From the IMG/VR virus record IMGVR_UViG_3300002448_000002, positions 1,569 through 65,568 of that record: a stretch of 64,000 bases of DNA, one strand, 5' to 3'. This document shows, in pieces, positions 1-64,000 of the stretch; position 1 is the stretch's first letter; every line of letters starts with the position of its first letter. Position numbers and translations under genes: made by a program. Source of the stretch: a virus. The notes beneath the pieces were generated by a model. The model was not told the DNA's origin. It saw only the letters and a list, made by a program, of their open reading frames with translations, and ran no database searches.

Positions 1-1
1 G

Positions 2-700
2 GTTGAGGACGTGTACAAGTGGCTAGATGAGGCAGCCGACTGGTGCAACAAGAAGAAGCAGCCCCTGCTTTTCATTCTGGATTCTCTCGATGCTGTTTCT
101 TCTCGCCAGGAAATGGCACGTGATATCAACGATGATTCCTATGGCACCGAACGTGCGAAGAAGGTCGGGGAGGCGGTCCGAAAGGTCAACGCGAAGGCTT
201 CCAAGGCTGGCGTTACCATCGTCATTATTTCGCAAACACGGGCGAAGATAGGAGTCACGTTTGGCGCCACGAAGACACGGTCGGGCGGCGCGGCGTTGGA
301 CTTCTACGCATCTCAGATTGTTTGGCTATCCGAGATCAAGCTGCTCAAGAAGACCATCCGCAAAATCGAAAGACCAGTTGGAAAAGTCATTCGAATTCGA
401 GTACGGAAAAACAAGGCTGGGTTACCGAACCGGGAGTTAGAGCTTCCATTGATTTACGGTTATGGAATCGACGACATGATGGCCCACGCCGAGTTCCTAG
501 ATAAGGCCATTGGTTTCGACGACCCACGTATAGCGTCTCTCGGGTTGGTGAAGTCTACCTACAAGGAAACGATCACTAGGTTGCGAGACTCCCCCGGTCC
601 AATACGTGGAAATGCTAAGGCGCTTCTGAGTGAAGTAACGGAAGAAGCGTGGAACGAGATTGAAACCCGCTTTATTCCGAAACGGGGGAAGTACGAGTGA
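2..700 (+). CDS. recA: RecA/UvsX-like recombinase, 5'-truncated at window edge
   Basis: Frame open from position 2; Walker B region FILDSLDAV, IIISQTRAKIGVTFG, TRSGGAALDFYAS and VRKNKAGLP match RecA core motifs. Confidence 0.88.
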   Translation, partial: VEDVYKWLDEAADWCNKKKQPLLFILDSLDAVSSRQEMARDINDDSYGTERAKKVGEAVRKVNAKASKAGVTIVIISQTRAKIGVTFGATKTRSGGAALDFYASQIVWLSEIKLLKKTIRKIERPVGKVIRIRVRKNKAGLPNRELELPLIYGYGIDDMMAHAEFLDKAIGFDDPRIASLGLVKSTYKETITRLRDSPGPIRGNAKALLSEVTEEAWNEIETRFIPKRGKYE

Positions 701-1359
701 GCCCATACATCCCGAATTACGAAGTCACCAAGCTCGTTCTGAAAACGATAAGGGGTCACAAGAACGTAGCACACACCCCGTACTATCTTCAGCAGATTCT
801 TTCAGAAGCGGGGGTGGACTATTCCCTCTATCAGAGGTGGATGACGGCCGGGGCCATGATGCACAAAGCCCCGGCTAGTGAGACGCGTGACTTCGTGGGT
901 AATCATGTGCTGCAGAGGCACTGTACTCATTTCTACGAAACCATAACTGAGCAGCTTGCCCGACATACAGAGCTTGGACCTGTCAGGGAACTGCACGGAC
1001 CGCAGAGGTTCATTGATTCCAAGGTATATCAGAAGTACGGGATGTCCCTTACGGATTACTTGCTTCAGTTTCTTTACGGAAGATACTACTTGAACGACGC
1101 ATGCCACATGGTGCACATATCTCGCAGCACGTTCTGGCGTTGGTTTCGGTGGGGCAGGTTGGGCTCTTCATACGGCAGGTTTAGGGATTTTTACACACGC
1201 ACCAGATTCTGTTTGTTAATGAACCACGTATTCGAGGACAAACCAAATGGTCAAGAAGAAGGCAAGCGCAAAATCGAAAGGCGGTGGCCGCAAGTCAGCA
1301 GCAAAAGGAGGCGGGTACGAGAGGTGGTGCGCAAAAGAGCTGTCCTTGTGGATCACTAA
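697..1359 (+). CDS. Hypothetical protein with two tandem HTH-like segments
   Basis: YYLQQILSEAGVDYSLYQRWMTAG and YYLNDACHMVHISRSTFWRWFRWG; GTGA overlap with the recA stop. Confidence 0.55.
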   Translation: MSPYIPNYEVTKLVLKTIRGHKNVAHTPYYLQQILSEAGVDYSLYQRWMTAGAMMHKAPASETRDFVGNHVLQRHCTHFYETITEQLARHTELGPVRELHGPQRFIDSKVYQKYGMSLTDYLLQFLYGRYYLNDACHMVHISRSTFWRWFRWGRLGSSYGRFRDFYTRTRFCLLMNHVFEDKPNGQEEGKRKIERRWPQVSSKRRRVREVVRKRAVLVDH

Positions 1360-1834
1360 CGATTCCACCGAGGACGCTGTTTGGAGGTCTGCGGCGTCCG
1401 GAGCCAAGGCCACCATGCAGGCGAAGGGAGGTGACGCCGCGGAAACTCATGTCGGGGACCTGATTCCTGTAATGACAGAGGCGTTCCCTTTCTTCGAAAC
1501 ATTCGCGGTGGAATGCAAGAGGGTGAGGCTGCTGCAGTGGCGTTCTATGTTTAACCCGGGTGTGAAGTGCAACATTCAGGAATTTTGGAATCAGGCTGTC
1601 AGCCAGTCAGCATGTCGCATTCCCTTGCTGATCATGCGAGAGGACAATGGTGTGGATCTTCTCGCGGCGTCCACTTTTCTGCTTGAAGGTGTTACCCAAC
1701 CTCTGTCAAAGTGGATTATCAATGGGCAGGACGTATCCATAGTACCTTTGTCCACGATACTTAATCATGTCCACGTAACCAAGTTCGTGGAGAGCGCCCG
1801 TCTGTATCGCAAAGCGATTATTGGGGAAGGATGA
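1247..1834 (+). CDS. Holliday junction resolvase (Hjc-like PD-(D/E)xK nuclease)
   Basis: KGGGYERWCAKELSLW, WRSAASG, GDLIP, FAVECKR, FWNQAVSQ, PLLIMRED; start uncertain. Confidence 0.75.
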   Translation: MVKKKASAKSKGGGRKSAAKGGGYERWCAKELSLWITNDSTEDAVWRSAASGAKATMQAKGGDAAETHVGDLIPVMTEAFPFFETFAVECKRVRLLQWRSMFNPGVKCNIQEFWNQAVSQSACRIPLLIMREDNGVDLLAASTFLLEGVTQPLSKWIINGQDVSIVPLSTILNHVHVTKFVESARLYRKAIIGEG

Positions 1835-2880
1835 TGCAGTGCAAACTACTCGCCAATTCCATCGTCACCACGGACCTCCACCTTTCGGAAGCAAAACACG
1901 CTAAGTATAGGTGGAAGATCTTTTCGGAGTTGCTGTCCTTGGCGGAAGAGGTTACAGCGGATTGGTTGTACATTTTAGGGGACCTGACGGACGCTAAAGA
2001 CCACCATTCAGCAGAGTTTGTTAATGACGTTTGGAAGCGTGTCAGGGTGTTGGCGAAGTCAATGAACGTGGTGATTCTGAAAGGTAATCACGACTACAGG
2101 ACAGGACCGGCATTCTTCAAGTGGTTGGATGACATTCCTGGTGTGACCTATGTAGACGTACCCGGCGAGTTACGTGGAGGTATGTTGTGCCTTCCACATA
2201 CGCGCACTCCGAAGATTGATTGGAAGTCGTGGGACTTCTCCAAGTACGATTGCGTCTTGATACACGAAACAGCAAACGGGTCCATCGTATCGAATGGTTA
2301 CAAGGTGCCAGGTATCGACCCAGTGCTTGGAGTGAGAAAGGACTGTCTGGTGTTGAGCGGAGACGTCCACGTTCCTCAGAAGGTCGGGGACATTGTGTAC
2401 GTCGGAAGCCCTTACCACGTTCACTTCGGGGACCGTTTCAAACCACGCGTCCTCCACTTCGATTCACAAGGCGTTGCTTCGGACGTGCATCTGGATTTCC
2501 CGGAACGTTTCGTCCTCACACTTAGGAACGCAAGCGAGTTGATGGGAAACGACGCTTTGAAGCCTGGCAACATGCTGAAGATACGAATCGACATGGACTT
2601 AACATCCATGGACTTTAGGTCCATTCGTCAGCAGGTTGTGGAGTACTGCACAGCGCGAGGCGTCGTCATTCAAGGTATGGAAATCGTCAAGCCGAAACAC
2701 AGGCTGAGGCGTCCCCTGCCGGGATCAACCGCAATGCGGGGTGATGATGTACAGACGCAGGAAATCACCGGCAGGGGCGAGCCTGCTGCGGCTATTCGGA
2801 CGTATGGAGAGGATATGATCGCGGATGAGGAAACGATTGAGCACGGTATCAAATTGCTGCAGGAAGCACGTGAAAAATGA
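1831..2880 (+). CDS. Mre11/SbcD-like (T4 gp47-like) metallophosphoesterase nuclease
   Basis: DLH, LGDLTD, GNHD, SGDVH, YVGSP motifs; adjacent to the Rad50-like ATPase. Confidence 0.9.
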   Translation: MMQCKLLANSIVTTDLHLSEAKHAKYRWKIFSELLSLAEEVTADWLYILGDLTDAKDHHSAEFVNDVWKRVRVLAKSMNVVILKGNHDYRTGPAFFKWLDDIPGVTYVDVPGELRGGMLCLPHTRTPKIDWKSWDFSKYDCVLIHETANGSIVSNGYKVPGIDPVLGVRKDCLVLSGDVHVPQKVGDIVYVGSPYHVHFGDRFKPRVLHFDSQGVASDVHLDFPERFVLTLRNASELMGNDALKPGNMLKIRIDMDLTSMDFRSIRQQVVEYCTARGVVIQGMEIVKPKHRLRRPLPGSTAMRGDDVQTQEITGRGEPAAAIRTYGEDMIADEETIEHGIKLLQEAREK

Positions 2881-4718
2881 GCATTCGACTGTGCGATATG
2901 GAGCTCTATGCGTTCCGATCATTCGTGTCCCCGGAGCATGTGGAGTTTCCTTCTAGACCGGGGCTGTATCTGCTCGGTGGACGTAATGAAGTGGAACCCC
3001 TTGTAGGTGCGAACGGTACGGGCAAGAGTTCGCTATGGGGAGCCTTGTGCTGGGCTCTCTATGATCGATATCCGAACGGTTTGCGGTCCACCTCCATGGC
3101 GACGTGGGATGCAGGGCACTCTCCGGGCGTCACATGCGCGCTCGAGGTGGATGGAGTCCCGCACACTGTAACCCGCACCTGGAAGCCGAACAAGCTGCTA
3201 CTGGACGGAGAGCCGACCGACCAGGAGGTTGTAGAGAATCTGATTCAATGCGATATGTCGCAGTTCCTTCACTCGGTGTACATTGGTCAGGGTGCAAAGA
3301 CGTTTCTGGATTACTCATCTATGGAACGTGCTTCGTTCATATCCACATTGCTGAATCTGGACGTATGGGACCGGGCCAGAGATCACGCTTCGAAGACGTC
3401 CAATACGGCTGCGAAGCAAAGGGAAAGGTTTGATAAGGAGGTCGAGCGTCTGAACGGGTCTATCGACGCTCTACGGTCCATGTCGCTGCAGGAGCAGATA
3501 GACAAGTTCGAAGAGGACCGCAAGTCCGAAGAAGAACAGGTACGAGTTCGATTGAATCGTTTGAACTCTGACATAGCGAAGCTGGACTCCATCGAATCGG
3601 AGAACCGATCAAAGAACAAGGGTCTGCAAAAGCAAGTCAAAGATAAACAGCAGGAAGTGGAGGAGCTGCAACGTGCCCTGTCCGACGAATCGCGACGACA
3701 CAAAGAGGCTCTCAGCAAAGCAGCGGTAGCCCGCAACGAGCACGAAAAGGCGGTAAAGGATTTCGACCTGGTGAACAAAGAGGTCAAGTGCCCGACGTGT
3801 GGATCTGACCTATTGGGAGGTCGGCACGTAGACATTCGCAAGGAAATTGAAAAGCAGATGTTCCAGTTGGCGGCTCAGTATCGAATACTGGACAAGGAAC
3901 GAAAAGAGCTGGCGATTACTGTGCGCGAATTGGAGGAATCGTTACAGGAGGTACGTGCCGAATACGAAAGTGCATCCAGGACCTTGGCTACTCAGACAGC
4001 AGATGCCAGAGCCGCACGGGTGTCCAGAGCCCCTATAGTTTCAGAACGGGACGTCACAGAAAGAAAGCTCCGGGAGTTGGAGACCCGCACCAATCCATTC
4101 GAAATGCGGGACAGGGAACGGAGAAAGGATCTGGGTAAGCACTACCGACGCCGCGGTCGTGAAATGGAAGCTAGGGATACGTTCGGACGAGAGGCAGCGA
4201 TGTCCTCGTTTTGGTCGAAGGGGTTTGGTCAGATTCGATTGGAAATGATCGGGGAAGTAATGAAGCGTCTTGAAAACGAATGCGCCGTGAATCTTACCGA
4301 CTTGGGACTTCCTGAATGGCACGTTGAGTTCTCATTGGACCGTGAAAACAAAAGCGGTACGGTGACCAAAGGCTTTCACGCCATGGTGCATTCCCCGCAT
4401 AACGAAGGCCCTGTTCCTTTCGAAGCGTGGAGTGGTGGGGAGGCCCAGAGGCTACGTCTCGCTGTAGCCATGGGGCTGTCCGACATGGTGCAAGATTTCA
4501 CATCCTCACAATGGAACTTTGAGGTGTGGGATGAACCTTGCACATGGTTAAGTACAGATGGTATAGTCATGTTGTTGGACGCACTCAAGGAACGCGCCCG
4601 ACGCACAAGCAAGGTGGTCTGGTTGGTGGATCACCGTTCTCTGAATGCCGGTTCATTCGATGGAGTGGCGACAGTGGTAAAGGATGAGCACGGCAGCCAG
4701 TTTCTATGGGAGGAATGA
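2877..4718 (+). CDS. Rad50/SbcC-like (T4 gp46-like) ABC ATPase
   Basis: Walker A GANGTGKSS, long coiled coil with CPTCG zinc hook, signature WSGGE, Walker B VWDEP, H-loop VDH. Confidence 0.92.
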   Translation: MSIRLCDMELYAFRSFVSPEHVEFPSRPGLYLLGGRNEVEPLVGANGTGKSSLWGALCWALYDRYPNGLRSTSMATWDAGHSPGVTCALEVDGVPHTVTRTWKPNKLLLDGEPTDQEVVENLIQCDMSQFLHSVYIGQGAKTFLDYSSMERASFISTLLNLDVWDRARDHASKTSNTAAKQRERFDKEVERLNGSIDALRSMSLQEQIDKFEEDRKSEEEQVRVRLNRLNSDIAKLDSIESENRSKNKGLQKQVKDKQQEVEELQRALSDESRRHKEALSKAAVARNEHEKAVKDFDLVNKEVKCPTCGSDLLGGRHVDIRKEIEKQMFQLAAQYRILDKERKELAITVRELEESLQEVRAEYESASRTLATQTADARAARVSRAPIVSERDVTERKLRELETRTNPFEMRDRERRKDLGKHYRRRGREMEARDTFGREAAMSSFWSKGFGQIRLEMIGEVMKRLENECAVNLTDLGLPEWHVEFSLDRENKSGTVTKGFHAMVHSPHNEGPVPFEAWSGGEAQRLRLAVAMGLSDMVQDFTSSQWNFEVWDEPCTWLSTDGIVMLLDALKERARRTSKVVWLVDHRSLNAGSFDGVATVVKDEHGSQFLWEE

Positions 4719-5206
4719 AGATGAAACTTTTGCAGGTTCCCGAGTTGGATCACACCATTGTGGTGTCCAAAACCATCACCACTGAAACAGCACACAGGCT
4801 CACAAACTACGCGGGAAAGTGCGCGCACATTCACGGTCACTCCTGGCAGTGGACAGTGAAGGTGCGGTGCGGTCTCATGTCCAATGGATTGGCCATTGAC
4901 TTTGGAGACATCAAACAGGTTTTGAACTCTCGAATCCATGACCTTTTTGATCACGCTATTGTGCTGCACGAGCTGGATCCTTTGGTGGGCTATGCGTCGG
5001 ATTTGGGAATGGAAATCGGCGCTATGCTGGCTCCTATTCCGGGTGGTGAAACGCGTGTTGTAGTGGTAGACGCAAACCCGACTTCGGAAAATATGGCACT
5101 GTATGCGAAGAAGGTGCTTTGGGAGGACTTGCGAACGAGGAATCCAAGTGTCGCATCTGTGAAAGTGATCGTCAACGAAACCTGTACTTCAGCAGCGGAG
5201 GTGTGA
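4715..5206 (+). CDS. queD: 6-carboxy-5,6,7,8-tetrahydropterin synthase
   Basis: AHRL..Y.GKC..IHGHSW, IDFGDIK, FDH, NPTSENMA and V.VNET motifs; ATGA coupling at 4715. Confidence 0.92.
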   Translation: MKMKLLQVPELDHTIVVSKTITTETAHRLTNYAGKCAHIHGHSWQWTVKVRCGLMSNGLAIDFGDIKQVLNSRIHDLFDHAIVLHELDPLVGYASDLGMEIGAMLAPIPGGETRVVVVDANPTSENMALYAKKVLWEDLRTRNPSVASVKVIVNETCTSAAEV

Positions 5207-5207
5207 G

Positions 5208-6107
5208 ATGAACCCAGAAAGTGAACAGTGGTCGGAGCGAGCAGACGAGCCTGGCAAGCTCAATGTACTCGGTGTCTTCCTGACGGTGGACGGAGAGGCG
5301 ACGGGATTCCACATGGGCACGTGGACCGTCTTCGTTCGATTGACAGGGTGCAGGGTGGGGTGCCGATGGTGTGACACCAAGTACTCGTGGTCGATCAAGC
5401 AGGGTGAGCTTGTGACGCCCCCGGAGCTGTCCTCGTTGGTTATGGAGATGATGCAAGGCGCGACGAAGATCTCTATCACGGGAGGCGAACCTCTGGAACA
5501 GGACAGCGTTGCGCTGCGAACATTTGTGGCGGACATGATCAACCGGGGATTCAACGTCAGCATGGAAACCTCGGGTACGGAATGTATGTATGATTTTTCC
5601 GATTGGTTGTCCAAGAACGCTAACCGGGCGAGGATGTCATTCGTCGTGGACTACAAGCTCCCGTCGGCGCACGCCCTCAAGCCATTCATGTGGCCGAACT
5701 ACAGCAACATGGACGACTGGGACGTGATCAAGTTCGTGGTCGGAGACAGCAACGACTTCGAAGAAATGGTCAAGGTTGCCCGACATATGCGCTTCCTTAG
5801 CCACACCACCTGGAAGCGTGGCTGGATGCCTCGTCTTGTCGCGTCTCCGGTGGTGACGGACACCCCAGGTTCTGAATCCAAGATGACCCCGTTCCTTCTT
5901 GCAGAGTCCCTCAAGAACCACGACGACCCCATATGCCGGCAGATCGGCATGAACATCCAGGGACACAAGTACATTTGGGACGACAACGCACGCGACGAAG
6001 AGGAGGGTGTGAAATGGGAGGACGTACTCGCCGACGTGCGCCAATCCTCGACGAACAACGAGTCGGATCTGACGGCAGTTCAGAGGGGAGGACTTCACCA
6101 CTCCTAG
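5208..6107 (+). CDS. queE: 7-carboxy-7-deazaguanine synthase (radical SAM)
   Basis: F.TVDGEA, FVRLTGCRVGCRWCDTKYSW (CxxxCxxC), ITGGEPL, METSG, DYKLPS, IKFVV, QGHKYIW; follows queD. Confidence 0.92.
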   Translation: MNPESEQWSERADEPGKLNVLGVFLTVDGEATGFHMGTWTVFVRLTGCRVGCRWCDTKYSWSIKQGELVTPPELSSLVMEMMQGATKISITGGEPLEQDSVALRTFVADMINRGFNVSMETSGTECMYDFSDWLSKNANRARMSFVVDYKLPSAHALKPFMWPNYSNMDDWDVIKFVVGDSNDFEEMVKVARHMRFLSHTTWKRGWMPRLVASPVVTDTPGSESKMTPFLLAESLKNHDDPICRQIGMNIQGHKYIWDDNARDEEEGVKWEDVLADVRQSSTNNESDLTAVQRGGLHHS

Positions 6108-6115
6108 AGAATGGT

Positions 6116-7054
6116 GTGAGAACTCTACTCTTGGTAGACGCCTCAATGGCTGTCTATCGGTCCATGTTCGCGCATCCCACCCTGTCCTCGGGTGGGATGT
6201 TTACGGGGGCGCTGTACGGGATGGTGCAGATGTTGTGTAGCGCCATTCAGAAGTACAGCCCCTCTGCGGTGGTCGTGTGCTACGACCACCCTCCTTATTG
6301 GAGGTCTAAGGAGCTTCCTACGTACAAGTCCGGGAGGGTGTTTCGCGAATCTACCCAAGCCTCTCACATGACACAGCACGCCAAGAACATGGGCTTGGAA
6401 GGTAGCCACGACCATGGGCTTTCTATCAAAGCTCTTGCGCGCGATTCGTGCGAACGTTTCAAGGTGGCTCTGGTTTCCTTGGGCATTCCTTTTCACGCTG
6501 TGGAGGGGCTGGAAGCCGACGACTTGATCGCGTGCGGGGTGCGGGAATTTTCGTGCGAGTTCGAACGCACGATCATCCTCTCGTATGACTCGGACTTGTA
6601 CCAGCTGCTTGACGGTCACGAAGTGTACATGGTACGCAAGAAAGGGAACTTGTACGGACGGGAGGACTTCGTGCAAGAGTTTGGAATCGCACCTGACAAG
6701 TGGGCCGAGGTGTTGTCCCTTATGGGTTCCCACAATGGGGTGCCAGGCATAAAGGGCATTGGCCCGAAGAAAGCGGTCGCCCTTGTGAAAGATCTTGCGA
6801 AAGATAAGGAACTGGAGGATAGTGATATAGTGGTATTGGTAGATTTCATGGATCGAAATATGCCACTCATTATTCTGCCTCACCCGGGTGTAGAAACTGC
6901 TTTCATCATGGACAGGATTGACATGATGCACCCGGAGGAACGTACCTTCATGCGGTGGTTGCATACATACGGAATCGAGTATAGTCCGTTAATGATGGAA
7001 GCGGTGCAGACGTTGAAGCAAAACATCCGCAGGCACGGAACAACCTACGAGTGA
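6116..7054 (+). CDS. 5'-3' exonuclease / flap endonuclease (Pol I N-terminal or T4 RNase H-like)
   Basis: LLVDAS, VVCYD, WR....PTYKSGR, EADDL, DSDLYQL, H3TH motif VPGIKGIGPKKA; probable GTG start at 6116 (ORF track begins at 5933). Confidence 0.88.
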   Translation: MRTLLLVDASMAVYRSMFAHPTLSSGGMFTGALYGMVQMLCSAIQKYSPSAVVVCYDHPPYWRSKELPTYKSGRVFRESTQASHMTQHAKNMGLEGSHDHGLSIKALARDSCERFKVALVSLGIPFHAVEGLEADDLIACGVREFSCEFERTIILSYDSDLYQLLDGHEVYMVRKKGNLYGREDFVQEFGIAPDKWAEVLSLMGSHNGVPGIKGIGPKKAVALVKDLAKDKELEDSDIVVLVDFMDRNMPLIILPHPGVETAFIMDRIDMMHPEERTFMRWLHTYGIEYSPLMMEAVQTLKQNIRRHGTTYE

Positions 7055-7060
7055 GGTTAC

Positions 7061-8470
7061 ATGGAACCAGATCAAAAACTCAGTGGAGCGTTGCAGGAAA
7101 ACGTCCTCTGCTTGTTGGTGTTCAACGCCGAACACGCTCCACTCATTCGTTCCTTGGTGCCGGTAGAGGCGTTTGATTCAAGGTTCTACCGGGACATCGC
7201 AACCAAGGCGATAGACTACTTTGATTCATTCGGGGAGGCGATAGGCGAGCACATAGCGGATGAACTTGAGGACGAATTGAACGGGGAGGATAAGCGCAAG
7301 GCGGATATATACGAGCGTTTATTGAACCGCTTGTTTACCGCACAAGAAGGTATCAATGCGAAGTACGTACTTTCGCGTCTTCGTGAGTTCGTAAAGGCGC
7401 AGGCTCTCAAGGGTTCGATCATGGAGGCGTCCCGTCTTCTATTGGACGGTGACTTGGAGGCGGCAGAGCAGGAACTGGATAAAGGGATGCGAAAGCGCGT
7501 GGACGCTTTCGACCCGGGCATCGACCTTACGGACCCAGACCAGGCACTTCGTTTTTTCGACGACATAGACGAGGTGTTTCCTACCGGTATCAAAACACTA
7601 GATCGCATGGGGGTAGGCCCTGCTCGTGGTCAGTTGTTTCTTTTCATGGCACCTCCGAAACGTGGTAAAACGTGGCTCATGGTTTCCATGGGCGTGAACG
7701 CGATGATGCGCCGTTTTAAGGTGCTGCATATCACTTTGGAGATGTCGGAGAACCTTACCTCCAAGCGGTATATGCAGGCCATGTTTTCGATGACTTCTAA
7801 GCCGTATCCCAAAGGTATCGAGTATCACAAGTTCGATACGTCGGGGAAGGAAATGGCGTTGCGGACGATCACCTTGGACGACCTCCCGAACATGAAGCAG
7901 GAAAACGCGAGGGAATTGCTGGCCTCCAAGATAGCACGTATGCGTGTACCTATTCGAGTCAAGGGGTTTCCCACAGGCAGTCTCACGGTAGGTAATCTAC
8001 GCACTTTCATGATCATGCTGGAACGCACCCACAACTTCGTGCCGGACATTGTGTTGTTGGACATGCTGAATCTCATGAAGATGAACTCAGCACGTATGCG
8101 GGAGGACTTGGGTGCATTGGCAAAAGAGTTTCGTGGTTTGATGATTGAGTTTAACTGCGCTGGTGTGGCCACTATTCATGCGAACCGCTCGTCCGCTAAA
8201 GCCAAGATGGTGGATGAGCAGCACGTTGTCGAAGATTGGAGTGTGATAGGAACAGCGGACACGGTGGTCACATTTTCGCGAACGGATGCGGAGAAGGAGC
8301 TTGGTCTTGCACGTTTAACGGTGACAAATGCTAGGTCCGAGGAGGACAGGTTCAGTGTGTTGATATCGCAGGCGTACGAGATGGGCAAATTTCACATGGA
8401 CTCCATACTACTGCCTCGTGAATACTGGGAGATGTTGAGTTCACAAGAAGGAATCCCAGAGGAGGATTGA
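7061..8470 (+). CDS. dnaB: DnaB-like replicative helicase
   Basis: Walker A APPKRGKT, VLHITLEMS, DIVLLDMLNLM, IHANRS, ADTVVTFSR. Confidence 0.85.
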   Translation: MEPDQKLSGALQENVLCLLVFNAEHAPLIRSLVPVEAFDSRFYRDIATKAIDYFDSFGEAIGEHIADELEDELNGEDKRKADIYERLLNRLFTAQEGINAKYVLSRLREFVKAQALKGSIMEASRLLLDGDLEAAEQELDKGMRKRVDAFDPGIDLTDPDQALRFFDDIDEVFPTGIKTLDRMGVGPARGQLFLFMAPPKRGKTWLMVSMGVNAMMRRFKVLHITLEMSENLTSKRYMQAMFSMTSKPYPKGIEYHKFDTSGKEMALRTITLDDLPNMKQENARELLASKIARMRVPIRVKGFPTGSLTVGNLRTFMIMLERTHNFVPDIVLLDMLNLMKMNSARMREDLGALAKEFRGLMIEFNCAGVATIHANRSSAKAKMVDEQHVVEDWSVIGTADTVVTFSRTDAEKELGLARLTVTNARSEEDRFSVLISQAYEMGKFHMDSILLPREYWEMLSSQEGIPEED

Positions 8471-8473
8471 TTC

Positions 8474-8896
8474 ATGAAAGTTCTTGACGACGGTCATATC
8501 TACGAACTAGAAGAAACCGGACGCGGGGAAGGTACTCAGCAGATAAGTTTTATGAAACGGTCTGGAGGTGCGGTGCGTTATGACCAGGAATGGGACGGTC
8601 TACAAACTCAAGAGGTTTTGCGCGCTTTGATCCATAGGACTATCTACTTGAATGAGATAATCCCGTGCGTTGAAACACAGGACGCAATTTGGCATCTTCG
8701 TATGGCCTTGTTTGTCTACGAAGCGCGCGCATACAGAAGGAAGCAGGAAGGGAAGAATCGTAAGTCCCCGACGCATGATGATACTGCTCGTGCGAGAGGT
8801 TGGCGCGCAATGCCGTATGATGATGTACCTTTTAGTGAGGAGGCTATAGAGTTGCTTCCTGTAGGAGATGATGGTCATATTTTGATCGAGGATTGA
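8474..8896 (+). CDS. Hypothetical protein, possibly Tad1-like (nucleotide-signal sponge family)
   Basis: GHIYEL...ISFMK...GLQTQEVLRALIHRTIYLN...PCVETQDAIWHLRMAL....R..RR follows the recalled Tad1-family pattern. Confidence 0.4.
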   Translation: MKVLDDGHIYELEETGRGEGTQQISFMKRSGGAVRYDQEWDGLQTQEVLRALIHRTIYLNEIIPCVETQDAIWHLRMALFVYEARAYRRKQEGKNRKSPTHDDTARARGWRAMPYDDVPFSEEAIELLPVGDDGHILIED

Positions 8897-8898
8897 CG

Positions 8899-10566
8899 AT
8901 GGTTGTCTTAGCCAAGCAGGCACTGGTGGATTACATCCATCGTCCTCTCGATGACTGGACGTGGGTCAAAAAGCTCACTCGGCAGGACATCGAGAAGATC
9001 ATCTCTGAATACAAACCCGCGCCTGTTTTCAAAACTGAGCCGTATCTGCACCAGCTTCAAACCTACCTAGTTTGCACCAATGTATCTCGCTTTGGTCTGT
9101 TCCCGGAGATGGGTCTGGGAAAGACGAAGATAGCGTTGGACATCATTACGGACTTTCAACGTCGCCGTCTCATCCGTTCAGCACTTGTGGTGTGTTTGAA
9201 CGAGGTATCCGTTTATGGTTGGGAGGAGGAGGCGCAGATCCACTCGGACCTCTCCGTGGTTTCGTCCATAGGATCCCGTTCGGACAAGGAAGTGTCGTTG
9301 CAACGCACCGCGGACGTCCACCTAATGACGTATGCGGGTCTGCACTCCTATGTCACCAAGCTCCCTGACAAGAAGGGAAGCGCGAAGCGAAAGAGGCGTC
9401 TCATATCTCGAGTGGTTCGTGAAATACAGACCAAGTTTGACCTGGTCGTGTTCGATGAAGTGCAGATGTTGATGAACCCCTCCAGTGGTACCTCGCAATC
9501 GTGTAAAGCCATAGCGGACGAGATGGGCTACGTTTATGGCATGACAGGTACTCCGATGGGGCGTGACCCCAAGCCTCTTTTTGGCGAGATGTTGGTGATA
9601 GACAAGGGTGAGTCGTTTGGCAACTCGGAGGAGCTTTTCGAGTACGTTTTCTACAACGCGGTACAGGCGGGGAAGTGGAAGAAAAAGACCGTAGACCTCC
9701 GCATGACGGAAGACCTAAATCGGATGCTGCGGCATCGTTCTATAACCTACTTGAACAGTGAGTGCTTTGACGTACCGAAGATCGTACGCCAAACGTTTCG
9801 CGCTACGATGACCGCGGAGATGGGTGAGCACATGAATGACTTGCTAATCGCAGCGCGCGAGGCAAGAGAGGCCATTGAGCGCGGGGATGTATTGAAGCAG
9901 AAGAACGTGTTCATCCGTCAGAGACAATTGACAGGTGGTAACCTTGTACTGGACCCCACCGACGATAGCGAAAAGATGGAAGTCCCCTTGAGAATGAATC
10001 CCAAGGTGGACCACATGGTGGAGCTTGTAGAGTCAGTACCCATGGTGAATAAGGCCATTGTGTTTTACGAGTACAACGTTACAGGGGACCGTGCAGAAGC
10101 CGCGATCAAGGAACGGGGTGTGAAGTACGTTCGGCTATGGGGGCAGACGAAGAATTCGAAGAAGGTGATCGATGGTTTCAAACGAGACCCGAACATACGG
10201 GTGTTGTTAGTCAATTGGAAGATGGGAGGCGCCGCGTTGAACTTGCAGGTGGCGAACTACGTCATCTTCCTAGAGAGCCCTACTTCGCCTATGCACCGCG
10301 CCCAGGCGGAAGAGAGGGTACGACCGAGACTCCAAGAACGCACCTACCTTTATGATATTGTGATCGCTCGTTCTGTGGACGAGCGCATCCTTGAATTCCA
10401 CGCGGAAGGTAAAGACCTTTTCGAACAGATTGTGGTGGGCAAGGAACCATTGATAAAGAGGTATCGGAGGTCGATAAAGTGCCATCCTGGTTCGAACAAC
10501 GACGGGCGCAGCAATCGTTCTGGCGTAAACAAGACCCGGAGATCAAGGAGGTCACGGGTGAGTTAG
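8899..10566 (+). CDS. SNF2-family (SF2) helicase
   Basis: EMGLGKT, VFDEVQ, MTGTPM, LLKQKN..RQRQLTGG, GGAALNLQVANYVIFLE; the C-terminus overlaps terL by 88 nt. Confidence 0.88.
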   Translation: MVVLAKQALVDYIHRPLDDWTWVKKLTRQDIEKIISEYKPAPVFKTEPYLHQLQTYLVCTNVSRFGLFPEMGLGKTKIALDIITDFQRRRLIRSALVVCLNEVSVYGWEEEAQIHSDLSVVSSIGSRSDKEVSLQRTADVHLMTYAGLHSYVTKLPDKKGSAKRKRRLISRVVREIQTKFDLVVFDEVQMLMNPSSGTSQSCKAIADEMGYVYGMTGTPMGRDPKPLFGEMLVIDKGESFGNSEELFEYVFYNAVQAGKWKKKTVDLRMTEDLNRMLRHRSITYLNSECFDVPKIVRQTFRATMTAEMGEHMNDLLIAAREAREAIERGDVLKQKNVFIRQRQLTGGNLVLDPTDDSEKMEVPLRMNPKVDHMVELVESVPMVNKAIVFYEYNVTGDRAEAAIKERGVKYVRLWGQTKNSKKVIDGFKRDPNIRVLLVNWKMGGAALNLQVANYVIFLESPTSPMHRAQAEERVRPRLQERTYLYDIVIARSVDERILEFHAEGKDLFEQIVVGKEPLIKRYRRSIKCHPGSNNDGRSNRSGVNKTRRSRRSRVS

Positions 10567-11861
10567 TTGGAGGGGAGCTTGCAGCCCGTCGGGGCAACGC
10601 GCCTCAGATAGTCAAGGGAGGTATGTGGCCACACCAACGTGAGTGGTGGGAGGCCACCACATTTATCAAGGCCCTTGTGACGGGGTACGGAGGGGGGAAA
10701 ACACTGGTAGGGGCGAAGCGAGCCCTCGCCATGGCCATATACAACTTCCCCTCCCCCGTTGCGTGGGTGAGCCCGTCCTACAAGGTGGCCAAGCGCACGG
10801 CCATCCCCACTATGAAAGGGCTGCTCTACGGCAAGCAAACGTTGATGCCCGGGCAGTTGAAGTGGGATTTCAACAAGGCCGATCTCGAGTTTCAAATTCA
10901 GTACAAACAAGCGAACGCAATCGTGTGGATCATGTCGGGGGATGACCCCGATGCTCTGAAAGGCCCGAACCTGGCGGCCGGTTACATAGACGAGCCATTC
11001 ATTCAACCCCGAGAAGTGTTCGACCAGGTGCTCGCTCGTGTTCGAGATCCGCGTGCTCGTTACTTAGAGATCGGGTTGATGGGTACGCCCGAGGAGCTCA
11101 ATTGGGGCTACGACATTTGCGAGGGCGAGGAAAAGGACAACCATGACCTCACCTTGGTGCAGGCATCGACGAAGGCCAACAAAGCTCTGCCGAGTGACTA
11201 CGCCGCGAGGCTAGAGCTCGGGTACGACGACAAGGCCGCGCTCGCATTCGTGGATGGGCAGTTCGTATCGCTAGCCAAAGGTCTCGTCTACTATGCGTTC
11301 AATCCTGATACGTGCATTGTGGACCTGCCTGATCCGGGGCACGAGCTCTGTGTAGGAATGGATTTCAACGTGGACCCGATGGCGTTTGTTGTGTTTTGGA
11401 AGCGTGGTGATCGAATGCACGTAGTGAAGGAATACGAACTGCCGAACAGCGACACGGAGGACGCGTGCGTCAAGTTGCGCGAGGACTGGGGCGACCGCAT
11501 TCGAGACGTCTACCCCGACGCTTCGGGCAATGCGCGGCAGACGAACGCTCCGGGCGGACGTTCGGACTTTCACATTCTGCGCGAGTTTGGGTTCACAGTT
11601 CGAACGAAGAAGACGAACCCTCCCCGTCGTGATCGATTCAATTCGGTAAATGGCAAGTTCAAGTCCCGCAAGGAAACAGCCCCCAGTCTGACGATATCCC
11701 CGAAGTGTAAAAAGCTGAAGCGCTACCTGATCGAATTCAACCACGAAAACGCTCACAAGCTGCGCCATATGTCGCACCTCACAGACGCACTCGGCTACCC
11801 CGTTGCATACCTCTACCCCATACGTCGCACGACCGGCCCTCTCCGCATTTCAGGGCATTAG
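10479..11861 (+). CDS. terL: Terminase large subunit
   Basis: Walker A GYGGGKT, LKGPNLAAGYIDEP, MGTPE, nuclease GMDFNVDPM, YPDASG, HLTDALGY; GGAGG RBS before the GTG. Confidence 0.93.
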   Translation: MPSWFEQRRAQQSFWRKQDPEIKEVTGELVGGELAARRGNAPQIVKGGMWPHQREWWEATTFIKALVTGYGGGKTLVGAKRALAMAIYNFPSPVAWVSPSYKVAKRTAIPTMKGLLYGKQTLMPGQLKWDFNKADLEFQIQYKQANAIVWIMSGDDPDALKGPNLAAGYIDEPFIQPREVFDQVLARVRDPRARYLEIGLMGTPEELNWGYDICEGEEKDNHDLTLVQASTKANKALPSDYAARLELGYDDKAALAFVDGQFVSLAKGLVYYAFNPDTCIVDLPDPGHELCVGMDFNVDPMAFVVFWKRGDRMHVVKEYELPNSDTEDACVKLREDWGDRIRDVYPDASGNARQTNAPGGRSDFHILREFGFTVRTKKTNPPRRDRFNSVNGKFKSRKETAPSLTISPKCKKLKRYLIEFNHENAHKLRHMSHLTDALGYPVAYLYPIRRTTGPLRISGH

Positions 11862-11893
11862 CCCCATCGTCGTCCCCGTTGCGCGTTGACCCC

Positions 11894-11910
11894 GGCAGGG
11901 GAGGGCTGAG
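11894..11910 (+). repeat. Dispersed motif GGCAGGGGAGGGCTGAG, copy 1
   Basis: CGGCAGGGGAGGGCTGAG at 11893-11910 is identical to 40359-40376; its 17-bp core is the exact reverse complement of 13921-13937. Confidence 0.85.
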
Positions 11911-12121
11911 AGGTTCGTCCGCCCTCTCGTCCTGCCATAGCAGGCGTCCACCCGCTAAGTGATTGATTCCTCGTGGATCCACGGCACATGAGGAATCCCC
12001 GAAGATCCACGGTGGTGAAGGAACCGCGTGCATACGCGCGCGTAGGGCACCTCCAAGTGATTGATCTTCCAGGTGGAAAATCCCGGTGTCTTCCCGGTTT
12101 GACAAGCGTGCCAGCGCAGTT

Positions 12122-12141
12122 CAAACTCGCTAGCGAGTTTG
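12122..12141. promoter_or_regulatory. Perfect 20-bp palindrome CAAACTCGCTAGCGAGTTTG, candidate operator
   Basis: Self-complementary; begins 17 bp after TTGACA (12099-12104), so it overlaps the expected -10 position upstream of the 12161 gene. Confidence 0.5.
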
Positions 12142-12160
12142 GCACACATGGGAGACGGAG

Positions 12161-12541
12161 ATGGACCTGAGATTGACGAACAACGGTCTGAGCTGGAGCA
12201 ACAGATCGGGCAATTGCGGCGTTCGCGCAATCGCGAACTACGCGGGCATTGATTACGCCGAGGCGAGGAAGATGGTCAAGCAGGTCGTCAGCATCGGGCT
12301 GGTCAATCGTCGCGGGATGTTGCGGGAAGAGATCGACAAGGTAGCCGACAAGCTCGGTCTCGAGCCCGTTCGTCTCCTGGAACGAGGCACGCTGGAACAG
12401 CACGCTGAGTTCCTGGGAGACGGCTTGTATTCGATTGAAAACCCGCCCCACCTGACGTCAGTGGTGGACGGAGTGTCAGTCGATAATCACGATTACCGAG
12501 GCTGTGTAGCGAAGGTCGCGTACCTGCCCAAGGTGGCATAG
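12161..12541 (+). CDS. Hypothetical protein, possible papain-like (C39-like) fold
   Basis: NCGVRAIA ... PHLTSVVDGVSVD gives Cys-His-Asp in the expected order; GGAG RBS. Confidence 0.45.
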   Translation: MDLRLTNNGLSWSNRSGNCGVRAIANYAGIDYAEARKMVKQVVSIGLVNRRGMLREEIDKVADKLGLEPVRLLERGTLEQHAEFLGDGLYSIENPPHLTSVVDGVSVDNHDYRGCVAKVAYLPKVA

Positions 12542-12543
12542 TC

Positions 12544-12945
12544 ATGAGCGCACGAAACGCAATGCAGGGGATGAAGTGGATCCGCAACGAGCGTCGGTTG
12601 GCCATCTACCTGCGAGATGGCCTGGCGTGCGTGTATTGCGGGGACACGGTCGAGGATGGCGCGAAGCTGACGCTGGACCATCTGAAGCCGAACAGTCGCG
12701 GGGGCACAAACGACACGACGAATCTCGTCACATGCTGCCACCGTTGCAACAGCAGTCGAGGCAATCGCAACGTTCGCGAATTCACGCGGTCCGTTGCCAA
12801 TTACCTGAATCACGGGATCGACGCTGAGGCCATCGAACGCCACGTCCGCAATTGCGCGCGACGTGTGATCGACACGGCCGAGGCGAAGATGCTGATCGCA
12901 CGCCGGGGCGGGTTCGTCGCGGCGCTCAAGGGAGACACGAAATGA
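12544..12945 (+). CDS. HNH endonuclease
   Basis: RDGLACVYCG, LTLDHLKP.SRGG.N...NLVTCCHRCNSSRG. Confidence 0.92.
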   Translation: MSARNAMQGMKWIRNERRLAIYLRDGLACVYCGDTVEDGAKLTLDHLKPNSRGGTNDTTNLVTCCHRCNSSRGNRNVREFTRSVANYLNHGIDAEAIERHVRNCARRVIDTAEAKMLIARRGGFVAALKGDTK

Positions 12946-13265
12946 TCAACGTACCGAACAACGCGATGGACTACATCAACTCATGCGCGAAGCCTGACAC
13001 CATCGGGAATGACTACACCATTGTCGAATTGAGCGAGTTCAACGACTTCCTGTCAGGCGTCGAATCGCTCACGGTCTTCGGTTCACACGTCGCAGCGGCG
13101 AAGTACGCGATTTATCAGGCGCACGAGTACGCGGACATGTCGGACGACGAGATCAACGAAGTCATGAGGGATTCGATGTACGAGTCCTACCCGGGTGAGC
13201 ACATTCGCGGGCCGGAAGACGTATTTGAGCCGCACATGCCCACAGACTCGGGCCTGGTGTACTGA
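12942..13265 (+). CDS. Hypothetical acidic protein
   Basis: ATGA coupling with the HNH gene, GGAG RBS. Confidence 0.55.
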   Translation: MINVPNNAMDYINSCAKPDTIGNDYTIVELSEFNDFLSGVESLTVFGSHVAAAKYAIYQAHEYADMSDDEINEVMRDSMYESYPGEHIRGPEDVFEPHMPTDSGLVY

Positions 13266-13287
13266 GCGACGCAAACGGAGACATCTG

Positions 13288-13698
13288 ATGCCGAAAGCGA
13301 TTGGTTTCACCGGGGTGCAATTCGTGCCCCGTTCATCCGCATTGGCGGCCCTGCAAAACATGCTGCTCGAGTTTCGCAGTCAGGGGTTCGACGAGTTTCA
13401 CCACGGTGATTGCGTGGGGGCCGACGCGGCCGCGCACAAGCGTGCAATACGCGCAGGGTTCGTCGTTCACATTCACCCGCCGACCGATACGTCGAGGCGT
13501 GCGTTCAGCGAGGGTGCGGCATACGTCCACGAACCCTGGAAGTATTTGATCCGCAATCGACATATCGCGAAGGCTTGCGACGTGTTGATCGCGATGCCCG
13601 TGGACCCGAATCGCGAGGTGAGGCGGTCCGGTGAATGGGCGACGGTTCGATACGCGCGGGAGTACGGCAAGCGCGTGGTGTTCATTGCAGCGGACTGA
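13288..13698 (+). CDS. SLOG-superfamily (DprA/YspA-like) nucleotide-binding protein
   Basis: IGFTG, HHGDCVGAD, LIRNRHIA..CDVLIA.P, RSGEWATVRYA...GK. Confidence 0.7.
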   Translation: MPKAIGFTGVQFVPRSSALAALQNMLLEFRSQGFDEFHHGDCVGADAAAHKRAIRAGFVVHIHPPTDTSRRAFSEGAAYVHEPWKYLIRNRHIAKACDVLIAMPVDPNREVRRSGEWATVRYAREYGKRVVFIAAD

Positions 13699-13723
13699 CA
13701 CCCCGCAACTGTAGCAACCCTCA

Positions 13724-13761
13724 GACGCGGCAGGTCCTCCCCTGCCGCGTCTTCCAACTTT
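13724..13761 (+). terminator. GC-rich hairpin after the SLOG gene, probable terminator
   Basis: GACGCGGCAGG / CCTGCCGCGTC 11-bp perfect stem with a 6-nt loop, followed by TTCCAACTTT. Confidence 0.55.
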
Positions 13762-13781
13762 ACCCCCGTTCCCCACTCCGC

Positions 13782-13790
13782 TGTTACAAT
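13782..13790 (+). promoter_or_regulatory. Extended -10 promoter element TGTTACAAT
   Basis: TGn + TACAAT in the intergenic region upstream of the TerS-like gene; followed by an 11-bp hairpin at 13803-13827. Confidence 0.45.
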
Positions 13791-13847
13791 CGCGCGTCAC
13801 GGCGCCCCTGAGAGGGTCTCAGGGGCGGATAACGGAGACGACAGGGA

Positions 13848-14420
13848 ATGGCGAAGTCCCCCGCAACGCGAACCCGCACCCGCAAGGCTGCACCCAGCAA
13901 AAAGGCCCCGGCAAAGGGGGCTCAGCCCTCCCCTGCCCCCAAGAAGAAGACCACTACTCCTACACGCAAACGGCTGAGCGTGCGGGAGGGGTATCGTCAG
14001 CGCAACGGAGAGTGTAGCCTCGATCTGGTCGAGGGGCTGGTGTTCAAGCTGCGACAGGGCATACCCGTAGACCGCGCCTGTGACCTGATTGGTCTGCATC
14101 GTTCGAAGTACACTACGTGGTGCAAATGGGGTGAGGACTACCTTGAAGCCCCCGACGACGAAGTGGCGCAGATGTCGAAGGAGGACCGGGACAAGGGCGA
14201 GATTTACGCCTACCTGTACATCGCCACCAAGTCCGCCATTGCGGAGCATCTTGAGTCCATAATCAGCGGCGAATTGAACTCGACGTCTGGGCTATGGAAG
14301 AAGGGACTTTCGATACTTGAACGACGGGACGCCCACAATTGGGCTAGAGTGAGATCACGTCATATTGGTATCGGGGATGAGCTTGGTGATCAGTTCACTC
14401 CAGATCCTACCTTCCTGTAG
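13848..14420 (+). CDS. Terminase small subunit-like HTH protein
   Basis: LRQGIPVDRACDLIGLHRSKYTTW HTH and WKKGLSILERRD..NW, typical of HTH-type TerS; basic low-complexity N-terminus; lies before the portal. Confidence 0.62.
   Translation: MAKSPATRTRTRKAAPSKKAPAKGAQPSPAPKKKTTTPTRKRLSVREGYRQRNGECSLDLVEGLVFKLRQGIPVDRACDLIGLHRSKYTTWCKWGEDYLEAPDDEVAQMSKEDRDKGEIYAYLYIATKSAIAEHLESIISGELNSTSGLWKKGLSILERRDAHNWARVRSRHIGIGDELGDQFTPDPTFL
13921..13937 (-). repeat. Dispersed motif, inverted copy inside the TerS-like ORF
   Basis: CTCAGCCCTCCCCTGCC is the reverse complement of 11894-11910. Confidence 0.8.
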
Positions 14421-14425
14421 CAGTC

Positions 14426-15019
14426 ATGTACGGTCGTCCATCAGCGCAGCCACTGGCACCCCACCTCTCACCCAAGTACCGCAGAAGGCGCCGACGTGCT
14501 CGCCTTAGTTTCTTCAATCAGCAACAAACCAAACAGTTTCGTGAACGTTGGCGTAATCGTTCCTGCATTGTCGGCTCTTGGTTGTTGGTCAATCGAAAAT
14601 TGAACTTCTCATGGTTCCCCGCACGAGTGATTGAAGTGACACATGACTTCGACCCTCGCATTGTGTGGTACTTCGGGGACACTCCTCCTAGGTGCCCACG
14701 CCATATGGTGCATTTGGAGCAGCACGCAGTGAAGACGCGTGGGACTTACCTCATGCGCGAATTGCAGACGATGCCTACGTCCACATATGCGGTGCTTCCT
14801 AGGTGGATGGACTTGAGTGGTTTGCTGAACGTCTTGGGTAGGCAGTTCACTGGTTGGACATCGTTGAGAGGAGCTATGCAGGAACTTGAGGTTCTTTGTG
14901 ATCCTTACAAGTGGTATTGGAACAAGAAACGTCGCCTGCTTCTTGATCGCATAGAGCGGGTGTATCCACGAATCGAATCAGGAGGTGAACGAGATGCCGG
15001 TACAAGACAGAAATCCTGA
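14426..15019 (+). CDS. Hypothetical protein
   Basis: 197-aa ORF filling the gap between the TerS-like gene and the portal; no motif recognised. Confidence 0.45.
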   Translation: MYGRPSAQPLAPHLSPKYRRRRRRARLSFFNQQQTKQFRERWRNRSCIVGSWLLVNRKLNFSWFPARVIEVTHDFDPRIVWYFGDTPPRCPRHMVHLEQHAVKTRGTYLMRELQTMPTSTYAVLPRWMDLSGLLNVLGRQFTGWTSLRGAMQELEVLCDPYKWYWNKKRRLLLDRIERVYPRIESGGERDAGTRQKS

Positions 15020-16481
15020 ATACGTGCAGAACGAAAGCAAGTGGCTGAAGTGTCGCGTATGTGCGGAAGGGGAGGAGGCCGTCAAGGCATCGGGACCAGT
15101 GTTCCTGCCGCTGCTTGAGGCGCAGGACGAGAGTGAGTACAACGCCTACAAGACGCGTGCCAGTTTCTTCGCAGGCACGTCCCGCGCAATCGCAGCACTC
15201 GTCGGCATGCTTTTCAAGAAGCCTCCAAGGGTGGAGGGATCCACCGAGGACTTGGACGAGGTACTGAAAACAGTTACAGAGGACAAGACGGACCTCCTGA
15301 CCTTCGTCAAGCACATAACGGAGGAGGTGGTTACGGTAGGCCGTACATGTGTGGTGGTAGACGTTGCTTCGGACGTGCCTTCTGCTTCCCCGTACCTCAC
15401 CTCCTACACAGCGGAGCAGGTGATCAACTGGAAGACCGAAATAAAGGAAGACGGCTCCCGCGGTGTTTCGCTGTTGGTCATCTATGAAACACACTCAGAA
15501 CCCGAGGATGAGTTTTCACACGACACGGTTCCGCAGATTCGGGTTCTTGGTCTTGAGGAAGGCAAGTACTACGTTCGTTTGTATCGGGAACGAGAAAGGC
15601 CGGACCCGAAGAATCCTGACGGACCTCCCATCGTTGAGTGGGTTTTGGAGGAAACGTTGTATCCAGTAGTGCGCGGTCAGCGTCTGACCTTCATCCCCGC
15701 GGTAATCATCGGTGTTATGGACACTGCCCCTGACGTGGAGAAGCCTCCTCTGTTGGACGTGGCGGAAGTGAACCTGAGTCTGTATCGCACATCCGCGGAC
15801 CTTGAGCATGGAAGGCACTTCACAGCCTTGCCTACCGCATACGTGGCAGGGGACGTGGACGAGGACAGGCATTCCAAGGGACTGAAACTTGGGTCCACGT
15901 CGATTATCAAATTGGAAGCGGGAGGCACGGCCGGCTTCCTGGAGTTCACAGGTCAAGGACTTTCCTCACTCGAAAAGGCGACCACGGACAAGAAGGAAGA
16001 GATGGCTGTTCTTGGTGCTCGCATATTGCTGAGCGACCCAAGCTTTCAGGAGGCATCCGAGACACTTCGCATTCGCAAGTTGGGTGAAGGTTCAATCGCA
16101 GCTTCCATTGCCAATACGGTAGGGGTGGGGATGACACAGGCCCTCCGATGGTGGCAGATGTGGCATCAGGCGCGCGAAACGCTGGAGATGAATCTCAATA
16201 CGGAGTTCGTGGAAGTTGCTCTCGACGCCACACTGTTGCAGAATCTCATGGCGGCTGTGATGCAGAAGCAGTTGTCTTGGGAGAGCTTCTTTTACAACGT
16301 CAAGAAGAGTGAATTGGTGCCTGAGGAACGCACTCTGGAGGAAGAGATTGAGTTGATCAACAGCGGTGGTCCAAATCCTCTTGATGGTGCCGAAGAAGAT
16401 CCCGAGGATGACGACCCCGAGGATGATCCTGAAGACGATGATCCGGAGGACGACCCCGAAGATGACCCAGATAACGAATAG
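14994..16481 (+). CDS. Portal protein (DUF4055-type)
   Basis: E..Y.AYK.RA.F, YTAEQVINW, KPPLLDVAEVNLSLYR.SAD..HG.HFTALPT, GFLEFTGQGL; acidic EDDP-repeat tail; GGAGG RBS. Confidence 0.88.
   Translation: MPVQDRNPEYVQNESKWLKCRVCAEGEEAVKASGPVFLPLLEAQDESEYNAYKTRASFFAGTSRAIAALVGMLFKKPPRVEGSTEDLDEVLKTVTEDKTDLLTFVKHITEEVVTVGRTCVVVDVASDVPSASPYLTSYTAEQVINWKTEIKEDGSRGVSLLVIYETHSEPEDEFSHDTVPQIRVLGLEEGKYYVRLYRERERPDPKNPDGPPIVEWVLEETLYPVVRGQRLTFIPAVIIGVMDTAPDVEKPPLLDVAEVNLSLYRTSADLEHGRHFTALPTAYVAGDVDEDRHSKGLKLGSTSIIKLEAGGTAGFLEFTGQGLSSLEKATTDKKEEMAVLGARILLSDPSFQEASETLRIRKLGEGSIAASIANTVGVGMTQALRWWQMWHQARETLEMNLNTEFVEVALDATLLQNLMAAVMQKQLSWESFFYNVKKSELVPEERTLEEEIELINSGGPNPLDGAEEDPEDDDPEDDPEDDDPEDDPEDDPDNE
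16398..16478 (+). repeat. Acidic (EDDP/EDDDP)n coding repeat at the portal C-terminus
   Basis: Translation EDPEDDDPEDDPEDDDPEDDPEDDPDNE. Confidence 0.8.
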
Positions 16482-16534
16482 CACCACGACGGCGGTATAG
16501 ACGTTTCGTAAGCTCGCACTGAGAGGGGTACGTC

Positions 16535-17296
16535 ATGCCGTCGCAAAAAATGTTCTTCGATATCACTCCGCACACCAACCACTGTGGTATCAGTTTGGTG
16601 GTGGAGAGGGTGCAAGATGACGAGGTAGAGATGGTGGAGTCTTGTACCGTCTGGATGGCCAGTGCCGCCAATATGGACAAGGCTCTGAAGAAGGTTAGGG
16701 TGATGTGCGAAGATGCGTCAGTTCGTATCAACTCGCGCATACAGGATGAGCAGGACTTGCGCGAGCATGCAAAGACCATCATCCCAGAGGAAGCCGAAGC
16801 CGACCAGCCCGAGCGCAGGAAGAGGTTGAGCACCACGCAGAAGAAGCTCCGTCAGCAGCGCACGCTCGGGCGAATGCTCAAGGACGCCCTGAACCTGAGC
16901 AGATACTGCTTCGACGACAGCCACTCGGATGTATTGGCGGCCCTTGCAGCGGAGCTTTGCACCGAACCCAATAAGGGATACGAGTTGCTCATGGCGGCCG
17001 CCGGCAAGTATCGGGAGGACTTTCAGGTACCTCCTGGTGGTGGGCCTCCTGGTGCGGACAGAGCATTTATCAAGTACACGGACGACGAAGTGAACGAGGT
17101 GCTGAAGAACGTGCCCATGCTTCGCGCGGTGTATCTGATAAACGAGCATCTCATGCTGAGTGGTGACAAGCTGGCGGACACCCGCGCGGAGGCATTGGCA
17201 GAGTTCGCCAGAATCACCGCCTCCAAGATCGAGGGTGTGGAGGCCATACATTTGCTCAGTCAGGCGATCACGAAGCTCATTCATCGGGAGGCATGA
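16535..17296 (+). CDS. Hypothetical protein
   Basis: 253-aa helical ORF with a GAGGGG RBS. Confidence 0.6.
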   Translation: MPSQKMFFDITPHTNHCGISLVVERVQDDEVEMVESCTVWMASAANMDKALKKVRVMCEDASVRINSRIQDEQDLREHAKTIIPEEAEADQPERRKRLSTTQKKLRQQRTLGRMLKDALNLSRYCFDDSHSDVLAALAAELCTEPNKGYELLMAAAGKYREDFQVPPGGGPPGADRAFIKYTDDEVNEVLKNVPMLRAVYLINEHLMLSGDKLADTRAEALAEFARITASKIEGVEAIHLLSQAITKLIHREA

Positions 17297-17299
17297 ATC

Positions 17300-17638
17300 G
17301 TGGATTTGGTAGACGACAAGGGTCATGGTCGCATGAACGAGGATCTCCGTAGATTGTTCCTGGCGGAGGGGTGCAATCCTGCGTGCCATATCTGCGGTGA
17401 GTTGATACCCGTTATGGCATCGTTCGCTTTGGTACCGGCGTGGGAGGTGTGCGACAAGGAGGGTATCGATCACAAGGTTGAGATTATGGTGTGCTGGTCT
17501 TGCAGGGAAAGACCAGTTCCTCACAACCAGGTGATGGCAGCGCAGCAGAAGTTGAAGAACAAACTGGGCAAGAAACACCCCGAGTATACGCCTCCCAGCA
17601 GAGGAGCCTTCGTGGTGGACGGGCGCATAGTAACGTGA
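17300..17638 (+). CDS. Hypothetical protein with putative Zn-binding Cys pairs
   Basis: CHIC and CWSC pairs. Confidence 0.55.
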   Translation: MDLVDDKGHGRMNEDLRRLFLAEGCNPACHICGELIPVMASFALVPAWEVCDKEGIDHKVEIMVCWSCRERPVPHNQVMAAQQKLKNKLGKKHPEYTPPSRGAFVVDGRIVT

Positions 17639-17952
17639 TTGTCGTTAGGGTAGAGTTGCACAGTGCTATGACAGGCAAGGTGACTCTGCTCGCCAAGACG
17701 ATCATCAGCAACAAGCGTCTTCGGGACATGCGAGGTCAGCGTGCTGATTACAGCGTTCGAGTGGGACGTAAGGGGAGGCTTGAGAACCAGCAGGTCCTCC
17801 GCAGTCCCCTGCGCTGGGGCATCGTCACAGACTACCCACGCGAGGCGTTGAATGTGTGGAGGTTGGTCATACGAGCTCTGCTGGCCGCGTTTCCCGAGGA
17901 GGCACCACCGAAGAAGAAACGACGGTTGGTACCAAAGGCACATCTCGACTAG
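17635..17952 (+). CDS. Hypothetical phage protein
   Basis: GTGA-coupled start; VELHSA.TG, YPR..LNVWRLV.RAL. Confidence 0.55.
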   Translation: MIVVRVELHSAMTGKVTLLAKTIISNKRLRDMRGQRADYSVRVGRKGRLENQQVLRSPLRWGIVTDYPREALNVWRLVIRALLAAFPEEAPPKKKRRLVPKAHLD

Positions 17953-17964
17953 AGGGAGTGGAAG

Positions 17965-18234
17965 ATGACTTACAGCACTTATCAGTACAGCAGGCAGGCG
18001 ATGCACGATCATGCGCTTGGTTTCAGCGCCCCGGCAACCGACTACCAGCGCAAGAACATGAAGATGCTTGGATTGTCGGCCGCTCTCAGACCGACTCTGA
18101 CCGTTGGTGAGGCGGCGCGGTTGATCAATCAGGCGTACGCGCAACGTCGCACGCAGGACAGGAAGACGGAGGTGGTTGGTGACCGCGTGCGAATGGAGAA
18201 GCTCGCAAGAGCCATGAATCGAGCCACGGCGTAA
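17965..18234 (+). CDS. Hypothetical protein
   Basis: GAGGGAG RBS; coupled to the next gene. Confidence 0.55.
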   Translation: MTYSTYQYSRQAMHDHALGFSAPATDYQRKNMKMLGLSAALRPTLTVGEAARLINQAYAQRRTQDRKTEVVGDRVRMEKLARAMNRATA

Positions 18235-18545
18235 TGGCCGGGTCGCTGTTCAAGCACGGACCACCCGTGGAGATGGACCTCCCGGATCGAGCCACGCGGG
18301 AATCCCCATTGCAAGGGTTCCCCGCGAACTACGACGAGTGGGTGGCTCAAGCAATCATGCGGGATAACGCAAAGGACTTCCCGCACACGGAGCCTTTCAG
18401 GGAAGTGCCTGGTAGCCCTTGTATGTGCAAGGGCTGTGGCAAGAAGGCGCATATCCTGTGCGGTTCTAGGTGGAAGTGCACATGCGGAGAAACCAACGAG
18501 ATCCCGGTCACATGGGATCATGAAAACAGGAGGGTGGTGAAATGA
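18234..18545 (+). CDS. Hypothetical Zn-ribbon protein
   Basis: CMCKGC and CTCG cluster; coupled to both neighbours. Confidence 0.55.
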   Translation: MAGSLFKHGPPVEMDLPDRATRESPLQGFPANYDEWVAQAIMRDNAKDFPHTEPFREVPGSPCMCKGCGKKAHILCGSRWKCTCGETNEIPVTWDHENRRVVK

Positions 18546-18742
18546 CAGTGTGGATGCCTTCGTGCGGGATTATCGCACCCACCAAGACTCACAAGTGCCG
18601 CAAGAGCCCGAGGACGGCACAGCAGCACGCGAAGATTCGCGCCAAGAGGCGTCTGAGGCGGAAGACGCGTTTCATCCCCTCGAGTCAGAGGGGCAAGGAA
18701 ATGCTTCGCATTCGTCTGCTCGAGGCGGCGAATCGGACGTGA
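18542..18742 (+). CDS. Small basic hypothetical protein
   Basis: ATGA/GTGA coupling on both sides. Confidence 0.45.
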   Translation: MTVWMPSCGIIAPTKTHKCRKSPRTAQQHAKIRAKRRLRRKTRFIPSSQRGKEMLRIRLLEAANRT

Positions 18743-18948
18743 ACGTCCGGAAGGCATTGGAGACCACCGCCACCATCATTGGTGGCGTATTGGTCTGGGG
18801 CGGTTTTCTCGCAATCATCGGGGCGATTGCGTGGGGAATCGCAGCTCTCACCTCGTGGTGGTTTGTGGCGGGTGCTGGAGGGGTATTAGTCGTGGTATTC
18901 GTCGCGTGGCTGTCATTCGTGATTCAAATGGGGAGGAACTGGGGATGA
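18739..18948 (+). CDS. Small membrane protein with two TM helices
   Basis: Two hydrophobic stretches; GTG start overlaps the upstream stop. Confidence 0.55.
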   Translation: MNVRKALETTATIIGGVLVWGGFLAIIGAIAWGIAALTSWWFVAGAGGVLVVVFVAWLSFVIQMGRNWG

Positions 18949-19538
18949 TCGTGTATGACGTGGAAATCGAGCAGGCGATTCTGGGCAAGAACGAGGAACG
19001 TCTGCCGGACATTCGCTACTGTGATGGCTGGAGGGATTTCGAGGGCATGGGCATCTCCGTGATCTGTGCATACGATTCCAAGACGGAACGCTATCACGCA
19101 TTCACGAGAGGCAACTTCGACGACTTCCAGTCGTTGGTGCTCAACGACCCGTTGATCGTCAGCTTCAACGGCCTGCAGTTCGACGACAAGCTCTGCGCCT
19201 CGCAGGGGATGAAGGTCACCACGACCTATGACATCCTCAAGGAAGCGTGGGTATCGGACGGTCACCCGCCGACGTATGAAAGCGAGAAGCAGATGGGCTA
19301 CGGGCTGGACGACTTCGCCAAGGCGATGGGCCTCCAGGGCAAGGTGGGGCATGGCGCGCAGGCTCCCATCGACTGGCAGAGAGGCCGGTACGGACGGGTG
19401 ATCACGTACTGCCTGGAGGACGTTCGGCTGACGTGGAAGCTTGCGTGCTGGATTCGCATGACAGGGAGCCTGCCCAATCCTAGGGCTCCGGGACACAATC
19501 TGTTCCTGCCGCCACTGTCCGGGTTGAATCCCGCGTGA
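18945..19538 (+). CDS. RNase H-like / DEDD 3'-5' exonuclease (YprB/PolB-exo-like)
   Basis: VYDVEI, VSFNGLQFD, YDIL, GLDDFA, YCLEDVRLT (ExoI-III acidic motifs). Confidence 0.8.
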   Translation: MIVYDVEIEQAILGKNEERLPDIRYCDGWRDFEGMGISVICAYDSKTERYHAFTRGNFDDFQSLVLNDPLIVSFNGLQFDDKLCASQGMKVTTTYDILKEAWVSDGHPPTYESEKQMGYGLDDFAKAMGLQGKVGHGAQAPIDWQRGRYGRVITYCLEDVRLTWKLACWIRMTGSLPNPRAPGHNLFLPPLSGLNPA

Positions 19539-19711
19539 ACTTTCGGAAGCTCTTTGTCACCAGGTGCCGGGAGGCCGGGATACGCTATTACCTGGATCCC
19601 GGCACCTGGGAGTGGTACCGCGCGTACATTTGGTGCTTCCCTTGCACGCTCAAGCGTTGGGCTCCCCGAGTGTATGAATGGTGGTGGAGGAGGAAGGTGA
19701 GACATGTTTGA
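19535..19711 (+). CDS. Small Trp-rich hypothetical protein (58 aa, below the ORF-track cutoff)
   Basis: GTG at 19535 overlaps the upstream stop; translation MNFRKLFVTRCREAGIRYYLDPGTWEWYRAYIWCFPCTLKRWAPRVYEWWWRRKVRHV; fills the gap. Confidence 0.45.
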   Translation: MNFRKLFVTRCREAGIRYYLDPGTWEWYRAYIWCFPCTLKRWAPRVYEWWWRRKVRHV

Positions 19712-20042
19712 ATACGAATGGTCGACTCTAGACGAGGATCCCGGACCGTTTGACAGGCTTCAATGGCCCTCCTGGCTCCACGCCGCAGCAGAGAAGGTGG
19801 AGATGGTTCCAGCCAAGGGGAATCCAAAGAAGCTCGTAAGGCGTATCCCAGAGGGAGCGTTCTTTCGAGACGATGCCGCCTTGGACGTATGGCCACGCAT
19901 TCGTTTTGAGAAAGGCGAACCATATTGTATTCGCTGGTGGCTGCGAACAGCGAAGGGCGATATTGAGGTGTGGTCCGGAGACATCCTTGTGTGGTGCGCT
20001 GATGGAAGCATCTACATCAAGCGGAAGCCGGAGAGGACATGA
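19704..20042 (+). CDS. Hypothetical protein
   Basis: GGAGG RBS; coupled to the next gene. Confidence 0.55.
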   Translation: MFEYEWSTLDEDPGPFDRLQWPSWLHAAAEKVEMVPAKGNPKKLVRRIPEGAFFRDDAALDVWPRIRFEKGEPYCIRWWLRTAKGDIEVWSGDILVWCADGSIYIKRKPERT

Positions 20043-20266
20043 GCACATTCGGTGAGCTAGTCGCAATGATACTCGTAGTAGCGATTGGCATACGGGTGTC
20101 CAACATTCGTCGTCGCGTGCAGCACCTCAAGGACGTATGGAAGGACGCCCCGCCTGCATTTCACGATCCGCACAAGATGATGGTCATTATCTTCATAGTG
20201 GCCGGATTCGAAGTGCTACTAGCGTGGGTGGTGCTTAGTTTCGCCATGACGTTCGCAAACTGGTAA
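20039..20266 (+). CDS. Small membrane protein with two TM helices
   Basis: Two hydrophobic segments; ATGA coupling. Confidence 0.55.
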   Translation: MSTFGELVAMILVVAIGIRVSNIRRRVQHLKDVWKDAPPAFHDPHKMMVIIFIVAGFEVLLAWVVLSFAMTFANW

Positions 20267-20270
20267 TCCG

Positions 20271-20301
20271 CATTCCCCCTAAAGGGGAATGGTGGTACAC
20301 T
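20271..20301 (+). promoter_or_regulatory. Hairpin followed by extended -10 TGGTACACT
   Basis: CATTCCCC/GGGGAATG 8-bp stem at 20271-20291, then TGn-TACACT at 20293-20301. Confidence 0.4.
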
Positions 20302-20330
20302 GTAGTCGGCAAACGAGGATCCATGGAGCC

Positions 20331-21209
20331 ATGAAGACGACAATCACTATAGCAGGTAGCCTAGTGTCCGTAGAGGTAGACAGCGGACATCGAGTTCCAG
20401 ACATGGGGTACGAGGCACCTTGGAGGCCACCATCGTTCCGCTTCGAGAAGGCACCACAGCCGGACACCTGGAAGGCACTGTCGGAGATGGGACTCCGGGC
20501 GTACGAGGCCATACAGAAGAAGGAAGAGGCGCGGAGGCTGGACATCGGGGATTGGTTGGCTCCCAAGGAATGGGTTGTGCTATTGAAGCACGACCACAAG
20601 GAATGGATGGTTCGTGCGCTACGGGACTGTCAGTCCGAGGCAGGATGCTTGGGACCTAAATCCGAGCTTGTGAAGTGTGCAGAGAGGATACTGGGTACGA
20701 GCAGCGTGTCTTTCGATGCCAAGTCCATGGACACCCTAGAGTTCGTCCACGAGGTAGAACTAGGACGCTTCGAGACATGGACGTTCGAATGGATTGGGCA
20801 TGTGTGGCAGCTGAAGACGTACAAGATGGACTCCATACAAAACACGCACGCACGCGAGGACGAGGACGAGGATTGGAAGTGGGAGGAGGCAAAGGACATC
20901 CCTGGCACCTTGGAAAGAACAGCGGAGACTTTCACTGTAGGACTGTCCGAGTTCAATGAAGCCGAGGCGCTTCGCAATCCTCCCGTTGACATGCAAGGAA
21001 GCTGTGCGCTGGTGGACGTCGCGAGAGGCGTCCTGCCAAGGAAGGTCCAAGAAGGGGACATCTTGGTATTCGTGGACACCCGCTTGATGGTGGAGGGCAT
21101 GGTGCCTTACGATCCCATCGCCTACATGTACAACGAAACGACCAAGGTGTGGTCTAGAAGCAAGCTACCACAGGAAGAGTCAGAGTCCTACGGAGGTACC
21201 GCAGTATAG
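20331..21209 (+). CDS. Hypothetical protein
   Basis: Long ORF; ATG at 20331 with a GGAG RBS. Confidence 0.6.
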   Translation: MKTTITIAGSLVSVEVDSGHRVPDMGYEAPWRPPSFRFEKAPQPDTWKALSEMGLRAYEAIQKKEEARRLDIGDWLAPKEWVVLLKHDHKEWMVRALRDCQSEAGCLGPKSELVKCAERILGTSSVSFDAKSMDTLEFVHEVELGRFETWTFEWIGHVWQLKTYKMDSIQNTHAREDEDEDWKWEEAKDIPGTLERTAETFTVGLSEFNEAEALRNPPVDMQGSCALVDVARGVLPRKVQEGDILVFVDTRLMVEGMVPYDPIAYMYNETTKVWSRSKLPQEESESYGGTAV

Positions 21210-21323
21210 TAGAACGGTGTTCAGCCACATAGGGCACTTGTATGAGTGTTCGGCGGAAGCACTGGGGGATCATCATCCTTTGGGTGATGCTCATTTTGTT
21301 GGTGACATTGGGAGGAGGATAAG

Positions 21324-21827
21324 ATGAAAAGCAAGTGGTGGATAGTTGGAGCGCTTCTGGTCGTAGGCGTGTTGTCGTTCGGGGCGGCATACGTCTTCGC
21401 AGAGGAGGAGGACAATACGCCTATCATCCTTACCATTCCGATAGGACCCGAGGTGTCGCTTAACAGCCTGCATTGTGACAGCGTGTCCAACATGAAGATG
21501 CACATGGACAACCACGGGTTCCTTGAGATCGTCCGCACGGGCACCGGACAGTTCGCACCTGGCGCTCTCAGCTTCTTCCAGACTCCCAAGAGCGGAGGAT
21601 GGGTGATCATGTCCGGAGTGCCAGGCAGATCTGACCGGGTGTGTTTGATGGGCTACGGCGGCTACAACAAGCTGACCATTCATTTCGACAACGTTCGAGT
21701 GTTGGAGGCGATGGATCCTCCCGAGTGGAATCCAGCCGGTCTTACGACCGAGGAGGAACGCCTCCGGCAGGAACTTGAGAAGGAAATGCGGCGTCTGTTG
21801 GAAGAGGCAGCCGCAGAAGATGAGTGA
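21324..21827 (+). CDS. Secreted/periplasmic hypothetical protein
   Basis: Signal peptide MKSKWWIVGALLVVGVLSFGAAYVFA|EEE; GGAGGAGG RBS. Confidence 0.6.
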   Translation: MKSKWWIVGALLVVGVLSFGAAYVFAEEEDNTPIILTIPIGPEVSLNSLHCDSVSNMKMHMDNHGFLEIVRTGTGQFAPGALSFFQTPKSGGWVIMSGVPGRSDRVCLMGYGGYNKLTIHFDNVRVLEAMDPPEWNPAGLTTEEERLRQELEKEMRRLLEEAAAEDE

Positions 21828-21919
21828 CCCCGCGCCCTCGATTGCGCCGTGAGTGAGCGGCGCGCTACCGCACCGTATCGGGCCGGTGTATGGGGTGGCG
21901 CCCAAATCGAAAGCGCTAG

Positions 21920-21975
21920 ACTGGGGCCTTCCGTAGGAAACCGTGAAGTAAGGGGGCGGAAGGTCCCAGTTCTTT
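21920..21975 (+). terminator. Long stem-loop in a 170-bp intergenic region
   Basis: ACTGGGGCCTTCCG (21920-21933) pairs with CGGAAGGTCCCAGT (21957-21970) with one G.U; followed by TCTTT. Confidence 0.45.
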
Positions 21976-21998
21976 ACAGGCAATCAGGAGCTAGTGAG

Positions 21999-22367
21999 AT
22001 GGATGAATCCCCGTTGGTAAAGGAACGCACGGCCACCGAGCAGATGCTGCATGAGAAGTCCATCGCAGAAGGTCCCTTCGCTGGCATGACGGAGGACGAA
22101 TCCATCGAGTTCCAGCTACGTGAGTGGGTGAAGGGTAATTCCCTGCACAATCCCATCCGGGAGGAGTGCTGCCCTGACTTCTCCTGCTGCGCGCCCATAC
22201 GTACCCCGGACAATGTGCGAGAGCGGTTCGGCAACGCGACACGGGAGGAGCAGCGCGGAATGCTGGGTATGTTTCTGGGAGGGTGTATCTCACAGGCGCA
22301 GGAAAGTGGGGAGCTCCCCGAAAAGGGCATCTACATCGCAGACGGCACAGAACCGGAGGAGCACTGA
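21999..22367 (+). CDS. Hypothetical protein (ECCPDFSCC motif)
   Basis: AGGAG RBS before ATG 21999; Cys-rich HN....ECCPDFSCC motif. Confidence 0.55.
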   Translation: MDESPLVKERTATEQMLHEKSIAEGPFAGMTEDESIEFQLREWVKGNSLHNPIREECCPDFSCCAPIRTPDNVRERFGNATREEQRGMLGMFLGGCISQAQESGELPEKGIYIADGTEPEEH

Positions 22368-22368
22368 C

Positions 22369-22683
22369 ATGTTACTGAGAATGTTGGAACAGCTTGAGCT
22401 TAACACCTGGCAAAATCCGGATGAAAGAGAACCGGACCAGCACCTAATTGGAGGAAGGCAATTGAACGCATTTGACTACCAGATTCACGTGGCGGCCGAG
22501 GTGGAGGACTTCTTCGCAGCCTCGCACTTGACCAGTAGTGTGGTGCAGGACTTCTACAAGTGGACGTGTTTCATGCGCCCCGACATGGAGTTCCGCCGCG
22601 TGGACACCCGTGCGGGTCTGGTCGCTTTCGTACAGGTTTCCGAACACAACACCATCTCAGTGAGGGTGCAGTCCCATGAGTGA
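22369..22683 (+). CDS. Hypothetical protein
   Basis: GGAGG RBS; coupled gene string. Confidence 0.5.
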   Translation: MLLRMLEQLELNTWQNPDEREPDQHLIGGRQLNAFDYQIHVAAEVEDFFAASHLTSSVVQDFYKWTCFMRPDMEFRRVDTRAGLVAFVQVSEHNTISVRVQSHE

Positions 22684-22906
22684 CAAGAAAGAGGATTGGA
22701 AGCTCCACGAAGCTCGTGTGCTTCTGGCAAGAGCACACCACTACTTTGCGTCTCCGTTCGCGACTCCCTACCACAGGAGGCTAGCCGCTGACATTGACGA
22801 GTGGTTGGACAAGAACACGCCGAGGAAGAACGCGGGCGACTCCTGGCGTGTGGCTTTATTCGAAGAAAGCAAGCGAAGGGCTCCTCTGGTGCAGTCCAAT
22901 GACTGA
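22676..22906 (+). CDS. Hypothetical protein
   Basis: Overlap-coupled small ORF. Confidence 0.5.
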   Translation: MSDKKEDWKLHEARVLLARAHHYFASPFATPYHRRLAADIDEWLDKNTPRKNAGDSWRVALFEESKRRAPLVQSND

Positions 22907-23114
22907 CAAAGTGACGGAACGCTTCTTCAACACACTCGTCGAGGCGACGGACATGCCGGAGGAGATTCAGGAGGAAGCGCGGGACGTATTCTACGCGGGT
23001 CTCGCCACCATGACGGTAGTTCTTTCGAGGCCCGAGGAACAGCGTGAAAAGACTCTTGAGGTCATCCGCGTGGAACTGCAGGAGTGGCAGCTAAGCAAAC
23101 TGAAGAGGATGTAG
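22899..23114 (+). CDS. Hypothetical protein
   Basis: Overlap-coupled small ORF (RDVFYAGLA). Confidence 0.5.
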   Translation: MTDKVTERFFNTLVEATDMPEEIQEEARDVFYAGLATMTVVLSRPEEQREKTLEVIRVELQEWQLSKLKRM

Positions 23115-23116
23115 TG

Positions 23117-23356
23117 ATGGCCAAGGTAGTGGAGATTCCCACGGACCAGAAGGTCCGGCATCAGTTATGCACCATGACAATGGGCGAGTGGGCGGCCAAG
23201 GCGGAGGATGAGCAGATTGAAATGGTGGCAGTAGCAGTGGTGGTCGTAGCCCGGGACGGTGTCACACATACGGAGACCGTATCCGATGGCTACAGGGCGC
23301 CGTTGCTAGGTGCTTTGGACATATGCAAGGATGCGATTCTCAAATGGGAGGGCTAG
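23117..23356 (+). CDS. Hypothetical protein
   Basis: GAGGA RBS; ends immediately before the minor head gene. Confidence 0.5.
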   Translation: MAKVVEIPTDQKVRHQLCTMTMGEWAAKAEDEQIEMVAVAVVVVARDGVTHTETVSDGYRAPLLGALDICKDAILKWEG

Positions 23357-25402
23357 ATGGCTACCGCGCGTAGAAGGGTTCGTCCGATAGCGGAGGCAAT
23401 AGCCGATCGGACGACTGGACACTCCATAGATCTCCTGCGCTTTGACGCTGGCATACGGCGCCAGGCGCGTAACCAACTCCGGCTCCTGGAAACCGACCTC
23501 GTAGACAAGCTCAATCGGCTAGACCCCACCTCCCCGAAGCGGCTCACCACTCGGGTGCAGCGTATGGAACGGCTGCTAAAGGAAACGCGCGAGAGCATCC
23601 GAGGTTCCTATGCAAGGGTGCGCGAAACTACCAAAGGCGCTCTATACGACCTGGCGCCTGTGGAGTCGGAGTTCCTGAAAGACAGCATCAACCGCCCCCT
23701 GCGAATCGAACTCGCCACGGCTACCCCGAGTGCTGCGACATTGCGGAGCCTTGTGAATGGGACGCTCATAGAAGGGACTCCTCTCAACGAGTGGTGGGGT
23801 AATCAGAGGCAGACCACACGCCGGCTCTTCGAGGGGCAGATGCGGCAGGGCATCCTTGCAGGGGAGGACTTGGGAGCCTTGCGTCAGCGTGTGCGGGGAC
23901 GGCACACAGGACGTTTCGTTAAAGTGGATGGACGCCGTGTCGGAGTGTACAGCGGCGGCATTATGGACATCAGTCGGCGCAACGCGGACACCCTGATACG
24001 AACCGCAACGCAAAGCGTGAGCAATGACGTTCGGGCTGCCACCATTGATGCTAACAACGATCTGATCAAGGGGCGGCAGACGTTGTCCACATTGGACGGA
24101 CGGACGTCACCAATCTGTATCGCACGCAGCGGGTGGGCGTGGCTGCTCGATGGTAGTCCCGTGGCCGAAACGGGTGCGAACATTCGATATCCCGGTCCCC
24201 CTCCCTGGCACCCCAACTGTCGTACCACTGAGATCCCCCTGCTTCGCTCGTGGGAGGAGTTGTCGGGACCCAACTCCACGATATCGTCTGAAAAGCTCCG
24301 CCGGCTAGAGACGGCAGGGAGGAGGACACAGGCGAGTATGGATGGACAGGTCAGTTCGGGTCTGAACTATGAGCGATGGCTTCGTGGTAAGTCCGAGGCG
24401 TTCCAGAATAAGGTGCTGGGTCGAGGCAAGGCAGACCTATGGAGGGCAGGAGGCATCAAGAGCCTGTCGCAGTTGATAGACCAGACGGGACGTCCGATTA
24501 CCCTTGCACAGTTCCAGGCGCGCGCGGGTTTCAAGGCACGTTCAGCTACGGCGATACCTGCTGCAGAGCTTGCGAACTATAAGGTGCATCAGAAGCTGCT
24601 TGAACGTCGCAAGGCGTTGAACACTAGCAAGGCAGCGGGATCGGACGTGGCGGCTGAGATCAAAGAAAACGAGCGTCAGATTCGCGCGTCGCGCAAGCTC
24701 GGTTACAACAAGCTGCCTCCGGGATTGAAGCCTCAACCAGCAAGACTGCCTGCACCAACAACCACTGCTTCGGATTTGCAGGCTAGAGCTGATTTTGAAG
24801 CTGCTGTAGACGGTAGATACGTGGCTACTTGGCAGGCTAAGGGTGGTGCTGCAGTTGGGTCGAAGTACGTAAGTAGAGCTCGTTCTACCACGAATCTACA
24901 AAAGGTGGAGGTTACGGACGGCGAGCATTTTTGTGGTCCTGCTGCTGTGGCTGCGGTTACAGGAGCGGAAACCGGTGTAGCAGCAAATGCTTTTAGGGCG
25001 TCTCAGAAGGCACCAAGTCCTGCTCGTATTACTGCTACTATTGGTCCTGCTACGGCCAATGCGGTTTCACAATTTGGTGTCCGCGCCGAGATTTACAAGG
25101 TGAATCCTTTGGGTGCTGGACCAGCAACTAAGTTTGACAGTTTGATGGACAAATTGCCGGAGGGTAGGTACATTGCTGGTGTGGATTTTTCTTTGGGTAG
25201 AGGTCGCGGCAGGGAGGCACACTGGGTGTCAGTATCCAAAACCAGAGACGGAGGTATTCAAGTAGCAGACAATGGTTCTCTGTTTTCGAGAAATCCCCAA
25301 GCTTACAGGTCCGCAGACGGTACGCTGGATATCACCATGAAAGCGGAAATCAAAGCACGTCGGGTAACTGCGGAAGAGTTAATAGTAATTCGCAATCCTT
25401 GA
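23357..25402 (+). CDS. Minor head protein (MuF / SPP1 gp7-like) with C-terminal papain-like domain
   Basis: LIRTATQSVSN, STLDGRTS.IC, GPPPWHPNCRT, YERWLR.KS..FQ..VLG; C-terminal HFCGPAAVAAV...AHWVSV...VADNG. Confidence 0.85.
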   Translation: MATARRRVRPIAEAIADRTTGHSIDLLRFDAGIRRQARNQLRLLETDLVDKLNRLDPTSPKRLTTRVQRMERLLKETRESIRGSYARVRETTKGALYDLAPVESEFLKDSINRPLRIELATATPSAATLRSLVNGTLIEGTPLNEWWGNQRQTTRRLFEGQMRQGILAGEDLGALRQRVRGRHTGRFVKVDGRRVGVYSGGIMDISRRNADTLIRTATQSVSNDVRAATIDANNDLIKGRQTLSTLDGRTSPICIARSGWAWLLDGSPVAETGANIRYPGPPPWHPNCRTTEIPLLRSWEELSGPNSTISSEKLRRLETAGRRTQASMDGQVSSGLNYERWLRGKSEAFQNKVLGRGKADLWRAGGIKSLSQLIDQTGRPITLAQFQARAGFKARSATAIPAAELANYKVHQKLLERRKALNTSKAAGSDVAAEIKENERQIRASRKLGYNKLPPGLKPQPARLPAPTTTASDLQARADFEAAVDGRYVATWQAKGGAAVGSKYVSRARSTTNLQKVEVTDGEHFCGPAAVAAVTGAETGVAANAFRASQKAPSPARITATIGPATANAVSQFGVRAEIYKVNPLGAGPATKFDSLMDKLPEGRYIAGVDFSLGRGRGREAHWVSVSKTRDGGIQVADNGSLFSRNPQAYRSADGTLDITMKAEIKARRVTAEELIVIRNP

Positions 25403-25441
25403 AAGAGGTATAGTTAATCATAATTTGTGGGAGGTCGTGTC

Positions 25442-25717
25442 ATGGCAAGAGTGACCGTAAACTTCGCTTGGAGTGACTTTATTGATTCCAAGCTCTATGT
25501 GCTGGCGTCAATAGATTCCAGCGGACGGGAGTCTTGGACTAATTTGTCCATCTCCGAGCAGCAGTTGATGGTGGACGATATCGTAGTTGACGAATCGGCC
25601 GACGGTTTTTTCTACGTGGGTGTCGTTCAAGAGGATGGTTCCATGTCGTGGGACTCCAAGCACACGACACTGGAAAGGGCACGCGAGCAAGGGGTGAAGA
25701 GGTCCCGGGAGGAGTAA
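25442..25717 (+). CDS. Small acidic hypothetical protein, candidate partner/immunity gene for the MuF extension
   Basis: Directly downstream of MuF with a GGAGG RBS; C-terminal WDSKHTTLERAREQ. Confidence 0.5.
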   Translation: MARVTVNFAWSDFIDSKLYVLASIDSSGRESWTNLSISEQQLMVDDIVVDESADGFFYVGVVQEDGSMSWDSKHTTLERAREQGVKRSREE

Positions 25718-25718
25718 C

Positions 25719-25970
25719 ATGCTGTCCAAAGAACACCTCGACTTTCGATTGACCACGATTGCAGGTATCCTAGTAGGTCAACTGGAGGGTACCTGCTGCA
25801 TGTCGGAGCCCAAGCAGTTTGAGGGCCGACATGGTGATCGCATCCGGGAGCTCGTGGATGAAGACATCTTCGTGTGCTCGGAGTGTGGATGGTGGTGTTC
25901 AAACAGCGAGATGGATGATGAAATAGATCTCGGCCCCAGGTGTCTCGAATGTGCGGAGGATCAATCATGA
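25719..25970 (+). CDS. Small Zn-finger protein
   Basis: CSECGWWC and CLEC. Confidence 0.55.
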   Translation: MLSKEHLDFRLTTIAGILVGQLEGTCCMSEPKQFEGRHGDRIRELVDEDIFVCSECGWWCSNSEMDDEIDLGPRCLECAEDQS

Positions 25971-26329
25971 GCAGGTTGGAATTGTTGGTCAGCATCGTTC
26001 TGGTCGTAGTGTGTCTGACGCTTGTGGTGGTGCTTAACAAAGCAGTAGCACAAGACGTCCAGCACGAGGTGCAGTCACGAGTCATGCTGCCGTGCTTCGA
26101 AGTACAGGCGCACATGGTGGTGTCCAGGAATCCTGGTGTCAGGTACGACAAGGCGTATGGGGAGGTGCTGAAGCGAGCGAGTAGTAACTCAGCTACCCAA
26201 TCCTTGCAGAGGGAGATAGAGTTGGCGGTGACCAAGACACCCCTCTCTTTTCGTCCCAATATGTACGACTTCTTCTTCGGTATGTGCGTTCGGAACGCTT
26301 TGAAGGCATTGATAAGGAATCGGCGATGA
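25967..26329 (+). CDS. Hypothetical protein with N-terminal signal/TM segment
   Basis: Hydrophobic N-terminus ending KAVA|Q; ATGA coupling. Confidence 0.55.
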   Translation: MSRLELLVSIVLVVVCLTLVVVLNKAVAQDVQHEVQSRVMLPCFEVQAHMVVSRNPGVRYDKAYGEVLKRASSNSATQSLQREIELAVTKTPLSFRPNMYDFFFGMCVRNALKALIRNRR

Positions 26330-26640
26330 AAGCCATTATGGCAATCGCAGCGTCCTTGATGATACCTCGGGACTTGCTTCGCGAGGTAAACGAAGTGGAG
26401 CGTGAGCAGCGCAGGCTGACAGAGATGCTGCCTGAGGAATGCAACATTGAGTGGATGAAAATATGTGGAGGCATCGCTCAAGGTTCCACCACTCAAAAGA
26501 CGGCGGACGTGATTCACAGATTGTCCACCAATCTGATGCTTGGGTTGCCCATTGAGGAGGCAATCTCCGCTACCAAGGAACAGGTGCAGGAAGAGGACGA
26601 TTTCTACCGCCAATACGGGTTCAAGAGGGGGATGATATGA
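26326..26640 (+). CDS. Hypothetical protein
   Basis: ATGA coupling on both sides. Confidence 0.55.
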   Translation: MKAIMAIAASLMIPRDLLREVNEVEREQRRLTEMLPEECNIEWMKICGGIAQGSTTQKTADVIHRLSTNLMLGLPIEEAISATKEQVQEEDDFYRQYGFKRGMI

Positions 26641-27233
26641 CCATTGTAGTTGGAGTGCGGGTGGATGACACCATAGTGCTGGGCAGTGACAGCCAGGCAC
26701 ACATGGGTGCTCAGAAGGTACCTCAGAACAAGTTGGTGTCCACTACATCGGGTGAGCTCATAGTTGGAGTAGCAGGGCTCGCGATCTACAACAACTTGCT
26801 GCTTAAGTACATGAACAGTGTTGAGCACAAGGTGCCTGTGTCGAAAGGTGAAGTGGTGGATTGGGTATTTGAGTTTTACGACTTCTGCAAACGTGTATAT
26901 GGATTGCAGAAGAGTTACGAAGACGAAATGTACCGGTTTGGCGACGTGGTGTGTGGTATGGTCATTGGTACGCGTGGAGGTTTGTTCCACGCTGGGCGGA
27001 GCTTCGACATCACGGAATACCCGGACTACATCGCCGAGGGCAGCGGGGCGGACTACGCTACGGGTGCTGGATACATCCTGAGTAAGCAGAAACGGCGTAT
27101 GAACAGACAGGGCGTAATCTCAGCCGAGGCTACCGCTTTGTACAAAGCTGAGCACATGGTGCAGGCAGCATGCCACCATTCCATCGAGTGTGGAATGCCT
27201 GTGAACACACTTTCTTTGGAGGTGAGCGTGTGA
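26637..27233 (+). CDS. Ntn-hydrolase, proteasome beta / HslV-like peptidase
   Basis: N-terminal MTIVVG (Thr1 after Met removal), GSDSQ, NK, VGVAG, AEGSGADYATGA. Confidence 0.75.
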   Translation: MTIVVGVRVDDTIVLGSDSQAHMGAQKVPQNKLVSTTSGELIVGVAGLAIYNNLLLKYMNSVEHKVPVSKGEVVDWVFEFYDFCKRVYGLQKSYEDEMYRFGDVVCGMVIGTRGGLFHAGRSFDITEYPDYIAEGSGADYATGAGYILSKQKRRMNRQGVISAEATALYKAEHMVQAACHHSIECGMPVNTLSLEVSV

Positions 27234-35075: not shown

Positions 35076-35115
35076 TTGGACGATTTCTTCAGGTTTGTCC
35101 CAAGGAGCTTAGCAG

Positions 35116-35421
35116 ATGAAAACACTCGAAGTGCTATGGCCCGACGAGTTCGGCGAAGACGTGGTGACGATCAACGAGTCCGACTTCGATTCGAGCATCC
35201 ACGAGCTGGTCGACGGCGGCGGCAAGGGTTCGGTGGAAGAGGCGGTGTACGCCGAGATTCAGTCCATGTCCGAGGCCGACCCCGACAAGGCGAACGACGA
35301 CTGGTGGAGGAAGGACGGCTACCCGGAGCTCAAGGAACTCCGCAATCGTCTGCCCGACATCTCGGTGACCGACGCGCTGCGCAGCGATCAGTACGAGCGT
35401 TACGAGGCAGGCAACACCTGA
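35116..35421 (+). CDS. Small acidic head-associated protein
   Basis: AAGGAG RBS; WWRKDGYPELKELR motif; post-capsid position. Confidence 0.6.
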   Translation: MKTLEVLWPDEFGEDVVTINESDFDSSIHELVDGGGKGSVEEAVYAEIQSMSEADPDKANDDWWRKDGYPELKELRNRLPDISVTDALRSDQYERYEAGNT

Positions 35422-35747
35422 TGAACACGGAGTCCAAGGACAAGGCCAGCGGGGCAATCGTCTCGCTGGCCGAACGCCAGAACCCGAAGCCGAACGACAA
35501 CGTAGTTCGGCGTTTGGAGCTCATCCTTGAGGAAGCCCGAGCAGGGAAGATTCAGGGATTTGGAATGGTTTGTTGTCAAAGAGGTGCGGTTGATTCTTGT
35601 TACTGGATTGTGGGAAACTTTGATTCCTGGTATAACGTGATAGGCGCTTGCAGGGTGATGTCTCAAGAGTTTGAACGCGAGGCGATGCAAGGTACGGTGT
35701 TTATGGACCCGGACGCCGACAAGCCGGAAAACGAGGAGGATGAGTGA
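35421..35747 (+). CDS. Hypothetical protein
   Basis: TGATG coupling; VRRLE.ILEEARAGKIQG. Confidence 0.55.
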   Translation: MNTESKDKASGAIVSLAERQNPKPNDNVVRRLELILEEARAGKIQGFGMVCCQRGAVDSCYWIVGNFDSWYNVIGACRVMSQEFEREAMQGTVFMDPDADKPENEEDE

Positions 35748-36277
35748 TGCCTTTGGACACCACAGTAGGCGGGCCGCGCTCGAACTCCTACCTCACCGTC
35801 GAAGAGGCGGATGAGTACCACGCGACTCGTTTGCACAATTCGGGGTGGGCGTCGGCCGACGCAGCAGACAAGGAAAAGGCTCTTATCTGGGCCACGCGAA
35901 TGTTGGACAATGGTGTGCGCTTCGTCGGACGCCGCTACGGGTTATACCAAGAACAAGCTCTGCAGTGGCCAAGAAATTCGGCGACGGATCGCGAGGGATT
36001 CTACATAGAGTACAATGTGATTCCCCGGCAGGTGAAGGAGGCCACTGCGGAGCTTGCCTGGCTGCTTCTTGCAAGGGATCGCACCGCAGCCGAGTCAGGT
36101 GACAGCACGCAAGCAATTCGAAGCGTGGCGGTGGGTCCGATTCGGCTGGGCTTCTCTGAGGACAGGGAAAAGGTGCGCGAGACAAGGGAGGAGCCCATCC
36201 CCGCCACTGTGGTGGATCTGTTGCAAGGTCTGGGCACGTTGGTAGGGAAGACGCCTCTTAGGGTGGTACGGACATGA
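35747..36277 (+). CDS. Head-tail adaptor (DnaT-like / gp15-like)
   Basis: NSYLTVEEADEY, KEKALIWAT..LD, QALQWPR, IP.QVKEATAELA. Confidence 0.8.
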   Translation: MPLDTTVGGPRSNSYLTVEEADEYHATRLHNSGWASADAADKEKALIWATRMLDNGVRFVGRRYGLYQEQALQWPRNSATDREGFYIEYNVIPRQVKEATAELAWLLLARDRTAAESGDSTQAIRSVAVGPIRLGFSEDREKVRETREEPIPATVVDLLQGLGTLVGKTPLRVVRT

Positions 36278-36690
36278 GCATCAACCTGCCCGAAGTACAA
36301 GGATTGGTCCAAACGGTCCAAACGTCCGTTGCCTCGGCGTTCGAGCTCCTCGTGGACTTTCAGCAGAGCATCACCATAGAGCGGTATCAGCAGGCTGAGT
36401 CCAAGAACTACAATCCAGCGACTGGAGCTTTGGCGCAGTACGCTCCTGCGCGGGAGGTGGTGGTTGGGTTGGTGCTTGACTACGAGGCCAGCAAGGTGGA
36501 CGAGGAAATCATTCTTCGTACCGACCAGCAGGTTCTCATAGAACGGTCCAAGGTGAACGTGTCGGGTAATGGGGAAATCAGCACGCGGGATCGTTTGCGT
36601 GTAGGGACGTCCCTGCTGAAGATTGTGGATGTGTCCGTGGACCCGGCCGGGGCTCTTTACACCCTGCAAGTTCGAGAAGGTAGCGGCTGA
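36274..36690 (+). CDS. Head closure (gp16-like) protein
   Basis: Y.PATG, D...L, D.L......I..V..DPAGALY.LQVR; synteny. Confidence 0.72.
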   Translation: MSINLPEVQGLVQTVQTSVASAFELLVDFQQSITIERYQQAESKNYNPATGALAQYAPAREVVVGLVLDYEASKVDEEIILRTDQQVLIERSKVNVSGNGEISTRDRLRVGTSLLKIVDVSVDPAGALYTLQVREGSG

Positions 36691-37151
36691 TGCCTGACGA
36701 GCGCGCACTGAGGCGATTCGAGGCCGACCTGGAGGCATTCGCAAACCGACTGGACGTGGGTGTAGGGGTTGTCACTCAACGTGTGGCACTTCAGGTGTTC
36801 ACGGGTGTGGTTCAGAAAACCCCTGTAGACACAGGTCGTGCCAAGTCCAACTGGGGTATCAACGTAGGCGCTCCGTCACCTCCTCCTTCGCACGCCATGA
36901 CAGAGGAGGAATCGAAGAGCCGACGTAAAGCCGGTAACAAGGCGAACGCCGCTTCGGAGGATGCAAAGGCTCTGGCGTACGCTTCTGCTGAGTTGGGTAG
37001 TGTGGACGGCAGCGACGCGGTGCACATAACGAACAACCTCCCGTACATCCAGGCATTGAACGATGGTCACTCGGACCAGGCACCGAAGGGGTTTGTGGAA
37101 GACACCGTCGCAGAAGTAGCACAGGTGATTCAGGAGATCATAACCGAATGA
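36690..37151 (+). CDS. HK97 gp10-like neck/tail-completion protein
   Basis: TPVDTGRAKSNW, HITNNLPYI..LNDGHS.QAP.GFV. Confidence 0.85.
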   Translation: MPDERALRRFEADLEAFANRLDVGVGVVTQRVALQVFTGVVQKTPVDTGRAKSNWGINVGAPSPPPSHAMTEEESKSRRKAGNKANAASEDAKALAYASAELGSVDGSDAVHITNNLPYIQALNDGHSDQAPKGFVEDTVAEVAQVIQEIITE

Positions 37152-38005
37152 GCTTCGAGGCCGAACGTGCTGCTATAGAAGGATGGTTCCACGACCGGTG
37201 GGAACGATTCTTCGCTGCGGACGCTTATTGGGATGGATACCCCTTAGGTGCCCCTACAGTGCGCGCAGACTGTCGCGTGGCGTATGACAACGTTCAGTTC
37301 ACAGCCCCGACGCCCGACCAGGACAACCCGCAAGAAACCGTGTGGGTGCGTCTCACGATACTGCCAGCGGGGGCCTCACAGATTACTCTTGGGGACAACC
37401 CGATACGTCAGCACAACGGGGTGATCTCGGTCCAGATCTTTCATCCCGAAAACGCCAAGGCGAATTGCATTCGGCGCGTGGCGGACATTGTGTCCGCTAT
37501 CCTCGACTTGCAGTCTATTGCACTTACGGATGTGTCTGGGTTTGTACAGTGCCGACGTTCGAATCTGCGAAGGATTGGTCCCGAGAACGGTTGGTACCAA
37601 GTCAACGTGGATACCGTTTATGTACGTCAAAACAGTGCTGGTGTTTCTGGTGCTTTGTCTCTTGCATACGGACTGGTGAATGAGGATCTGGATGACTTTG
37701 TAGTGGGTGCCGGCTCTCCTGTAGGGGTTACATTGGCGTCTCCTGCAAGAATCGTTTTCCCCGTAACTACGGAGGACCATCCCAGGTTCTGGTTTGAGCC
37801 TCCGACTGGATTGGCATTTGGAGCGGTGTACAACATTGCTATAGAACGCACTCTGGGAACATTCGACCACACATGGGTCCCATTCAATCCGAAAGATGAC
37901 ATGGGCGCATTCAACGAAGATAGGGTTGTGTTTCACAGCAAAAGGTACCATGCGGGTGTGGTATACATAGCCGCCATCCATCACCTGTTTGAGATAGAGC
38001 AATGA
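37148..38005 (+). CDS. Tail terminator (gp17-like) with C-terminal extension
   Basis: VAYDN, WVRLTI, G.I.VQIF.P, WYQVNV; about 125 extra residues follow. Confidence 0.72.
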   Translation: MSFEAERAAIEGWFHDRWERFFAADAYWDGYPLGAPTVRADCRVAYDNVQFTAPTPDQDNPQETVWVRLTILPAGASQITLGDNPIRQHNGVISVQIFHPENAKANCIRRVADIVSAILDLQSIALTDVSGFVQCRRSNLRRIGPENGWYQVNVDTVYVRQNSAGVSGALSLAYGLVNEDLDDFVVGAGSPVGVTLASPARIVFPVTTEDHPRFWFEPPTGLAFGAVYNIAIERTLGTFDHTWVPFNPKDDMGAFNEDRVVFHSKRYHAGVVYIAAIHHLFEIEQ

Positions 38006-39144
38006 GCGCACGTCTTTACTACGCGATAGAGACCTCTTTCAGGTCTGGCATAGCGCGCGGGGCCTTGCCTGATACGGGTACGGAGACCGACGACACTCAG
38101 CGTGACTTGGTGCTCAGGGGACGCGCACTTCCTGGAATAACCAACAGTGTAAGGATTGAATATGAGGAGGAGGAATCAGCCGAGGTAGCCACTAGTGCAG
38201 GTCGAGGGCCTCTACAGCCACCTACGAAGATTAACGCCAGGCAGGTTGGTCAGGTATCTTTGGGTCTGAGAAACTTGGGACGTTTGCTGCAGAGTGTTCT
38301 ATGGAGTCAACCGAGTCCTGCAAGTCAAGGTTTGGGTATTCCAGTAGTGGATGCGGTGATTGAGGATGATGGACCTTTCATCCGTAACGGATCACACCGA
38401 AGAAGTCTTCTTTTGGTTAGGCAGGACGACGATGGCAGCCATCCACCTGCAAACACGGCATTGCAAGTTTTCAAGGGGGTGGTAATTGATGACCTGTCTT
38501 TCAGTCATACAACACGTCTCAGCACCGTCGGCGAACTAGGTGTTTGCACGTTTGGTTTCATTTGCACGGACTACGAGGCAGGCAGTGGTCGACGATACCC
38601 GGAGGACTTTTCGTCGGAAGGACTTGAAGATGATCGTCACTTTCACGAATTGAGCGCAGGTGCTGAAGTAGTGCTATCAAACCTTACTAACTTGAGGGTA
38701 GGGAATTACTTGTCAGGAGGGGAGGACAAGCACGTTTTCGTAGATTGCTTCTTTCGCAATTCTGTTCGTCCAAAATACGGACTGGGATCTTTATTCCCAT
38801 TTGATATCGCATTGTCGCAAACCCCGTTTTCTTGTGGAGGTACTCTAGGCATAGTTCTTGACCAAGACACGCAAGGAACCATCCGCGCTTTGCTGTCTGA
38901 TTTTGAGTCCAATGAGAGTCTGGGAGGTTTCCCATTGTCTTTCAATTTGGAACAAACTATATCCCCCAAAGATGGGTACAAATTCACATTCCCGTCCGTG
39001 TCCATTACCAAGGCACGAATGGTGGAACCTCCGGGAGGAGGTTCGGGAGGATCCAACGCTCCCTCTCAGTTGGAGGTGGAATGGTATTCCACTGGCACGG
39101 AAGACGGGGAAGCAATTCTTATTCAAAGATTGCAACAGACCTAA
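38002..39144 (+). CDS. Divergent tail-tube paralog
   Basis: Same motif order as the next gene: YAIET.F.., EES.E, KGVVIDDLSFS, FRNSVRP...LGS, GGTL, YKFTFPSV. Confidence 0.55.
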   Translation: MSARLYYAIETSFRSGIARGALPDTGTETDDTQRDLVLRGRALPGITNSVRIEYEEEESAEVATSAGRGPLQPPTKINARQVGQVSLGLRNLGRLLQSVLWSQPSPASQGLGIPVVDAVIEDDGPFIRNGSHRRSLLLVRQDDDGSHPPANTALQVFKGVVIDDLSFSHTTRLSTVGELGVCTFGFICTDYEAGSGRRYPEDFSSEGLEDDRHFHELSAGAEVVLSNLTNLRVGNYLSGGEDKHVFVDCFFRNSVRPKYGLGSLFPFDIALSQTPFSCGGTLGIVLDQDTQGTIRALLSDFESNESLGGFPLSFNLEQTISPKDGYKFTFPSVSITKARMVEPPGGGSGGSNAPSQLEVEWYSTGTEDGEAILIQRLQQT

Positions 39145-39159
39145 ACGGAGGATGAAGTA

Positions 39160-40347
39160 ATGAGCGAAGCCAACCAAGTTGAAATCTCATACCAGGCAGA
39201 GGCCGCTGGGCAGTTCGGAATCGCCGTACCTGAAAACGCCAAGCGCGAGCTTCGGTACAACTCCGAATCGCTCGTTGCAAACATCAACGACGAAGACAGC
39301 CCGGAGATCAGCTCCGACAGGCAGTTCTTCGACGTGATTCCGCTGGGTTCGTCCTTCGGTGGCGACATCCCCACGTCTCTGTCACATGGGAACCTGGACG
39401 ACCTCCTGCCCAGCGCGTTCTTCAACCCATGGACGGATATCAGCATTTCAGGTGACGCGAATCTAGCTGTCGCCGCAGGTGTGTACACAGACACGGCCTC
39501 TGGGTTTGGCGCACTCAAGGTAGGGGACAGAGTAAGAACGGAAGGGTTTCCTGCCGCTGCAAATGCGAATGGGTGGAAAACAGTCACTGCTGTGGCTGAC
39601 GATGGTTCTACGGTGACACTTTCACCGCCTGGACCTAACACCGCCGCTGGTAATGGCAGGTCGATAAAGTCTTCCAATCTCAAGAACGGAAAGACACGTC
39701 ATTCCTTTTCCATCGAGAAGAAGTTCTCTGCACTCGACCCACTGATTCAGCACAACTACATCGGCTGCTTGGTGCAGGGGATGGCGATGGAGTTCCGAGC
39801 AGGCGCTTCGGTCACGGCGAATCTCACAGTGTCCGCGCAGAAGCATGCACAGGTGAGTGGGCCAAACGCGGCTGTATTCAATCCCATGCGAACGCCGGCT
39901 CCGAAGAACCTCATCTTTTCACCGGCGGACACGAAGGGTTTGCAGGTAGGACCGGCCGATTCGTTGCATGTTCCCGACACCGTGGTGCTTTCGGCGATCA
40001 CCATGAACTTGGGCAACAACCTCCGGTCGCTACAGCAGCTCGGGACGCTGGACATCGGGGACATTCGTCCGGGTCGCTTCAGCGTGGAAGGTTCGTTGGA
40101 AATGTATTTCTCCGACGGTGGCTTGTACGACCGGTTCCTTGCAAGGCAGGAAACGGAAGTGTCGTGGCGTACGGTGGAGCCGAACAGCGACAACATCTAC
40201 TACTTCGACATGCCGCGGGTACGTGTTCGCAACGCGCGTATCGTGGCCGGAGGCGTAGACACGGACCTGACGGCCCAGTTCGACTATCGTGCGCTGGGGC
40301 ATCGTACACGCGGTTATACGTTCATGATGACGAAGAATGCGGCGTAA
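39160..40347 (+). CDS. Major tail tube protein
   Basis: ELRYNSESL, SPEISSDRQ, GGDI, SFSIEKKF, GC.V..M, LGNNL, GRFSVEGSLEMYF.D..LY, YYFDMPRV. Confidence 0.85.
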   Translation: MSEANQVEISYQAEAAGQFGIAVPENAKRELRYNSESLVANINDEDSPEISSDRQFFDVIPLGSSFGGDIPTSLSHGNLDDLLPSAFFNPWTDISISGDANLAVAAGVYTDTASGFGALKVGDRVRTEGFPAAANANGWKTVTAVADDGSTVTLSPPGPNTAAGNGRSIKSSNLKNGKTRHSFSIEKKFSALDPLIQHNYIGCLVQGMAMEFRAGASVTANLTVSAQKHAQVSGPNAAVFNPMRTPAPKNLIFSPADTKGLQVGPADSLHVPDTVVLSAITMNLGNNLRSLQQLGTLDIGDIRPGRFSVEGSLEMYFSDGGLYDRFLARQETEVSWRTVEPNSDNIYYFDMPRVRVRNARIVAGGVDTDLTAQFDYRALGHRTRGYTFMMTKNAA

Positions 40348-40351
40348 GGCA

Positions 40352-40376
40352 GAACGCGCGGCAGGGGAGGGCTGAG
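40352..40376 (+). repeat. Dispersed motif copy GAACGCGCGGCAGGGGAGGGCTGAG
   Basis: Shares 19 bp with 30639-30657 and 18 bp with 11893-11910; followed by a CTGAG/CTCAG mini-hairpin. Confidence 0.85.
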
Positions 40377-40421
40377 CGGTTCTCAGTGGGGTAATTTCAA
40401 CGCGACGAAGGAGGTAGTACG

Positions 40422-40832
40422 ATGGACCTGGCAAAAGAGTTTGGCACGGATTCAGAGAAGGAAATGGAGGGCGTGTGGTGCCGTATTTCTGACGACGCGG
40501 AAGCACTGATCGCTCGTGCGAACAATCGCAATTTCCGCGACTTCAACAAGAACGCGCTCAAGCCGTTCATGCGTCGGGGGCGGCTGTCCATCTCCGACGA
40601 AAAAATGGAGGACGTCACTCGCGAGAACATTGCGAAGACCGTCTTCCTGAAGATTCGCGGCAAGTGGCAGGAGACCGACGACGACGGCCAGTTGGTGGAC
40701 GTCAAGGACAACCCTGCCAATCGTGTTCGTATCCTGAAGACGTATCCGGAGTTGATGGAAACGGTGCTGACGTACGCCAACGACTTCGAGTTGTATCGGG
40801 AGGAACAGATTGCGGACACGGTGGGAAACTAA
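40422..40832 (+). CDS. Tail assembly chaperone (gpG-like)
   Basis: FGTD...E.EGVW, LIARANN..F; AAGGAGG RBS; between the tube and tape measure genes. Confidence 0.8.
   Translation: MDLAKEFGTDSEKEMEGVWCRISDDAEALIARANNRNFRDFNKNALKPFMRRGRLSISDEKMEDVTRENIAKTVFLKIRGKWQETDDDGQLVDVKDNPANRVRILKTYPELMETVLTYANDFELYREEQIADTVGN
40823..40829 (+). other. Programmed -1 frameshift slippery site G GGA AAC
   Basis: X XXY YYZ heptamer in the correct phase immediately before TAA; the -1 frame is open to 41203. Confidence 0.82.
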
Positions 40833-41203
40833 CCGAGCATTTCGAATGGTGGGATTCCTGGGGACCACAATACGAGGCTCTACTGGAAATAGAAAAGGCG
40901 GGATTTAAGGTAAAGGCACTGGAACGACTGCCCGAACTGTCAGATACCGCTAACGAGTTGCTTGCACACTACAGCAATTTGGTACGTAGGTGCCCGCAAC
41001 CGTTTCCGTTTTCAGAGATTGAGGCGTATTGTCGTTTTCAGGGAATCCAGTCATTCGATGATCGGGAAGAGTTTCTCGTGTACCTAGACGCGATATTGGA
41101 AGTGTTAAGTGCTCTGAGAAGAGCCAAGGCGGAAAAGGAGGCAGGGAAAAGTGGCACACCGTCTGGTAACACTACTATCATTCAGCGAAAGGGACTGGGT
41201 TAA
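40823..41203 (+). CDS. Tail assembly chaperone gpT-like extension (fused to gpG by -1 frameshift)
   Basis: -1 frame GKLTEHFEWW...PFSEIEAYCRFQGI...EEFL..LDA ends at the tape measure start. Confidence 0.75.
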   Translation, partial: GKLTEHFEWWDSWGPQYEALLEIEKAGFKVKALERLPELSDTANELLAHYSNLVRRCPQPFPFSEIEAYCRFQGIQSFDDREEFLVYLDAILEVLSALRRAKAEKEAGKSGTPSGNTTIIQRKGLG

Positions 41204-44200
41204 TGGCTAGCCTAGACGTCAGGATAGACCCGACCCAAGCGAGACAGGGTTCCCAGGTAGTCCGACGCGAGCTTCGGAGCATCGGTTCCGAAGCTCGTAC
41301 CACCGGCTCAGCTGTACGTCGGCACATAGGTGGGGACTTCCGCACGGCCTCCGAACAAGCGAAGCGTTCCGTCGCAGGCATCGCCAGTTCCCTTAGGGGT
41401 GTTGGTACGATTCTAGGCGGGTTGGTCGGCTTTACCGGCGTCACATCTTTGGTCAGGGCCTTTGCGTCGGGGCAGGCTGCTGCAACAACGTTCGAAGGAT
41501 CCATCCAGGATCTGTCCGCAATCACCGGGGCGGTAGGAAACGACCTAGAGTTCTTTACAGCAGCCGCCCGAGAGATGGGAGCTACGACCACCTTCTCAGC
41601 GGCGCAGGCAGCAGACGCCTTTACGTTGATCGCGTCTGCCAAGCCGGACCTGCTCAGCAACGCGGACGCTCTGAAGCAGGTGACGCAGGAATCGCTTAGC
41701 CTCGCGGAAGCCGCTGGTATCACGTTGCCCGACGCGGCGAACGTCCTGGGCATTTCGCTCAATCAGTTTGGTTTGGCAGCCGACCAGGCAGGTAGGGTGA
41801 TCAACGTTCTCGCCGCTGGTGCCAAGTTCGGAGCGTCTCAGATAACGGACACGGCGGCCGCGTTGAAGAATGCAGGCGTCACAGCACAAACGGCAGGCGT
41901 ATCGTTCGAAACAATGAACGCTGCGATCCAGGTGCTTGCGTCGGTAGGCTTGAGAGGAGCCGAAGCCGGTACCCCGCTTCGAAATATCCTCCTCAAGTTG
42001 GAGCAGCAGTCGGAGAGCTTCCGACCGAGTGTTGTTGGATTGAGTCAGGCGCTGCAGAACGCCTCTGACGAGTTCACCACCACGTCAACTCGTGCAAAGG
42101 TGTTTGGTTCTGAGAACATCAACGCCTTTAACGCACTGTCGAATGGAATCCCGTTGCTAAGGCAACTGGAGGACAACATAACGGGCACGGGTGTTGCATA
42201 TGAGCAGGCGGCCATTCGCGTTGACGATTTGGAAGGTGATTTGGCGGCACTGAATTCTGCTTGGGAAGACTTGAACATTGCGATTAGGGATACCGAGAGC
42301 TTGCGGAGTACGGTGCAGGGGTTGACTGATTTGTTCCGCTTGCTAGCGGGTCACATTGAGCGGATAAATGAATTGCAGGAGGAAGGCTTTGTACCTGCGA
42401 CACAGTACGACTACTTGAGTCAAGATCTTACGAACTTGGACGCCCGTCTTGGGCAGTTGACCGAACGTTTGCAGGATCTACGGCAAGAGAAAGCAGACAT
42501 AGAGCGGACCTCCGATCAGGATCTCATTTCATTGCAGTCACTGGAGGACCAGATTGTAGCAGTGCGCACCGCTGCTTATGAGGTGGGTCAAGCAAGAGCC
42601 GCTGTACTGCAGGGTCAAGACCAAGACCAACAGCAGATCCTAGACGATCTTAGCCAGGTGCAGGATCGTTTGGTAGACATCACACTTGAGTACTTGAACC
42701 TTGGCAGGCGTAGAGAGGAAGCTCTGGCGTATGACATGTCCGGTCGGCTGTTTCCTTTCGACTACGAAGGTGAGAAGCAGAGGTTGCAGGAAGCGTTAGA
42801 GGAAGCGAAAGCTCTTCGGGAACGCTTGTTTAGTGACTTGGAAAGAAGTACAGCTCCTTCACCTCAAGTTGAGGAGTACACGGATAACCTGGATCGTTTG
42901 AACGCCGAGGTGGGCAGTTTGATTGCGTTGCAGGATCAGTACTCAGTTGCCTTGCGGGAGGGTTCGACGGAGGTTGCTCAGATAGAAGAGCGTATCGTTG
43001 AATTGAGCAACAGCATCACGGATCTGCGGGCGGAACAGTTGCGAGCTACTAATCAGGCAAACTGGGATTCTGTGACAGCACAAGTTGAGAACTACAGGGA
43101 TGCAATAGTACGATTGGCCGACGCGCAACGGGTGGCTGGTCAGGAAGCAAGAGCTACGGAGCAGGCCAACGCCCCTCCAAGCACAGAGCAGTTAGATCCA
43201 TTGGCCCGTTTGCGCGGTCTTAACACGATTCAGTTGTTGCGACGCGCACAGACATTGCTTCGCGAGGTACGCACTCCACAAGAAACGTTGGATTTGGAGC
43301 GGCAGAGAATTGAGTTGTTCCGTGAAAGAGGAATCCTTACGGACGAATTAGCGCAACGAGCACGTGTACTCGCCCAAGAGGAATTTGATGCAGCTACCCA
43401 AGGGGTGCAATCTGGTCGGGAGCTTGTGGACGTCCACAGAGCTTTGGTGGATGCGCTGCTTCCCAGACAGTCCGCTCAGGACCTCTACGCTCAGAGGGTA
43501 GCGGATATAAACTTGCTGGAGCAAAATGCACAGAAGCTGGGGTTGTCCGACATTGACATTATCCGTTTGCGAATTGGTGCCTCGCGTGACCTGTCCGACC
43601 AGCTTGGAGAGCTCGAGCAGGCGCAACGCGAGGTGAATGACGTTACCGCCCAAGTGGTGCAGAGGTACCTTCCGACCGTAGCAGCGCAGCAGAGGTATCA
43701 TCAAGCGTTGCGTGATATTGAAGAAGCAAACTTGGGTGTGGTGGACACCGAGCAGGCGAAGATAAATGCCCTGCGCGAATACGAGCGTGCGATAGGTACG
43801 ACCACATCTTCGCTGGATCGAACGGTGGATGAAACGAAAGACGCCGTGCAAGTAATTCGGGGTGAGTTTGAGACATTGGGTGGGGACGTTGCGGGAGCAT
43901 TGGCGTCTGCCTTCTTGGGCGCCGAGACGCAGTTCGATGGTTTTCTAATTCGTTTGGCACAACGGGCGTTATCCGCGCAGTTGGAAGCGAATGTGATCAA
44001 CCCGATATTGGGATTCGCGAGCACCTTCCTATCGGCGTACACGGGAGGGTTTTCGTACAACTACGCTTCCACTGGAGGTGCGAATCCAGGACTTTCTGGG
44101 GCGTTGCAATCCGGTGGGGCAGCCAGAGCGGGTGGGAGCTACATAGTAGGTGAGGCCGGTCCCGAGCTTTTGACGCAAGGTGCTCGAGGAGGTTTTGTGA

Positions 44201-44409
44201 CACCGTTGTCCCAAGGACGGGGTGGAGGTGTGACGGTAAATATCTACTCGGGTGATGCTCAGGCCGAGGTGGAGGAACGAGAAGGGCAGTCCGGGGAACA
44301 AGTGATAGACGTAACCGTAGGAAGCGCTTTGGGTCGTATGAGTGACAGCGGTGAGCTGGATGCGTTGTTCGGTTCCTATGGCGGTCGGCGTTCTCTAACT
44401 CCGAGGTAG
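41203..44409 (+). CDS. Tape measure protein (TP901-type)
   Basis: MASLDVRID, AAREMGATTTFSAAQAA, LAAGAKFG, heptad/helical repeats, C-terminal GG....G..Y.VGEAGPEL. Confidence 0.92.
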   Translation: MASLDVRIDPTQARQGSQVVRRELRSIGSEARTTGSAVRRHIGGDFRTASEQAKRSVAGIASSLRGVGTILGGLVGFTGVTSLVRAFASGQAAATTFEGSIQDLSAITGAVGNDLEFFTAAAREMGATTTFSAAQAADAFTLIASAKPDLLSNADALKQVTQESLSLAEAAGITLPDAANVLGISLNQFGLAADQAGRVINVLAAGAKFGASQITDTAAALKNAGVTAQTAGVSFETMNAAIQVLASVGLRGAEAGTPLRNILLKLEQQSESFRPSVVGLSQALQNASDEFTTTSTRAKVFGSENINAFNALSNGIPLLRQLEDNITGTGVAYEQAAIRVDDLEGDLAALNSAWEDLNIAIRDTESLRSTVQGLTDLFRLLAGHIERINELQEEGFVPATQYDYLSQDLTNLDARLGQLTERLQDLRQEKADIERTSDQDLISLQSLEDQIVAVRTAAYEVGQARAAVLQGQDQDQQQILDDLSQVQDRLVDITLEYLNLGRRREEALAYDMSGRLFPFDYEGEKQRLQEALEEAKALRERLFSDLERSTAPSPQVEEYTDNLDRLNAEVGSLIALQDQYSVALREGSTEVAQIEERIVELSNSITDLRAEQLRATNQANWDSVTAQVENYRDAIVRLADAQRVAGQEARATEQANAPPSTEQLDPLARLRGLNTIQLLRRAQTLLREVRTPQETLDLERQRIELFRERGILTDELAQRARVLAQEEFDAATQGVQSGRELVDVHRALVDALLPRQSAQDLYAQRVADINLLEQNAQKLGLSDIDIIRLRIGASRDLSDQLGELEQAQREVNDVTAQVVQRYLPTVAAQQRYHQALRDIEEANLGVVDTEQAKINALREYERAIGTTTSSLDRTVDETKDAVQVIRGEFETLGGDVAGALASAFLGAETQFDGFLIRLAQRALSAQLEANVINPILGFASTFLSAYTGGFSYNYASTGGANPGLSGALQSGGAARAGGSYIVGEAGPELLTQGARGGFVTPLSQGRGGGVTVNIYSGDAQAEVEEREGQSGEQVIDVTVGSALGRMSDSGELDALFGSYGGRRSLTPR

Positions 44410-44415
44410 TGGAAG

Positions 44416-44850
44416 ATGCCATCAACAATTTACTGGCCGTCGGAAAATCCTGACAATCCAGGACAGGCGCAGGTGCCAGGTAATCCCGCGCTTGTAGCAC
44501 CTGGTCTGCGACTACCCGCACGCTTTCAACCACGGGGGTTTCGAAGACAGCCGAAACCCACAGCTCTTGTCACGCAGCCGGAAGTAGGTCCGGTTCGTAT
44601 TCGAGGCAGGACCACTCAGCGCATTTACAACATTCGCGGGAACATAGTGCTCACTGAAGCACAGGTGGACGTGTTCGAGAATTTCTACTACAACACCTTG
44701 GCCAGAGGTACGAGGTCATTCAACTGGGTAGATCCTTTAAGACAGCACACCCGAGTGGAGATGATCTTTTACGGTCAGGCGGCTCCTGCAATTAACGCGG
44801 CAGGCCCGATCACCTATTTGGCTGTATTGGAACTGGAGATGTACAGCTGA
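44416..44850 (+). CDS. Distal tail / gpM-like minor tail protein
   Basis: GPVRIRGRTT, F.NFYYNTL..G...F.W.DP. Confidence 0.72.
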   Translation: MPSTIYWPSENPDNPGQAQVPGNPALVAPGLRLPARFQPRGFRRQPKPTALVTQPEVGPVRIRGRTTQRIYNIRGNIVLTEAQVDVFENFYYNTLARGTRSFNWVDPLRQHTRVEMIFYGQAAPAINAAGPITYLAVLELEMYS

Positions 44851-45320
44851 TGGCACACGAAGTTTCAGCGACGTTAAGGGATGCCATTTATCGTGGCAGA
44901 ACTGAGCGTGTCTTCATCGTTCTTTTGAGCATCACGCATCCGAGGCTTACGGAAACCATACGCTTCAGTTCTGATGGCAGGGACACAGTATCCAATGGCA
45001 TTCGCTATCAGTCGTTTCCGTTCAGGATAGCTCTGCCGGATGACAGACAAAACGCGCAGCCTCGAGCGCAGCTGGAAATCCCAAATGTGGATTACAGCAT
45101 CATCACCTTTTTGAGAACGGTGCCCACGCCCGCCACGGTGGAAATTCGTGTCGTACTTGATTCGGATCCTAACAGGGTGGAAAGAGGCCCTTGGGTGATG
45201 GAGCTGGTGGACGTTTCATACACGATTGAGAGTGTGAGAGGGACGATACGCGCTCCGTCTCTATTGTCGGAGCCATTCCCCGCAGAATCATACAACGCGA
45301 CCGATTACATCGGCCTGTAA
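44850..45320 (+). CDS. Minor tail protein (gpL / DUF1833-like)
   Basis: LL.ITHP, Y..FPF.I.LP, A.L.I.NV, L.EPFP...Y. Confidence 0.78.
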   Translation: MAHEVSATLRDAIYRGRTERVFIVLLSITHPRLTETIRFSSDGRDTVSNGIRYQSFPFRIALPDDRQNAQPRAQLEIPNVDYSIITFLRTVPTPATVEIRVVLDSDPNRVERGPWVMELVDVSYTIESVRGTIRAPSLLSEPFPAESYNATDYIGL

Positions 45321-45778
45321 TGAACGATCACATACCAACGTGGATTAGGACGTACATCGGCATTCCGTTTGTTACGGGAGGTCGTGCGAGGTCTCAGGGG
45401 GTGGATTGCTGGGGCCTTGTGTGTCTCGTTTACGAAGAACAGTTTGGGATAGAGCTTCCACACTACTCGAACGGCTACGCGGATGTAGTTCGGGATTGCA
45501 AACAGATTAGTCGCTTGATTGAACGTCACAAAGAACCGATGTTTGAAGTGGTGACGGAAGACGTTTCGCCGAGTAACGGAGTAGTGGTGTTACTACATGA
45601 GCGTGGGCTTCCGCTTCATGTGGCACTTTACGCGGGAAAGGAAAACGGCACCAAGTACGTACTGCACACCACGCAAGATAGAGGCCACTCGTACCGGGAG
45701 AGGTTAAATGGACCAGAGCTTAGTTGTAGCGAACCAATCTTCTTCAGATATAAAGGAGGTGATCCCAAAGGAGGGTGA
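45320..45778 (+). CDS. NlpC/P60 tail-tip peptidase (gpK-like)
   Basis: YIGIPF..GGR....VDCWGLV..VY, HVALY, VLHT. Confidence 0.88.
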   Translation: MNDHIPTWIRTYIGIPFVTGGRARSQGVDCWGLVCLVYEEQFGIELPHYSNGYADVVRDCKQISRLIERHKEPMFEVVTEDVSPSNGVVVLLHERGLPLHVALYAGKENGTKYVLHTTQDRGHSYRERLNGPELSCSEPIFFRYKGGDPKGG

Positions 45779-47891
45779 CCTCATAGTATCCATTGGTGCG
45801 CTACCATTCGAGAGTGGTCTCCGCAAGGTTCTTATGGTGCCAGGAGGTGCTAGAAAGACAATTGCGGATATCCTCGGTCCCGTTCCCGAGTGCGATAGGC
45901 ATTCCATAACGGTGCAGTTCAAAGGGGAGGTGATACCAGAGGATCAGTGGGATACGTTTATGACGGGCGAAGAAAGGTACGCTTTGTACATTAACGTGGT
46001 GCCACACAATCGGAACGTCCTGGCAATCGTCGCGGCTGTCGCCCTGTACATTTTCGCCCCGTACGCTGCGGCGTACATCGCAGGTGCATCTTCTGGGTTT
46101 GCTTACACAGCAGCTTTGGCAGGTGTTACGGTAGTTGGTTCCTACGCTATTGGGCAGATGTTGGGCCCCGAGGTTGGTGGTCAGAATGACATCACAAGGG
46201 ATCCGCAAAGGTTTGGCATTCAGTCCACGCAGAACTCAGTACCTTCCCGGCGCAATTCTGTTCTGTGCGTTATGGGTACCCATAGGGTAGCGCCTTATTT
46301 TGCTTGTAGGCCTTACGTGTTTGTGGATGGTCCAGATACACTTGTCTTCAGAGGTTTGTATGATTTTGGTTACGGTCCAATAGATTTTGATGTAGACAGT
46401 TTTAGATTTGGAGACTCTGCAATTTCAGGTTTTCAAAATGCCACTGTTGTCACTCACGAAGGTTTGCCAAACACTTTAAGTGAACTATCGGATTTTTCGG
46501 AAACGCATGACCAGCGGCAAGTAAACAAACAGCTGGAAGGCACTTCTGAGGGTGCTGGTGAGTGGTCCGAGTTTTCATACAAGCCGGGGGTAAATAGAGC
46601 TGTATTGATTGTATCTTTCAATTCTTTGCTCAGACTTAGCAAGAAGGGGGACAAAGAAAACAGAACTGTTACTTTTGAGATTCAAAAGAAGGAAGGAACT
46701 GGAGTGTGGTCAAACAGCAATGAAGTGAGTGCTACTGCTGCTACGACTTCACAGCACTTTCTTGAAATGAACATTTCATTGACTACAAATGTAGGAGGTT
46801 CGATAAGGATTAGAAGATCAACATCGAACGAAGATGATGTAAGAGTTCAAGACGTTTCTATTCTTACTCATGTAGATTTCATAACTCCTGAGACACCTGT
46901 AAAGGCGCTGGGCAGAGCACTTGCTTTCGTTCAAATAACAGCCGACAGAAATTTGAATAACATAGTGCAGACATTTACGGCCATTTGCACTCGCAAGATT
47001 CCGTTTTACCAAGGTGGAGCGTGGACGGCTCCTAGGGGTGGTGCAGGAGCGTCGAGTCCTGCATGGCAGTTCGCCTCAATCCTTCGTGGCCCTGGTATCG
47101 TGGCTCCCATACCAGATGAAAACATAGACGCGGAGGCCTTGGCAGAGTGGGCCTCTCGCTGCGCTACAAGGGGTTACCGGTACGATGGTGTGTGGAACAA
47201 TGCGGAAGGTATCTGGGATCGTTTGAATACTGTAGCGGCGTGTGGTCGCGCTTCGGCTACATTGGTAGACGGGAAGGTGTACAGTGTGGTGGTTGACCAG
47301 GAAAAGACAGTGCCGGTAGACCTGATCACCCCCAAGGATACCTTGCAGTTTACCGGAACAAAAGCCTTTAAGGATCCACCGCACGGGTTCAGAGGTTTCT
47401 ATAACGACAGGGACAACGAATATCAAGAATCCGAGATCACCGTTTACGGGCCTGGTAGAAACGAAACGAACAGCACGAACATTGTCGCTGTTCAGTTAGC
47501 ACCTTTGGGGATAACCACTGCGGCAGAGGTACACAAGTTTCTCAGATATCTGCTTGCGAACGAATTGCTGCGTCCTGAATCTTTCAGGGTCATCCAGGAC
47601 ATAAAGCATTTGAGATTGCAGAGAGGGGATTACGTAGACCTCCTGTACGATGCGCCGTTGATCGGTCTGGGAGCCGCGAGGTTGATAGAGACCGACGCTT
47701 CCCGTAGAGGGGATGGTAGGTGGGGCGCGTTTTCCTTGGAGGAAGATATTGAACTTAGCACAGGGCAGAATCACACCGTTCGGTTTCAAACATTGTCCGG
47801 TGAGGCTGTGATTCTGCCCATTGTGAAATCTCGCAACGTTTCGATTCCTACACAAAGTGTTCGAGTCCAGGCAACTGGTGTTCGTGATTAA
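45708..47891 (+). CDS. Tail tip / host-specificity J-like protein, N-terminal part (gpI-like plus hub)
   Basis: Ubiquitin-like N-terminus and hydrophobic segment, GTHRVAP, YDFGYGP, SSPAWQF..IL, L.EWA..C, ITP.D..QF, RPESF, LQRGD.V; stops inside the hub domain; start uncertain. Confidence 0.85.
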   Translation: MDQSLVVANQSSSDIKEVIPKEGDLIVSIGALPFESGLRKVLMVPGGARKTIADILGPVPECDRHSITVQFKGEVIPEDQWDTFMTGEERYALYINVVPHNRNVLAIVAAVALYIFAPYAAAYIAGASSGFAYTAALAGVTVVGSYAIGQMLGPEVGGQNDITRDPQRFGIQSTQNSVPSRRNSVLCVMGTHRVAPYFACRPYVFVDGPDTLVFRGLYDFGYGPIDFDVDSFRFGDSAISGFQNATVVTHEGLPNTLSELSDFSETHDQRQVNKQLEGTSEGAGEWSEFSYKPGVNRAVLIVSFNSLLRLSKKGDKENRTVTFEIQKKEGTGVWSNSNEVSATAATTSQHFLEMNISLTTNVGGSIRIRRSTSNEDDVRVQDVSILTHVDFITPETPVKALGRALAFVQITADRNLNNIVQTFTAICTRKIPFYQGGAWTAPRGGAGASSPAWQFASILRGPGIVAPIPDENIDAEALAEWASRCATRGYRYDGVWNNAEGIWDRLNTVAACGRASATLVDGKVYSVVVDQEKTVPVDLITPKDTLQFTGTKAFKDPPHGFRGFYNDRDNEYQESEITVYGPGRNETNSTNIVAVQLAPLGITTAAEVHKFLRYLLANELLRPESFRVIQDIKHLRLQRGDYVDLLYDAPLIGLGAARLIETDASRRGDGRWGAFSLEEDIELSTGQNHTVRFQTLSGEAVILPIVKSRNVSIPTQSVRVQATGVRD

Positions 47892-47903
47892 GGAGGAAGT
47901 GAA

Positions 47904-48665
47904 ATGGGACTGAAATTGGCAGGCGCACGGAGAGTCAACCGCGGCGGGTTCTTCGGTACGGGAATCTACCTGGCTGCAATGTCAGATGGCAGCACGGAGT
48001 TCCCGGCAGCGGGAGCTTATGCTCGCGTAGGCTCAACGAATATAGCGCGGTGGGAAGCGGATGCCGTGAACGGGTGGCACGTGAATTTGGACGCTCTGGA
48101 TTTCCCCGAGCCTTCGGCGGTTCTGGGTGCCCCCGCATTCGGCGGTTTTTATGACGCCCAAGCGTCTGGCAACTTGCTGTTCACTGCGGACTTGACGGGT
48201 GATCCAGCAGCTCCGGGACTGGGCGCATCTTTCGGAGCCGACGCCCGAAGCATGAGACTCCGTTTCAACGGAGTCGGTTCGAAGCTTACGCCCAGAGGTT
48301 CCATCCTGGCATTCACAGAAGGCATAGTCGGTGGGACGTCAACCACGCGGTACGTGAGCGTTCATTCTGCGGAACCGGACGCTACAGGCTCAAACCAGGA
48401 GGACGATAGCGTTCCAATCGCGCAGACGGCTTGGTCCGAGGTAGGAACTCAGCAGAATTCGATTCGCAACAATGCGGCGGTTGATTTTGGTATTCAGGCG
48501 ACGGACCTCCCCGACCTCATGTGGGTGGCCTTGCGAGAAGGTGCGGCGGCGAACTCAGCAGTGCTGTGGAAGGACGCTTTCGACAACAACCCGGACGACC
48601 CGGCTGTTGGGGACCGTCTCACATTCCCCGAAAACATGATCACGATCACGGCGACCATAGACTAA
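47904..48665 (+). CDS. Tail-associated protein with two tandem beta-domains
   Basis: Duplicated ...F..P.A...GFYDAQASGNLLF and N.AAVDF..QAT......VAL.EGAAA...L...GD...F modules; AGGAGG RBS. Confidence 0.6.
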   Translation: MGLKLAGARRVNRGGFFGTGIYLAAMSDGSTEFPAAGAYARVGSTNIARWEADAVNGWHVNLDALDFPEPSAVLGAPAFGGFYDAQASGNLLFTADLTGDPAAPGLGASFGADARSMRLRFNGVGSKLTPRGSILAFTEGIVGGTSTTRYVSVHSAEPDATGSNQEDDSVPIAQTAWSEVGTQQNSIRNNAAVDFGIQATDLPDLMWVALREGAAANSAVLWKDAFDNNPDDPAVGDRLTFPENMITITATID

Positions 48666-48703
48666 CCAAGTTCTGAACTGGACTGGTAGGACGGAGAACC
48701 GCC

Positions 48704-51700
48704 ATGGCCGCCGGTGACGTCTACGCGGTAGTTCCTAGCACGTCTTCTGGCGCGAACAGATTGCGTCGCCGCAGCGGGTGGGCCGGCGTGTGGGACAGAG
48801 GCATCACTCCTCCGTCTACAAACAGCAGTGGAATGGCTTTCGATCCGGCAGGTAATCTATATGTATCGGATGCCAGTAGGAATCGTATTTACCGTCGCGC
48901 AGGAGGTTATTCGGGATCTTCTTGGGACGCGGGGATAACTCCTCCATCGGGTGTAGGAGGGAGTATTTTCGGCATTGCGTTCGATTCGGCAGGAAACCTC
49001 TATTGTGTATTTGGGAATTTCCCAAATCAAAGAATCTATCGCCGAGCAGGAGGTTATTCGGGGCCATCTTGGGATGCAGGCATATCTACCCCAGGTGGTA
49101 CTAGTATTTTCGGCATTGCGTTCGATTCGGCAGGAAACCTTTATTGTGTAGGAGGTACAAATCCAGACAGAATTTATCGCCGTACAGGAGGTTACTCGGG
49201 AAGTTCCTGGGATGCGGGCGTTACTCCACCGAGTAATAGTTCATACGGTATAGCTTTCGATGCAGACGACCGCATATACGCTAACAATTTCGGTTCCGGA
49301 AGAATATTTCGTCGCACTAATTACACGACCGGGGTTTGGAATAACGATAGCATTACAGACGGCACTACGGGATCGGGTGTCCCACGCGCTCGTGCCATAG
49401 CGATAGAACCTGCAGCCTCAACACCCTCTGCTACTACTGTACTTCTAAACACACCAGGTGCCGGAAATTGGGTTGTTCCTCAAAATGTTCGTTCTTTAGA
49501 TGTAGAGCTTGTTGGTGGTGGTGGTAGAGGAGCGGACGCCGCTGTAGGAGGCAGAGGCGGCGCGGGACGCGGAGGAGGTGATAGCACTTTCGGTACGTTG
49601 TCAGCAGAAGGTGGTGGTGGTGGGGGTGCTGGTGGAAGCTCATTTAATGGTTTTTCAGGAGGTGCAGGAGGAGGACCAGCAGGTGGAGGTGGAGGTGGAG
49701 CTGCACAATCTCAAGCTGGTGGAGGTGGAGCCGGTTCAGACGGAGGGTCGGCCGGAACTTCAGGGGACATCGGTACCCGTTCAGGTGGCGGAGGGAATGG
49801 TCCGTCGGGAGGTACAGGAGGTGTAGGGCGCGCAATAGGAACTGGACGCGGTATTGGAGCAGGTGGTGGAGGAGGCGGAGCTAGTGGTGGTAGAGCATCA
49901 GGTGGTGACACCAATATAGATGGTGGTGATGGTGATGGAGTTCCGGGCGAAGCCTCCGACAATCCCGGTACAAGCGGTGGCAGTGGTAGGTCCGGGGCAG
50001 CTGCTATTTCAGGACTGTCCAATTATGGAGCAGGCAGAGGTGGTACCGGTTCCACTGTACAAGCTCAAGATGGTGGAGCGGGTGGCGGTGGCGGTGGTGC
50101 TTATGTACGTAAAAATTCTGTTTCCGTCACACCAGGGCAATCTATAGCTTACACCGTCGGAGCCGCAGGCGGCTCCGGTGCTCAAGGTGGTGCTATTCGT
50201 ATAAGGTACACGATTGATACTAGCACCCCAGCAGCACCTTCTTTCGACGACGCTACCGGAGACGCAGTAACTTGGGTGTCGGGTAGGACCATCCCGCCCA
50301 TTAGCGTCCCGCAAGCGAATGGTAATCCTGCACCAACGTATGCTGTTGTAGGCAATCTTCCAACTGGAATAGCGTTTGATGCAACTAATGTAGAAGCACT
50401 ACGAATTACAGGTGCCCCGGTAGGGCGTCCATCAGGTACCATCACAATACGTGCCACAAATTCCGAAGGCACAGCCGATTGGACTATTGATTACTCGACG
50501 GACCCGGCGCCACCTGCTGGAGTACTGACGGAAACTGCAGGAGATGGAGGCACCGGTAGTACTTTCATAACTTTTAATATGGTTCCTGGTTTTCTAATTC
50601 CAGCTTCCCTAGTTGCAGGAGGAGCCACAGCCTACCTCGTCAGGGTAGAGCTCATTCCGGACCTTGGCAATGTTTCGTTGTACACTAATGCCTCTACGGT
50701 ATCGTCCGTATTTAGTGGATTGACTTCCGGACCCGAGCTTACGGAATTATGGGAGCAGTATGCTGAAGCGCTGACAATAAGCGCAGGTGGTAGAAACCTT
50801 GTAATACCTGGTCCTAATGCTGCGGGATTAAGCACACGAGATTCTACCGAACCCTATTCCTGGGCGGTCGCGGAAGGTGCCGCACGAGATGAGTTCCGCG
50901 CGTTTCATACGGCGTACCGGGCGTTATCGCTGGCTGCCCGGAACGCTACAACGGTCACTCTTCGAGATGGACCACTACCTGTAGCACCGTCATGGAATAC
51001 CGACACCGGTCCCGCTATTACCGGTGTAGCAACAAACGCCATCGCCCCGATCATAATTCCAGCAGTTGACGTTGGCATTCCTGATCCAACTTACGAAGCC
51101 TCCGGGGTTCCTGCTGGGCTAGCATTCAACCCCGTCACTAGGGAGCTTAGTGGTACACCGGCTGCCGCTGGCACAGGTACGATCACGATCACCGCGACGA
51201 ACAGCGCAGGGTCGGATACGTACACTCGGAACTATGCGTTCACGGACCCGAATCAAGCGCCTGCGGTAGCCATCGCAACGCAGGCGCAAACGGTAGACGG
51301 TGGTGCTGTAGTGCAGCTAGCGGCGATGGCTAGCGACGCCGATGGAACGATTGTTAGACAGCAGTGGACGGCAGCTAGAGGGGCGTTTTCAAACGCAGCT
51401 ATTTTAGGACCTACTTGGACGGCTCCAGCACGTACTAATCAACGGCAGCCAATCACCCTTAGGCTCACCGTAACGGACGACGACGGAGCGACCGCATTTG
51501 CTGAAGTAGTAATTACTGTTCGCACAAACGTCCTGTCTGATTGGGTAGTGCCTCAAGGTGAAGAACAGGCGTGTGCTGCGGTGATACAGGTCGCTCGCAA
51601 CGGTGACCTGAGATTCCTGAATGGTGTGATACTAGATGGTGACTTGGAGCTCACGGACAACTTCGCATTTGATCGTGTAGGAGCCTATCCAAATCCGAAC

Positions 51701-54700
51701 CGAGCTAACTTTGCGGATGCTGTAGGCACGGCGATCAACGCCCGCACTTTGTTCGCAGGAAGCGGAGACTTCTCAGAAGGAACGATTTATGTACAAGATA
51801 CGGCTGGTGTAGTAGGTGAAGACGTTGCAGACATCCCCGACGCACAGCGTGGAGGGGCAGGAATCAACGTCCTGCAATCCGAAAACGCTGAGCTGTTCAA
51901 CAAGGTTAACGGATGGCAGACAGGCGACAATGTAATAGTAGCGTTTACCATTCCTCTCGTTGTACGTATAGCAGCCGACTTCGAGGCCAAGATAGAAGGT
52001 TCGTCGAGTCTTTCGATAACAGAACCAAATTCTGTCCGTATTGCAGCCGACTTTGAAGCCTCGGTAATCGGTGATTCAAGGTTAGATGTAGTAGAACCTG
52101 ATGCAGTAAGGATTGCAGCCGACTTTGAGGCTGTGGTAGAAGGTTCGTCTCAGTTAGTTGTTACGAACCCAGTTCGTATCTCGGCCGACTTCGAGGTTAC
52201 TGTAGCAGGTACATCGGCTCTCTCAGTAGTAGGGCCGGATGCAGTTCGAATCGCAGCCGACTTCGAGGCTACTGTAGCAGGTAGAAGTGAACTGCATCTA
52301 GTTCTGTCTTCATTAGACTTGTCCTTATTTGATCGAACTAGAAAAACAGTAGACTTTGCAGCTCTTATCCGACGTTCTAGTGACACCTATCTATATGCTG
52401 ACAGTAGCCGATTAGGAACTGATTCACCTGTAGAGGGAGAGGTTGGATTTGGTAGCAGTGAGACATTGATTTCTCGCATTTGGTGGCGTGAAAACAGTTG
52501 GTTGGAGTTCAACGACGATGACTCACCAAGCGCTGCGAACATAGGGGACTATTTCGGTCCTTCTGGTGCTGGTCATAGTCAAGCTCTGTACTTGATTACC
52601 AAGGACGGTAGAGCCGGTGTCAGGGTAGCAGACATCTATTCCTCCACGTATCCTGGAGGAGGCAACAGCATTCAGTTTGGTAGGGATTCTAGTAACCCGA
52701 TTCCAAACGACATGCTGATGTTGTTCAATTCTATAGGAGTAGGTGACAGTTTCATTATTGCCCTTGCACAGTCTGACCCAGTTCGAATCGCAGCCGACTT
52801 CGAAGCTGCGGTGATAGGTGATTCGAGATTAGATGTAGTAGGGCCGGATGCAGTTAGAATCGCAGCCGATTTTGAAGCTACCGTAGCAGGTACATCGGCC
52901 CTATCCATAACAGAACCTGATGCAGTAAGGATTGCAGCCGATTTTGAGGCCGTGGTAGCAGGTTCGTCCCAGTTAGGAATCACGCAAGGTGTCCGTATCG
53001 CAGCCGATTTTGAAGCTACCGTAGCAGGTACATCGGCCCTATCCATAACAGAACCTGATGCAGTAAGGATTGCAGCCGATTTTGAGGCCGTGGTAGCAGG
53101 TTCATCCGACTTGTCGATTGCAGGTCCCGTCCGAATCGCAGCTGACTTCGAAGCATACGTAGAGGGTTCGTCGAACTTAGTCATTGAGGTAGGTGTCCAC
53201 AGACTTCGTTTCAATTTGAATTTGGGAGTTCCCGGAGACTGGTTGTTGGGTGGGGTTGACGGGTTTGTTAACCAGTTGCTTATTTATGACGACGGGGACG
53301 TGGAGCTTCGACTCAGGTCCGGCATACAGTTCACCACAGAGGCTCTCAATAACCTGCAGCTATCTTTTGGTGGTGTAACCGTAAGAGGGCTACAAGTAGG
53401 TAGGTGGACTCCGTCCAATACGGATGCGGTGCTCGCATTCTATAACTCGTATGACGGATCTGCGTCGGCAGACATTTCTCTTACCTTCCCACAAAGAAGC
53501 GCAGAGCCTGATTTTGATTACCAGTTGGTTTCCCCGCAGCCGCTTGGATCCTCGCCTCCCATAGATTCAATGGGTGCGATTGGAGTTACCAATCGAGTCA
53601 CTCTGGAATGCTTGGTGGAGGGGATTCGGTCCATAAACGACCTGTCCGCAGAAGTATTCCTGGTGCCCTTGTCCAATGCGATTCATGATGCTGAGACAGG
53701 TCCCATACCTCCATACGACCCGAAGCTTACAGTTCCTTATGGGTTGTTGCCTCAGCTCTTGGAGATTCCTAGGGATGGATTGCCTGGGGCGGATGCTGTA
53801 GAGTGGTTCAATGGTAACGACGCCCCCACGGATGATATAGGGGATGACGGAGACTTTTATTTACAGACGTCCAATTCGGACGTGTGGGAAAAGAGGAATG
53901 GTTCGTGGGTAGTGGTAGCCAGCTTTAAGGGGGCGCAAGGTGCTACATGGTTTACAGGACCGGGACAACCCGCAGCCAGCCTCGGGGGTGACGGGGACTA
54001 CTACTTCCAGACTTCGGACGCATCTATATGGAGAAAGGATGCTGGTGTTTGGACGTACTTGGTAGACATTGACGGAGCCGACGGAGCCACGTGGCACTCG
54101 GCATCCGGTGTACCGGCATCCACATTGGGCAAGCTTGGAGACTTCTACTTCCGAACTGACCAAGGTTATGTGTACGAAAAGATAGGTACCATGACTTGGA
54201 TGTTCTTGTACGACCTGACAGGTCCACAAGGAATAAGAGGGGCAACCTGGCACACAGGTGCAGGTAATCCCTTGCCTCGCCACGGTGTAGATGGAGATTT
54301 GTGGTTCAATCATTCGAATAGCACAGTGTGGTCTAAGGCTGGAGGTGTTTGGTCTCAAATAGCGGATTTGGCAGGAGCCGACGGAGCAACTTGGTATTCG
54401 GGTTCCGGTATTCCAAGTAACTCTCTAGGTAACAATGGAGATTGGTACTTCCGTACTTCTACAGCTACTATATGGAGAAAAGCGAGTGGTACTTGGTTTC
54501 GGCAGGTAGACATTGATGGAGCAGATGGAGCAGACGGAGCAACTTGGTATTCAGGTTCTGGTGCCCCATCAGCCAGTTTGGGCAGGGTAGGAGATTGGTA
54601 CTTCCGTACTTCGAATGGTTGGGTGTATCAAAAGACTTCTAACTTTGTGTGGACCTTCCGCAGAGACATTACAGGCCCGCAAGGCCCGCAAGGTGACCCC

Positions 54701-55057
54701 GCGGAAATTCCCGGTGCTATTGGAGGAACAAGAACTATACCAGAAGGTAGTTTTGTTGCGGTATATACGGCACCTGTCGGAGTAACTCCATCTTCTGGTA
54801 CGTACACTACAATAGCGTTTACTTACACACAAACAGGTGCTAGTAGCATAAGAGTAGGTTCAGCACTTATACCTTACGCTACAAGCTCTCGAACAGCAAG
54901 GGTAGCTATTTCCTCGGAGGGAGGAACCAGTAGAAGTGATCCTATTTTTCTTTATGCTTATTGGTCGGCAAGGGTACTATATATAGGACGTTCAGGAAGT
55001 GTTACATTGAGTAATGCTACATTTCAACGAGCAGCCATCATCCAGACTACTTCGTAG
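48704..55057 (+). CDS. Giant (2117 aa) multi-repeat tail fibre/adhesin carrying the J-like C-terminal segment
   Basis: NHL-like propeller blades, Gly-rich linker, Ig/PKD-like modules, 11 VRIAADFE repeats, LECLVEGI..NDLSA..LVP...IHDAETG.IP.YDP, six GATW fibre repeats. Confidence 0.78.
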   Translation: MAAGDVYAVVPSTSSGANRLRRRSGWAGVWDRGITPPSTNSSGMAFDPAGNLYVSDASRNRIYRRAGGYSGSSWDAGITPPSGVGGSIFGIAFDSAGNLYCVFGNFPNQRIYRRAGGYSGPSWDAGISTPGGTSIFGIAFDSAGNLYCVGGTNPDRIYRRTGGYSGSSWDAGVTPPSNSSYGIAFDADDRIYANNFGSGRIFRRTNYTTGVWNNDSITDGTTGSGVPRARAIAIEPAASTPSATTVLLNTPGAGNWVVPQNVRSLDVELVGGGGRGADAAVGGRGGAGRGGGDSTFGTLSAEGGGGGGAGGSSFNGFSGGAGGGPAGGGGGGAAQSQAGGGGAGSDGGSAGTSGDIGTRSGGGGNGPSGGTGGVGRAIGTGRGIGAGGGGGGASGGRASGGDTNIDGGDGDGVPGEASDNPGTSGGSGRSGAAAISGLSNYGAGRGGTGSTVQAQDGGAGGGGGGAYVRKNSVSVTPGQSIAYTVGAAGGSGAQGGAIRIRYTIDTSTPAAPSFDDATGDAVTWVSGRTIPPISVPQANGNPAPTYAVVGNLPTGIAFDATNVEALRITGAPVGRPSGTITIRATNSEGTADWTIDYSTDPAPPAGVLTETAGDGGTGSTFITFNMVPGFLIPASLVAGGATAYLVRVELIPDLGNVSLYTNASTVSSVFSGLTSGPELTELWEQYAEALTISAGGRNLVIPGPNAAGLSTRDSTEPYSWAVAEGAARDEFRAFHTAYRALSLAARNATTVTLRDGPLPVAPSWNTDTGPAITGVATNAIAPIIIPAVDVGIPDPTYEASGVPAGLAFNPVTRELSGTPAAAGTGTITITATNSAGSDTYTRNYAFTDPNQAPAVAIATQAQTVDGGAVVQLAAMASDADGTIVRQQWTAARGAFSNAAILGPTWTAPARTNQRQPITLRLTVTDDDGATAFAEVVITVRTNVLSDWVVPQGEEQACAAVIQVARNGDLRFLNGVILDGDLELTDNFAFDRVGAYPNPNRANFADAVGTAINARTLFAGSGDFSEGTIYVQDTAGVVGEDVADIPDAQRGGAGINVLQSENAELFNKVNGWQTGDNVIVAFTIPLVVRIAADFEAKIEGSSSLSITEPNSVRIAADFEASVIGDSRLDVVEPDAVRIAADFEAVVEGSSQLVVTNPVRISADFEVTVAGTSALSVVGPDAVRIAADFEATVAGRSELHLVLSSLDLSLFDRTRKTVDFAALIRRSSDTYLYADSSRLGTDSPVEGEVGFGSSETLISRIWWRENSWLEFNDDDSPSAANIGDYFGPSGAGHSQALYLITKDGRAGVRVADIYSSTYPGGGNSIQFGRDSSNPIPNDMLMLFNSIGVGDSFIIALAQSDPVRIAADFEAAVIGDSRLDVVGPDAVRIAADFEATVAGTSALSITEPDAVRIAADFEAVVAGSSQLGITQGVRIAADFEATVAGTSALSITEPDAVRIAADFEAVVAGSSDLSIAGPVRIAADFEAYVEGSSNLVIEVGVHRLRFNLNLGVPGDWLLGGVDGFVNQLLIYDDGDVELRLRSGIQFTTEALNNLQLSFGGVTVRGLQVGRWTPSNTDAVLAFYNSYDGSASADISLTFPQRSAEPDFDYQLVSPQPLGSSPPIDSMGAIGVTNRVTLECLVEGIRSINDLSAEVFLVPLSNAIHDAETGPIPPYDPKLTVPYGLLPQLLEIPRDGLPGADAVEWFNGNDAPTDDIGDDGDFYLQTSNSDVWEKRNGSWVVVASFKGAQGATWFTGPGQPAASLGGDGDYYFQTSDASIWRKDAGVWTYLVDIDGADGATWHSASGVPASTLGKLGDFYFRTDQGYVYEKIGTMTWMFLYDLTGPQGIRGATWHTGAGNPLPRHGVDGDLWFNHSNSTVWSKAGGVWSQIADLAGADGATWYSGSGIPSNSLGNNGDWYFRTSTATIWRKASGTWFRQVDIDGADGADGATWYSGSGAPSASLGRVGDWYFRTSNGWVYQKTSNFVWTFRRDITGPQGPQGDPAEIPGAIGGTRTIPEGSFVAVYTAPVGVTPSSGTYTTIAFTYTQTGASSIRVGSALIPYATSSRTARVAISSEGGTSRSDPIFLYAYWSARVLYIGRSGSVTLSNATFQRAAIIQTTS
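48790..49300 (+). repeat. NHL-like beta-propeller repeats (RIYRRAGGYSG.SWDAGI.P / FGIAFDSAGNL)
   Basis: About four tandem 45-48 aa units, partly identical at DNA level. Confidence 0.8.
51961..53190 (+). repeat. 11 copies of a 22-24 aa VRIAADFEA repeat in two clusters (5+6)
   Basis: Counted in the translation; a roughly 100-bp DNA unit recurs near-exactly at about 52860 and 52998 (138-bp period). Confidence 0.85.
53800..54700 (+). repeat. Six roughly 48-aa GADGATW..G.G.P...G..GD.YF.T fibre repeats
   Basis: Counted in the translation. Confidence 0.85.
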
Positions 55058-55066
55058 GGGGTTACT

Positions 55067-55579
55067 ATGTTATTTTCACAAATTGTGGAAGTGATGAATC
55101 AGATTTTTATTTCGTACTCAGACAGAGGTTCTGGTCCAGTAGTTCTTCCTGAAACGGTCATAAAGATCCTCGAAGATTTGGATAAGGGTGTTGAGGAAGA
55201 GGTTACCGAACTAGATTGGGATTCCATTGTGTGGCCCTCTTCTCTGGTAAAACCAAAATGGATTGAATTACCTTCTTTGCTTATGCAAGAGAGAGTTGGT
55301 AATCTTAAGTCTGATTTATTGACAGGTTTAATTAACCAAGAAGAGTTGCGAATAACGTCCGCATATATAGGGGACCAAGATGTACCTCAGAATACTGTAC
55401 AGGAATTGTTGTATCGTATACGAGTTTCTGCTGAGACATTGACGGAAAAGAACGAGGAACGAGATCGTCTGCACGCAAAAGCAAAAAGTATACGAGCCTG
55501 GCTTTCAGATCCTGCTCGTACTATTGAGGAATTGGAAAAGTTTGATCCAACAAACGACACAAACTGGGCAAAGGACTAA
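55067..55579 (+). CDS. Putative tail-fibre assembly/chaperone protein
   Basis: Follows the fibre gene; AT-rich; C-terminal EELEKFDPT.D..W. Confidence 0.45.
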   Translation: MLFSQIVEVMNQIFISYSDRGSGPVVLPETVIKILEDLDKGVEEEVTELDWDSIVWPSSLVKPKWIELPSLLMQERVGNLKSDLLTGLINQEELRITSAYIGDQDVPQNTVQELLYRIRVSAETLTEKNEERDRLHAKAKSIRAWLSDPARTIEELEKFDPTNDTNWAKD

Positions 55580-55592
55580 CAGGAGATATCTA

Positions 55593-55817
55593 ATGGCTAA
55601 GACACAACCGAAGATCACAAATGTAGACCGCGTGGAGGGCGTCAAGTTGTACCTGCAGCAAGCCCTCACCCGAATCACGGCATTGGAAGACGCCATGAGA
55701 GGAGATCGCGCGACGATGGTGCAGGTTGAGGTGGCGCGAGATGAGGTATCAGAGGCGAACAAACTGATGCAAGGCGTTTTCAGAAGCGCAAAGGCAAAGG
55801 CCTCTCGCACAACTTGA
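55593..55817 (+). CDS. Small coiled-coil protein
   Basis: AGGAG RBS before ATG 55593. Confidence 0.55.
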   Translation: MAKTQPKITNVDRVEGVKLYLQQALTRITALEDAMRGDRATMVQVEVARDEVSEANKLMQGVFRSAKAKASRTT

Positions 55818-55872
55818 CGCCTTTATATTTTCGCCAATACGTTTCTATGTAATTCAGGGAGGCTGCTCAGAC

Positions 55873-58800
55873 ATGGCAACTTTGCGAAGAACGGGACCGG
55901 CGGTAGCCGCACCCGGTACTCTGGTCGCTCCGGAAGACGGTACGGCTCTGGGCCTTGCCAGTCAGGTCATGGCTGAAGCAATTGCTTCGCAAGATCTAGA
56001 GTCGCTCATTGGTCATACCGCAGGAGACGGAGCCCCAGCACAGGATGGGACTGTCGTGTCTCTCCTCTATGAAGATACGAGTACGATGCCAACCACCCTG
56101 TACCTCCGTGCCGGGATTACCCTCGCTGTTGATGGTACGATACAGAGTGTGGCGTATCGTGCGTTAGGGGAGGGCACAGGAGGTGTCCCAGTGGATAGGG
56201 AGGCGATCATTGACGCGATGGGTGCGTTGATCGCGATGCTTCCTGAATTCACGTATGACCCCGCAACGGATCGCTTCACATTCGGCCTCCAGAACGATTC
56301 GGTGTCGGCCCTAAAGGCGCTTGCTGGTAATGACGAGCAACGAGCAGCGTGGGCTCAGAAACTGGCTGTGCTGAGTACTGCGGAGTTCAATCTGGAACGG
56401 CTGAAAGATTTAACGTTCCTCCCGAAAGTGTCTCCGGGGTTCGTGGACCTGTCCAACATACCACGGCGTTTCTTTGTGCGTGCCGACTTCAGGCAAGAGT
56501 TGTACCAAACTGCAACGGTCCTGCGAATGATTTTCGCAGGACAGACGAGAACCCAAGCCATTGTACTCAACCAGTCCTCTAACGAAGTGACTGGGACATT
56601 TGCGATTGATGATGCGCCACGGGCAGTATTGGAGGCTGGCGCTGCGGGGGTTGAAGTTTCGTTTGTTGTATCCCTGCTGGATGAACACGGTGTTACTCTC
56701 GTGTCTAAGAGCATCGAGTTGGAGGTAGTGCGAAGTGCCGCACACCCCGACTCGTTGACCAGCATCGCGCAGTCGTTCAACGAAATGATCGCGCAACCGA
56801 CGCAAGAAGCCCGCATCTATTCCAAGCCGAATTACACGGAGACGATTGTCAACCGTGATGACCTGGATGGGGACTACGCACTGGTGCTAGGCGTCCTTAG
56901 CACTCTCGGTTACGGTGACCGAGGCGTGGACGTGGATTCGCTGCGCGTCTATGTGCGGGCAGCAGACAGATCAACCACGGAAGTGCACCGAGAGGATTGG
57001 ACACTCGTTCAGGACAATCGCGTTATCGACTTCAATATCAGCGCTTCAGAGGAAAGCGGTGCGGGCGGCCGTATACAACGCGATGCTCAGGGCCGCCATT
57101 CTTACCACTTCATAGTGGTGTTCTACGATGATGTTACGCCAGTCTACACAACCGTCGACCCTGCGGTGCTGTGGCTGGAAGACGAAACCCACGTAGTGCG
57201 GGAGTTGCCCGAGTATCCCGAAGAGGGTTCGAGGGACAACAAGATTCCCAAGTTCAACGGTGATGCTATAGGTTGGGAAGATGATGCGGTTGGGCTGACA
57301 GAGGCGGACGTCGCTAGAATCATTCGCGACAACATAGACACGATTCGGATCAGACCCAGCTATTGGTCGACCGAGAATGACGACGCCCGGAACTACTTTA
57401 TTCATTTGCACTCGGGGGCGGTTCCTTCCGGTACTACGCATCTTCAACTCAACATCAAGGGTGCCGTAGTTCGCGTTGAGTACGTGCTCGCGGACGAGGA
57501 CTACGTCTTTGCTTTCAATGCGGCGGCTGCAGGCAACACCAACCGTGCAATAGCTCGCGACGGCGAGGAAACTCTTCAAGCGCAGTTAACGTACCAGGAT
57601 CGTTCGGGGGCACAGCCGCTAGATTTAGAGAATCACAATTTCCTGCTTGAGGTGGTTGCCGAGACTCCCACCGACGCGTCTTCAGTTGCAGACGACCTCA
57701 CTGTGGAAATCGCTGCTCGTCAGGCCGGCGATGCCGCACTCGGCGCTCGTGTCACTACATTGGAAGGCCTTCCTGCATTGCCGGAACTGCCCGCCGCAGG
57801 TTCTCGCGATAACAAGGTACCAAAGTTCAATGGTGACGTGCTCGGATGGGAGGAGGACGCTCAGGGAACGGACGCAGCGATTCCCGACAATAGTCTTCTG
57901 CCAATCAAGGCGCAGGCCGACACCCCGGAACGGCAGCGTGCGTGGCGAGACCGACTTGCGGCCGGACAGATATCTGCCGGTAATACGTTACCAGATCTTG
58001 CGGAAACCAATACCGGTAGGGACGTCAGGGTAATAACGCAGAATGTTGCGGACGGATTGTCTTTCGTGGATCTCGCAGATCCTACTACCAATCTAACATC
58101 CGCCATTGCTGGTGATGTGATGATGGTCCTGCTTCTTGGGACCAAGAGGTGGGTGCGCGTAGGTAATTTGTTGAGACGAGGCGGGGATAGCACAGACCAG
58201 ACCGCGCGCGACGGCGCGCAGGAAGCGTTGGCCGCCGCGCAGTCGAATAGTGAACGTTTGGGTGTTGTAGAACAAAAGACAGCCGACGTTGACTTGGCAG
58301 TTGATAGTTCGGTATGGGCTGCCGCACCAGCACAGGAAGTGCAGATAACGGTCATCCCTGAGTCGAGCACGCTGCACGCACAAATCCTCGACCGCTCATT
58401 CGACCCGGCTGACCTTACAAATGCCCAAGTGTGGGCATCGGCGGTTGCGACGACTGCGGTCAATGATATCGTCTTGATGCGCCTTAGGGACGGACTAGAT
58501 AACCTCCGTTACCGCTATACTATTGACGGTGCGCCGGAGCCAATCTACGAACACAACAAACTCCCGAACGCCGCGGCTCCCTGGACTTATTTCAACCTGG
58601 CACAATTTGCAGCGGGCCTGGATGTAGTGATGCAGAAGCGCCGGGACGCCACGCATGGTATTTGGAAGGGTGAGCTTGGCGGCCAAGCGCTGGCACCAAT
58701 CACTGAAGAAGCCACCGCGCGGGAGCAAGGCGACGAAACTCTCAATGCTCTGATTTCTCCGTTCAACCAGATTGACGTGACTCCACATTCTCTGTCCGGG

Positions 58801-59715
58801 ACGGTGCTGCCCGAACAAATAACCGTCTCGCTTGAAGATCCTAACACCAAGGCGGACAGTATCGCGAAGGTGCGTGTAAGGTTGCAGGGCACGATCCTTG
58901 GCACGACGGCGGTAGCGTCAGGCAACTTCGGTGGGATTAGTGATGCCAACAACGTTCTTTCATTCAACGTTCCAGACCTAGTCAGGAGGAACATTGCGAA
59001 TAACGCGGCACCAGCTGTAGATGTAGATGTCGAGTTCTTAACGGCGGCAGACGCGCGTGTACATAATCACAGAGCGCGCATTGCGAAACGGGTGGGCAGT
59101 AATTCATATCCTCATGCTCTTACATCCGCCGCCGCTATCACATGGAACGCTGATAGTACGCTTCGCGCTACTTTGGCGTTGGGTGTAAATGCGGTATTGA
59201 ACATAACAAATGGGCAGCCCGGAGACGCAGCGATTCTCACGGTGACACAAGCCGCGGGTGCCTCGCGCACGCTAACACTCAATGCTGCTATAGCTAGAGG
59301 TGATTTGCCGCAGCCGAGGATGCCGAGCCACGCCACGGAAGTTCGTAAGGTCCACCTGAGTTTTATCAAGGACGGGGCTACTTGGACCTACCTTGGAATG
59401 CTTGGTGAGCCTCGACCAGGGTGGCGTGCACTCGCAGGTGCCAGTCCGTATACGGTGCTGCCGACGGATGACGAGTTTCGGATTGAGGTGAACCATACTA
59501 ACGCTCATGTTTACTCAATTGATATTGCTAGGGTTCAGTTGGTTCCGGGCACGGCAAAGGAATTTAATGTAGAGGCAAACCGTGCTGACCAAGAAAACAT
59601 CAGTGCTACAACTGTTCAAGTGACATTGAACGAGGCAGGTACGGAGTTAACTACGACCTTAATGGTCGCCGGAGGCGCTGCCCATTGGTCTATTGTTGCG
59701 GCCTACGCCAGATAG
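55873..59715 (+). CDS. Large (1280 aa) modular structural/fibre-like protein
   Basis: Internal repeats GSRDNK.PKFNGD..GWE.DA (x2); C-terminal AITWNA....ATL.L..N..LNITNGQPG....LTVTQ...RTLT module seen in fibres. Confidence 0.6.
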   Translation: MATLRRTGPAVAAPGTLVAPEDGTALGLASQVMAEAIASQDLESLIGHTAGDGAPAQDGTVVSLLYEDTSTMPTTLYLRAGITLAVDGTIQSVAYRALGEGTGGVPVDREAIIDAMGALIAMLPEFTYDPATDRFTFGLQNDSVSALKALAGNDEQRAAWAQKLAVLSTAEFNLERLKDLTFLPKVSPGFVDLSNIPRRFFVRADFRQELYQTATVLRMIFAGQTRTQAIVLNQSSNEVTGTFAIDDAPRAVLEAGAAGVEVSFVVSLLDEHGVTLVSKSIELEVVRSAAHPDSLTSIAQSFNEMIAQPTQEARIYSKPNYTETIVNRDDLDGDYALVLGVLSTLGYGDRGVDVDSLRVYVRAADRSTTEVHREDWTLVQDNRVIDFNISASEESGAGGRIQRDAQGRHSYHFIVVFYDDVTPVYTTVDPAVLWLEDETHVVRELPEYPEEGSRDNKIPKFNGDAIGWEDDAVGLTEADVARIIRDNIDTIRIRPSYWSTENDDARNYFIHLHSGAVPSGTTHLQLNIKGAVVRVEYVLADEDYVFAFNAAAAGNTNRAIARDGEETLQAQLTYQDRSGAQPLDLENHNFLLEVVAETPTDASSVADDLTVEIAARQAGDAALGARVTTLEGLPALPELPAAGSRDNKVPKFNGDVLGWEEDAQGTDAAIPDNSLLPIKAQADTPERQRAWRDRLAAGQISAGNTLPDLAETNTGRDVRVITQNVADGLSFVDLADPTTNLTSAIAGDVMMVLLLGTKRWVRVGNLLRRGGDSTDQTARDGAQEALAAAQSNSERLGVVEQKTADVDLAVDSSVWAAAPAQEVQITVIPESSTLHAQILDRSFDPADLTNAQVWASAVATTAVNDIVLMRLRDGLDNLRYRYTIDGAPEPIYEHNKLPNAAAPWTYFNLAQFAAGLDVVMQKRRDATHGIWKGELGGQALAPITEEATAREQGDETLNALISPFNQIDVTPHSLSGTVLPEQITVSLEDPNTKADSIAKVRVRLQGTILGTTAVASGNFGGISDANNVLSFNVPDLVRRNIANNAAPAVDVDVEFLTAADARVHNHRARIAKRVGSNSYPHALTSAAAITWNADSTLRATLALGVNAVLNITNGQPGDAAILTVTQAAGASRTLTLNAAIARGDLPQPRMPSHATEVRKVHLSFIKDGATWTYLGMLGEPRPGWRALAGASPYTVLPTDDEFRIEVNHTNAHVYSIDIARVQLVPGTAKEFNVEANRADQENISATTVQVTLNEAGTELTTTLMVAGGAAHWSIVAAYAR

Positions 59716-59731
59716 AAAGGAGGAGAGTTCT

Positions 59732-60814
59732 ATGAACACAGGAATACTCCGAACCACTGAGGATGGATCTACTTACATTGGCAGGTCGGACTTGGGTTTG
59801 CCAATGGATGCTAATCTGACTTCAATGGGTTGGCATATTTCAGACAGTAACCCAATGCGTTTCGCTATTTGGAATGGTCATCAATTTGAAACAATAGAGG
59901 GAACCTTCGTGGAATCGTCCAGAGGGAGATTCCACATAAAGTTTGGCAAGCAGCCTCATGAATATCTTGCGGCTTTGTACTACCCCATCGACCCACGCAT
60001 GGCGATCGGAGACATTGTAAATGCCACTACCGCCTACCCGAACGCCGACAACACCGGATGGCTCTTCGCGCACTGCGACAAGGACTTCCATATCGACCAC
60101 GAGTTCAAGCTGCTCGCGAGCATCACCACGGTATTCGAACGCCAGATGCACGCCCTACACAAGGTGCTTCGGACCGCGACGTACAGCGCCCTCCTGAGCA
60201 GCACCTCCGACAGCCGGGACGCATTCGGCGCCGCAAGCCGCGCGTATGACTACCTCGGGAACTTCCGCGAGGATGTGAAAGCGCATGTCCTCGCCGAGGC
60301 TCGCAAGGTGCATCTCGGCTACTATCATCAGAACCCGCACGAAGCGCACATCCACGACCCCGTCGAGAAGGCGATTCTGGCGGTGGGTCAAGACTGGGTT
60401 GCCAACAAGCAGGCGATTGTGTGGCAGTCGATTCAGGCGCAAGTTGGCTTCGTCCTCGCGGCCGTGCAGAAGGAGCACGACTACGAGACGCGGTGGGACC
60501 GCCTTGTGAACGCCCCGCGGCGTGGTGAGGACCCTGTAGGCGGCTACGAGTACTGCTACACCGCCGTCACCTCGAAGCACGTAATCGAGGGGCACGACAA
60601 TCTGCCCGATCCCAATTGGGATTTCGATCACCTGCGAAACGGGCAAGTGTTGCGTGGCAACTACACGTATCGCGACGACGAGCCCAAGGCCAGCGCCTTC
60701 CTCTTCGTGGCTGTTCGATTCCGACGTCCCATTCCCGAAGGTACGCGGCCGGGGCAGGACATTGGCCGGGTGGAGTGGGTGCAAGATCCCGCGTACCTCA
60801 TCCCGACCAGCTAG
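59732..60814 (+). CDS. Hypothetical protein
   Basis: AAGGAGG RBS; base composition shifts from AT-richer to GC-rich near 60000. Confidence 0.6.
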   Translation: MNTGILRTTEDGSTYIGRSDLGLPMDANLTSMGWHISDSNPMRFAIWNGHQFETIEGTFVESSRGRFHIKFGKQPHEYLAALYYPIDPRMAIGDIVNATTAYPNADNTGWLFAHCDKDFHIDHEFKLLASITTVFERQMHALHKVLRTATYSALLSSTSDSRDAFGAASRAYDYLGNFREDVKAHVLAEARKVHLGYYHQNPHEAHIHDPVEKAILAVGQDWVANKQAIVWQSIQAQVGFVLAAVQKEHDYETRWDRLVNAPRRGEDPVGGYEYCYTAVTSKHVIEGHDNLPDPNWDFDHLRNGQVLRGNYTYRDDEPKASAFLFVAVRFRRPIPEGTRPGQDIGRVEWVQDPAYLIPTS

Positions 60815-60823
60815 GGAAACGAC

Positions 60824-61468
60824 ATGCGTCCAAGTAACCTGAGAATCCTTCCGCGCTCTGAGTGGGCGCGGCAGGGCGTTGGCGGCCACTGGCGTGGCGT
60901 GCTCGTCCAGTTCGATGGCGACGACGGGAACGACTACCGTCTATTCGCCCGTTCGAGCAGCGTGCATGGTCACCAACCGCTTGTGGACTTGCCACATGGG
61001 GCGACGGAGTACGTGCCAGACCCGAACGGCCACATCCATCCGAACAAGCAATTGAACGACGATGGTACGGTCAATCGAGTGCGGTTCGTAAGGACTCCTC
61101 CTCGGCGCACGTGGACACAGATTGGGGGATACGAGCAGGGGACTCGGCGGTCCCGAACGCTGGCGAACCGCCCCTTGCATGTTGTTGCGAGTGAGATGCC
61201 TGGTAGCGGTCCGTGGCAGATCATGATCGAAGACCGACGGGACCACACGGGCGAGACGCATTCGAATATGGTAGAGTGGAGTGTGTCTCAGCCCTCCTCT
61301 GCCGTCGATTCCCGTATGCAACGCATAATCGACGCAACGCGAACATTCACCGGCAGGAGAACACGTAGAGGAGCTAAGCCGTATGTTCGGGACCTCCGCT
61401 TGTACGCGGGCATCCCCGACATATCAACCACCGAACGCGACGAAGCGCACAAGGAGGTAAAGAAGTGA
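60824..61468 (+). CDS. Hypothetical protein
   Basis: Arg-rich 214-aa ORF in the + strand gene string. Confidence 0.5.
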   Translation: MRPSNLRILPRSEWARQGVGGHWRGVLVQFDGDDGNDYRLFARSSSVHGHQPLVDLPHGATEYVPDPNGHIHPNKQLNDDGTVNRVRFVRTPPRRTWTQIGGYEQGTRRSRTLANRPLHVVASEMPGSGPWQIMIEDRRDHTGETHSNMVEWSVSQPSSAVDSRMQRIIDATRTFTGRRTRRGAKPYVRDLRLYAGIPDISTTERDEAHKEVKK

Positions 61469-61623
61469 GGTTTGTAGCAAAGCACATGAAAGAGTGTGGT
61501 CCCGGAGAGGTGTGGTGGATTCTTGATACCAGCACCGACCGCTACACATCCTGGTCACTTGGCAATGGGAACGAGGCACGGGCAATTGCCTCGAAACTTG
61601 AAACAGGAGAGATGCAATCGTGA
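61465..61623 (+). CDS. Small hypothetical protein (52 aa, below the ORF-track cutoff)
   Basis: AAGGAGG RBS, GTGA coupling at both ends; MRFVAKHMKECGPGEVWWILDTSTDRYTSWSLGNGNEARAIASKLETGEMQS. Confidence 0.45.
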   Translation: MRFVAKHMKECGPGEVWWILDTSTDRYTSWSLGNGNEARAIASKLETGEMQS

Positions 61624-61817
61624 AACCAATCAATCTCAATCCACTGCTCACCGTATGGCTTGCGACGGCCCCGGCTGTATCGCGTGCCCTCGAAGACGGC
61701 GACGTGACCGTGAACGAGGCAATCGACATTGCCGCTACGGCTGCGAAGGCGTGCGCGAAGGCGAAGGGAATCAGCAATACGGTGATCGCGACCATCAAGG
61801 AACCGGAGGCGGAGTAG
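61620..61817 (+). CDS. Small hypothetical protein
   Basis: AGGAG RBS; coupled. Confidence 0.5.
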   Translation: MKPINLNPLLTVWLATAPAVSRALEDGDVTVNEAIDIAATAAKACAKAKGISNTVIATIKEPEAE

Positions 61818-61818
61818 C

Positions 61819-62130
61819 ATGCTTGACGATCATCCAATCGCCCGCTGGGTAAGTGTCGCTAGCTTGGTAGCGGGCGTGGGCGGCGGTGCTTGGTTCATCA
61901 TGGACGAACGGGAGCGGTCCATAGAGCAGACTGAGCGTCTCGCGGAGATTCGTCGAGAACAGGAAGTCATCCGTAGGGAGCTAGCGACACAGACGATTTC
62001 CTTGGAGGAGATTCGCGACGAGCAGGACCAGATAGCCGCCCGACAACGCTGGCTCGCAAGTGAGGTAAATCGCGAGGTGGGTTCTTTGGCAATCGACGTG
62101 GGACGCCTGATGGAGAGGACGGAAGAATGA
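61819..62130 (+). CDS. Single-TM plus coiled-coil protein (possibly lysis-related)
   Basis: WVSVASLVAGVGGGAWFIM followed by heptads. Confidence 0.5.
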   Translation: MLDDHPIARWVSVASLVAGVGGGAWFIMDERERSIEQTERLAEIRREQEVIRRELATQTISLEEIRDEQDQIAARQRWLASEVNREVGSLAIDVGRLMERTEE

Positions 62131-62585
62131 TTACCCTAAGCCCGCTTGTGTACAAGACGGTACTTTTCAAGTATCGGTTGCTCAAGCCTTACCAGCACTT
62201 CTGGCTGTCGAATAGGGCGAAGCACGCCGCGATCGCCGAGGTGCACAAGAACCAAGGTCAGGATGTTGTACTTCGACTGACTGGCAAACAGTACGAAGGC
62301 TCGCAGGAAGTGATCATGAATTGCGAGGGACTCCTGATACCGGAGGGGTTCGGGTGGGATGGTGCGACCAAAGCCATTGACACCGCGAACAGCATGGAGG
62401 CTTCCCTCGTCCATGACGTGATCTGCGACGCTATCAACGACGAGCAGTTGGAATGGAAGTGGAGACGTATCGGAGACGTTGAGTTCCGACACATACTCAA
62501 GGCAGTTGGCATGTCTTGGGTGCGCCGATGGCTGTGGTGGTTGTTCGGAGTGCGACTGTACGCCACGGTCATCAAACCCAAGTAG
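62127..62585 (+). CDS. DUF1353-like protein
   Basis: IPEGFGWDGAT, ASLVHD.IC, R..GD..FR.IL...G....R.W....GVR. Confidence 0.7.
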   Translation: MITLSPLVYKTVLFKYRLLKPYQHFWLSNRAKHAAIAEVHKNQGQDVVLRLTGKQYEGSQEVIMNCEGLLIPEGFGWDGATKAIDTANSMEASLVHDVICDAINDEQLEWKWRRIGDVEFRHILKAVGMSWVRRWLWWLFGVRLYATVIKPK

Positions 62586-62596
62586 GAGACAACGTG

Positions 62597-63097
62597 ATGC
62601 AGTTAGAGGACTTCCTCGCCGCTCTTGGAGAAAGCGGCAACATAGCGTCGGCACACGCTCGCGCGGCAAGCTTGCGATTGCTCGACGAATACCTGGAGCC
62701 CCCGGACGAGGATGGAATCCGGGATTTGAAAACGCGCAAAGTACGAGTGACGTTGCCCGACGGGAAGAAGGTGGTCGTACCAATTCCTGAATGGGCAGCT
62801 CTGACAGGAGGCGTCAGCGACCTAGATAGGTTGGTGTACGTCCTCCGCAATGTTCGCGTAAAGCTACCGGAAGGTACGGTGACTGGCAAGAAGGATACGC
62901 GAAAGGTGCCCGCCTCGAATACGAGCATGACCTTGAGGCGGGGTGGTGCGATGGCGAACGAGATGACGGCGGACGTTCGCGTCGAGTTCAAAATGGGGCG
63001 GCCTCCCGAGCTCCTAGGAGTTCTTCGGGACAAGCTCACAGTGGCGCTTATGGACGCCTTGACCGCAACGCAGAAACAAACTGAAGAGGGCAAGTGA
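62597..63097 (+). CDS. DUF2589-like protein A (tentative)
   Basis: L.DFL.AL.....A......L..L..Y, V.V.LP..K.V.VP, C-terminal V.V.FK...PPELL..L.D.L. Confidence 0.45.
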   Translation: MQLEDFLAALGESGNIASAHARAASLRLLDEYLEPPDEDGIRDLKTRKVRVTLPDGKKVVVPIPEWAALTGGVSDLDRLVYVLRNVRVKLPEGTVTGKKDTRKVPASNTSMTLRRGGAMANEMTADVRVEFKMGRPPELLGVLRDKLTVALMDALTATQKQTEEGK

Positions 63098-63702
63098 CAA
63101 TGGATATCGAAGCACGCGAAGCAAACTATATGGACAGCCTCGGCGGGAGGCTGGCGGGCATTCTGCTCCCGCTGGCGAATACCCACGTCGAAGCGCAGCG
63201 CGGGTACGCGCAGACGGTTGCGGAGATGGCCTCCCAGCCCGTCCCCATGAAGATCGTCATGCGGTTCCGCGGGGAGGAGAAGGTACTCGAGATCGAGATG
63301 CCCATGTTCCTCCTCACCTCTCTCCGCCCTATCGACTACGGCGAGGGCACGAAGGTATCGACAAGGTTCTCCGTCAGTGCGCGCGATTCGTCCAGCACCA
63401 ACGTCGGCAGCAAGGTCGAGGCCGGCATGCAGGCAGGGTGGGGGCCGGTGTCGGCGTCCTTCAAGGCCGAGGTCACCGTCGGGCACGAGCAGCAGCGGGA
63501 ATCCTCCTGCGAGAGCACCGTGGACGTGGACGTCTTCGTGATCACCCGCGAGCCGCCTGAACTGGTGTCCAAGCTAGGCGACATCTTCATCAACTTCTGC
63601 AAGACCCTGGTCGAGGGTGAGGTGAAGAGGATGCTGGCCGAGTCCGAAGACGTGGACGCTCTGCCCGCACCCGAGGCCGCCCCGGCCGACGCAGCCGAGT
63701 AA
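63094..63702 (+). CDS. DUF2589-like protein B (tentative)
   Basis: L..IL.PL....VEAQ, IEMPMFLL..L.PI, Ser/Thr-rich hairpin SSTNVGSKVEAGMQAGWGPVSASFKAEVTVGHEQQR, PPELVSKL.DI. Confidence 0.5.
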   Translation: MTMDIEAREANYMDSLGGRLAGILLPLANTHVEAQRGYAQTVAEMASQPVPMKIVMRFRGEEKVLEIEMPMFLLTSLRPIDYGEGTKVSTRFSVSARDSSSTNVGSKVEAGMQAGWGPVSASFKAEVTVGHEQQRESSCESTVDVDVFVITREPPELVSKLGDIFINFCKTLVEGEVKRMLAESEDVDALPAPEAAPADAAE

Positions 63703-63742
63703 CCTCCCACGTTTCAAGTTGGCAAGCACGGAGATCAGTGAT

Positions 63743-64000
63743 ATGGACACCACGACCATTCTTGTCATAGTGGCGGCTGTAGAGGGCTTGGTAGGTATCG
63801 CAGTCCTCCTCACCATGTTTTGGAAACTGGCGCAGAAGGATGCCGAACGGGCTCGGGACATTCAGGCTGTGCGAGAGATGACGGAGGAGAACTCCAAAGA
63901 ACTCAAGCAGCATGACGAGGATTGCAAGGCGGATCGCCGTGAAACTTCGGAGCGATTCGAGGAAGGTTCCAAGAAGATGGCCGTGCTTGCCAACAACCAG
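63743..64000 (+). CDS. TM plus coiled-coil protein, 3'-truncated at window edge
   Basis: MDTTTILVIVAAVEGLVGIAVLLTMFWKL then heptads; GGAG RBS; open to the window end. Confidence 0.55.
   Translation, partial: MDTTTILVIVAAVEGLVGIAVLLTMFWKLAQKDAERARDIQAVREMTEENSKELKQHDEDCKADRRETSERFEEGSKKMAVLANNQ

Follow-up and report, generated by a model that had tools for sequence, protein, structure and literature searches.

A short G-rich repeat at gene and domain boundaries in the genome of an uncultured sponge-associated phage

Introduction

Sequence offers few clues to how tailed-phage genomes become mosaics; lineage-specific short repeats are one of them, and the question raised here is what one such word is doing at the joints of a single genome. 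The window analysed is a 64,000-nt stretch from an uncultured sponge-associated phage (IMG/VR record IMGVR_UViG_3300002448_000002, positions 1,569 to 65,568). An earlier note on its sequence had described five copies of a short motif at gene-block boundaries and had offered three readings: a protein-binding site, an RNA processing or stability signal, or recombination handles for accessory cassettes. The interest of the locus is that a single word recurs at joints between genes, at a domain-fusion joint within a gene, and at a terminase gene that has been relocated.

A repeat family of seven copies

The repeat forms a family of seven copies (A to G), each a G-rich word of ~18-26 nt, distributed over both strands. 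All five copies reported earlier are present, each with the core GGCAGGGGAGG exact (at 11894(+), 13736(-), 13927(-), 30647(+), and 40360(+)), and two more, at 2703-2729(-) and 61286-61307(-), enlarge the family. The first of these, copy G, is diverged (GTTGATCCC-GGCAGGGGACG-CCTCAG), with 2704-2729 matching copy A at 22/26 positions; the second, copy F, has the core GGCAGAGGAGG and matches copy A at 18/19 positions over 61286-61304. Among the others, the matches are 18/18 between B and C (13920-13937 and 40360-40377), 19/19 between D and C (30639-30657 and 40352-40370), 23/24 between A and C (11893-11916 and 40359-40382), and 19/21 between E and D (13734-13754 and 30639-30659).

That such matches exceed chance was borne out, and we confirmed that the family is real. 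With up to one mismatch the core occurs 11 times against 1.74 expected, a count reached in 0/100 shuffles, and the 17-mer GGCAGGGGAGGGCTGAG occurs three times in the sequence; triple 17-mers appeared in 0/60 dinucleotide shuffles, in which 14-mers occurred at most twice. These core and 17-mer statistics rule out an origin by chance or composition. A position weight matrix places seven sites at ≥22 bits, copy C scoring highest, against a null maximum of ~19 bits, a separation that is partly circular because the matrix was trained on the same seven copies. The related CTGAG-N5-CTCAG hairpin described at 13808 and 40372 was likewise recovered (two found, 0.10 expected). The coding strand is enriched in sub-words such as AGGGGAGG, whose extra sites are ordinary coding sequence. 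Besides the seven-copy word, the 66-kb contig contains no other dispersed repeat. The observation is solid but small: seven copies in one genome.

The word is asymmetric and consists of an optional left box (GAACGCGC in C, D, and E; GTTGAYCC in A and G), the core, and an optional right part, GCTGAG-N-GGTTC, of which GCTGAG is found in A, B, C, and F and is replaced by AC in D and E. Flanks reassorted in this way are the outcome that crossovers inside the core would give. The genes are all on the + strand; three copies (A, C, and D) share that orientation and four (B, E, F, and G) have the opposite one, in which the word translates as a Pro/Ser/Ala linker and is stop-free in every frame.

Location of the copies

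All seven copies lie at gene or protein-domain boundaries. Four (A, C, D, and E) are in spacers 5-36 nt 3' of stop codons; counted to the first base given for each copy in the earlier note, the gaps are 32 nt (11861 to 11893), 36 nt (13698 to 13734), 23 nt (30616 to 30639), and 5 nt (40347 to 40352). The other three are intragenic: B in the N-terminal tail of TerS, G in the linker of an SbcD-like protein, and F at a domain-fusion joint. Most accessory-block boundaries are without a copy, and composition does not change clearly at the copies, aside from a somewhat higher GC3 in the cassette between A and E.

We tentatively prefer to read the word as a boundary repeat acting at the DNA level, which may derive from a GC-rich terminator-type hairpin and would provide identical 17-19-bp patches where modules join; it would persist solely at unconstrained sequence, that is, in short post-stop spacers and in disordered protein tails and linkers. 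Nearly as likely, though itself doubtful, is a recognition word for a sequence-specific DNA-binding or DNA-cutting protein, predicted to be read on dsDNA in either orientation, in which case copies would be kept in spacers and linkers as the only places that tolerate a fixed 17-nt word. The sharp edges and near-invariant core of seven copies, on both strands and in coding as well as non-coding DNA, suit such a site, and perfect 17-19-nt identity with sharp edges is equally compatible with purifying selection for one. Yet the word has no dyad symmetry, its orientation and spacing are inconsistent, there are just seven copies, and the correlated, reassorting flanks resemble copied DNA more than independently selected sites.

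The position of four copies shortly past stop codons would also suit an element on rightward transcripts that terminates them, stabilises their 3' ends, directs their processing, or loads ribosomes, and A and B, if co-transcribed, would be perfectly complementary over 17 nt. However, because the genes are all on the + strand, + copies yield G-rich RNA and - copies its C-rich complement, and the copies cannot be one RNA element. The pairing probability of the core is the same as with shuffled flanks in all seven copies, by which a general RNA hairpin family was rejected; except for E, no copy folds better than shuffles do; a U-tract is absent, save in a canonical terminator elsewhere (~33723-33751); and the copies have no Rfam match. 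With 4/7 copies on the - strand and one significant hairpin, the RNA processing or stability signal proposed earlier is unlikely as a general reading.

Copies A, E, and B in the terL-terS region

Copy A (11885-11936, +; core 11894-11904) has an extended word, 11885-11916, that begins 24 nt past the TerL stop at 11861. Between TerL and the portal gene lies a 3.1-kb block that includes terS, and copy A stands at the junction on its TerL side. In all 11 of 11 relatives with TerL at 45-54% identity, the portal gene is instead found 38-230 nt after TerL, with TerS upstream. There is an 88-nt overlap between TerL and the helicase gene upstream of it. Neither a copy nor a motif remnant is present at the other junctions of the TerL rearrangement (near 10479-10566 and 14985-15019), and in the 45-54% relatives no analogous repeat close to TerL exceeds chance. 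Together with a degenerate inverted copy at 11921-11936, copy A could form an imperfect hairpin, whose fold is no better than those of shuffles.

Copy E (13729-13754, -) comprises the loop and 3' arm of a hairpin at 13723-13752 that begins 25 nt past the stop (13698) of an SLOG-like gene. This hairpin has a perfect 12-bp GC-rich stem (z -6.7, 0/200 shuffles); past it, ahead of terS, come TCTTCCAACTTT and an extended -10 element, TGTTACAAT (13782-13790), an arrangement of strong hairpin and promoter-like element that favours an RNA-level role at this copy. No intrinsic terminator was found on the + strand at copy A or E in a scan of 11500-14500, and the tail of E reads UUCCAACUUU. A second hairpin (13803-13827, +; 11-bp arms, CTGAG-N5-CTCAG, z -3.1) lies 20 nt before the terS start; it has CTGAGAGG in common with copy A and its hairpin form in common with copy C.

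Copy B (13920-13941, -), which shares its perfect 18-mer with copy C, is inside terS (13848-14420), where it forms codons 25-31 (AQPSPAP) in the basic N-terminal tail. This tail is absent or different in the homologues P0122-P0124 (49-52% identity), and the loss of copy B from TerS homologues at ~50% identity speaks against a protein site. Relative to the terS start, E is 112 nt upstream, B 72 nt downstream, and A 1.9 kb upstream, so that 3/7 copies are within 2 kb and 4/7 are 11-47 kb away. The clustering of A, E, and B around terS, which recalls pac or cosB sites, favours a protein site, as does the location of HNH genes ~0.6-0.9 kb or nearer from copies A, E, and D. The candidate readers are TerS, either of the two HNH endonucleases, a host protein, or the small HTH protein of XRE type. 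A weak Cro/C1-type HTH match at 27920-28159, below the Pfam cut-off, also counts for a protein site, but the motif could be linked to no protein that reads it.

The earlier note had drawn attention to A and B as an inverted repeat around a 2-kb cassette, and 11894-11910 and 13921-13937 are indeed perfect over 17 nt. Such a pair might be the crossover site of an invertible or excisable cassette of the shufflon or Gin/Hin type. In a family of seven copies in mixed orientation, a bracketing inverted pair is unremarkable in itself, and the word has five further occurrences outside the pair. For the segment between 11910 and 13921, inversion is implausible because terS would be decapitated: the right arm lies in codons 25-31, and a flip would leave terS without its start and promoter and move four genes to the opposite strand. 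Family scans of ~59 ORFs detected no serine or tyrosine recombinase, and we regard this reading as highly improbable.

Copies D, C, F, and G

Copy D (30639-30659, +) occupies a 45-nt spacer between a lipoprotein-type gene (stop 30616) and gene 30662-31255. It corresponds to the 5' arm and loop of hairpin E on the opposite strand, without the 3' arm. Since its GGAGG lies 4 nt before the ATG of the downstream gene, copy D probably doubles as a ribosome-binding site, a point in favour of an RNA-level role. Copy C (40352-40386, +) is the most complete, with GAACGCGC, the core, GCTGAG, and a 5-bp CTGAG/CTCAG hairpin that can be counted on the same side. It starts 5 nt past the stop codon of 39160-40347, which encodes the major tail (tube-type) protein, and precedes the tail chaperone gene at 40422. 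This gene order is conserved in phage R26L; a G-rich stretch after the R26L tail-tube gene was considered as a relative of the motif and, being a single copy, was taken as coincidence.

Copy F (61286-61307, -) is inside the ORF at 60824-61468 and encodes SQPSSAV, within the linker that connects an N-domain to a C-terminal module of ~55 aa. Homologues P0139 and P0140 end at this site, P0141 has the same C-module with a different N-domain, and P0132 is 87% identical through HSNMVEW and unrelated beyond. The linker is not conserved in P0130, a 78-80% identical homologue, which argues against a protein site. Copy G (2703-2729, -), in the SbcD-like gene 1831-2880, encodes LRRPLPGST (aa 291-299) in a linker past the nuclease domain that holds a lineage-specific insertion. 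In protein-level proxies for relatives, breakpoints fall at copies A and F. The proposal that the copies are recombination handles at block boundaries gains genuine support from a synteny break at A, a domain-fusion breakpoint at F, and the indel-prone tail and linker that hold B and G.

Relatives and database searches

IMG/VR and JGI portal, TerL, and tail-tube searches yielded relatives at ≤54% protein identity only, and in ~2 Mb of DNA from these distant relatives the motif has no copy. Relatives at 66-100% identity are present in ENA, NCBI, or Logan; among the near relatives are an 89.6-kb contig whose TerS is identical and the ENA contigs encoding P0002-P0004, P0126, and P0130-P0132. A 17-mer scan of IMG/VR matched at least 12 contigs, with one match each among the matches listed, and a scan of 185,579 species genomes gave one match per stretch among the matches listed. 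A host-derived repeat was rejected on these single copies per stretch among the matches listed, in collections where the host may be unrepresented. No tRNA-derived sites were found. The motif is best explained as private to this phage lineage.

Phage R26L carries its own nine-copy near-palindromic repeat upstream of genes, and L037 and L043 have a common 15-19-nt repeat; dispersed protein-site repeats of this kind are common in phages, a further point for a protein site. The 'repeats' of L094, considered as an analogue, reflect codon bias instead.

Origin and use of the repeat

For the preferred boundary repeat, the most economical origin would be a GC-rich terminator-type hairpin after a gene, its arms being the + and - forms of the word. 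Both arms would still be present in A and E, and the other five copies would each be one arm remaining at a joint. Where cassettes and domains end, identical 17-19-bp patches could then serve as crossover points at which the UvsX-like recombinase, exonuclease, RusA, and SbcCD that the phage encodes would join, swap, and relocate modules. Some copies may have been co-opted, E as a terminator stem ahead of the terS promoter and D as a ribosome-binding site. We infer both the hairpin origin and the actual use of the homology in recombination. Against the reading stand the accessory-block boundaries and rearrangement junctions that have no copy, the conserved gene order around C, the lack of a clear step in composition, and a length of 17-26 nt, near or under the usual minimum for efficient homologous recombination.

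The same features might be functionless relics, the undecayed debris of one duplicated terminator hairpin or segment spread by recent rearrangement. The family is lineage-specific, being absent from the ~2 Mb of relatives and single-copy among the matches listed in IMG/VR and the species genomes; half-hairpin copies exist (D versus E); and the region is visibly rearranged. Seven copies over 59 kb in differing contexts, perfect over 17-19 nt with unrelated immediate flanks and with no longer duplicated segments alongside, make this improbable. Less probable still, and quite speculative, is that the word serves as an address label for cassette exchange private to this phage, recognised or cut by a phage protein such as one of the two HNH endonucleases, which together with UvsX, RusA, and SbcCD would swap genes and even domains in frame. 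If so, it would match integron attC sites or PeSLs in function and would work inside genes too. If the sites prove conserved base for base, the word would point instead to an unknown DNA-reading protein.

Comparison with known systems

G-quadruplexes, Chi-like and Ter-like sites, iterons, and integron attC sites were set aside, on general knowledge, for mismatches in orientation, length, clustering, or sequence. Bacterial REP/BIME elements, and DUS/USS words whose copies pair into terminators, number hundreds to thousands per host chromosome. Like them, the phage word is GC-rich, follows genes in both orientations, and gives hairpins where inverted copies adjoin (A and E), but its 17-mer occurs once per stretch among the matches listed from the 185,579 species genomes.

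The stoperators and operators of mycobacteriophage L5 and Cluster A, bound by the gp71 repressor, comprise ~24-30 sites oriented with transcription. They too are short asymmetric words spread across the genome, often in stop-start gaps, whereas the present word occurs seven times, in both orientations, and three times within coding sequence. The repressor candidates in this contig, which is ~75% complete, are the weak Cro/C1-type HTH (27920-28159) and a weak HTH_17 match (697-1359). Recognition repeats for TerS are known from the lambda cosB R sites, SPP1 pacL/pacR, and the P22 pac site inside terS. Copies E and B resemble these asymmetric, mixed-orientation repeats in flanking and entering the 5' end of terS; however, packaging sites normally form one cluster, and 4/7 copies are 11-47 kb away.

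The PeSLs of T4-type phages are longer and are co-oriented with transcription. They are dispersed at accessory-cassette borders and are proposed as points of homologous exchange between unrelated modules (PMC2839356, PMC4122927), each being a composite of an early promoter and a terminator stem-loop (PMC4122927). Both PeSLs and the present word are short dispersed repeats at phage accessory-cassette borders, but the latter is 18-26 nt, promoterless, on both strands, and also inside genes, with one convincing stem-loop. A PeSL-style stem-loop is seen in E, imperfectly in A, and not in B, C, D, F, or G. The word contains no sigma-70-type -35/-10 promoter, a scan of 11500-14500 gave none, and the extended -10 elements lie outside the repeat. 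Two composites of terminator hairpin and promoter are present in the window, at 13723-13790 and 29259-29324. Our tentative view is that the boundary repeat may be PeSL-like in role, not in form. If exchanges in relatives end in the word, the PeSL idea would come to cover a distant group of siphophages, repeats of much smaller length, and the shuffling of domains in frame.

Genome context

The 66,041-nt IMG/VR contig of this sponge-associated phage, of which the window covers bases 1569-65568, has an estimated completeness of 75%; its GC content is 55%, and every credible gene lies on the + strand. Family scans identified a UvsX-like recombinase, RusA and an SbcD/SbcC-like nuclease (1831-4718), then QueD/QueE, an exonuclease and two helicases, one DnaB-like and one of the SNF2 type (8893-10566), and TerL (10479-11861). 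A 299-nt spacer (11862-12160) follows TerL, and beyond it lie four small genes, including an HNH gene (12544-12945) and a SLOG/DprA-like gene (13288-13698), then TerS (13848-14420), an unknown gene and the portal (~14994 to 16481). Further along, the same scans identified a scaffold gene (28248-29069), a lipoprotein-type gene (29357-30616), a second HNH gene (31514-32119) within an accessory block, and tail genes comprising a tube-type protein (39160-40347), chaperones, a tape measure and fibres; ORF 33878-35026 is the presumed major capsid gene by synteny with R26L. The second HNH gene encodes a homing-type endonuclease that combines HNH_3 with an HTH-like region at the C-terminus; its GC3 of 0.465 is very low relative to its neighbours, and it looks recently acquired.

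By portal, the closest cultured phages are Vibrio SSP002-like phages and Dinoroseobacter phage R26L, at only ~31% identity; in R26L, too, all genes lie on one strand, Que genes are present and the head genes are scattered. QueD- and QueE-like genes (4706-6107 in the window) are also present in Queuovirinae, and they suggest that the phage DNA carries a 7-deazaguanine modification.

A family of seven dispersed repeats

All five dispersed copies of a G-rich word described in an earlier note were confirmed: A (11885-11916, +), E (13729-13754, -), B (13920-13941, -), D (30639-30659, +) and C (40352-40386, +). Two further members were found, F (61286-61304, -) and G (2704-2729, -), matching copy A at 18/19 and 22/26 positions, respectively. 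The seven sites score 22-32 bits with a weight matrix, the next site 15.7 and the null maximum ~19, a separation that is partly circular, since these seven copies also served to train the matrix. The claim that the matches exceed chance also held: one 17-mer is present three times, a count that no 17-mer reached in 60 dinucleotide shuffles, and when up to one mismatch was allowed the core was found 11 times against 1.74 expected. When repeated words were tallied over the contig, no other dispersed repeat emerged, the remainder being tandem protein repeats within the giant adhesin gene. The CTGAG-N5-CTCAG hairpin noted earlier at 13808 and 40372 is likewise real (2 vs 0.10 expected).

The word is not palindromic. 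Its core, GGCAGGGGAGG, lies between flanking boxes that reassort among copies: the left box is GAA(C/G)(G/A)CGC in C, D and E and GTTGA(C/T)CC in A and G, and on the right A, B, C and F have GCTGAG, whereas G has CCTCAG and both D and E have AC. Copies A and C run on to GGTTC and agree at 23/24 positions, and copy D is exactly one arm and the loop of the copy E hairpin. On the boundary-repeat reading given below, the word perhaps descends from a GC-rich hairpin, the two arms of which would correspond to the + and - forms, with both arms kept in A and E.

Position of the copies and the nature of the element

The + copies (A, D and C) are all intergenic; E is the one - copy between genes, and B, F and G lie within coding sequence. 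As had been proposed, A, E, D and C begin just after stop codons, 5-36 nt past those of the TerL, SLOG-like, lipoprotein-type and tail-tube genes, respectively. All three copies in coding sequence occupy protein segments under little constraint. Copy B encodes AQPSPAP in the basic N-terminal tail of TerS; a 98% variant has this tail, two homologues of 51-52% identity lack it and in a third it is altered. The linker behind the SbcD nuclease domain is encoded in part by copy G, and at this place the window phage and its 59% relative both contain an insertion of 5-7 residues. The linker holding copy F belongs to the 214-aa product of ORF 60824-61468, which is visibly a domain fusion: the homologues P0139 and P0140 consist of the N-domain alone and end at the copy F point, a third (P0141) carries the same C-terminal module (~55 aa) on an unrelated N-terminal part, and a fourth, the Thiotrichales MAG protein P0132, has 87% identity through HSNMVEW, over the N-domain only, and is unrelated beyond. 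The origin of P0132 is a possible clue to the host.

The mixed orientation and the presence of copies in coding sequence point to an element that acts at the DNA level rather than as RNA or protein. An RNA signal had also been suggested; only copy E forms a significant hairpin, with a 12-bp perfect stem (z -6.7), folds at the other six sites were no better than shuffles, and core pairing for the motif as a whole did not exceed that with shuffled flanks. Rfam and tRNA searches returned no matches to the motif. Moreover, as all transcription is rightward, + and - copies would yield complementary RNAs, not one element. A canonical intrinsic terminator (33723-33751; a GC stem and an eight-T run), just upstream of ORF 33878-35026, indicates that the host uses ordinary terminators, which the motif copies do not resemble.

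Rearrangement at copy A

We compared synteny with 11 IMG/VR relatives (TerL 45-54% identity). The portal follows TerL by 38-230 nt in all 11, and TerS is upstream of TerL in all six with a TerS match; in one relative (L309) a SLOG-like gene likewise precedes TerL. In the window, TerL and the helicase gene have 88 nt in common, and TerL is separated from the portal by 3.1 kb made up of the spacer, the four small genes, terS and an additional gene. From this gene order, TerL appears to have been relocated in the window phage. Copy A sits at the TerL-side junction of the 3.1-kb block.

The spacer itself is structured and may be an operator, an origin or a cos region. A perfect palindrome of 20 bp (12122-12141) immediately precedes the gene at 12161, two more palindromes span 11972-11983 and 12033-12044, and AAGTGATTGAT is repeated directly, starting at 11957 and 12055.

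The suggestion that the copies serve as recombination handles gains partial support, with breakpoints at A and F, but the other two junctions of the TerL rearrangement lack a motif copy. The perfect 17-bp inverted pair formed by A and B (11894-11910 and 13921-13937) had raised the idea of an invertible segment, which we reject because inversion would break terS. We slightly favour a boundary repeat, which would supply 17-19-bp identical patches at module ends; the breakpoints that fall at A and F, the location of B and G in indel-prone segments, the reassorting flanks and the full recombination gene set of the phage all argue in this direction. Nearly as probably, the motif is a recognition word for a protein, tolerated only in unconstrained DNA; the clustering of copies around terS and the two HNH genes nearby are suggestive of this, but no more.

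Lineage specificity and comparison with related systems

The motif is not present in ~2 Mb of loci from distant relatives, and two 17-mer scans, of IMG/VR and a species-genome collection, gave one copy per stretch among the matches listed. Contigs of 22-114 kb from ENA, NCBI and Logan encode proteins 66-100% identical to those of the window phage. An 89.6-kb contig carries an identical TerS and an identical 214-aa protein (P0121, P0129), the 98% TerS variant (P0126) comes from a 33-kb contig, and the ENA contigs of P0002-P0004 and P0123-P0124 measure about 98 kb each. Statements on conservation all rest on protein proxies.

Short repeats scattered over the genome are not unusual in themselves, being common across this broad phage group, although none were seen near TerL in the relatives with TerL at 45-54% identity. 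R26L (PP882867.1; loci L296/L297) has nine intergenic copies, upstream of genes, of a near-palindromic AT-rich word, TATAACTCGCTTATA, which is probably a promoter or operator set; a shared RBS-containing leader often follows it. The related IMG/VR phages L037 and L043 have in common a dispersed 15-19-nt repeat (TAGTGCCAATGGCC...), the core of which is a GCCA-N-TGGC dyad and which occurs on both strands (in L037 at 372-390, 2737-2751, 3699-3718 and 17290-17304).

The copy E hairpin is followed by a 12-mer, TCTTCCAACTTT, and then by an extended -10 ahead of terS (13723-13790). A second series of hairpin, 12-mer and extended -10, with an unrelated stem sequence, precedes the lipoprotein-type gene at 29259-29324. 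The phage therefore has terminator-promoter composites at cassette borders (TGTTACAAT ahead of terS and TGGTATAGT ahead of the lipoprotein-type gene), and both are similar in form to PeSL. Across the window, TGNTAYANT is over-represented (15 vs 7.4 expected).

Follow-up and report, generated by a model that had tools for sequence, protein, structure and literature searches.

A tandem pair of DUF2589 genes, one with a conserved amphipathic beta-hairpin, in an uncultured tailed phage

Holins are small and span the membrane with one to four alpha-helices; to our knowledge, only helical holins and pinholins open the inner membrane in phage lysis. Beta-type pores formed by small cytoplasmic proteins are exemplified by Pepco and EACC1, which are prokaryotic, have basal amphipathic helices and assemble into beta-barrels as membrane pores; their hairpins, like those of bacterial gasdermins, build pores from the cell interior (bioRxiv 10.1101/2025.11.14.688446). 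DUF2589 proteins are widespread in bacteria, archaea and phages, and are catalogued in Pfam without an assigned function. There is no PHROGs family for the canonical members, and the searchable literature contains passing mention only, in two papers; an array of DUF2589 genes in A. fulgidus (AF0414-AF0417) is mentioned in PMC3949148.

We analyzed a pair of adjacent genes, here called A and B, close to the end of a 64,000-nucleotide window (the whole stretch of DNA that was analyzed). It comes from an uncultured tailed, siphovirus-like phage, whose 66-kb record, with a completeness of about 75%, stops roughly 1.9 kb past B. The features of the locus are collected in Table 1. Peptides quoted in the original prediction (FKMGRPPELLGVLRDKL, VITREPPELVSKLGDIF and a 39-residue hairpin) were all found in the translations of A and B.

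Table 1. Features of the A/B locus, with positions numbered in the window.
Feature	Position	Strand	Description and basis
Upstream neighbor	61819..62130	+	103 aa; marginal N-terminal TM segment (hydropathy 1.59) and coiled coil; weak Rz-like spanin match (phrog_7584, E 1.1e-4)
DUF1353 neighbor, upstream	62127..62585	+	152 aa; PF07087, 23.9 bits; phrog_1158, E 4.8e-12
AGGAG, RBS of gene A	62584..62588	+	8 nt before ATG; overlaps TAG of DUF1353 gene; sequence reading
Gene A	62597..63097	+	166 aa; hairpin-less, probable divergent DUF2589 paralog; ORF and translation
GAGGG, RBS of gene B	63086..63090	+	within 3' end of gene A, 9 nt before ATG 63100; sequence reading
Gene B	63100..63702	+	200 aa; hairpin-bearing DUF2589 protein; ORF and translation
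Amphipathic beta-hairpin of B	63391..63486	+	residues 98-129; conservation, beta-moment and AF2 model
Downstream neighbor C	63743..64000, on to about 64063 past the window	+	106 aa; strong N-terminal TM segment (hydropathy 2.64) and coiled coil; weak Rz-like spanin match (phrog_739, E 0.002); ORF in L001

The two genes had been described as coupled through a GTGA. The TGA stop of gene A occupies positions 63095-63097 and a GTG at 63094 overlaps it, so that the GTGA is indeed present. The spacing from the GAGGG to this GTG is only 3 nt, versus 9 nt to the ATG, and for this reason the start of gene B is most likely the ATG, 2 nt past the stop of gene A. The claim of adjacency and coupling stands; judged from the sequence, the two genes are translationally coupled. 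The N-termini of the products (MQLEDFLAALGES and MDIEAREANYMDS) are acidic and lack a hydrophobic h-region, which indicates that neither protein has a signal peptide. Transmembrane helices of the holin type are likewise predicted to be absent from both, as Kyte-Doolittle maxima in 19-residue windows were 1.12 for A and 0.86 for B, and none reached 1.6.

The resemblance to DUF2589 that the original prediction had noted without database searches was borne out for B. Against PF11655 (gathering cut-off 23 bits), B scored 19.9 bits (E 0.001, 109 of the 154 profile positions covered), just below the cut-off, and in a six-frame search with the same profile it was found at E 3.5e-5. All 12 of its close homologs (P0003-P0014) carry PF11655, the homologs P0017 and P0018 reached 48.3 and 35.5 bits, and in hhalign the B-family profile and that of cassette-type DUF2589 proteins matched at 97.6% (E 4.5e-12). 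Because a near-threshold direct match, homologs above the cut-off and the profile match coincide, we regard family-level membership of B as secure on sequence comparison, even though its own single-sequence score lies below the cut-off.

Gene A is related to the family only transitively. It had no direct Pfam match; among its phmmer homologs (P0019-P0029), the full-length ones P0024, P0028 and P0029 (E 1.3e-7 to 4.9e-4) scored 24.1, 29.4 and 26.3 bits against PF11655, above the cut-off. The nearest ESM Atlas clusters were DUF2589 (at 0.92; structural TM 0.57/0.64). A is thus best read as a divergent DUF2589 member. In the profile search that had been proposed as a check, homologs of both genes exceeded the cut-off, and A and B themselves did not. 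Matches of A to the giant proteins P0022 and P0027 were rejected as repeat or low-complexity similarity (P0022, when scanned, was an MBG-repeat adhesin). Also rejected was A as an ortholog of the 264-aa partner in the cassettes described below (hhalign 0.1%) or of their second DUF2589 protein (hhalign 5%).

Similarity between A and B themselves was weak by BLASTP (E 0.031 across 26 residues around PPEL). The profiles of the two families aligned over 93 columns (E 4.8e-5, probability 68%), supporting the earlier suggestion that A and B are diverged paralogs, both of the DUF2589 type. As had been noticed, they share a layout of helix, Pro-strand and PPE-helix, which corresponds to the long N-terminal helix, invariant-Pro strand and P-x-x-capped long C-terminal helix of DUF2589, and the prolines of the strand and the PPE-helix are conserved in each family. 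In B, P68 shows no variation among 21 sequences that include cellular members, and P153 is kept in at least 90% of them; in the family of A, P64, P137 and E138 are nearly invariant.

Adjacent diverged paralogs, as in the A/B pair with its 2-nt spacing, recur elsewhere in the family. Two DUF2589 copies are present per cassette in gut-phage fragments, and in nine of ten positive Verrucomicrobiota genomes two copies lie no more than 2 kb apart. In two further cases, A-family and B-family proteins were found on contigs identical in size (2353 and 7917 bp), which suggests that the pairing itself is conserved. Proteins identical to A and B are also encoded on one 89,568-bp contig, and homologs of B on 44-88-kb contigs. 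Searches for B-family relatives were negative in IMG/VR, in JGI metagenomes, among GTDB genomes and in GenBank phages, the peptide AGWGPVSA, searched as a DNA pattern, gave two chance matches only, a PDB sequence search gave no match, and PADLOC, NCBIfam and PHROGs returned nothing usable for A and B.

The most distinctive element of B is the hairpin, which consists of a first arm (T100-W114), a turn (G115-P116) and a second arm (V117-H129). It is Ser/Thr/Gly-rich, roughly 30 residues long, and has a GWGP aromatic tip. Its hydrophobic face is formed by V102, V106, A108, M110, A112 and W114 in one arm, and by V117, A119, F121, A123, V125 and V127 in the other. The beta-moment of B peaks at residues 97-125, reaching up to 2.0, and the hydrophobic/polar alternation exceeds that of about 98% of shuffles (p about 0.02), so that the amphipathic hairpin proposed earlier is borne out in both arms. 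Across the B family the hairpin is nearly invariant, in homologs that are just 40-57% identical overall. Distant members from cells and gut phages likewise have a tip that is aromatic or hydrophobic (GWGPFS, KYWFFS, KFWFAS, AKWGPF). In toxin stems, it is usually the alternating pattern alone that is conserved, so the near-invariance seen in B is unusual and could instead reflect a tight protein-protein interface.

An AlphaFold (AF2) model of B (mean pLDDT 71.9) has a confident core (pLDDT 77-94) of two helices and four strands and a floppy, protruding hairpin (pLDDT <50). Its elements are H3-45, E47-68, E85-94, the hairpin, E135-149 and H154-183. Low confidence in a protruding segment is as expected if the hairpin is a mobile element. 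The model matched no solved fold (Foldseek best E 0.049; exhaustive VIA-align best Z 4.7), and no aerolysin-type or other solved pore former was among the matches. Foldseek rows to phage neck proteins were weak and not significant (E above 0.1). The earlier comparison with an aerolysin stem holds for the alternating amphipathic pattern, and no structural resemblance was found for the model; a Foldseek search for pore-forming folds had been suggested, and its outcome was negative.

In the genome, A and B lie downstream of the tape-measure, J-like hub, giant fiber and other large tail-end genes, in a tightly packed gene string for which no internal promoter or terminator was predicted. The DUF1353 gene overlaps its predecessor at the start (ATGA) and the ribosome-binding site of A at its stop, and it falls in a PHROG whose annotation is tail assembly chaperone. 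The original prediction had placed the pair among small membrane genes, in agreement with the two flanking genes that have TM segments, coiled coils and weak Rz-like matches; no lipoprotein o-spanin was recognized beside them. Pfam revealed no endolysin among about 38 ORFs scanned, and six-frame searches of the whole record with PF00959, PF01510, PF01464, PF13539, PF11860, PF00182, PF08291 and PF05838 were all negative. Two upstream ORFs of 214 and 360 aa were considered as hidden endolysins and rejected, having no Pfam, PHROG or PDB match. No canonical holin was found in the record, and the genes between 59.7 kb and its end showed no protease domain. With no endolysin found in the record, the local link to lysis comes down to the two weak spanin-like matches. 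Relatives of the capsid protein were short fragments without DUF2589, and other accessory genes are scattered through the phage genome.

The lysis context is stronger in gut phages than in the phage studied here. In five gut-phage fragments (MT839761 and four IMG/VR contigs), a cassette headed by a B-type homolog ends one to four genes upstream of an endolysin (PG_binding_1+Muramidase) without a signal peptide, and the hairpin homolog adjoins this endolysin and a LytTR regulator, not tail genes. In Verrucomicrobiota, DUF2589 genes adjoin LytTR regulators at the three loci that were read, where no wall hydrolase was seen by eye, and the PF11860 muramidase was absent from all ten DUF2589-carrying genomes. 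Cellular cassettes are under LytTR or two-component control, with no prophage genes in the parts read. Since the members in these ten Verrucomicrobiota genomes stand without this muramidase, the family is not simply an endolysin exporter.

Codon usage sets B apart from its surroundings. Its GC3 of 0.861 was the highest among 32 genes measured, above the capsid gene (0.762) and gene A (0.665), which confirms the strong C/G-ending bias reported for B; in GC content and GC3, the window as a whole has about 0.55 and 0.63, against 64% and 0.861 in B. Such values point to a very highly expressed gene or to one of foreign origin, and holins are typically neither.

We tentatively propose that A and B are a late module that permeabilizes the membrane from the cytoplasmic side. 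As a DUF2589 module of minimal, two-gene form, they would be expressed together with the late genes of the lysis region. Both proteins would be made in the cytoplasm, each with a pair of long, antiparallel helices on a four-stranded sheet as its core. We infer that B would oligomerize and that its hairpins would enter the cytoplasmic membrane from inside as a beta-sheet or barrel, permeabilizing it late in infection. The outcome might be a holin-like or holin-assisting step, by which a signal-less wall hydrolase reaches the wall, or a collapse of the membrane potential. The hairpin-less A might serve B assembly as a partner, cap or nucleator, or might inhibit it, comparable to holin/antiholin pairs and two-component pore formers. 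Alternation, near-invariance and the recurrent aromatic tip of the hairpin support this proposal, as do the confident core with a mobile-looking hairpin, the post-tail position between two weak Rz-like genes, the muramidase-adjacent homologs in five phage fragments, the DUF2589 membership of both proteins, their predicted lack of signal peptides and TM helices, the apparently conserved pairing, and the Pepco/EACC1 precedent. It is weakened by the failure to find an endolysin or a solved pore match, by the very near-invariance of the hairpin, by the ten Verrucomicrobiota genomes without the muramidase, by the tail-chaperone PHROG of the DUF1353 neighbor, and by a GC3 that is atypical of holins.

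Alternatively, the hairpin might not insert into membranes. A and B could be a soluble oligomeric scaffold or sheath, in which the core polymerizes and the hairpin contacts another subunit or a partner protein by strand swapping or beta-augmentation. Conservation of the hairpin sequence, beyond its pattern, fits a packed interface, a GC3 above that of the capsid gene fits an abundant structural protein, no pore precedent applies since the fold of B matches nothing solved, and cellular members occur without wall hydrolases. We nevertheless consider a scaffold unlikely, as a full hydrophobic face on both arms and an aromatic tip kept in very distant members would be costly on a soluble surface, and neither the endolysin context in five phage fragments nor the membrane proteins next to A and B would be accounted for.

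The divergent composition of B, far from that of A and the neighbors, also suggests a separate or recent acquisition. The pair might then be a horizontally acquired, host-directed module of the moron type (superinfection exclusion, abortive-infection-like toxin or counter-defense), unrelated to the phage's own lysis. The regulator-controlled cellular cassettes and the presence of other scattered accessory genes are in line with such an origin, which we judge improbable: no PADLOC defense model matches A or B, the genes are translationally coupled into a late gene string without their own promoter or terminator, and the A/B pairing is apparently kept in two other contigs. The position directly after the tail genes and the DUF1353 gene, together with a GC3 like that of structural genes, would agree with a location in the virion, packaged or bound to the tail tip, where the hairpin would penetrate the membrane of the host during entry and form or line a DNA-ejection channel. 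This appears very unlikely in view of DUF2589 genes in non-prophage cellular cassettes with regulators, of gut-phage homologs that adjoin an endolysin and a LytTR regulator instead of tail genes, and of the weakness of the Foldseek rows to neck proteins.

A conserved, pore-toxin-like hairpin on a signal-less protein, encoded beside signal-less endolysins in some phages and under LytTR control in cells, makes membrane permeabilization a concrete and cheaply testable hypothesis. If it is true, beta-type membrane breaching from the inside would be a new kind of component in phage lysis, and lysis would be mechanistically linked to gasdermin- and Pepco-like cell-death pores. More generally, DUF2589 A/B pairs might be a new class of cytoplasmic-face beta-hairpin pore formers, which in the phage studied here would replace or assist the helical holin. 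They would then be a core part, so far unrecognized, both of phage lysis and of cassettes by which cells under LytTR control undergo release or death, an extension that we regard as rather doubtful. The A/B locus is a minimal two-gene form and hence a convenient test case.

The closest relatives of the locus are the DUF2589 cassettes found in bacteria, archaea and gut phages. They belong to the same family, with N-terminal helix, invariant-Pro strand, aromatic-tip Ser/Thr-rich hairpin and P-x-x-capped C-terminal helix, and they also contain adjacent diverged paralogs. The phage locus differs in comprising only two genes, the hairpin-less one first and the hairpin-bearing one second, and in having none of the LytTR regulator, 230-300-aa partner, Zn-ribbon gene and adjacent muramidase of the cassettes (L027-L034). 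No cassette member is a clear ortholog of gene A (hhalign 0.1-5%), and the subfamily of B has diverged far enough for B itself to fall just below the Pfam cut-off.

Holin-endolysin-spanin cassettes share the post-tail position, and A and B are flanked by small TM and coiled-coil genes with weak Rz-like matches; in other phage fragments, their homologs adjoin a signal-less endolysin. In the proposed role, A and B would do what a holin does and open the inner membrane from the cytoplasmic side. Unlike holins, the two proteins have zero predicted TM helices and would have to insert a beta-hairpin, and unlike in complete lysis cassettes, no endolysin was found in the record.

Toxins of the aerolysin and hemolysin type have insertion hairpins like that of B, alternating and Ser/Thr/Gly-rich, about 2 x 14 residues long, with a hydrophobic-aromatic tip; the tip in B presumably resembles the aerolysin stem loop. 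In contrast to these toxins, A and B have no predicted signal peptide for secretion, and the modeled core of B is alpha/beta rather than an elongated beta-sandwich. Compared with Pepco, EACC1 and bacterial gasdermins, A and B show no sequence or fold match. All three are cleavage-licensed defense effectors, whereas A and B are a phage late gene pair with no adjacent protease gene. What the two groups have in common is that, like A and B, Pepco, EACC1 and the bacterial gasdermins are small and signal-less and combine amphipathic helices with beta-hairpins (bioRxiv 10.1101/2025.11.14.688446).

The window spans bases 1569-65568 of a linear 66,041-bp IMG/VR virus record with an estimated completeness of 75%. 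All of its long genes lie on the plus strand, in an order that runs from replication and accessory genes to head and tail genes, and the A/B pair occupies the far right end (see the table). Three other observations were made in this genome. ORF 26637-27233 has an unusual match for a tailed phage, to the Proteasome subunit family (PF00227, 23.4 bits, E 5e-5). At 4706-6107, a PTPS/QueD-like gene (PF01242) adjoins a radical-SAM/QueE-like gene, which suggests a 7-deazaguanine DNA-modification pathway. For the phage RecA-like protein, the closest relative (42% identity) is encoded on JBAZHQ010000001.1, a 65.9-kb contig of an Opitutaceae MAG; although binned into a bacterial MAG, this contig may be a related phage genome.

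Features of the A/B region, tail genes and Verrucomicrobiota DUF2589 loci (L001, right-end stretch of the record including bases beyond the window; L028, DUF2589 locus in another genome)
Feature	Coordinates	Strand	Remarks
Tape-measure protein	41203-44409	+	tail gene
J-like hub	45708-47891	+	tail gene
Small ORF	61620-61817		opens gene string
Marginal N-terminal TM segment and coiled coil	61819-62130	+	phrog_7584 Rz-like spanin, weak, E 1.1e-4
DUF1353 gene	62127-62585	+	PF07087, 23.9 bits; PHROG annotated tail assembly chaperone
Gene A	62597-63097	+	166 aa
Gene B	63100-63702	+	200 aa
106-aa protein, strong N-terminal TM helix and coiled coil	63743-64000, on to ~64063 (L001:2144-2464)	+	phrog_739 Rz-like spanin, weak, E 0.002
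Signal-anchored Cys/His-rich protein	L001:2482-2874		just outside window; runs off record end
Verrucomicrobiota locus 1			LytTR regulator, B-type protein, 268-aa partner, second DUF2589, Zn-ribbon gene
Verrucomicrobiota G309	L028:2948-10994		LytS-like histidine kinase, LytTR response regulator, AraC-like gene, directly downstream two tandem hairpin-type DUF2589 genes and two partners
Verrucomicrobiota locus 3			B-type protein and two partners, housekeeping genes on either side

The peptides quoted in the original prediction were all found in the sequence. It had also described the two genes as GTGA-coupled, and a GTG at 63094 does overlap the TGA stop of A (63095-63097). However, B most likely starts at ATG 63100, 2 nt past this stop, because the spacing of a GAGGG at 63086-63090 is 9 nt to the ATG, compared with just 3 nt to the GTG. 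The AGGAG of A overlaps the stop codon of the preceding gene, and no promoter-like or terminator-like sites were found between the genes of the string.

The predicted paralogy of A and B within DUF2589 held up, mostly through relatives and profiles. In direct comparison, the two proteins have only the PPEL region in common (BLASTP E 0.031). B scores 19.9 bits against PF11655, slightly under the 23-bit cut-off, with most of the profile covered, and nearly all of its 16 relatives (22-57% identity, fragment P0016 included) carry this domain, among them P0017 with 48 bits and P0018 with 35 bits. The ESM-Atlas clusters nearest to B are DUF2589 as well. For A there was no direct Pfam match, and a word-index homolog search came back empty; nine small relatives of full length came out of an exhaustive phmmer search, and three of them pass the DUF2589 cut-off. 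In the ESM Atlas, A neighbours DUF2589 clusters, in several cases with mostly viral members. Profiles of the two families align over 93 columns that include the Pro-strand and the PPE motif (E 4.8e-5, probability 68%). This alignment and the DUF2589 matches of both families argue for a real, anciently diverged DUF2589 pair. Multi-stretch phmmer matches of A (P0001, residues 38-130) to two giant proteins, an MBG-repeat, T9SS-sorted adhesin of 2,284 aa and a protein of 7,241 aa, were dismissed as repeat or low-complexity similarity rather than homology. At least two other phage-like contigs probably keep the pairing of A and B, judged by identical contig sizes and not by observed adjacency (2,353 bp for A-family P0019 and B-family P0015, 7,917 bp for A-family P0026 and B-family P0016).

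The amphipathic beta-hairpin expected in the second gene is well marked. Residues 100-129 of B form two arms flanking a G115-P116 turn, with V102, V106, A108, M110, A112, W114 / V117, A119, F121, A123, V125, V127 on one face and N, G, K, E, G, Q, G / S, S, K, E, T, G on the other. The beta-periodic hydrophobic moment of B peaks here, and the hydrophobic/polar alternation exceeds that of ~98% of shuffles. The stretch VGSKVE.G..AGWGPVSASF.AEVTV is almost invariant in homologs that are elsewhere 40-57% identical, and in distant members the hairpin is still rich in Ser/Thr and has an aromatic residue at its tip (GWGPFS, KYWFFS, KFWFAS, AKWGPF). A has a short, charged loop at this position.

An AlphaFold model of B, built on a 21-sequence alignment (pLDDT 71.9, pTM 0.57), has a confident core (pLDDT 77-94), in which two long helices (residues 3-45 and 154-183) lie on a four-stranded sheet (47-56, 59-68, 85-94 and 135-149). 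The model also folds region 94-135 into a hairpin, though at pLDDT values under 50. Foldseek found nothing significant in the PDB (best E 0.049, SecB), and an exhaustive VIA-align search reached Z 4.7 at best, with matches to the helix pair only, leaving the predicted fold apparently unmatched. BFVD contained a single unnamed phage protein (E 3.6e-4). A likeness to aerolysin-type pore formers was not supported at the level of the fold: neither these nor other pore formers were among the fold matches.

In a survey of 401 genomes centred on a Verrucomicrobiota genome, PF11655 was present in 10, in nine of them with two copies within 2 kb; PF11860 was absent from all 10. Three Verrucomicrobiota loci were read, and no wall hydrolase was apparent in them by eye; by its gene content, the G309 cluster appears to be a two-component-controlled cellular cassette. 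A longer cassette was found in MT839761 (a 4-kb phage fragment) and in four IMG/VR contigs of 69-112 kb, in the order LytTR, B-type protein, ~264-aa protein, second DUF2589, Zn ribbon, 0-3 small genes and a PG_binding_1+Muramidase endolysin without signal peptide. The LytTR gene is missing from the MT839761 fragment and was not seen in L033 and L034, two of the DUF2589 loci, the latter also without a visible Zn ribbon. Profile comparison shows that the phage B family and the cassette B-type clearly belong together (hhalign 97.6%, E 4.5e-12); A was not a clear ortholog of any cassette partner. The DUF2589-endolysin association is thus real in some phages, though not universal: it was seen in five fragments, all of one faecal source type and representing few lineages, and neither in the Verrucomicrobiota loci nor in this record.

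As anticipated, small membrane genes surround the pair, with TM and coiled-coil genes on both sides. The two genes with weak Rz-like spanin matches flank a DUF1353-A-B block, and the whole string resembles a lysis region; for neither gene was a lipoprotein o-spanin partner recognised. Endolysin searches were negative both in Pfam scans of ~38 ORFs and when the whole record was searched in six frames with eight lysin families; an endolysin may lie in the missing quarter of the genome. The signal-anchored protein beyond the window, cut by the contig end, contains the motif GGKDGWGGHH..GEYHCH and several Cys, and had no Pfam or PHROG match.

We tentatively read A and B as a cytoplasm-side membrane-permeabilising module, the best-supported of the explanations, in which B would form oligomers whose hairpins insert into the membrane, and A would be a partner or regulator of B. 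Both proteins lack TM helices and signal peptides. A rather unlikely alternative is a soluble oligomeric scaffold in which the hairpin serves as interface. The strong C/G-ending codon bias noted for B was confirmed: its GC3 of 0.861 (GC 0.643) is the highest of 32 genes, against 0.762 for the capsid gene and an ordinary 0.665 for A (GC 0.581). This sharp contrast may stem from strong expression of B, or from foreign origin and separate acquisition. That the pair is a host-directed accessory or toxin module gained by horizontal transfer seems about as improbable as the scaffold, and a role as virion or entry protein is more doubtful still.

DUF2589 is already catalogued in Pfam, its tandem arrays in A. 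fulgidus have been mentioned in passing (PMC3949148), and a B. fragilis member appears in a transcriptome table (PMC11402942); no function has been published in the searchable literature. The locus is therefore new as a divergent, minimal member of a catalogued but uncharacterised family, and its value lies in a testable pore hypothesis. For membrane permeabilisation from the cytoplasm there is precedent in Pepco and EACC1, small signal-less prokaryotic proteins that make beta-barrel pores from inside (bioRxiv 10.1101/2025.11.14.688446), and likewise in bacterial gasdermins, although DUF2589 falls outside all three families and A and B have no adjacent protease.
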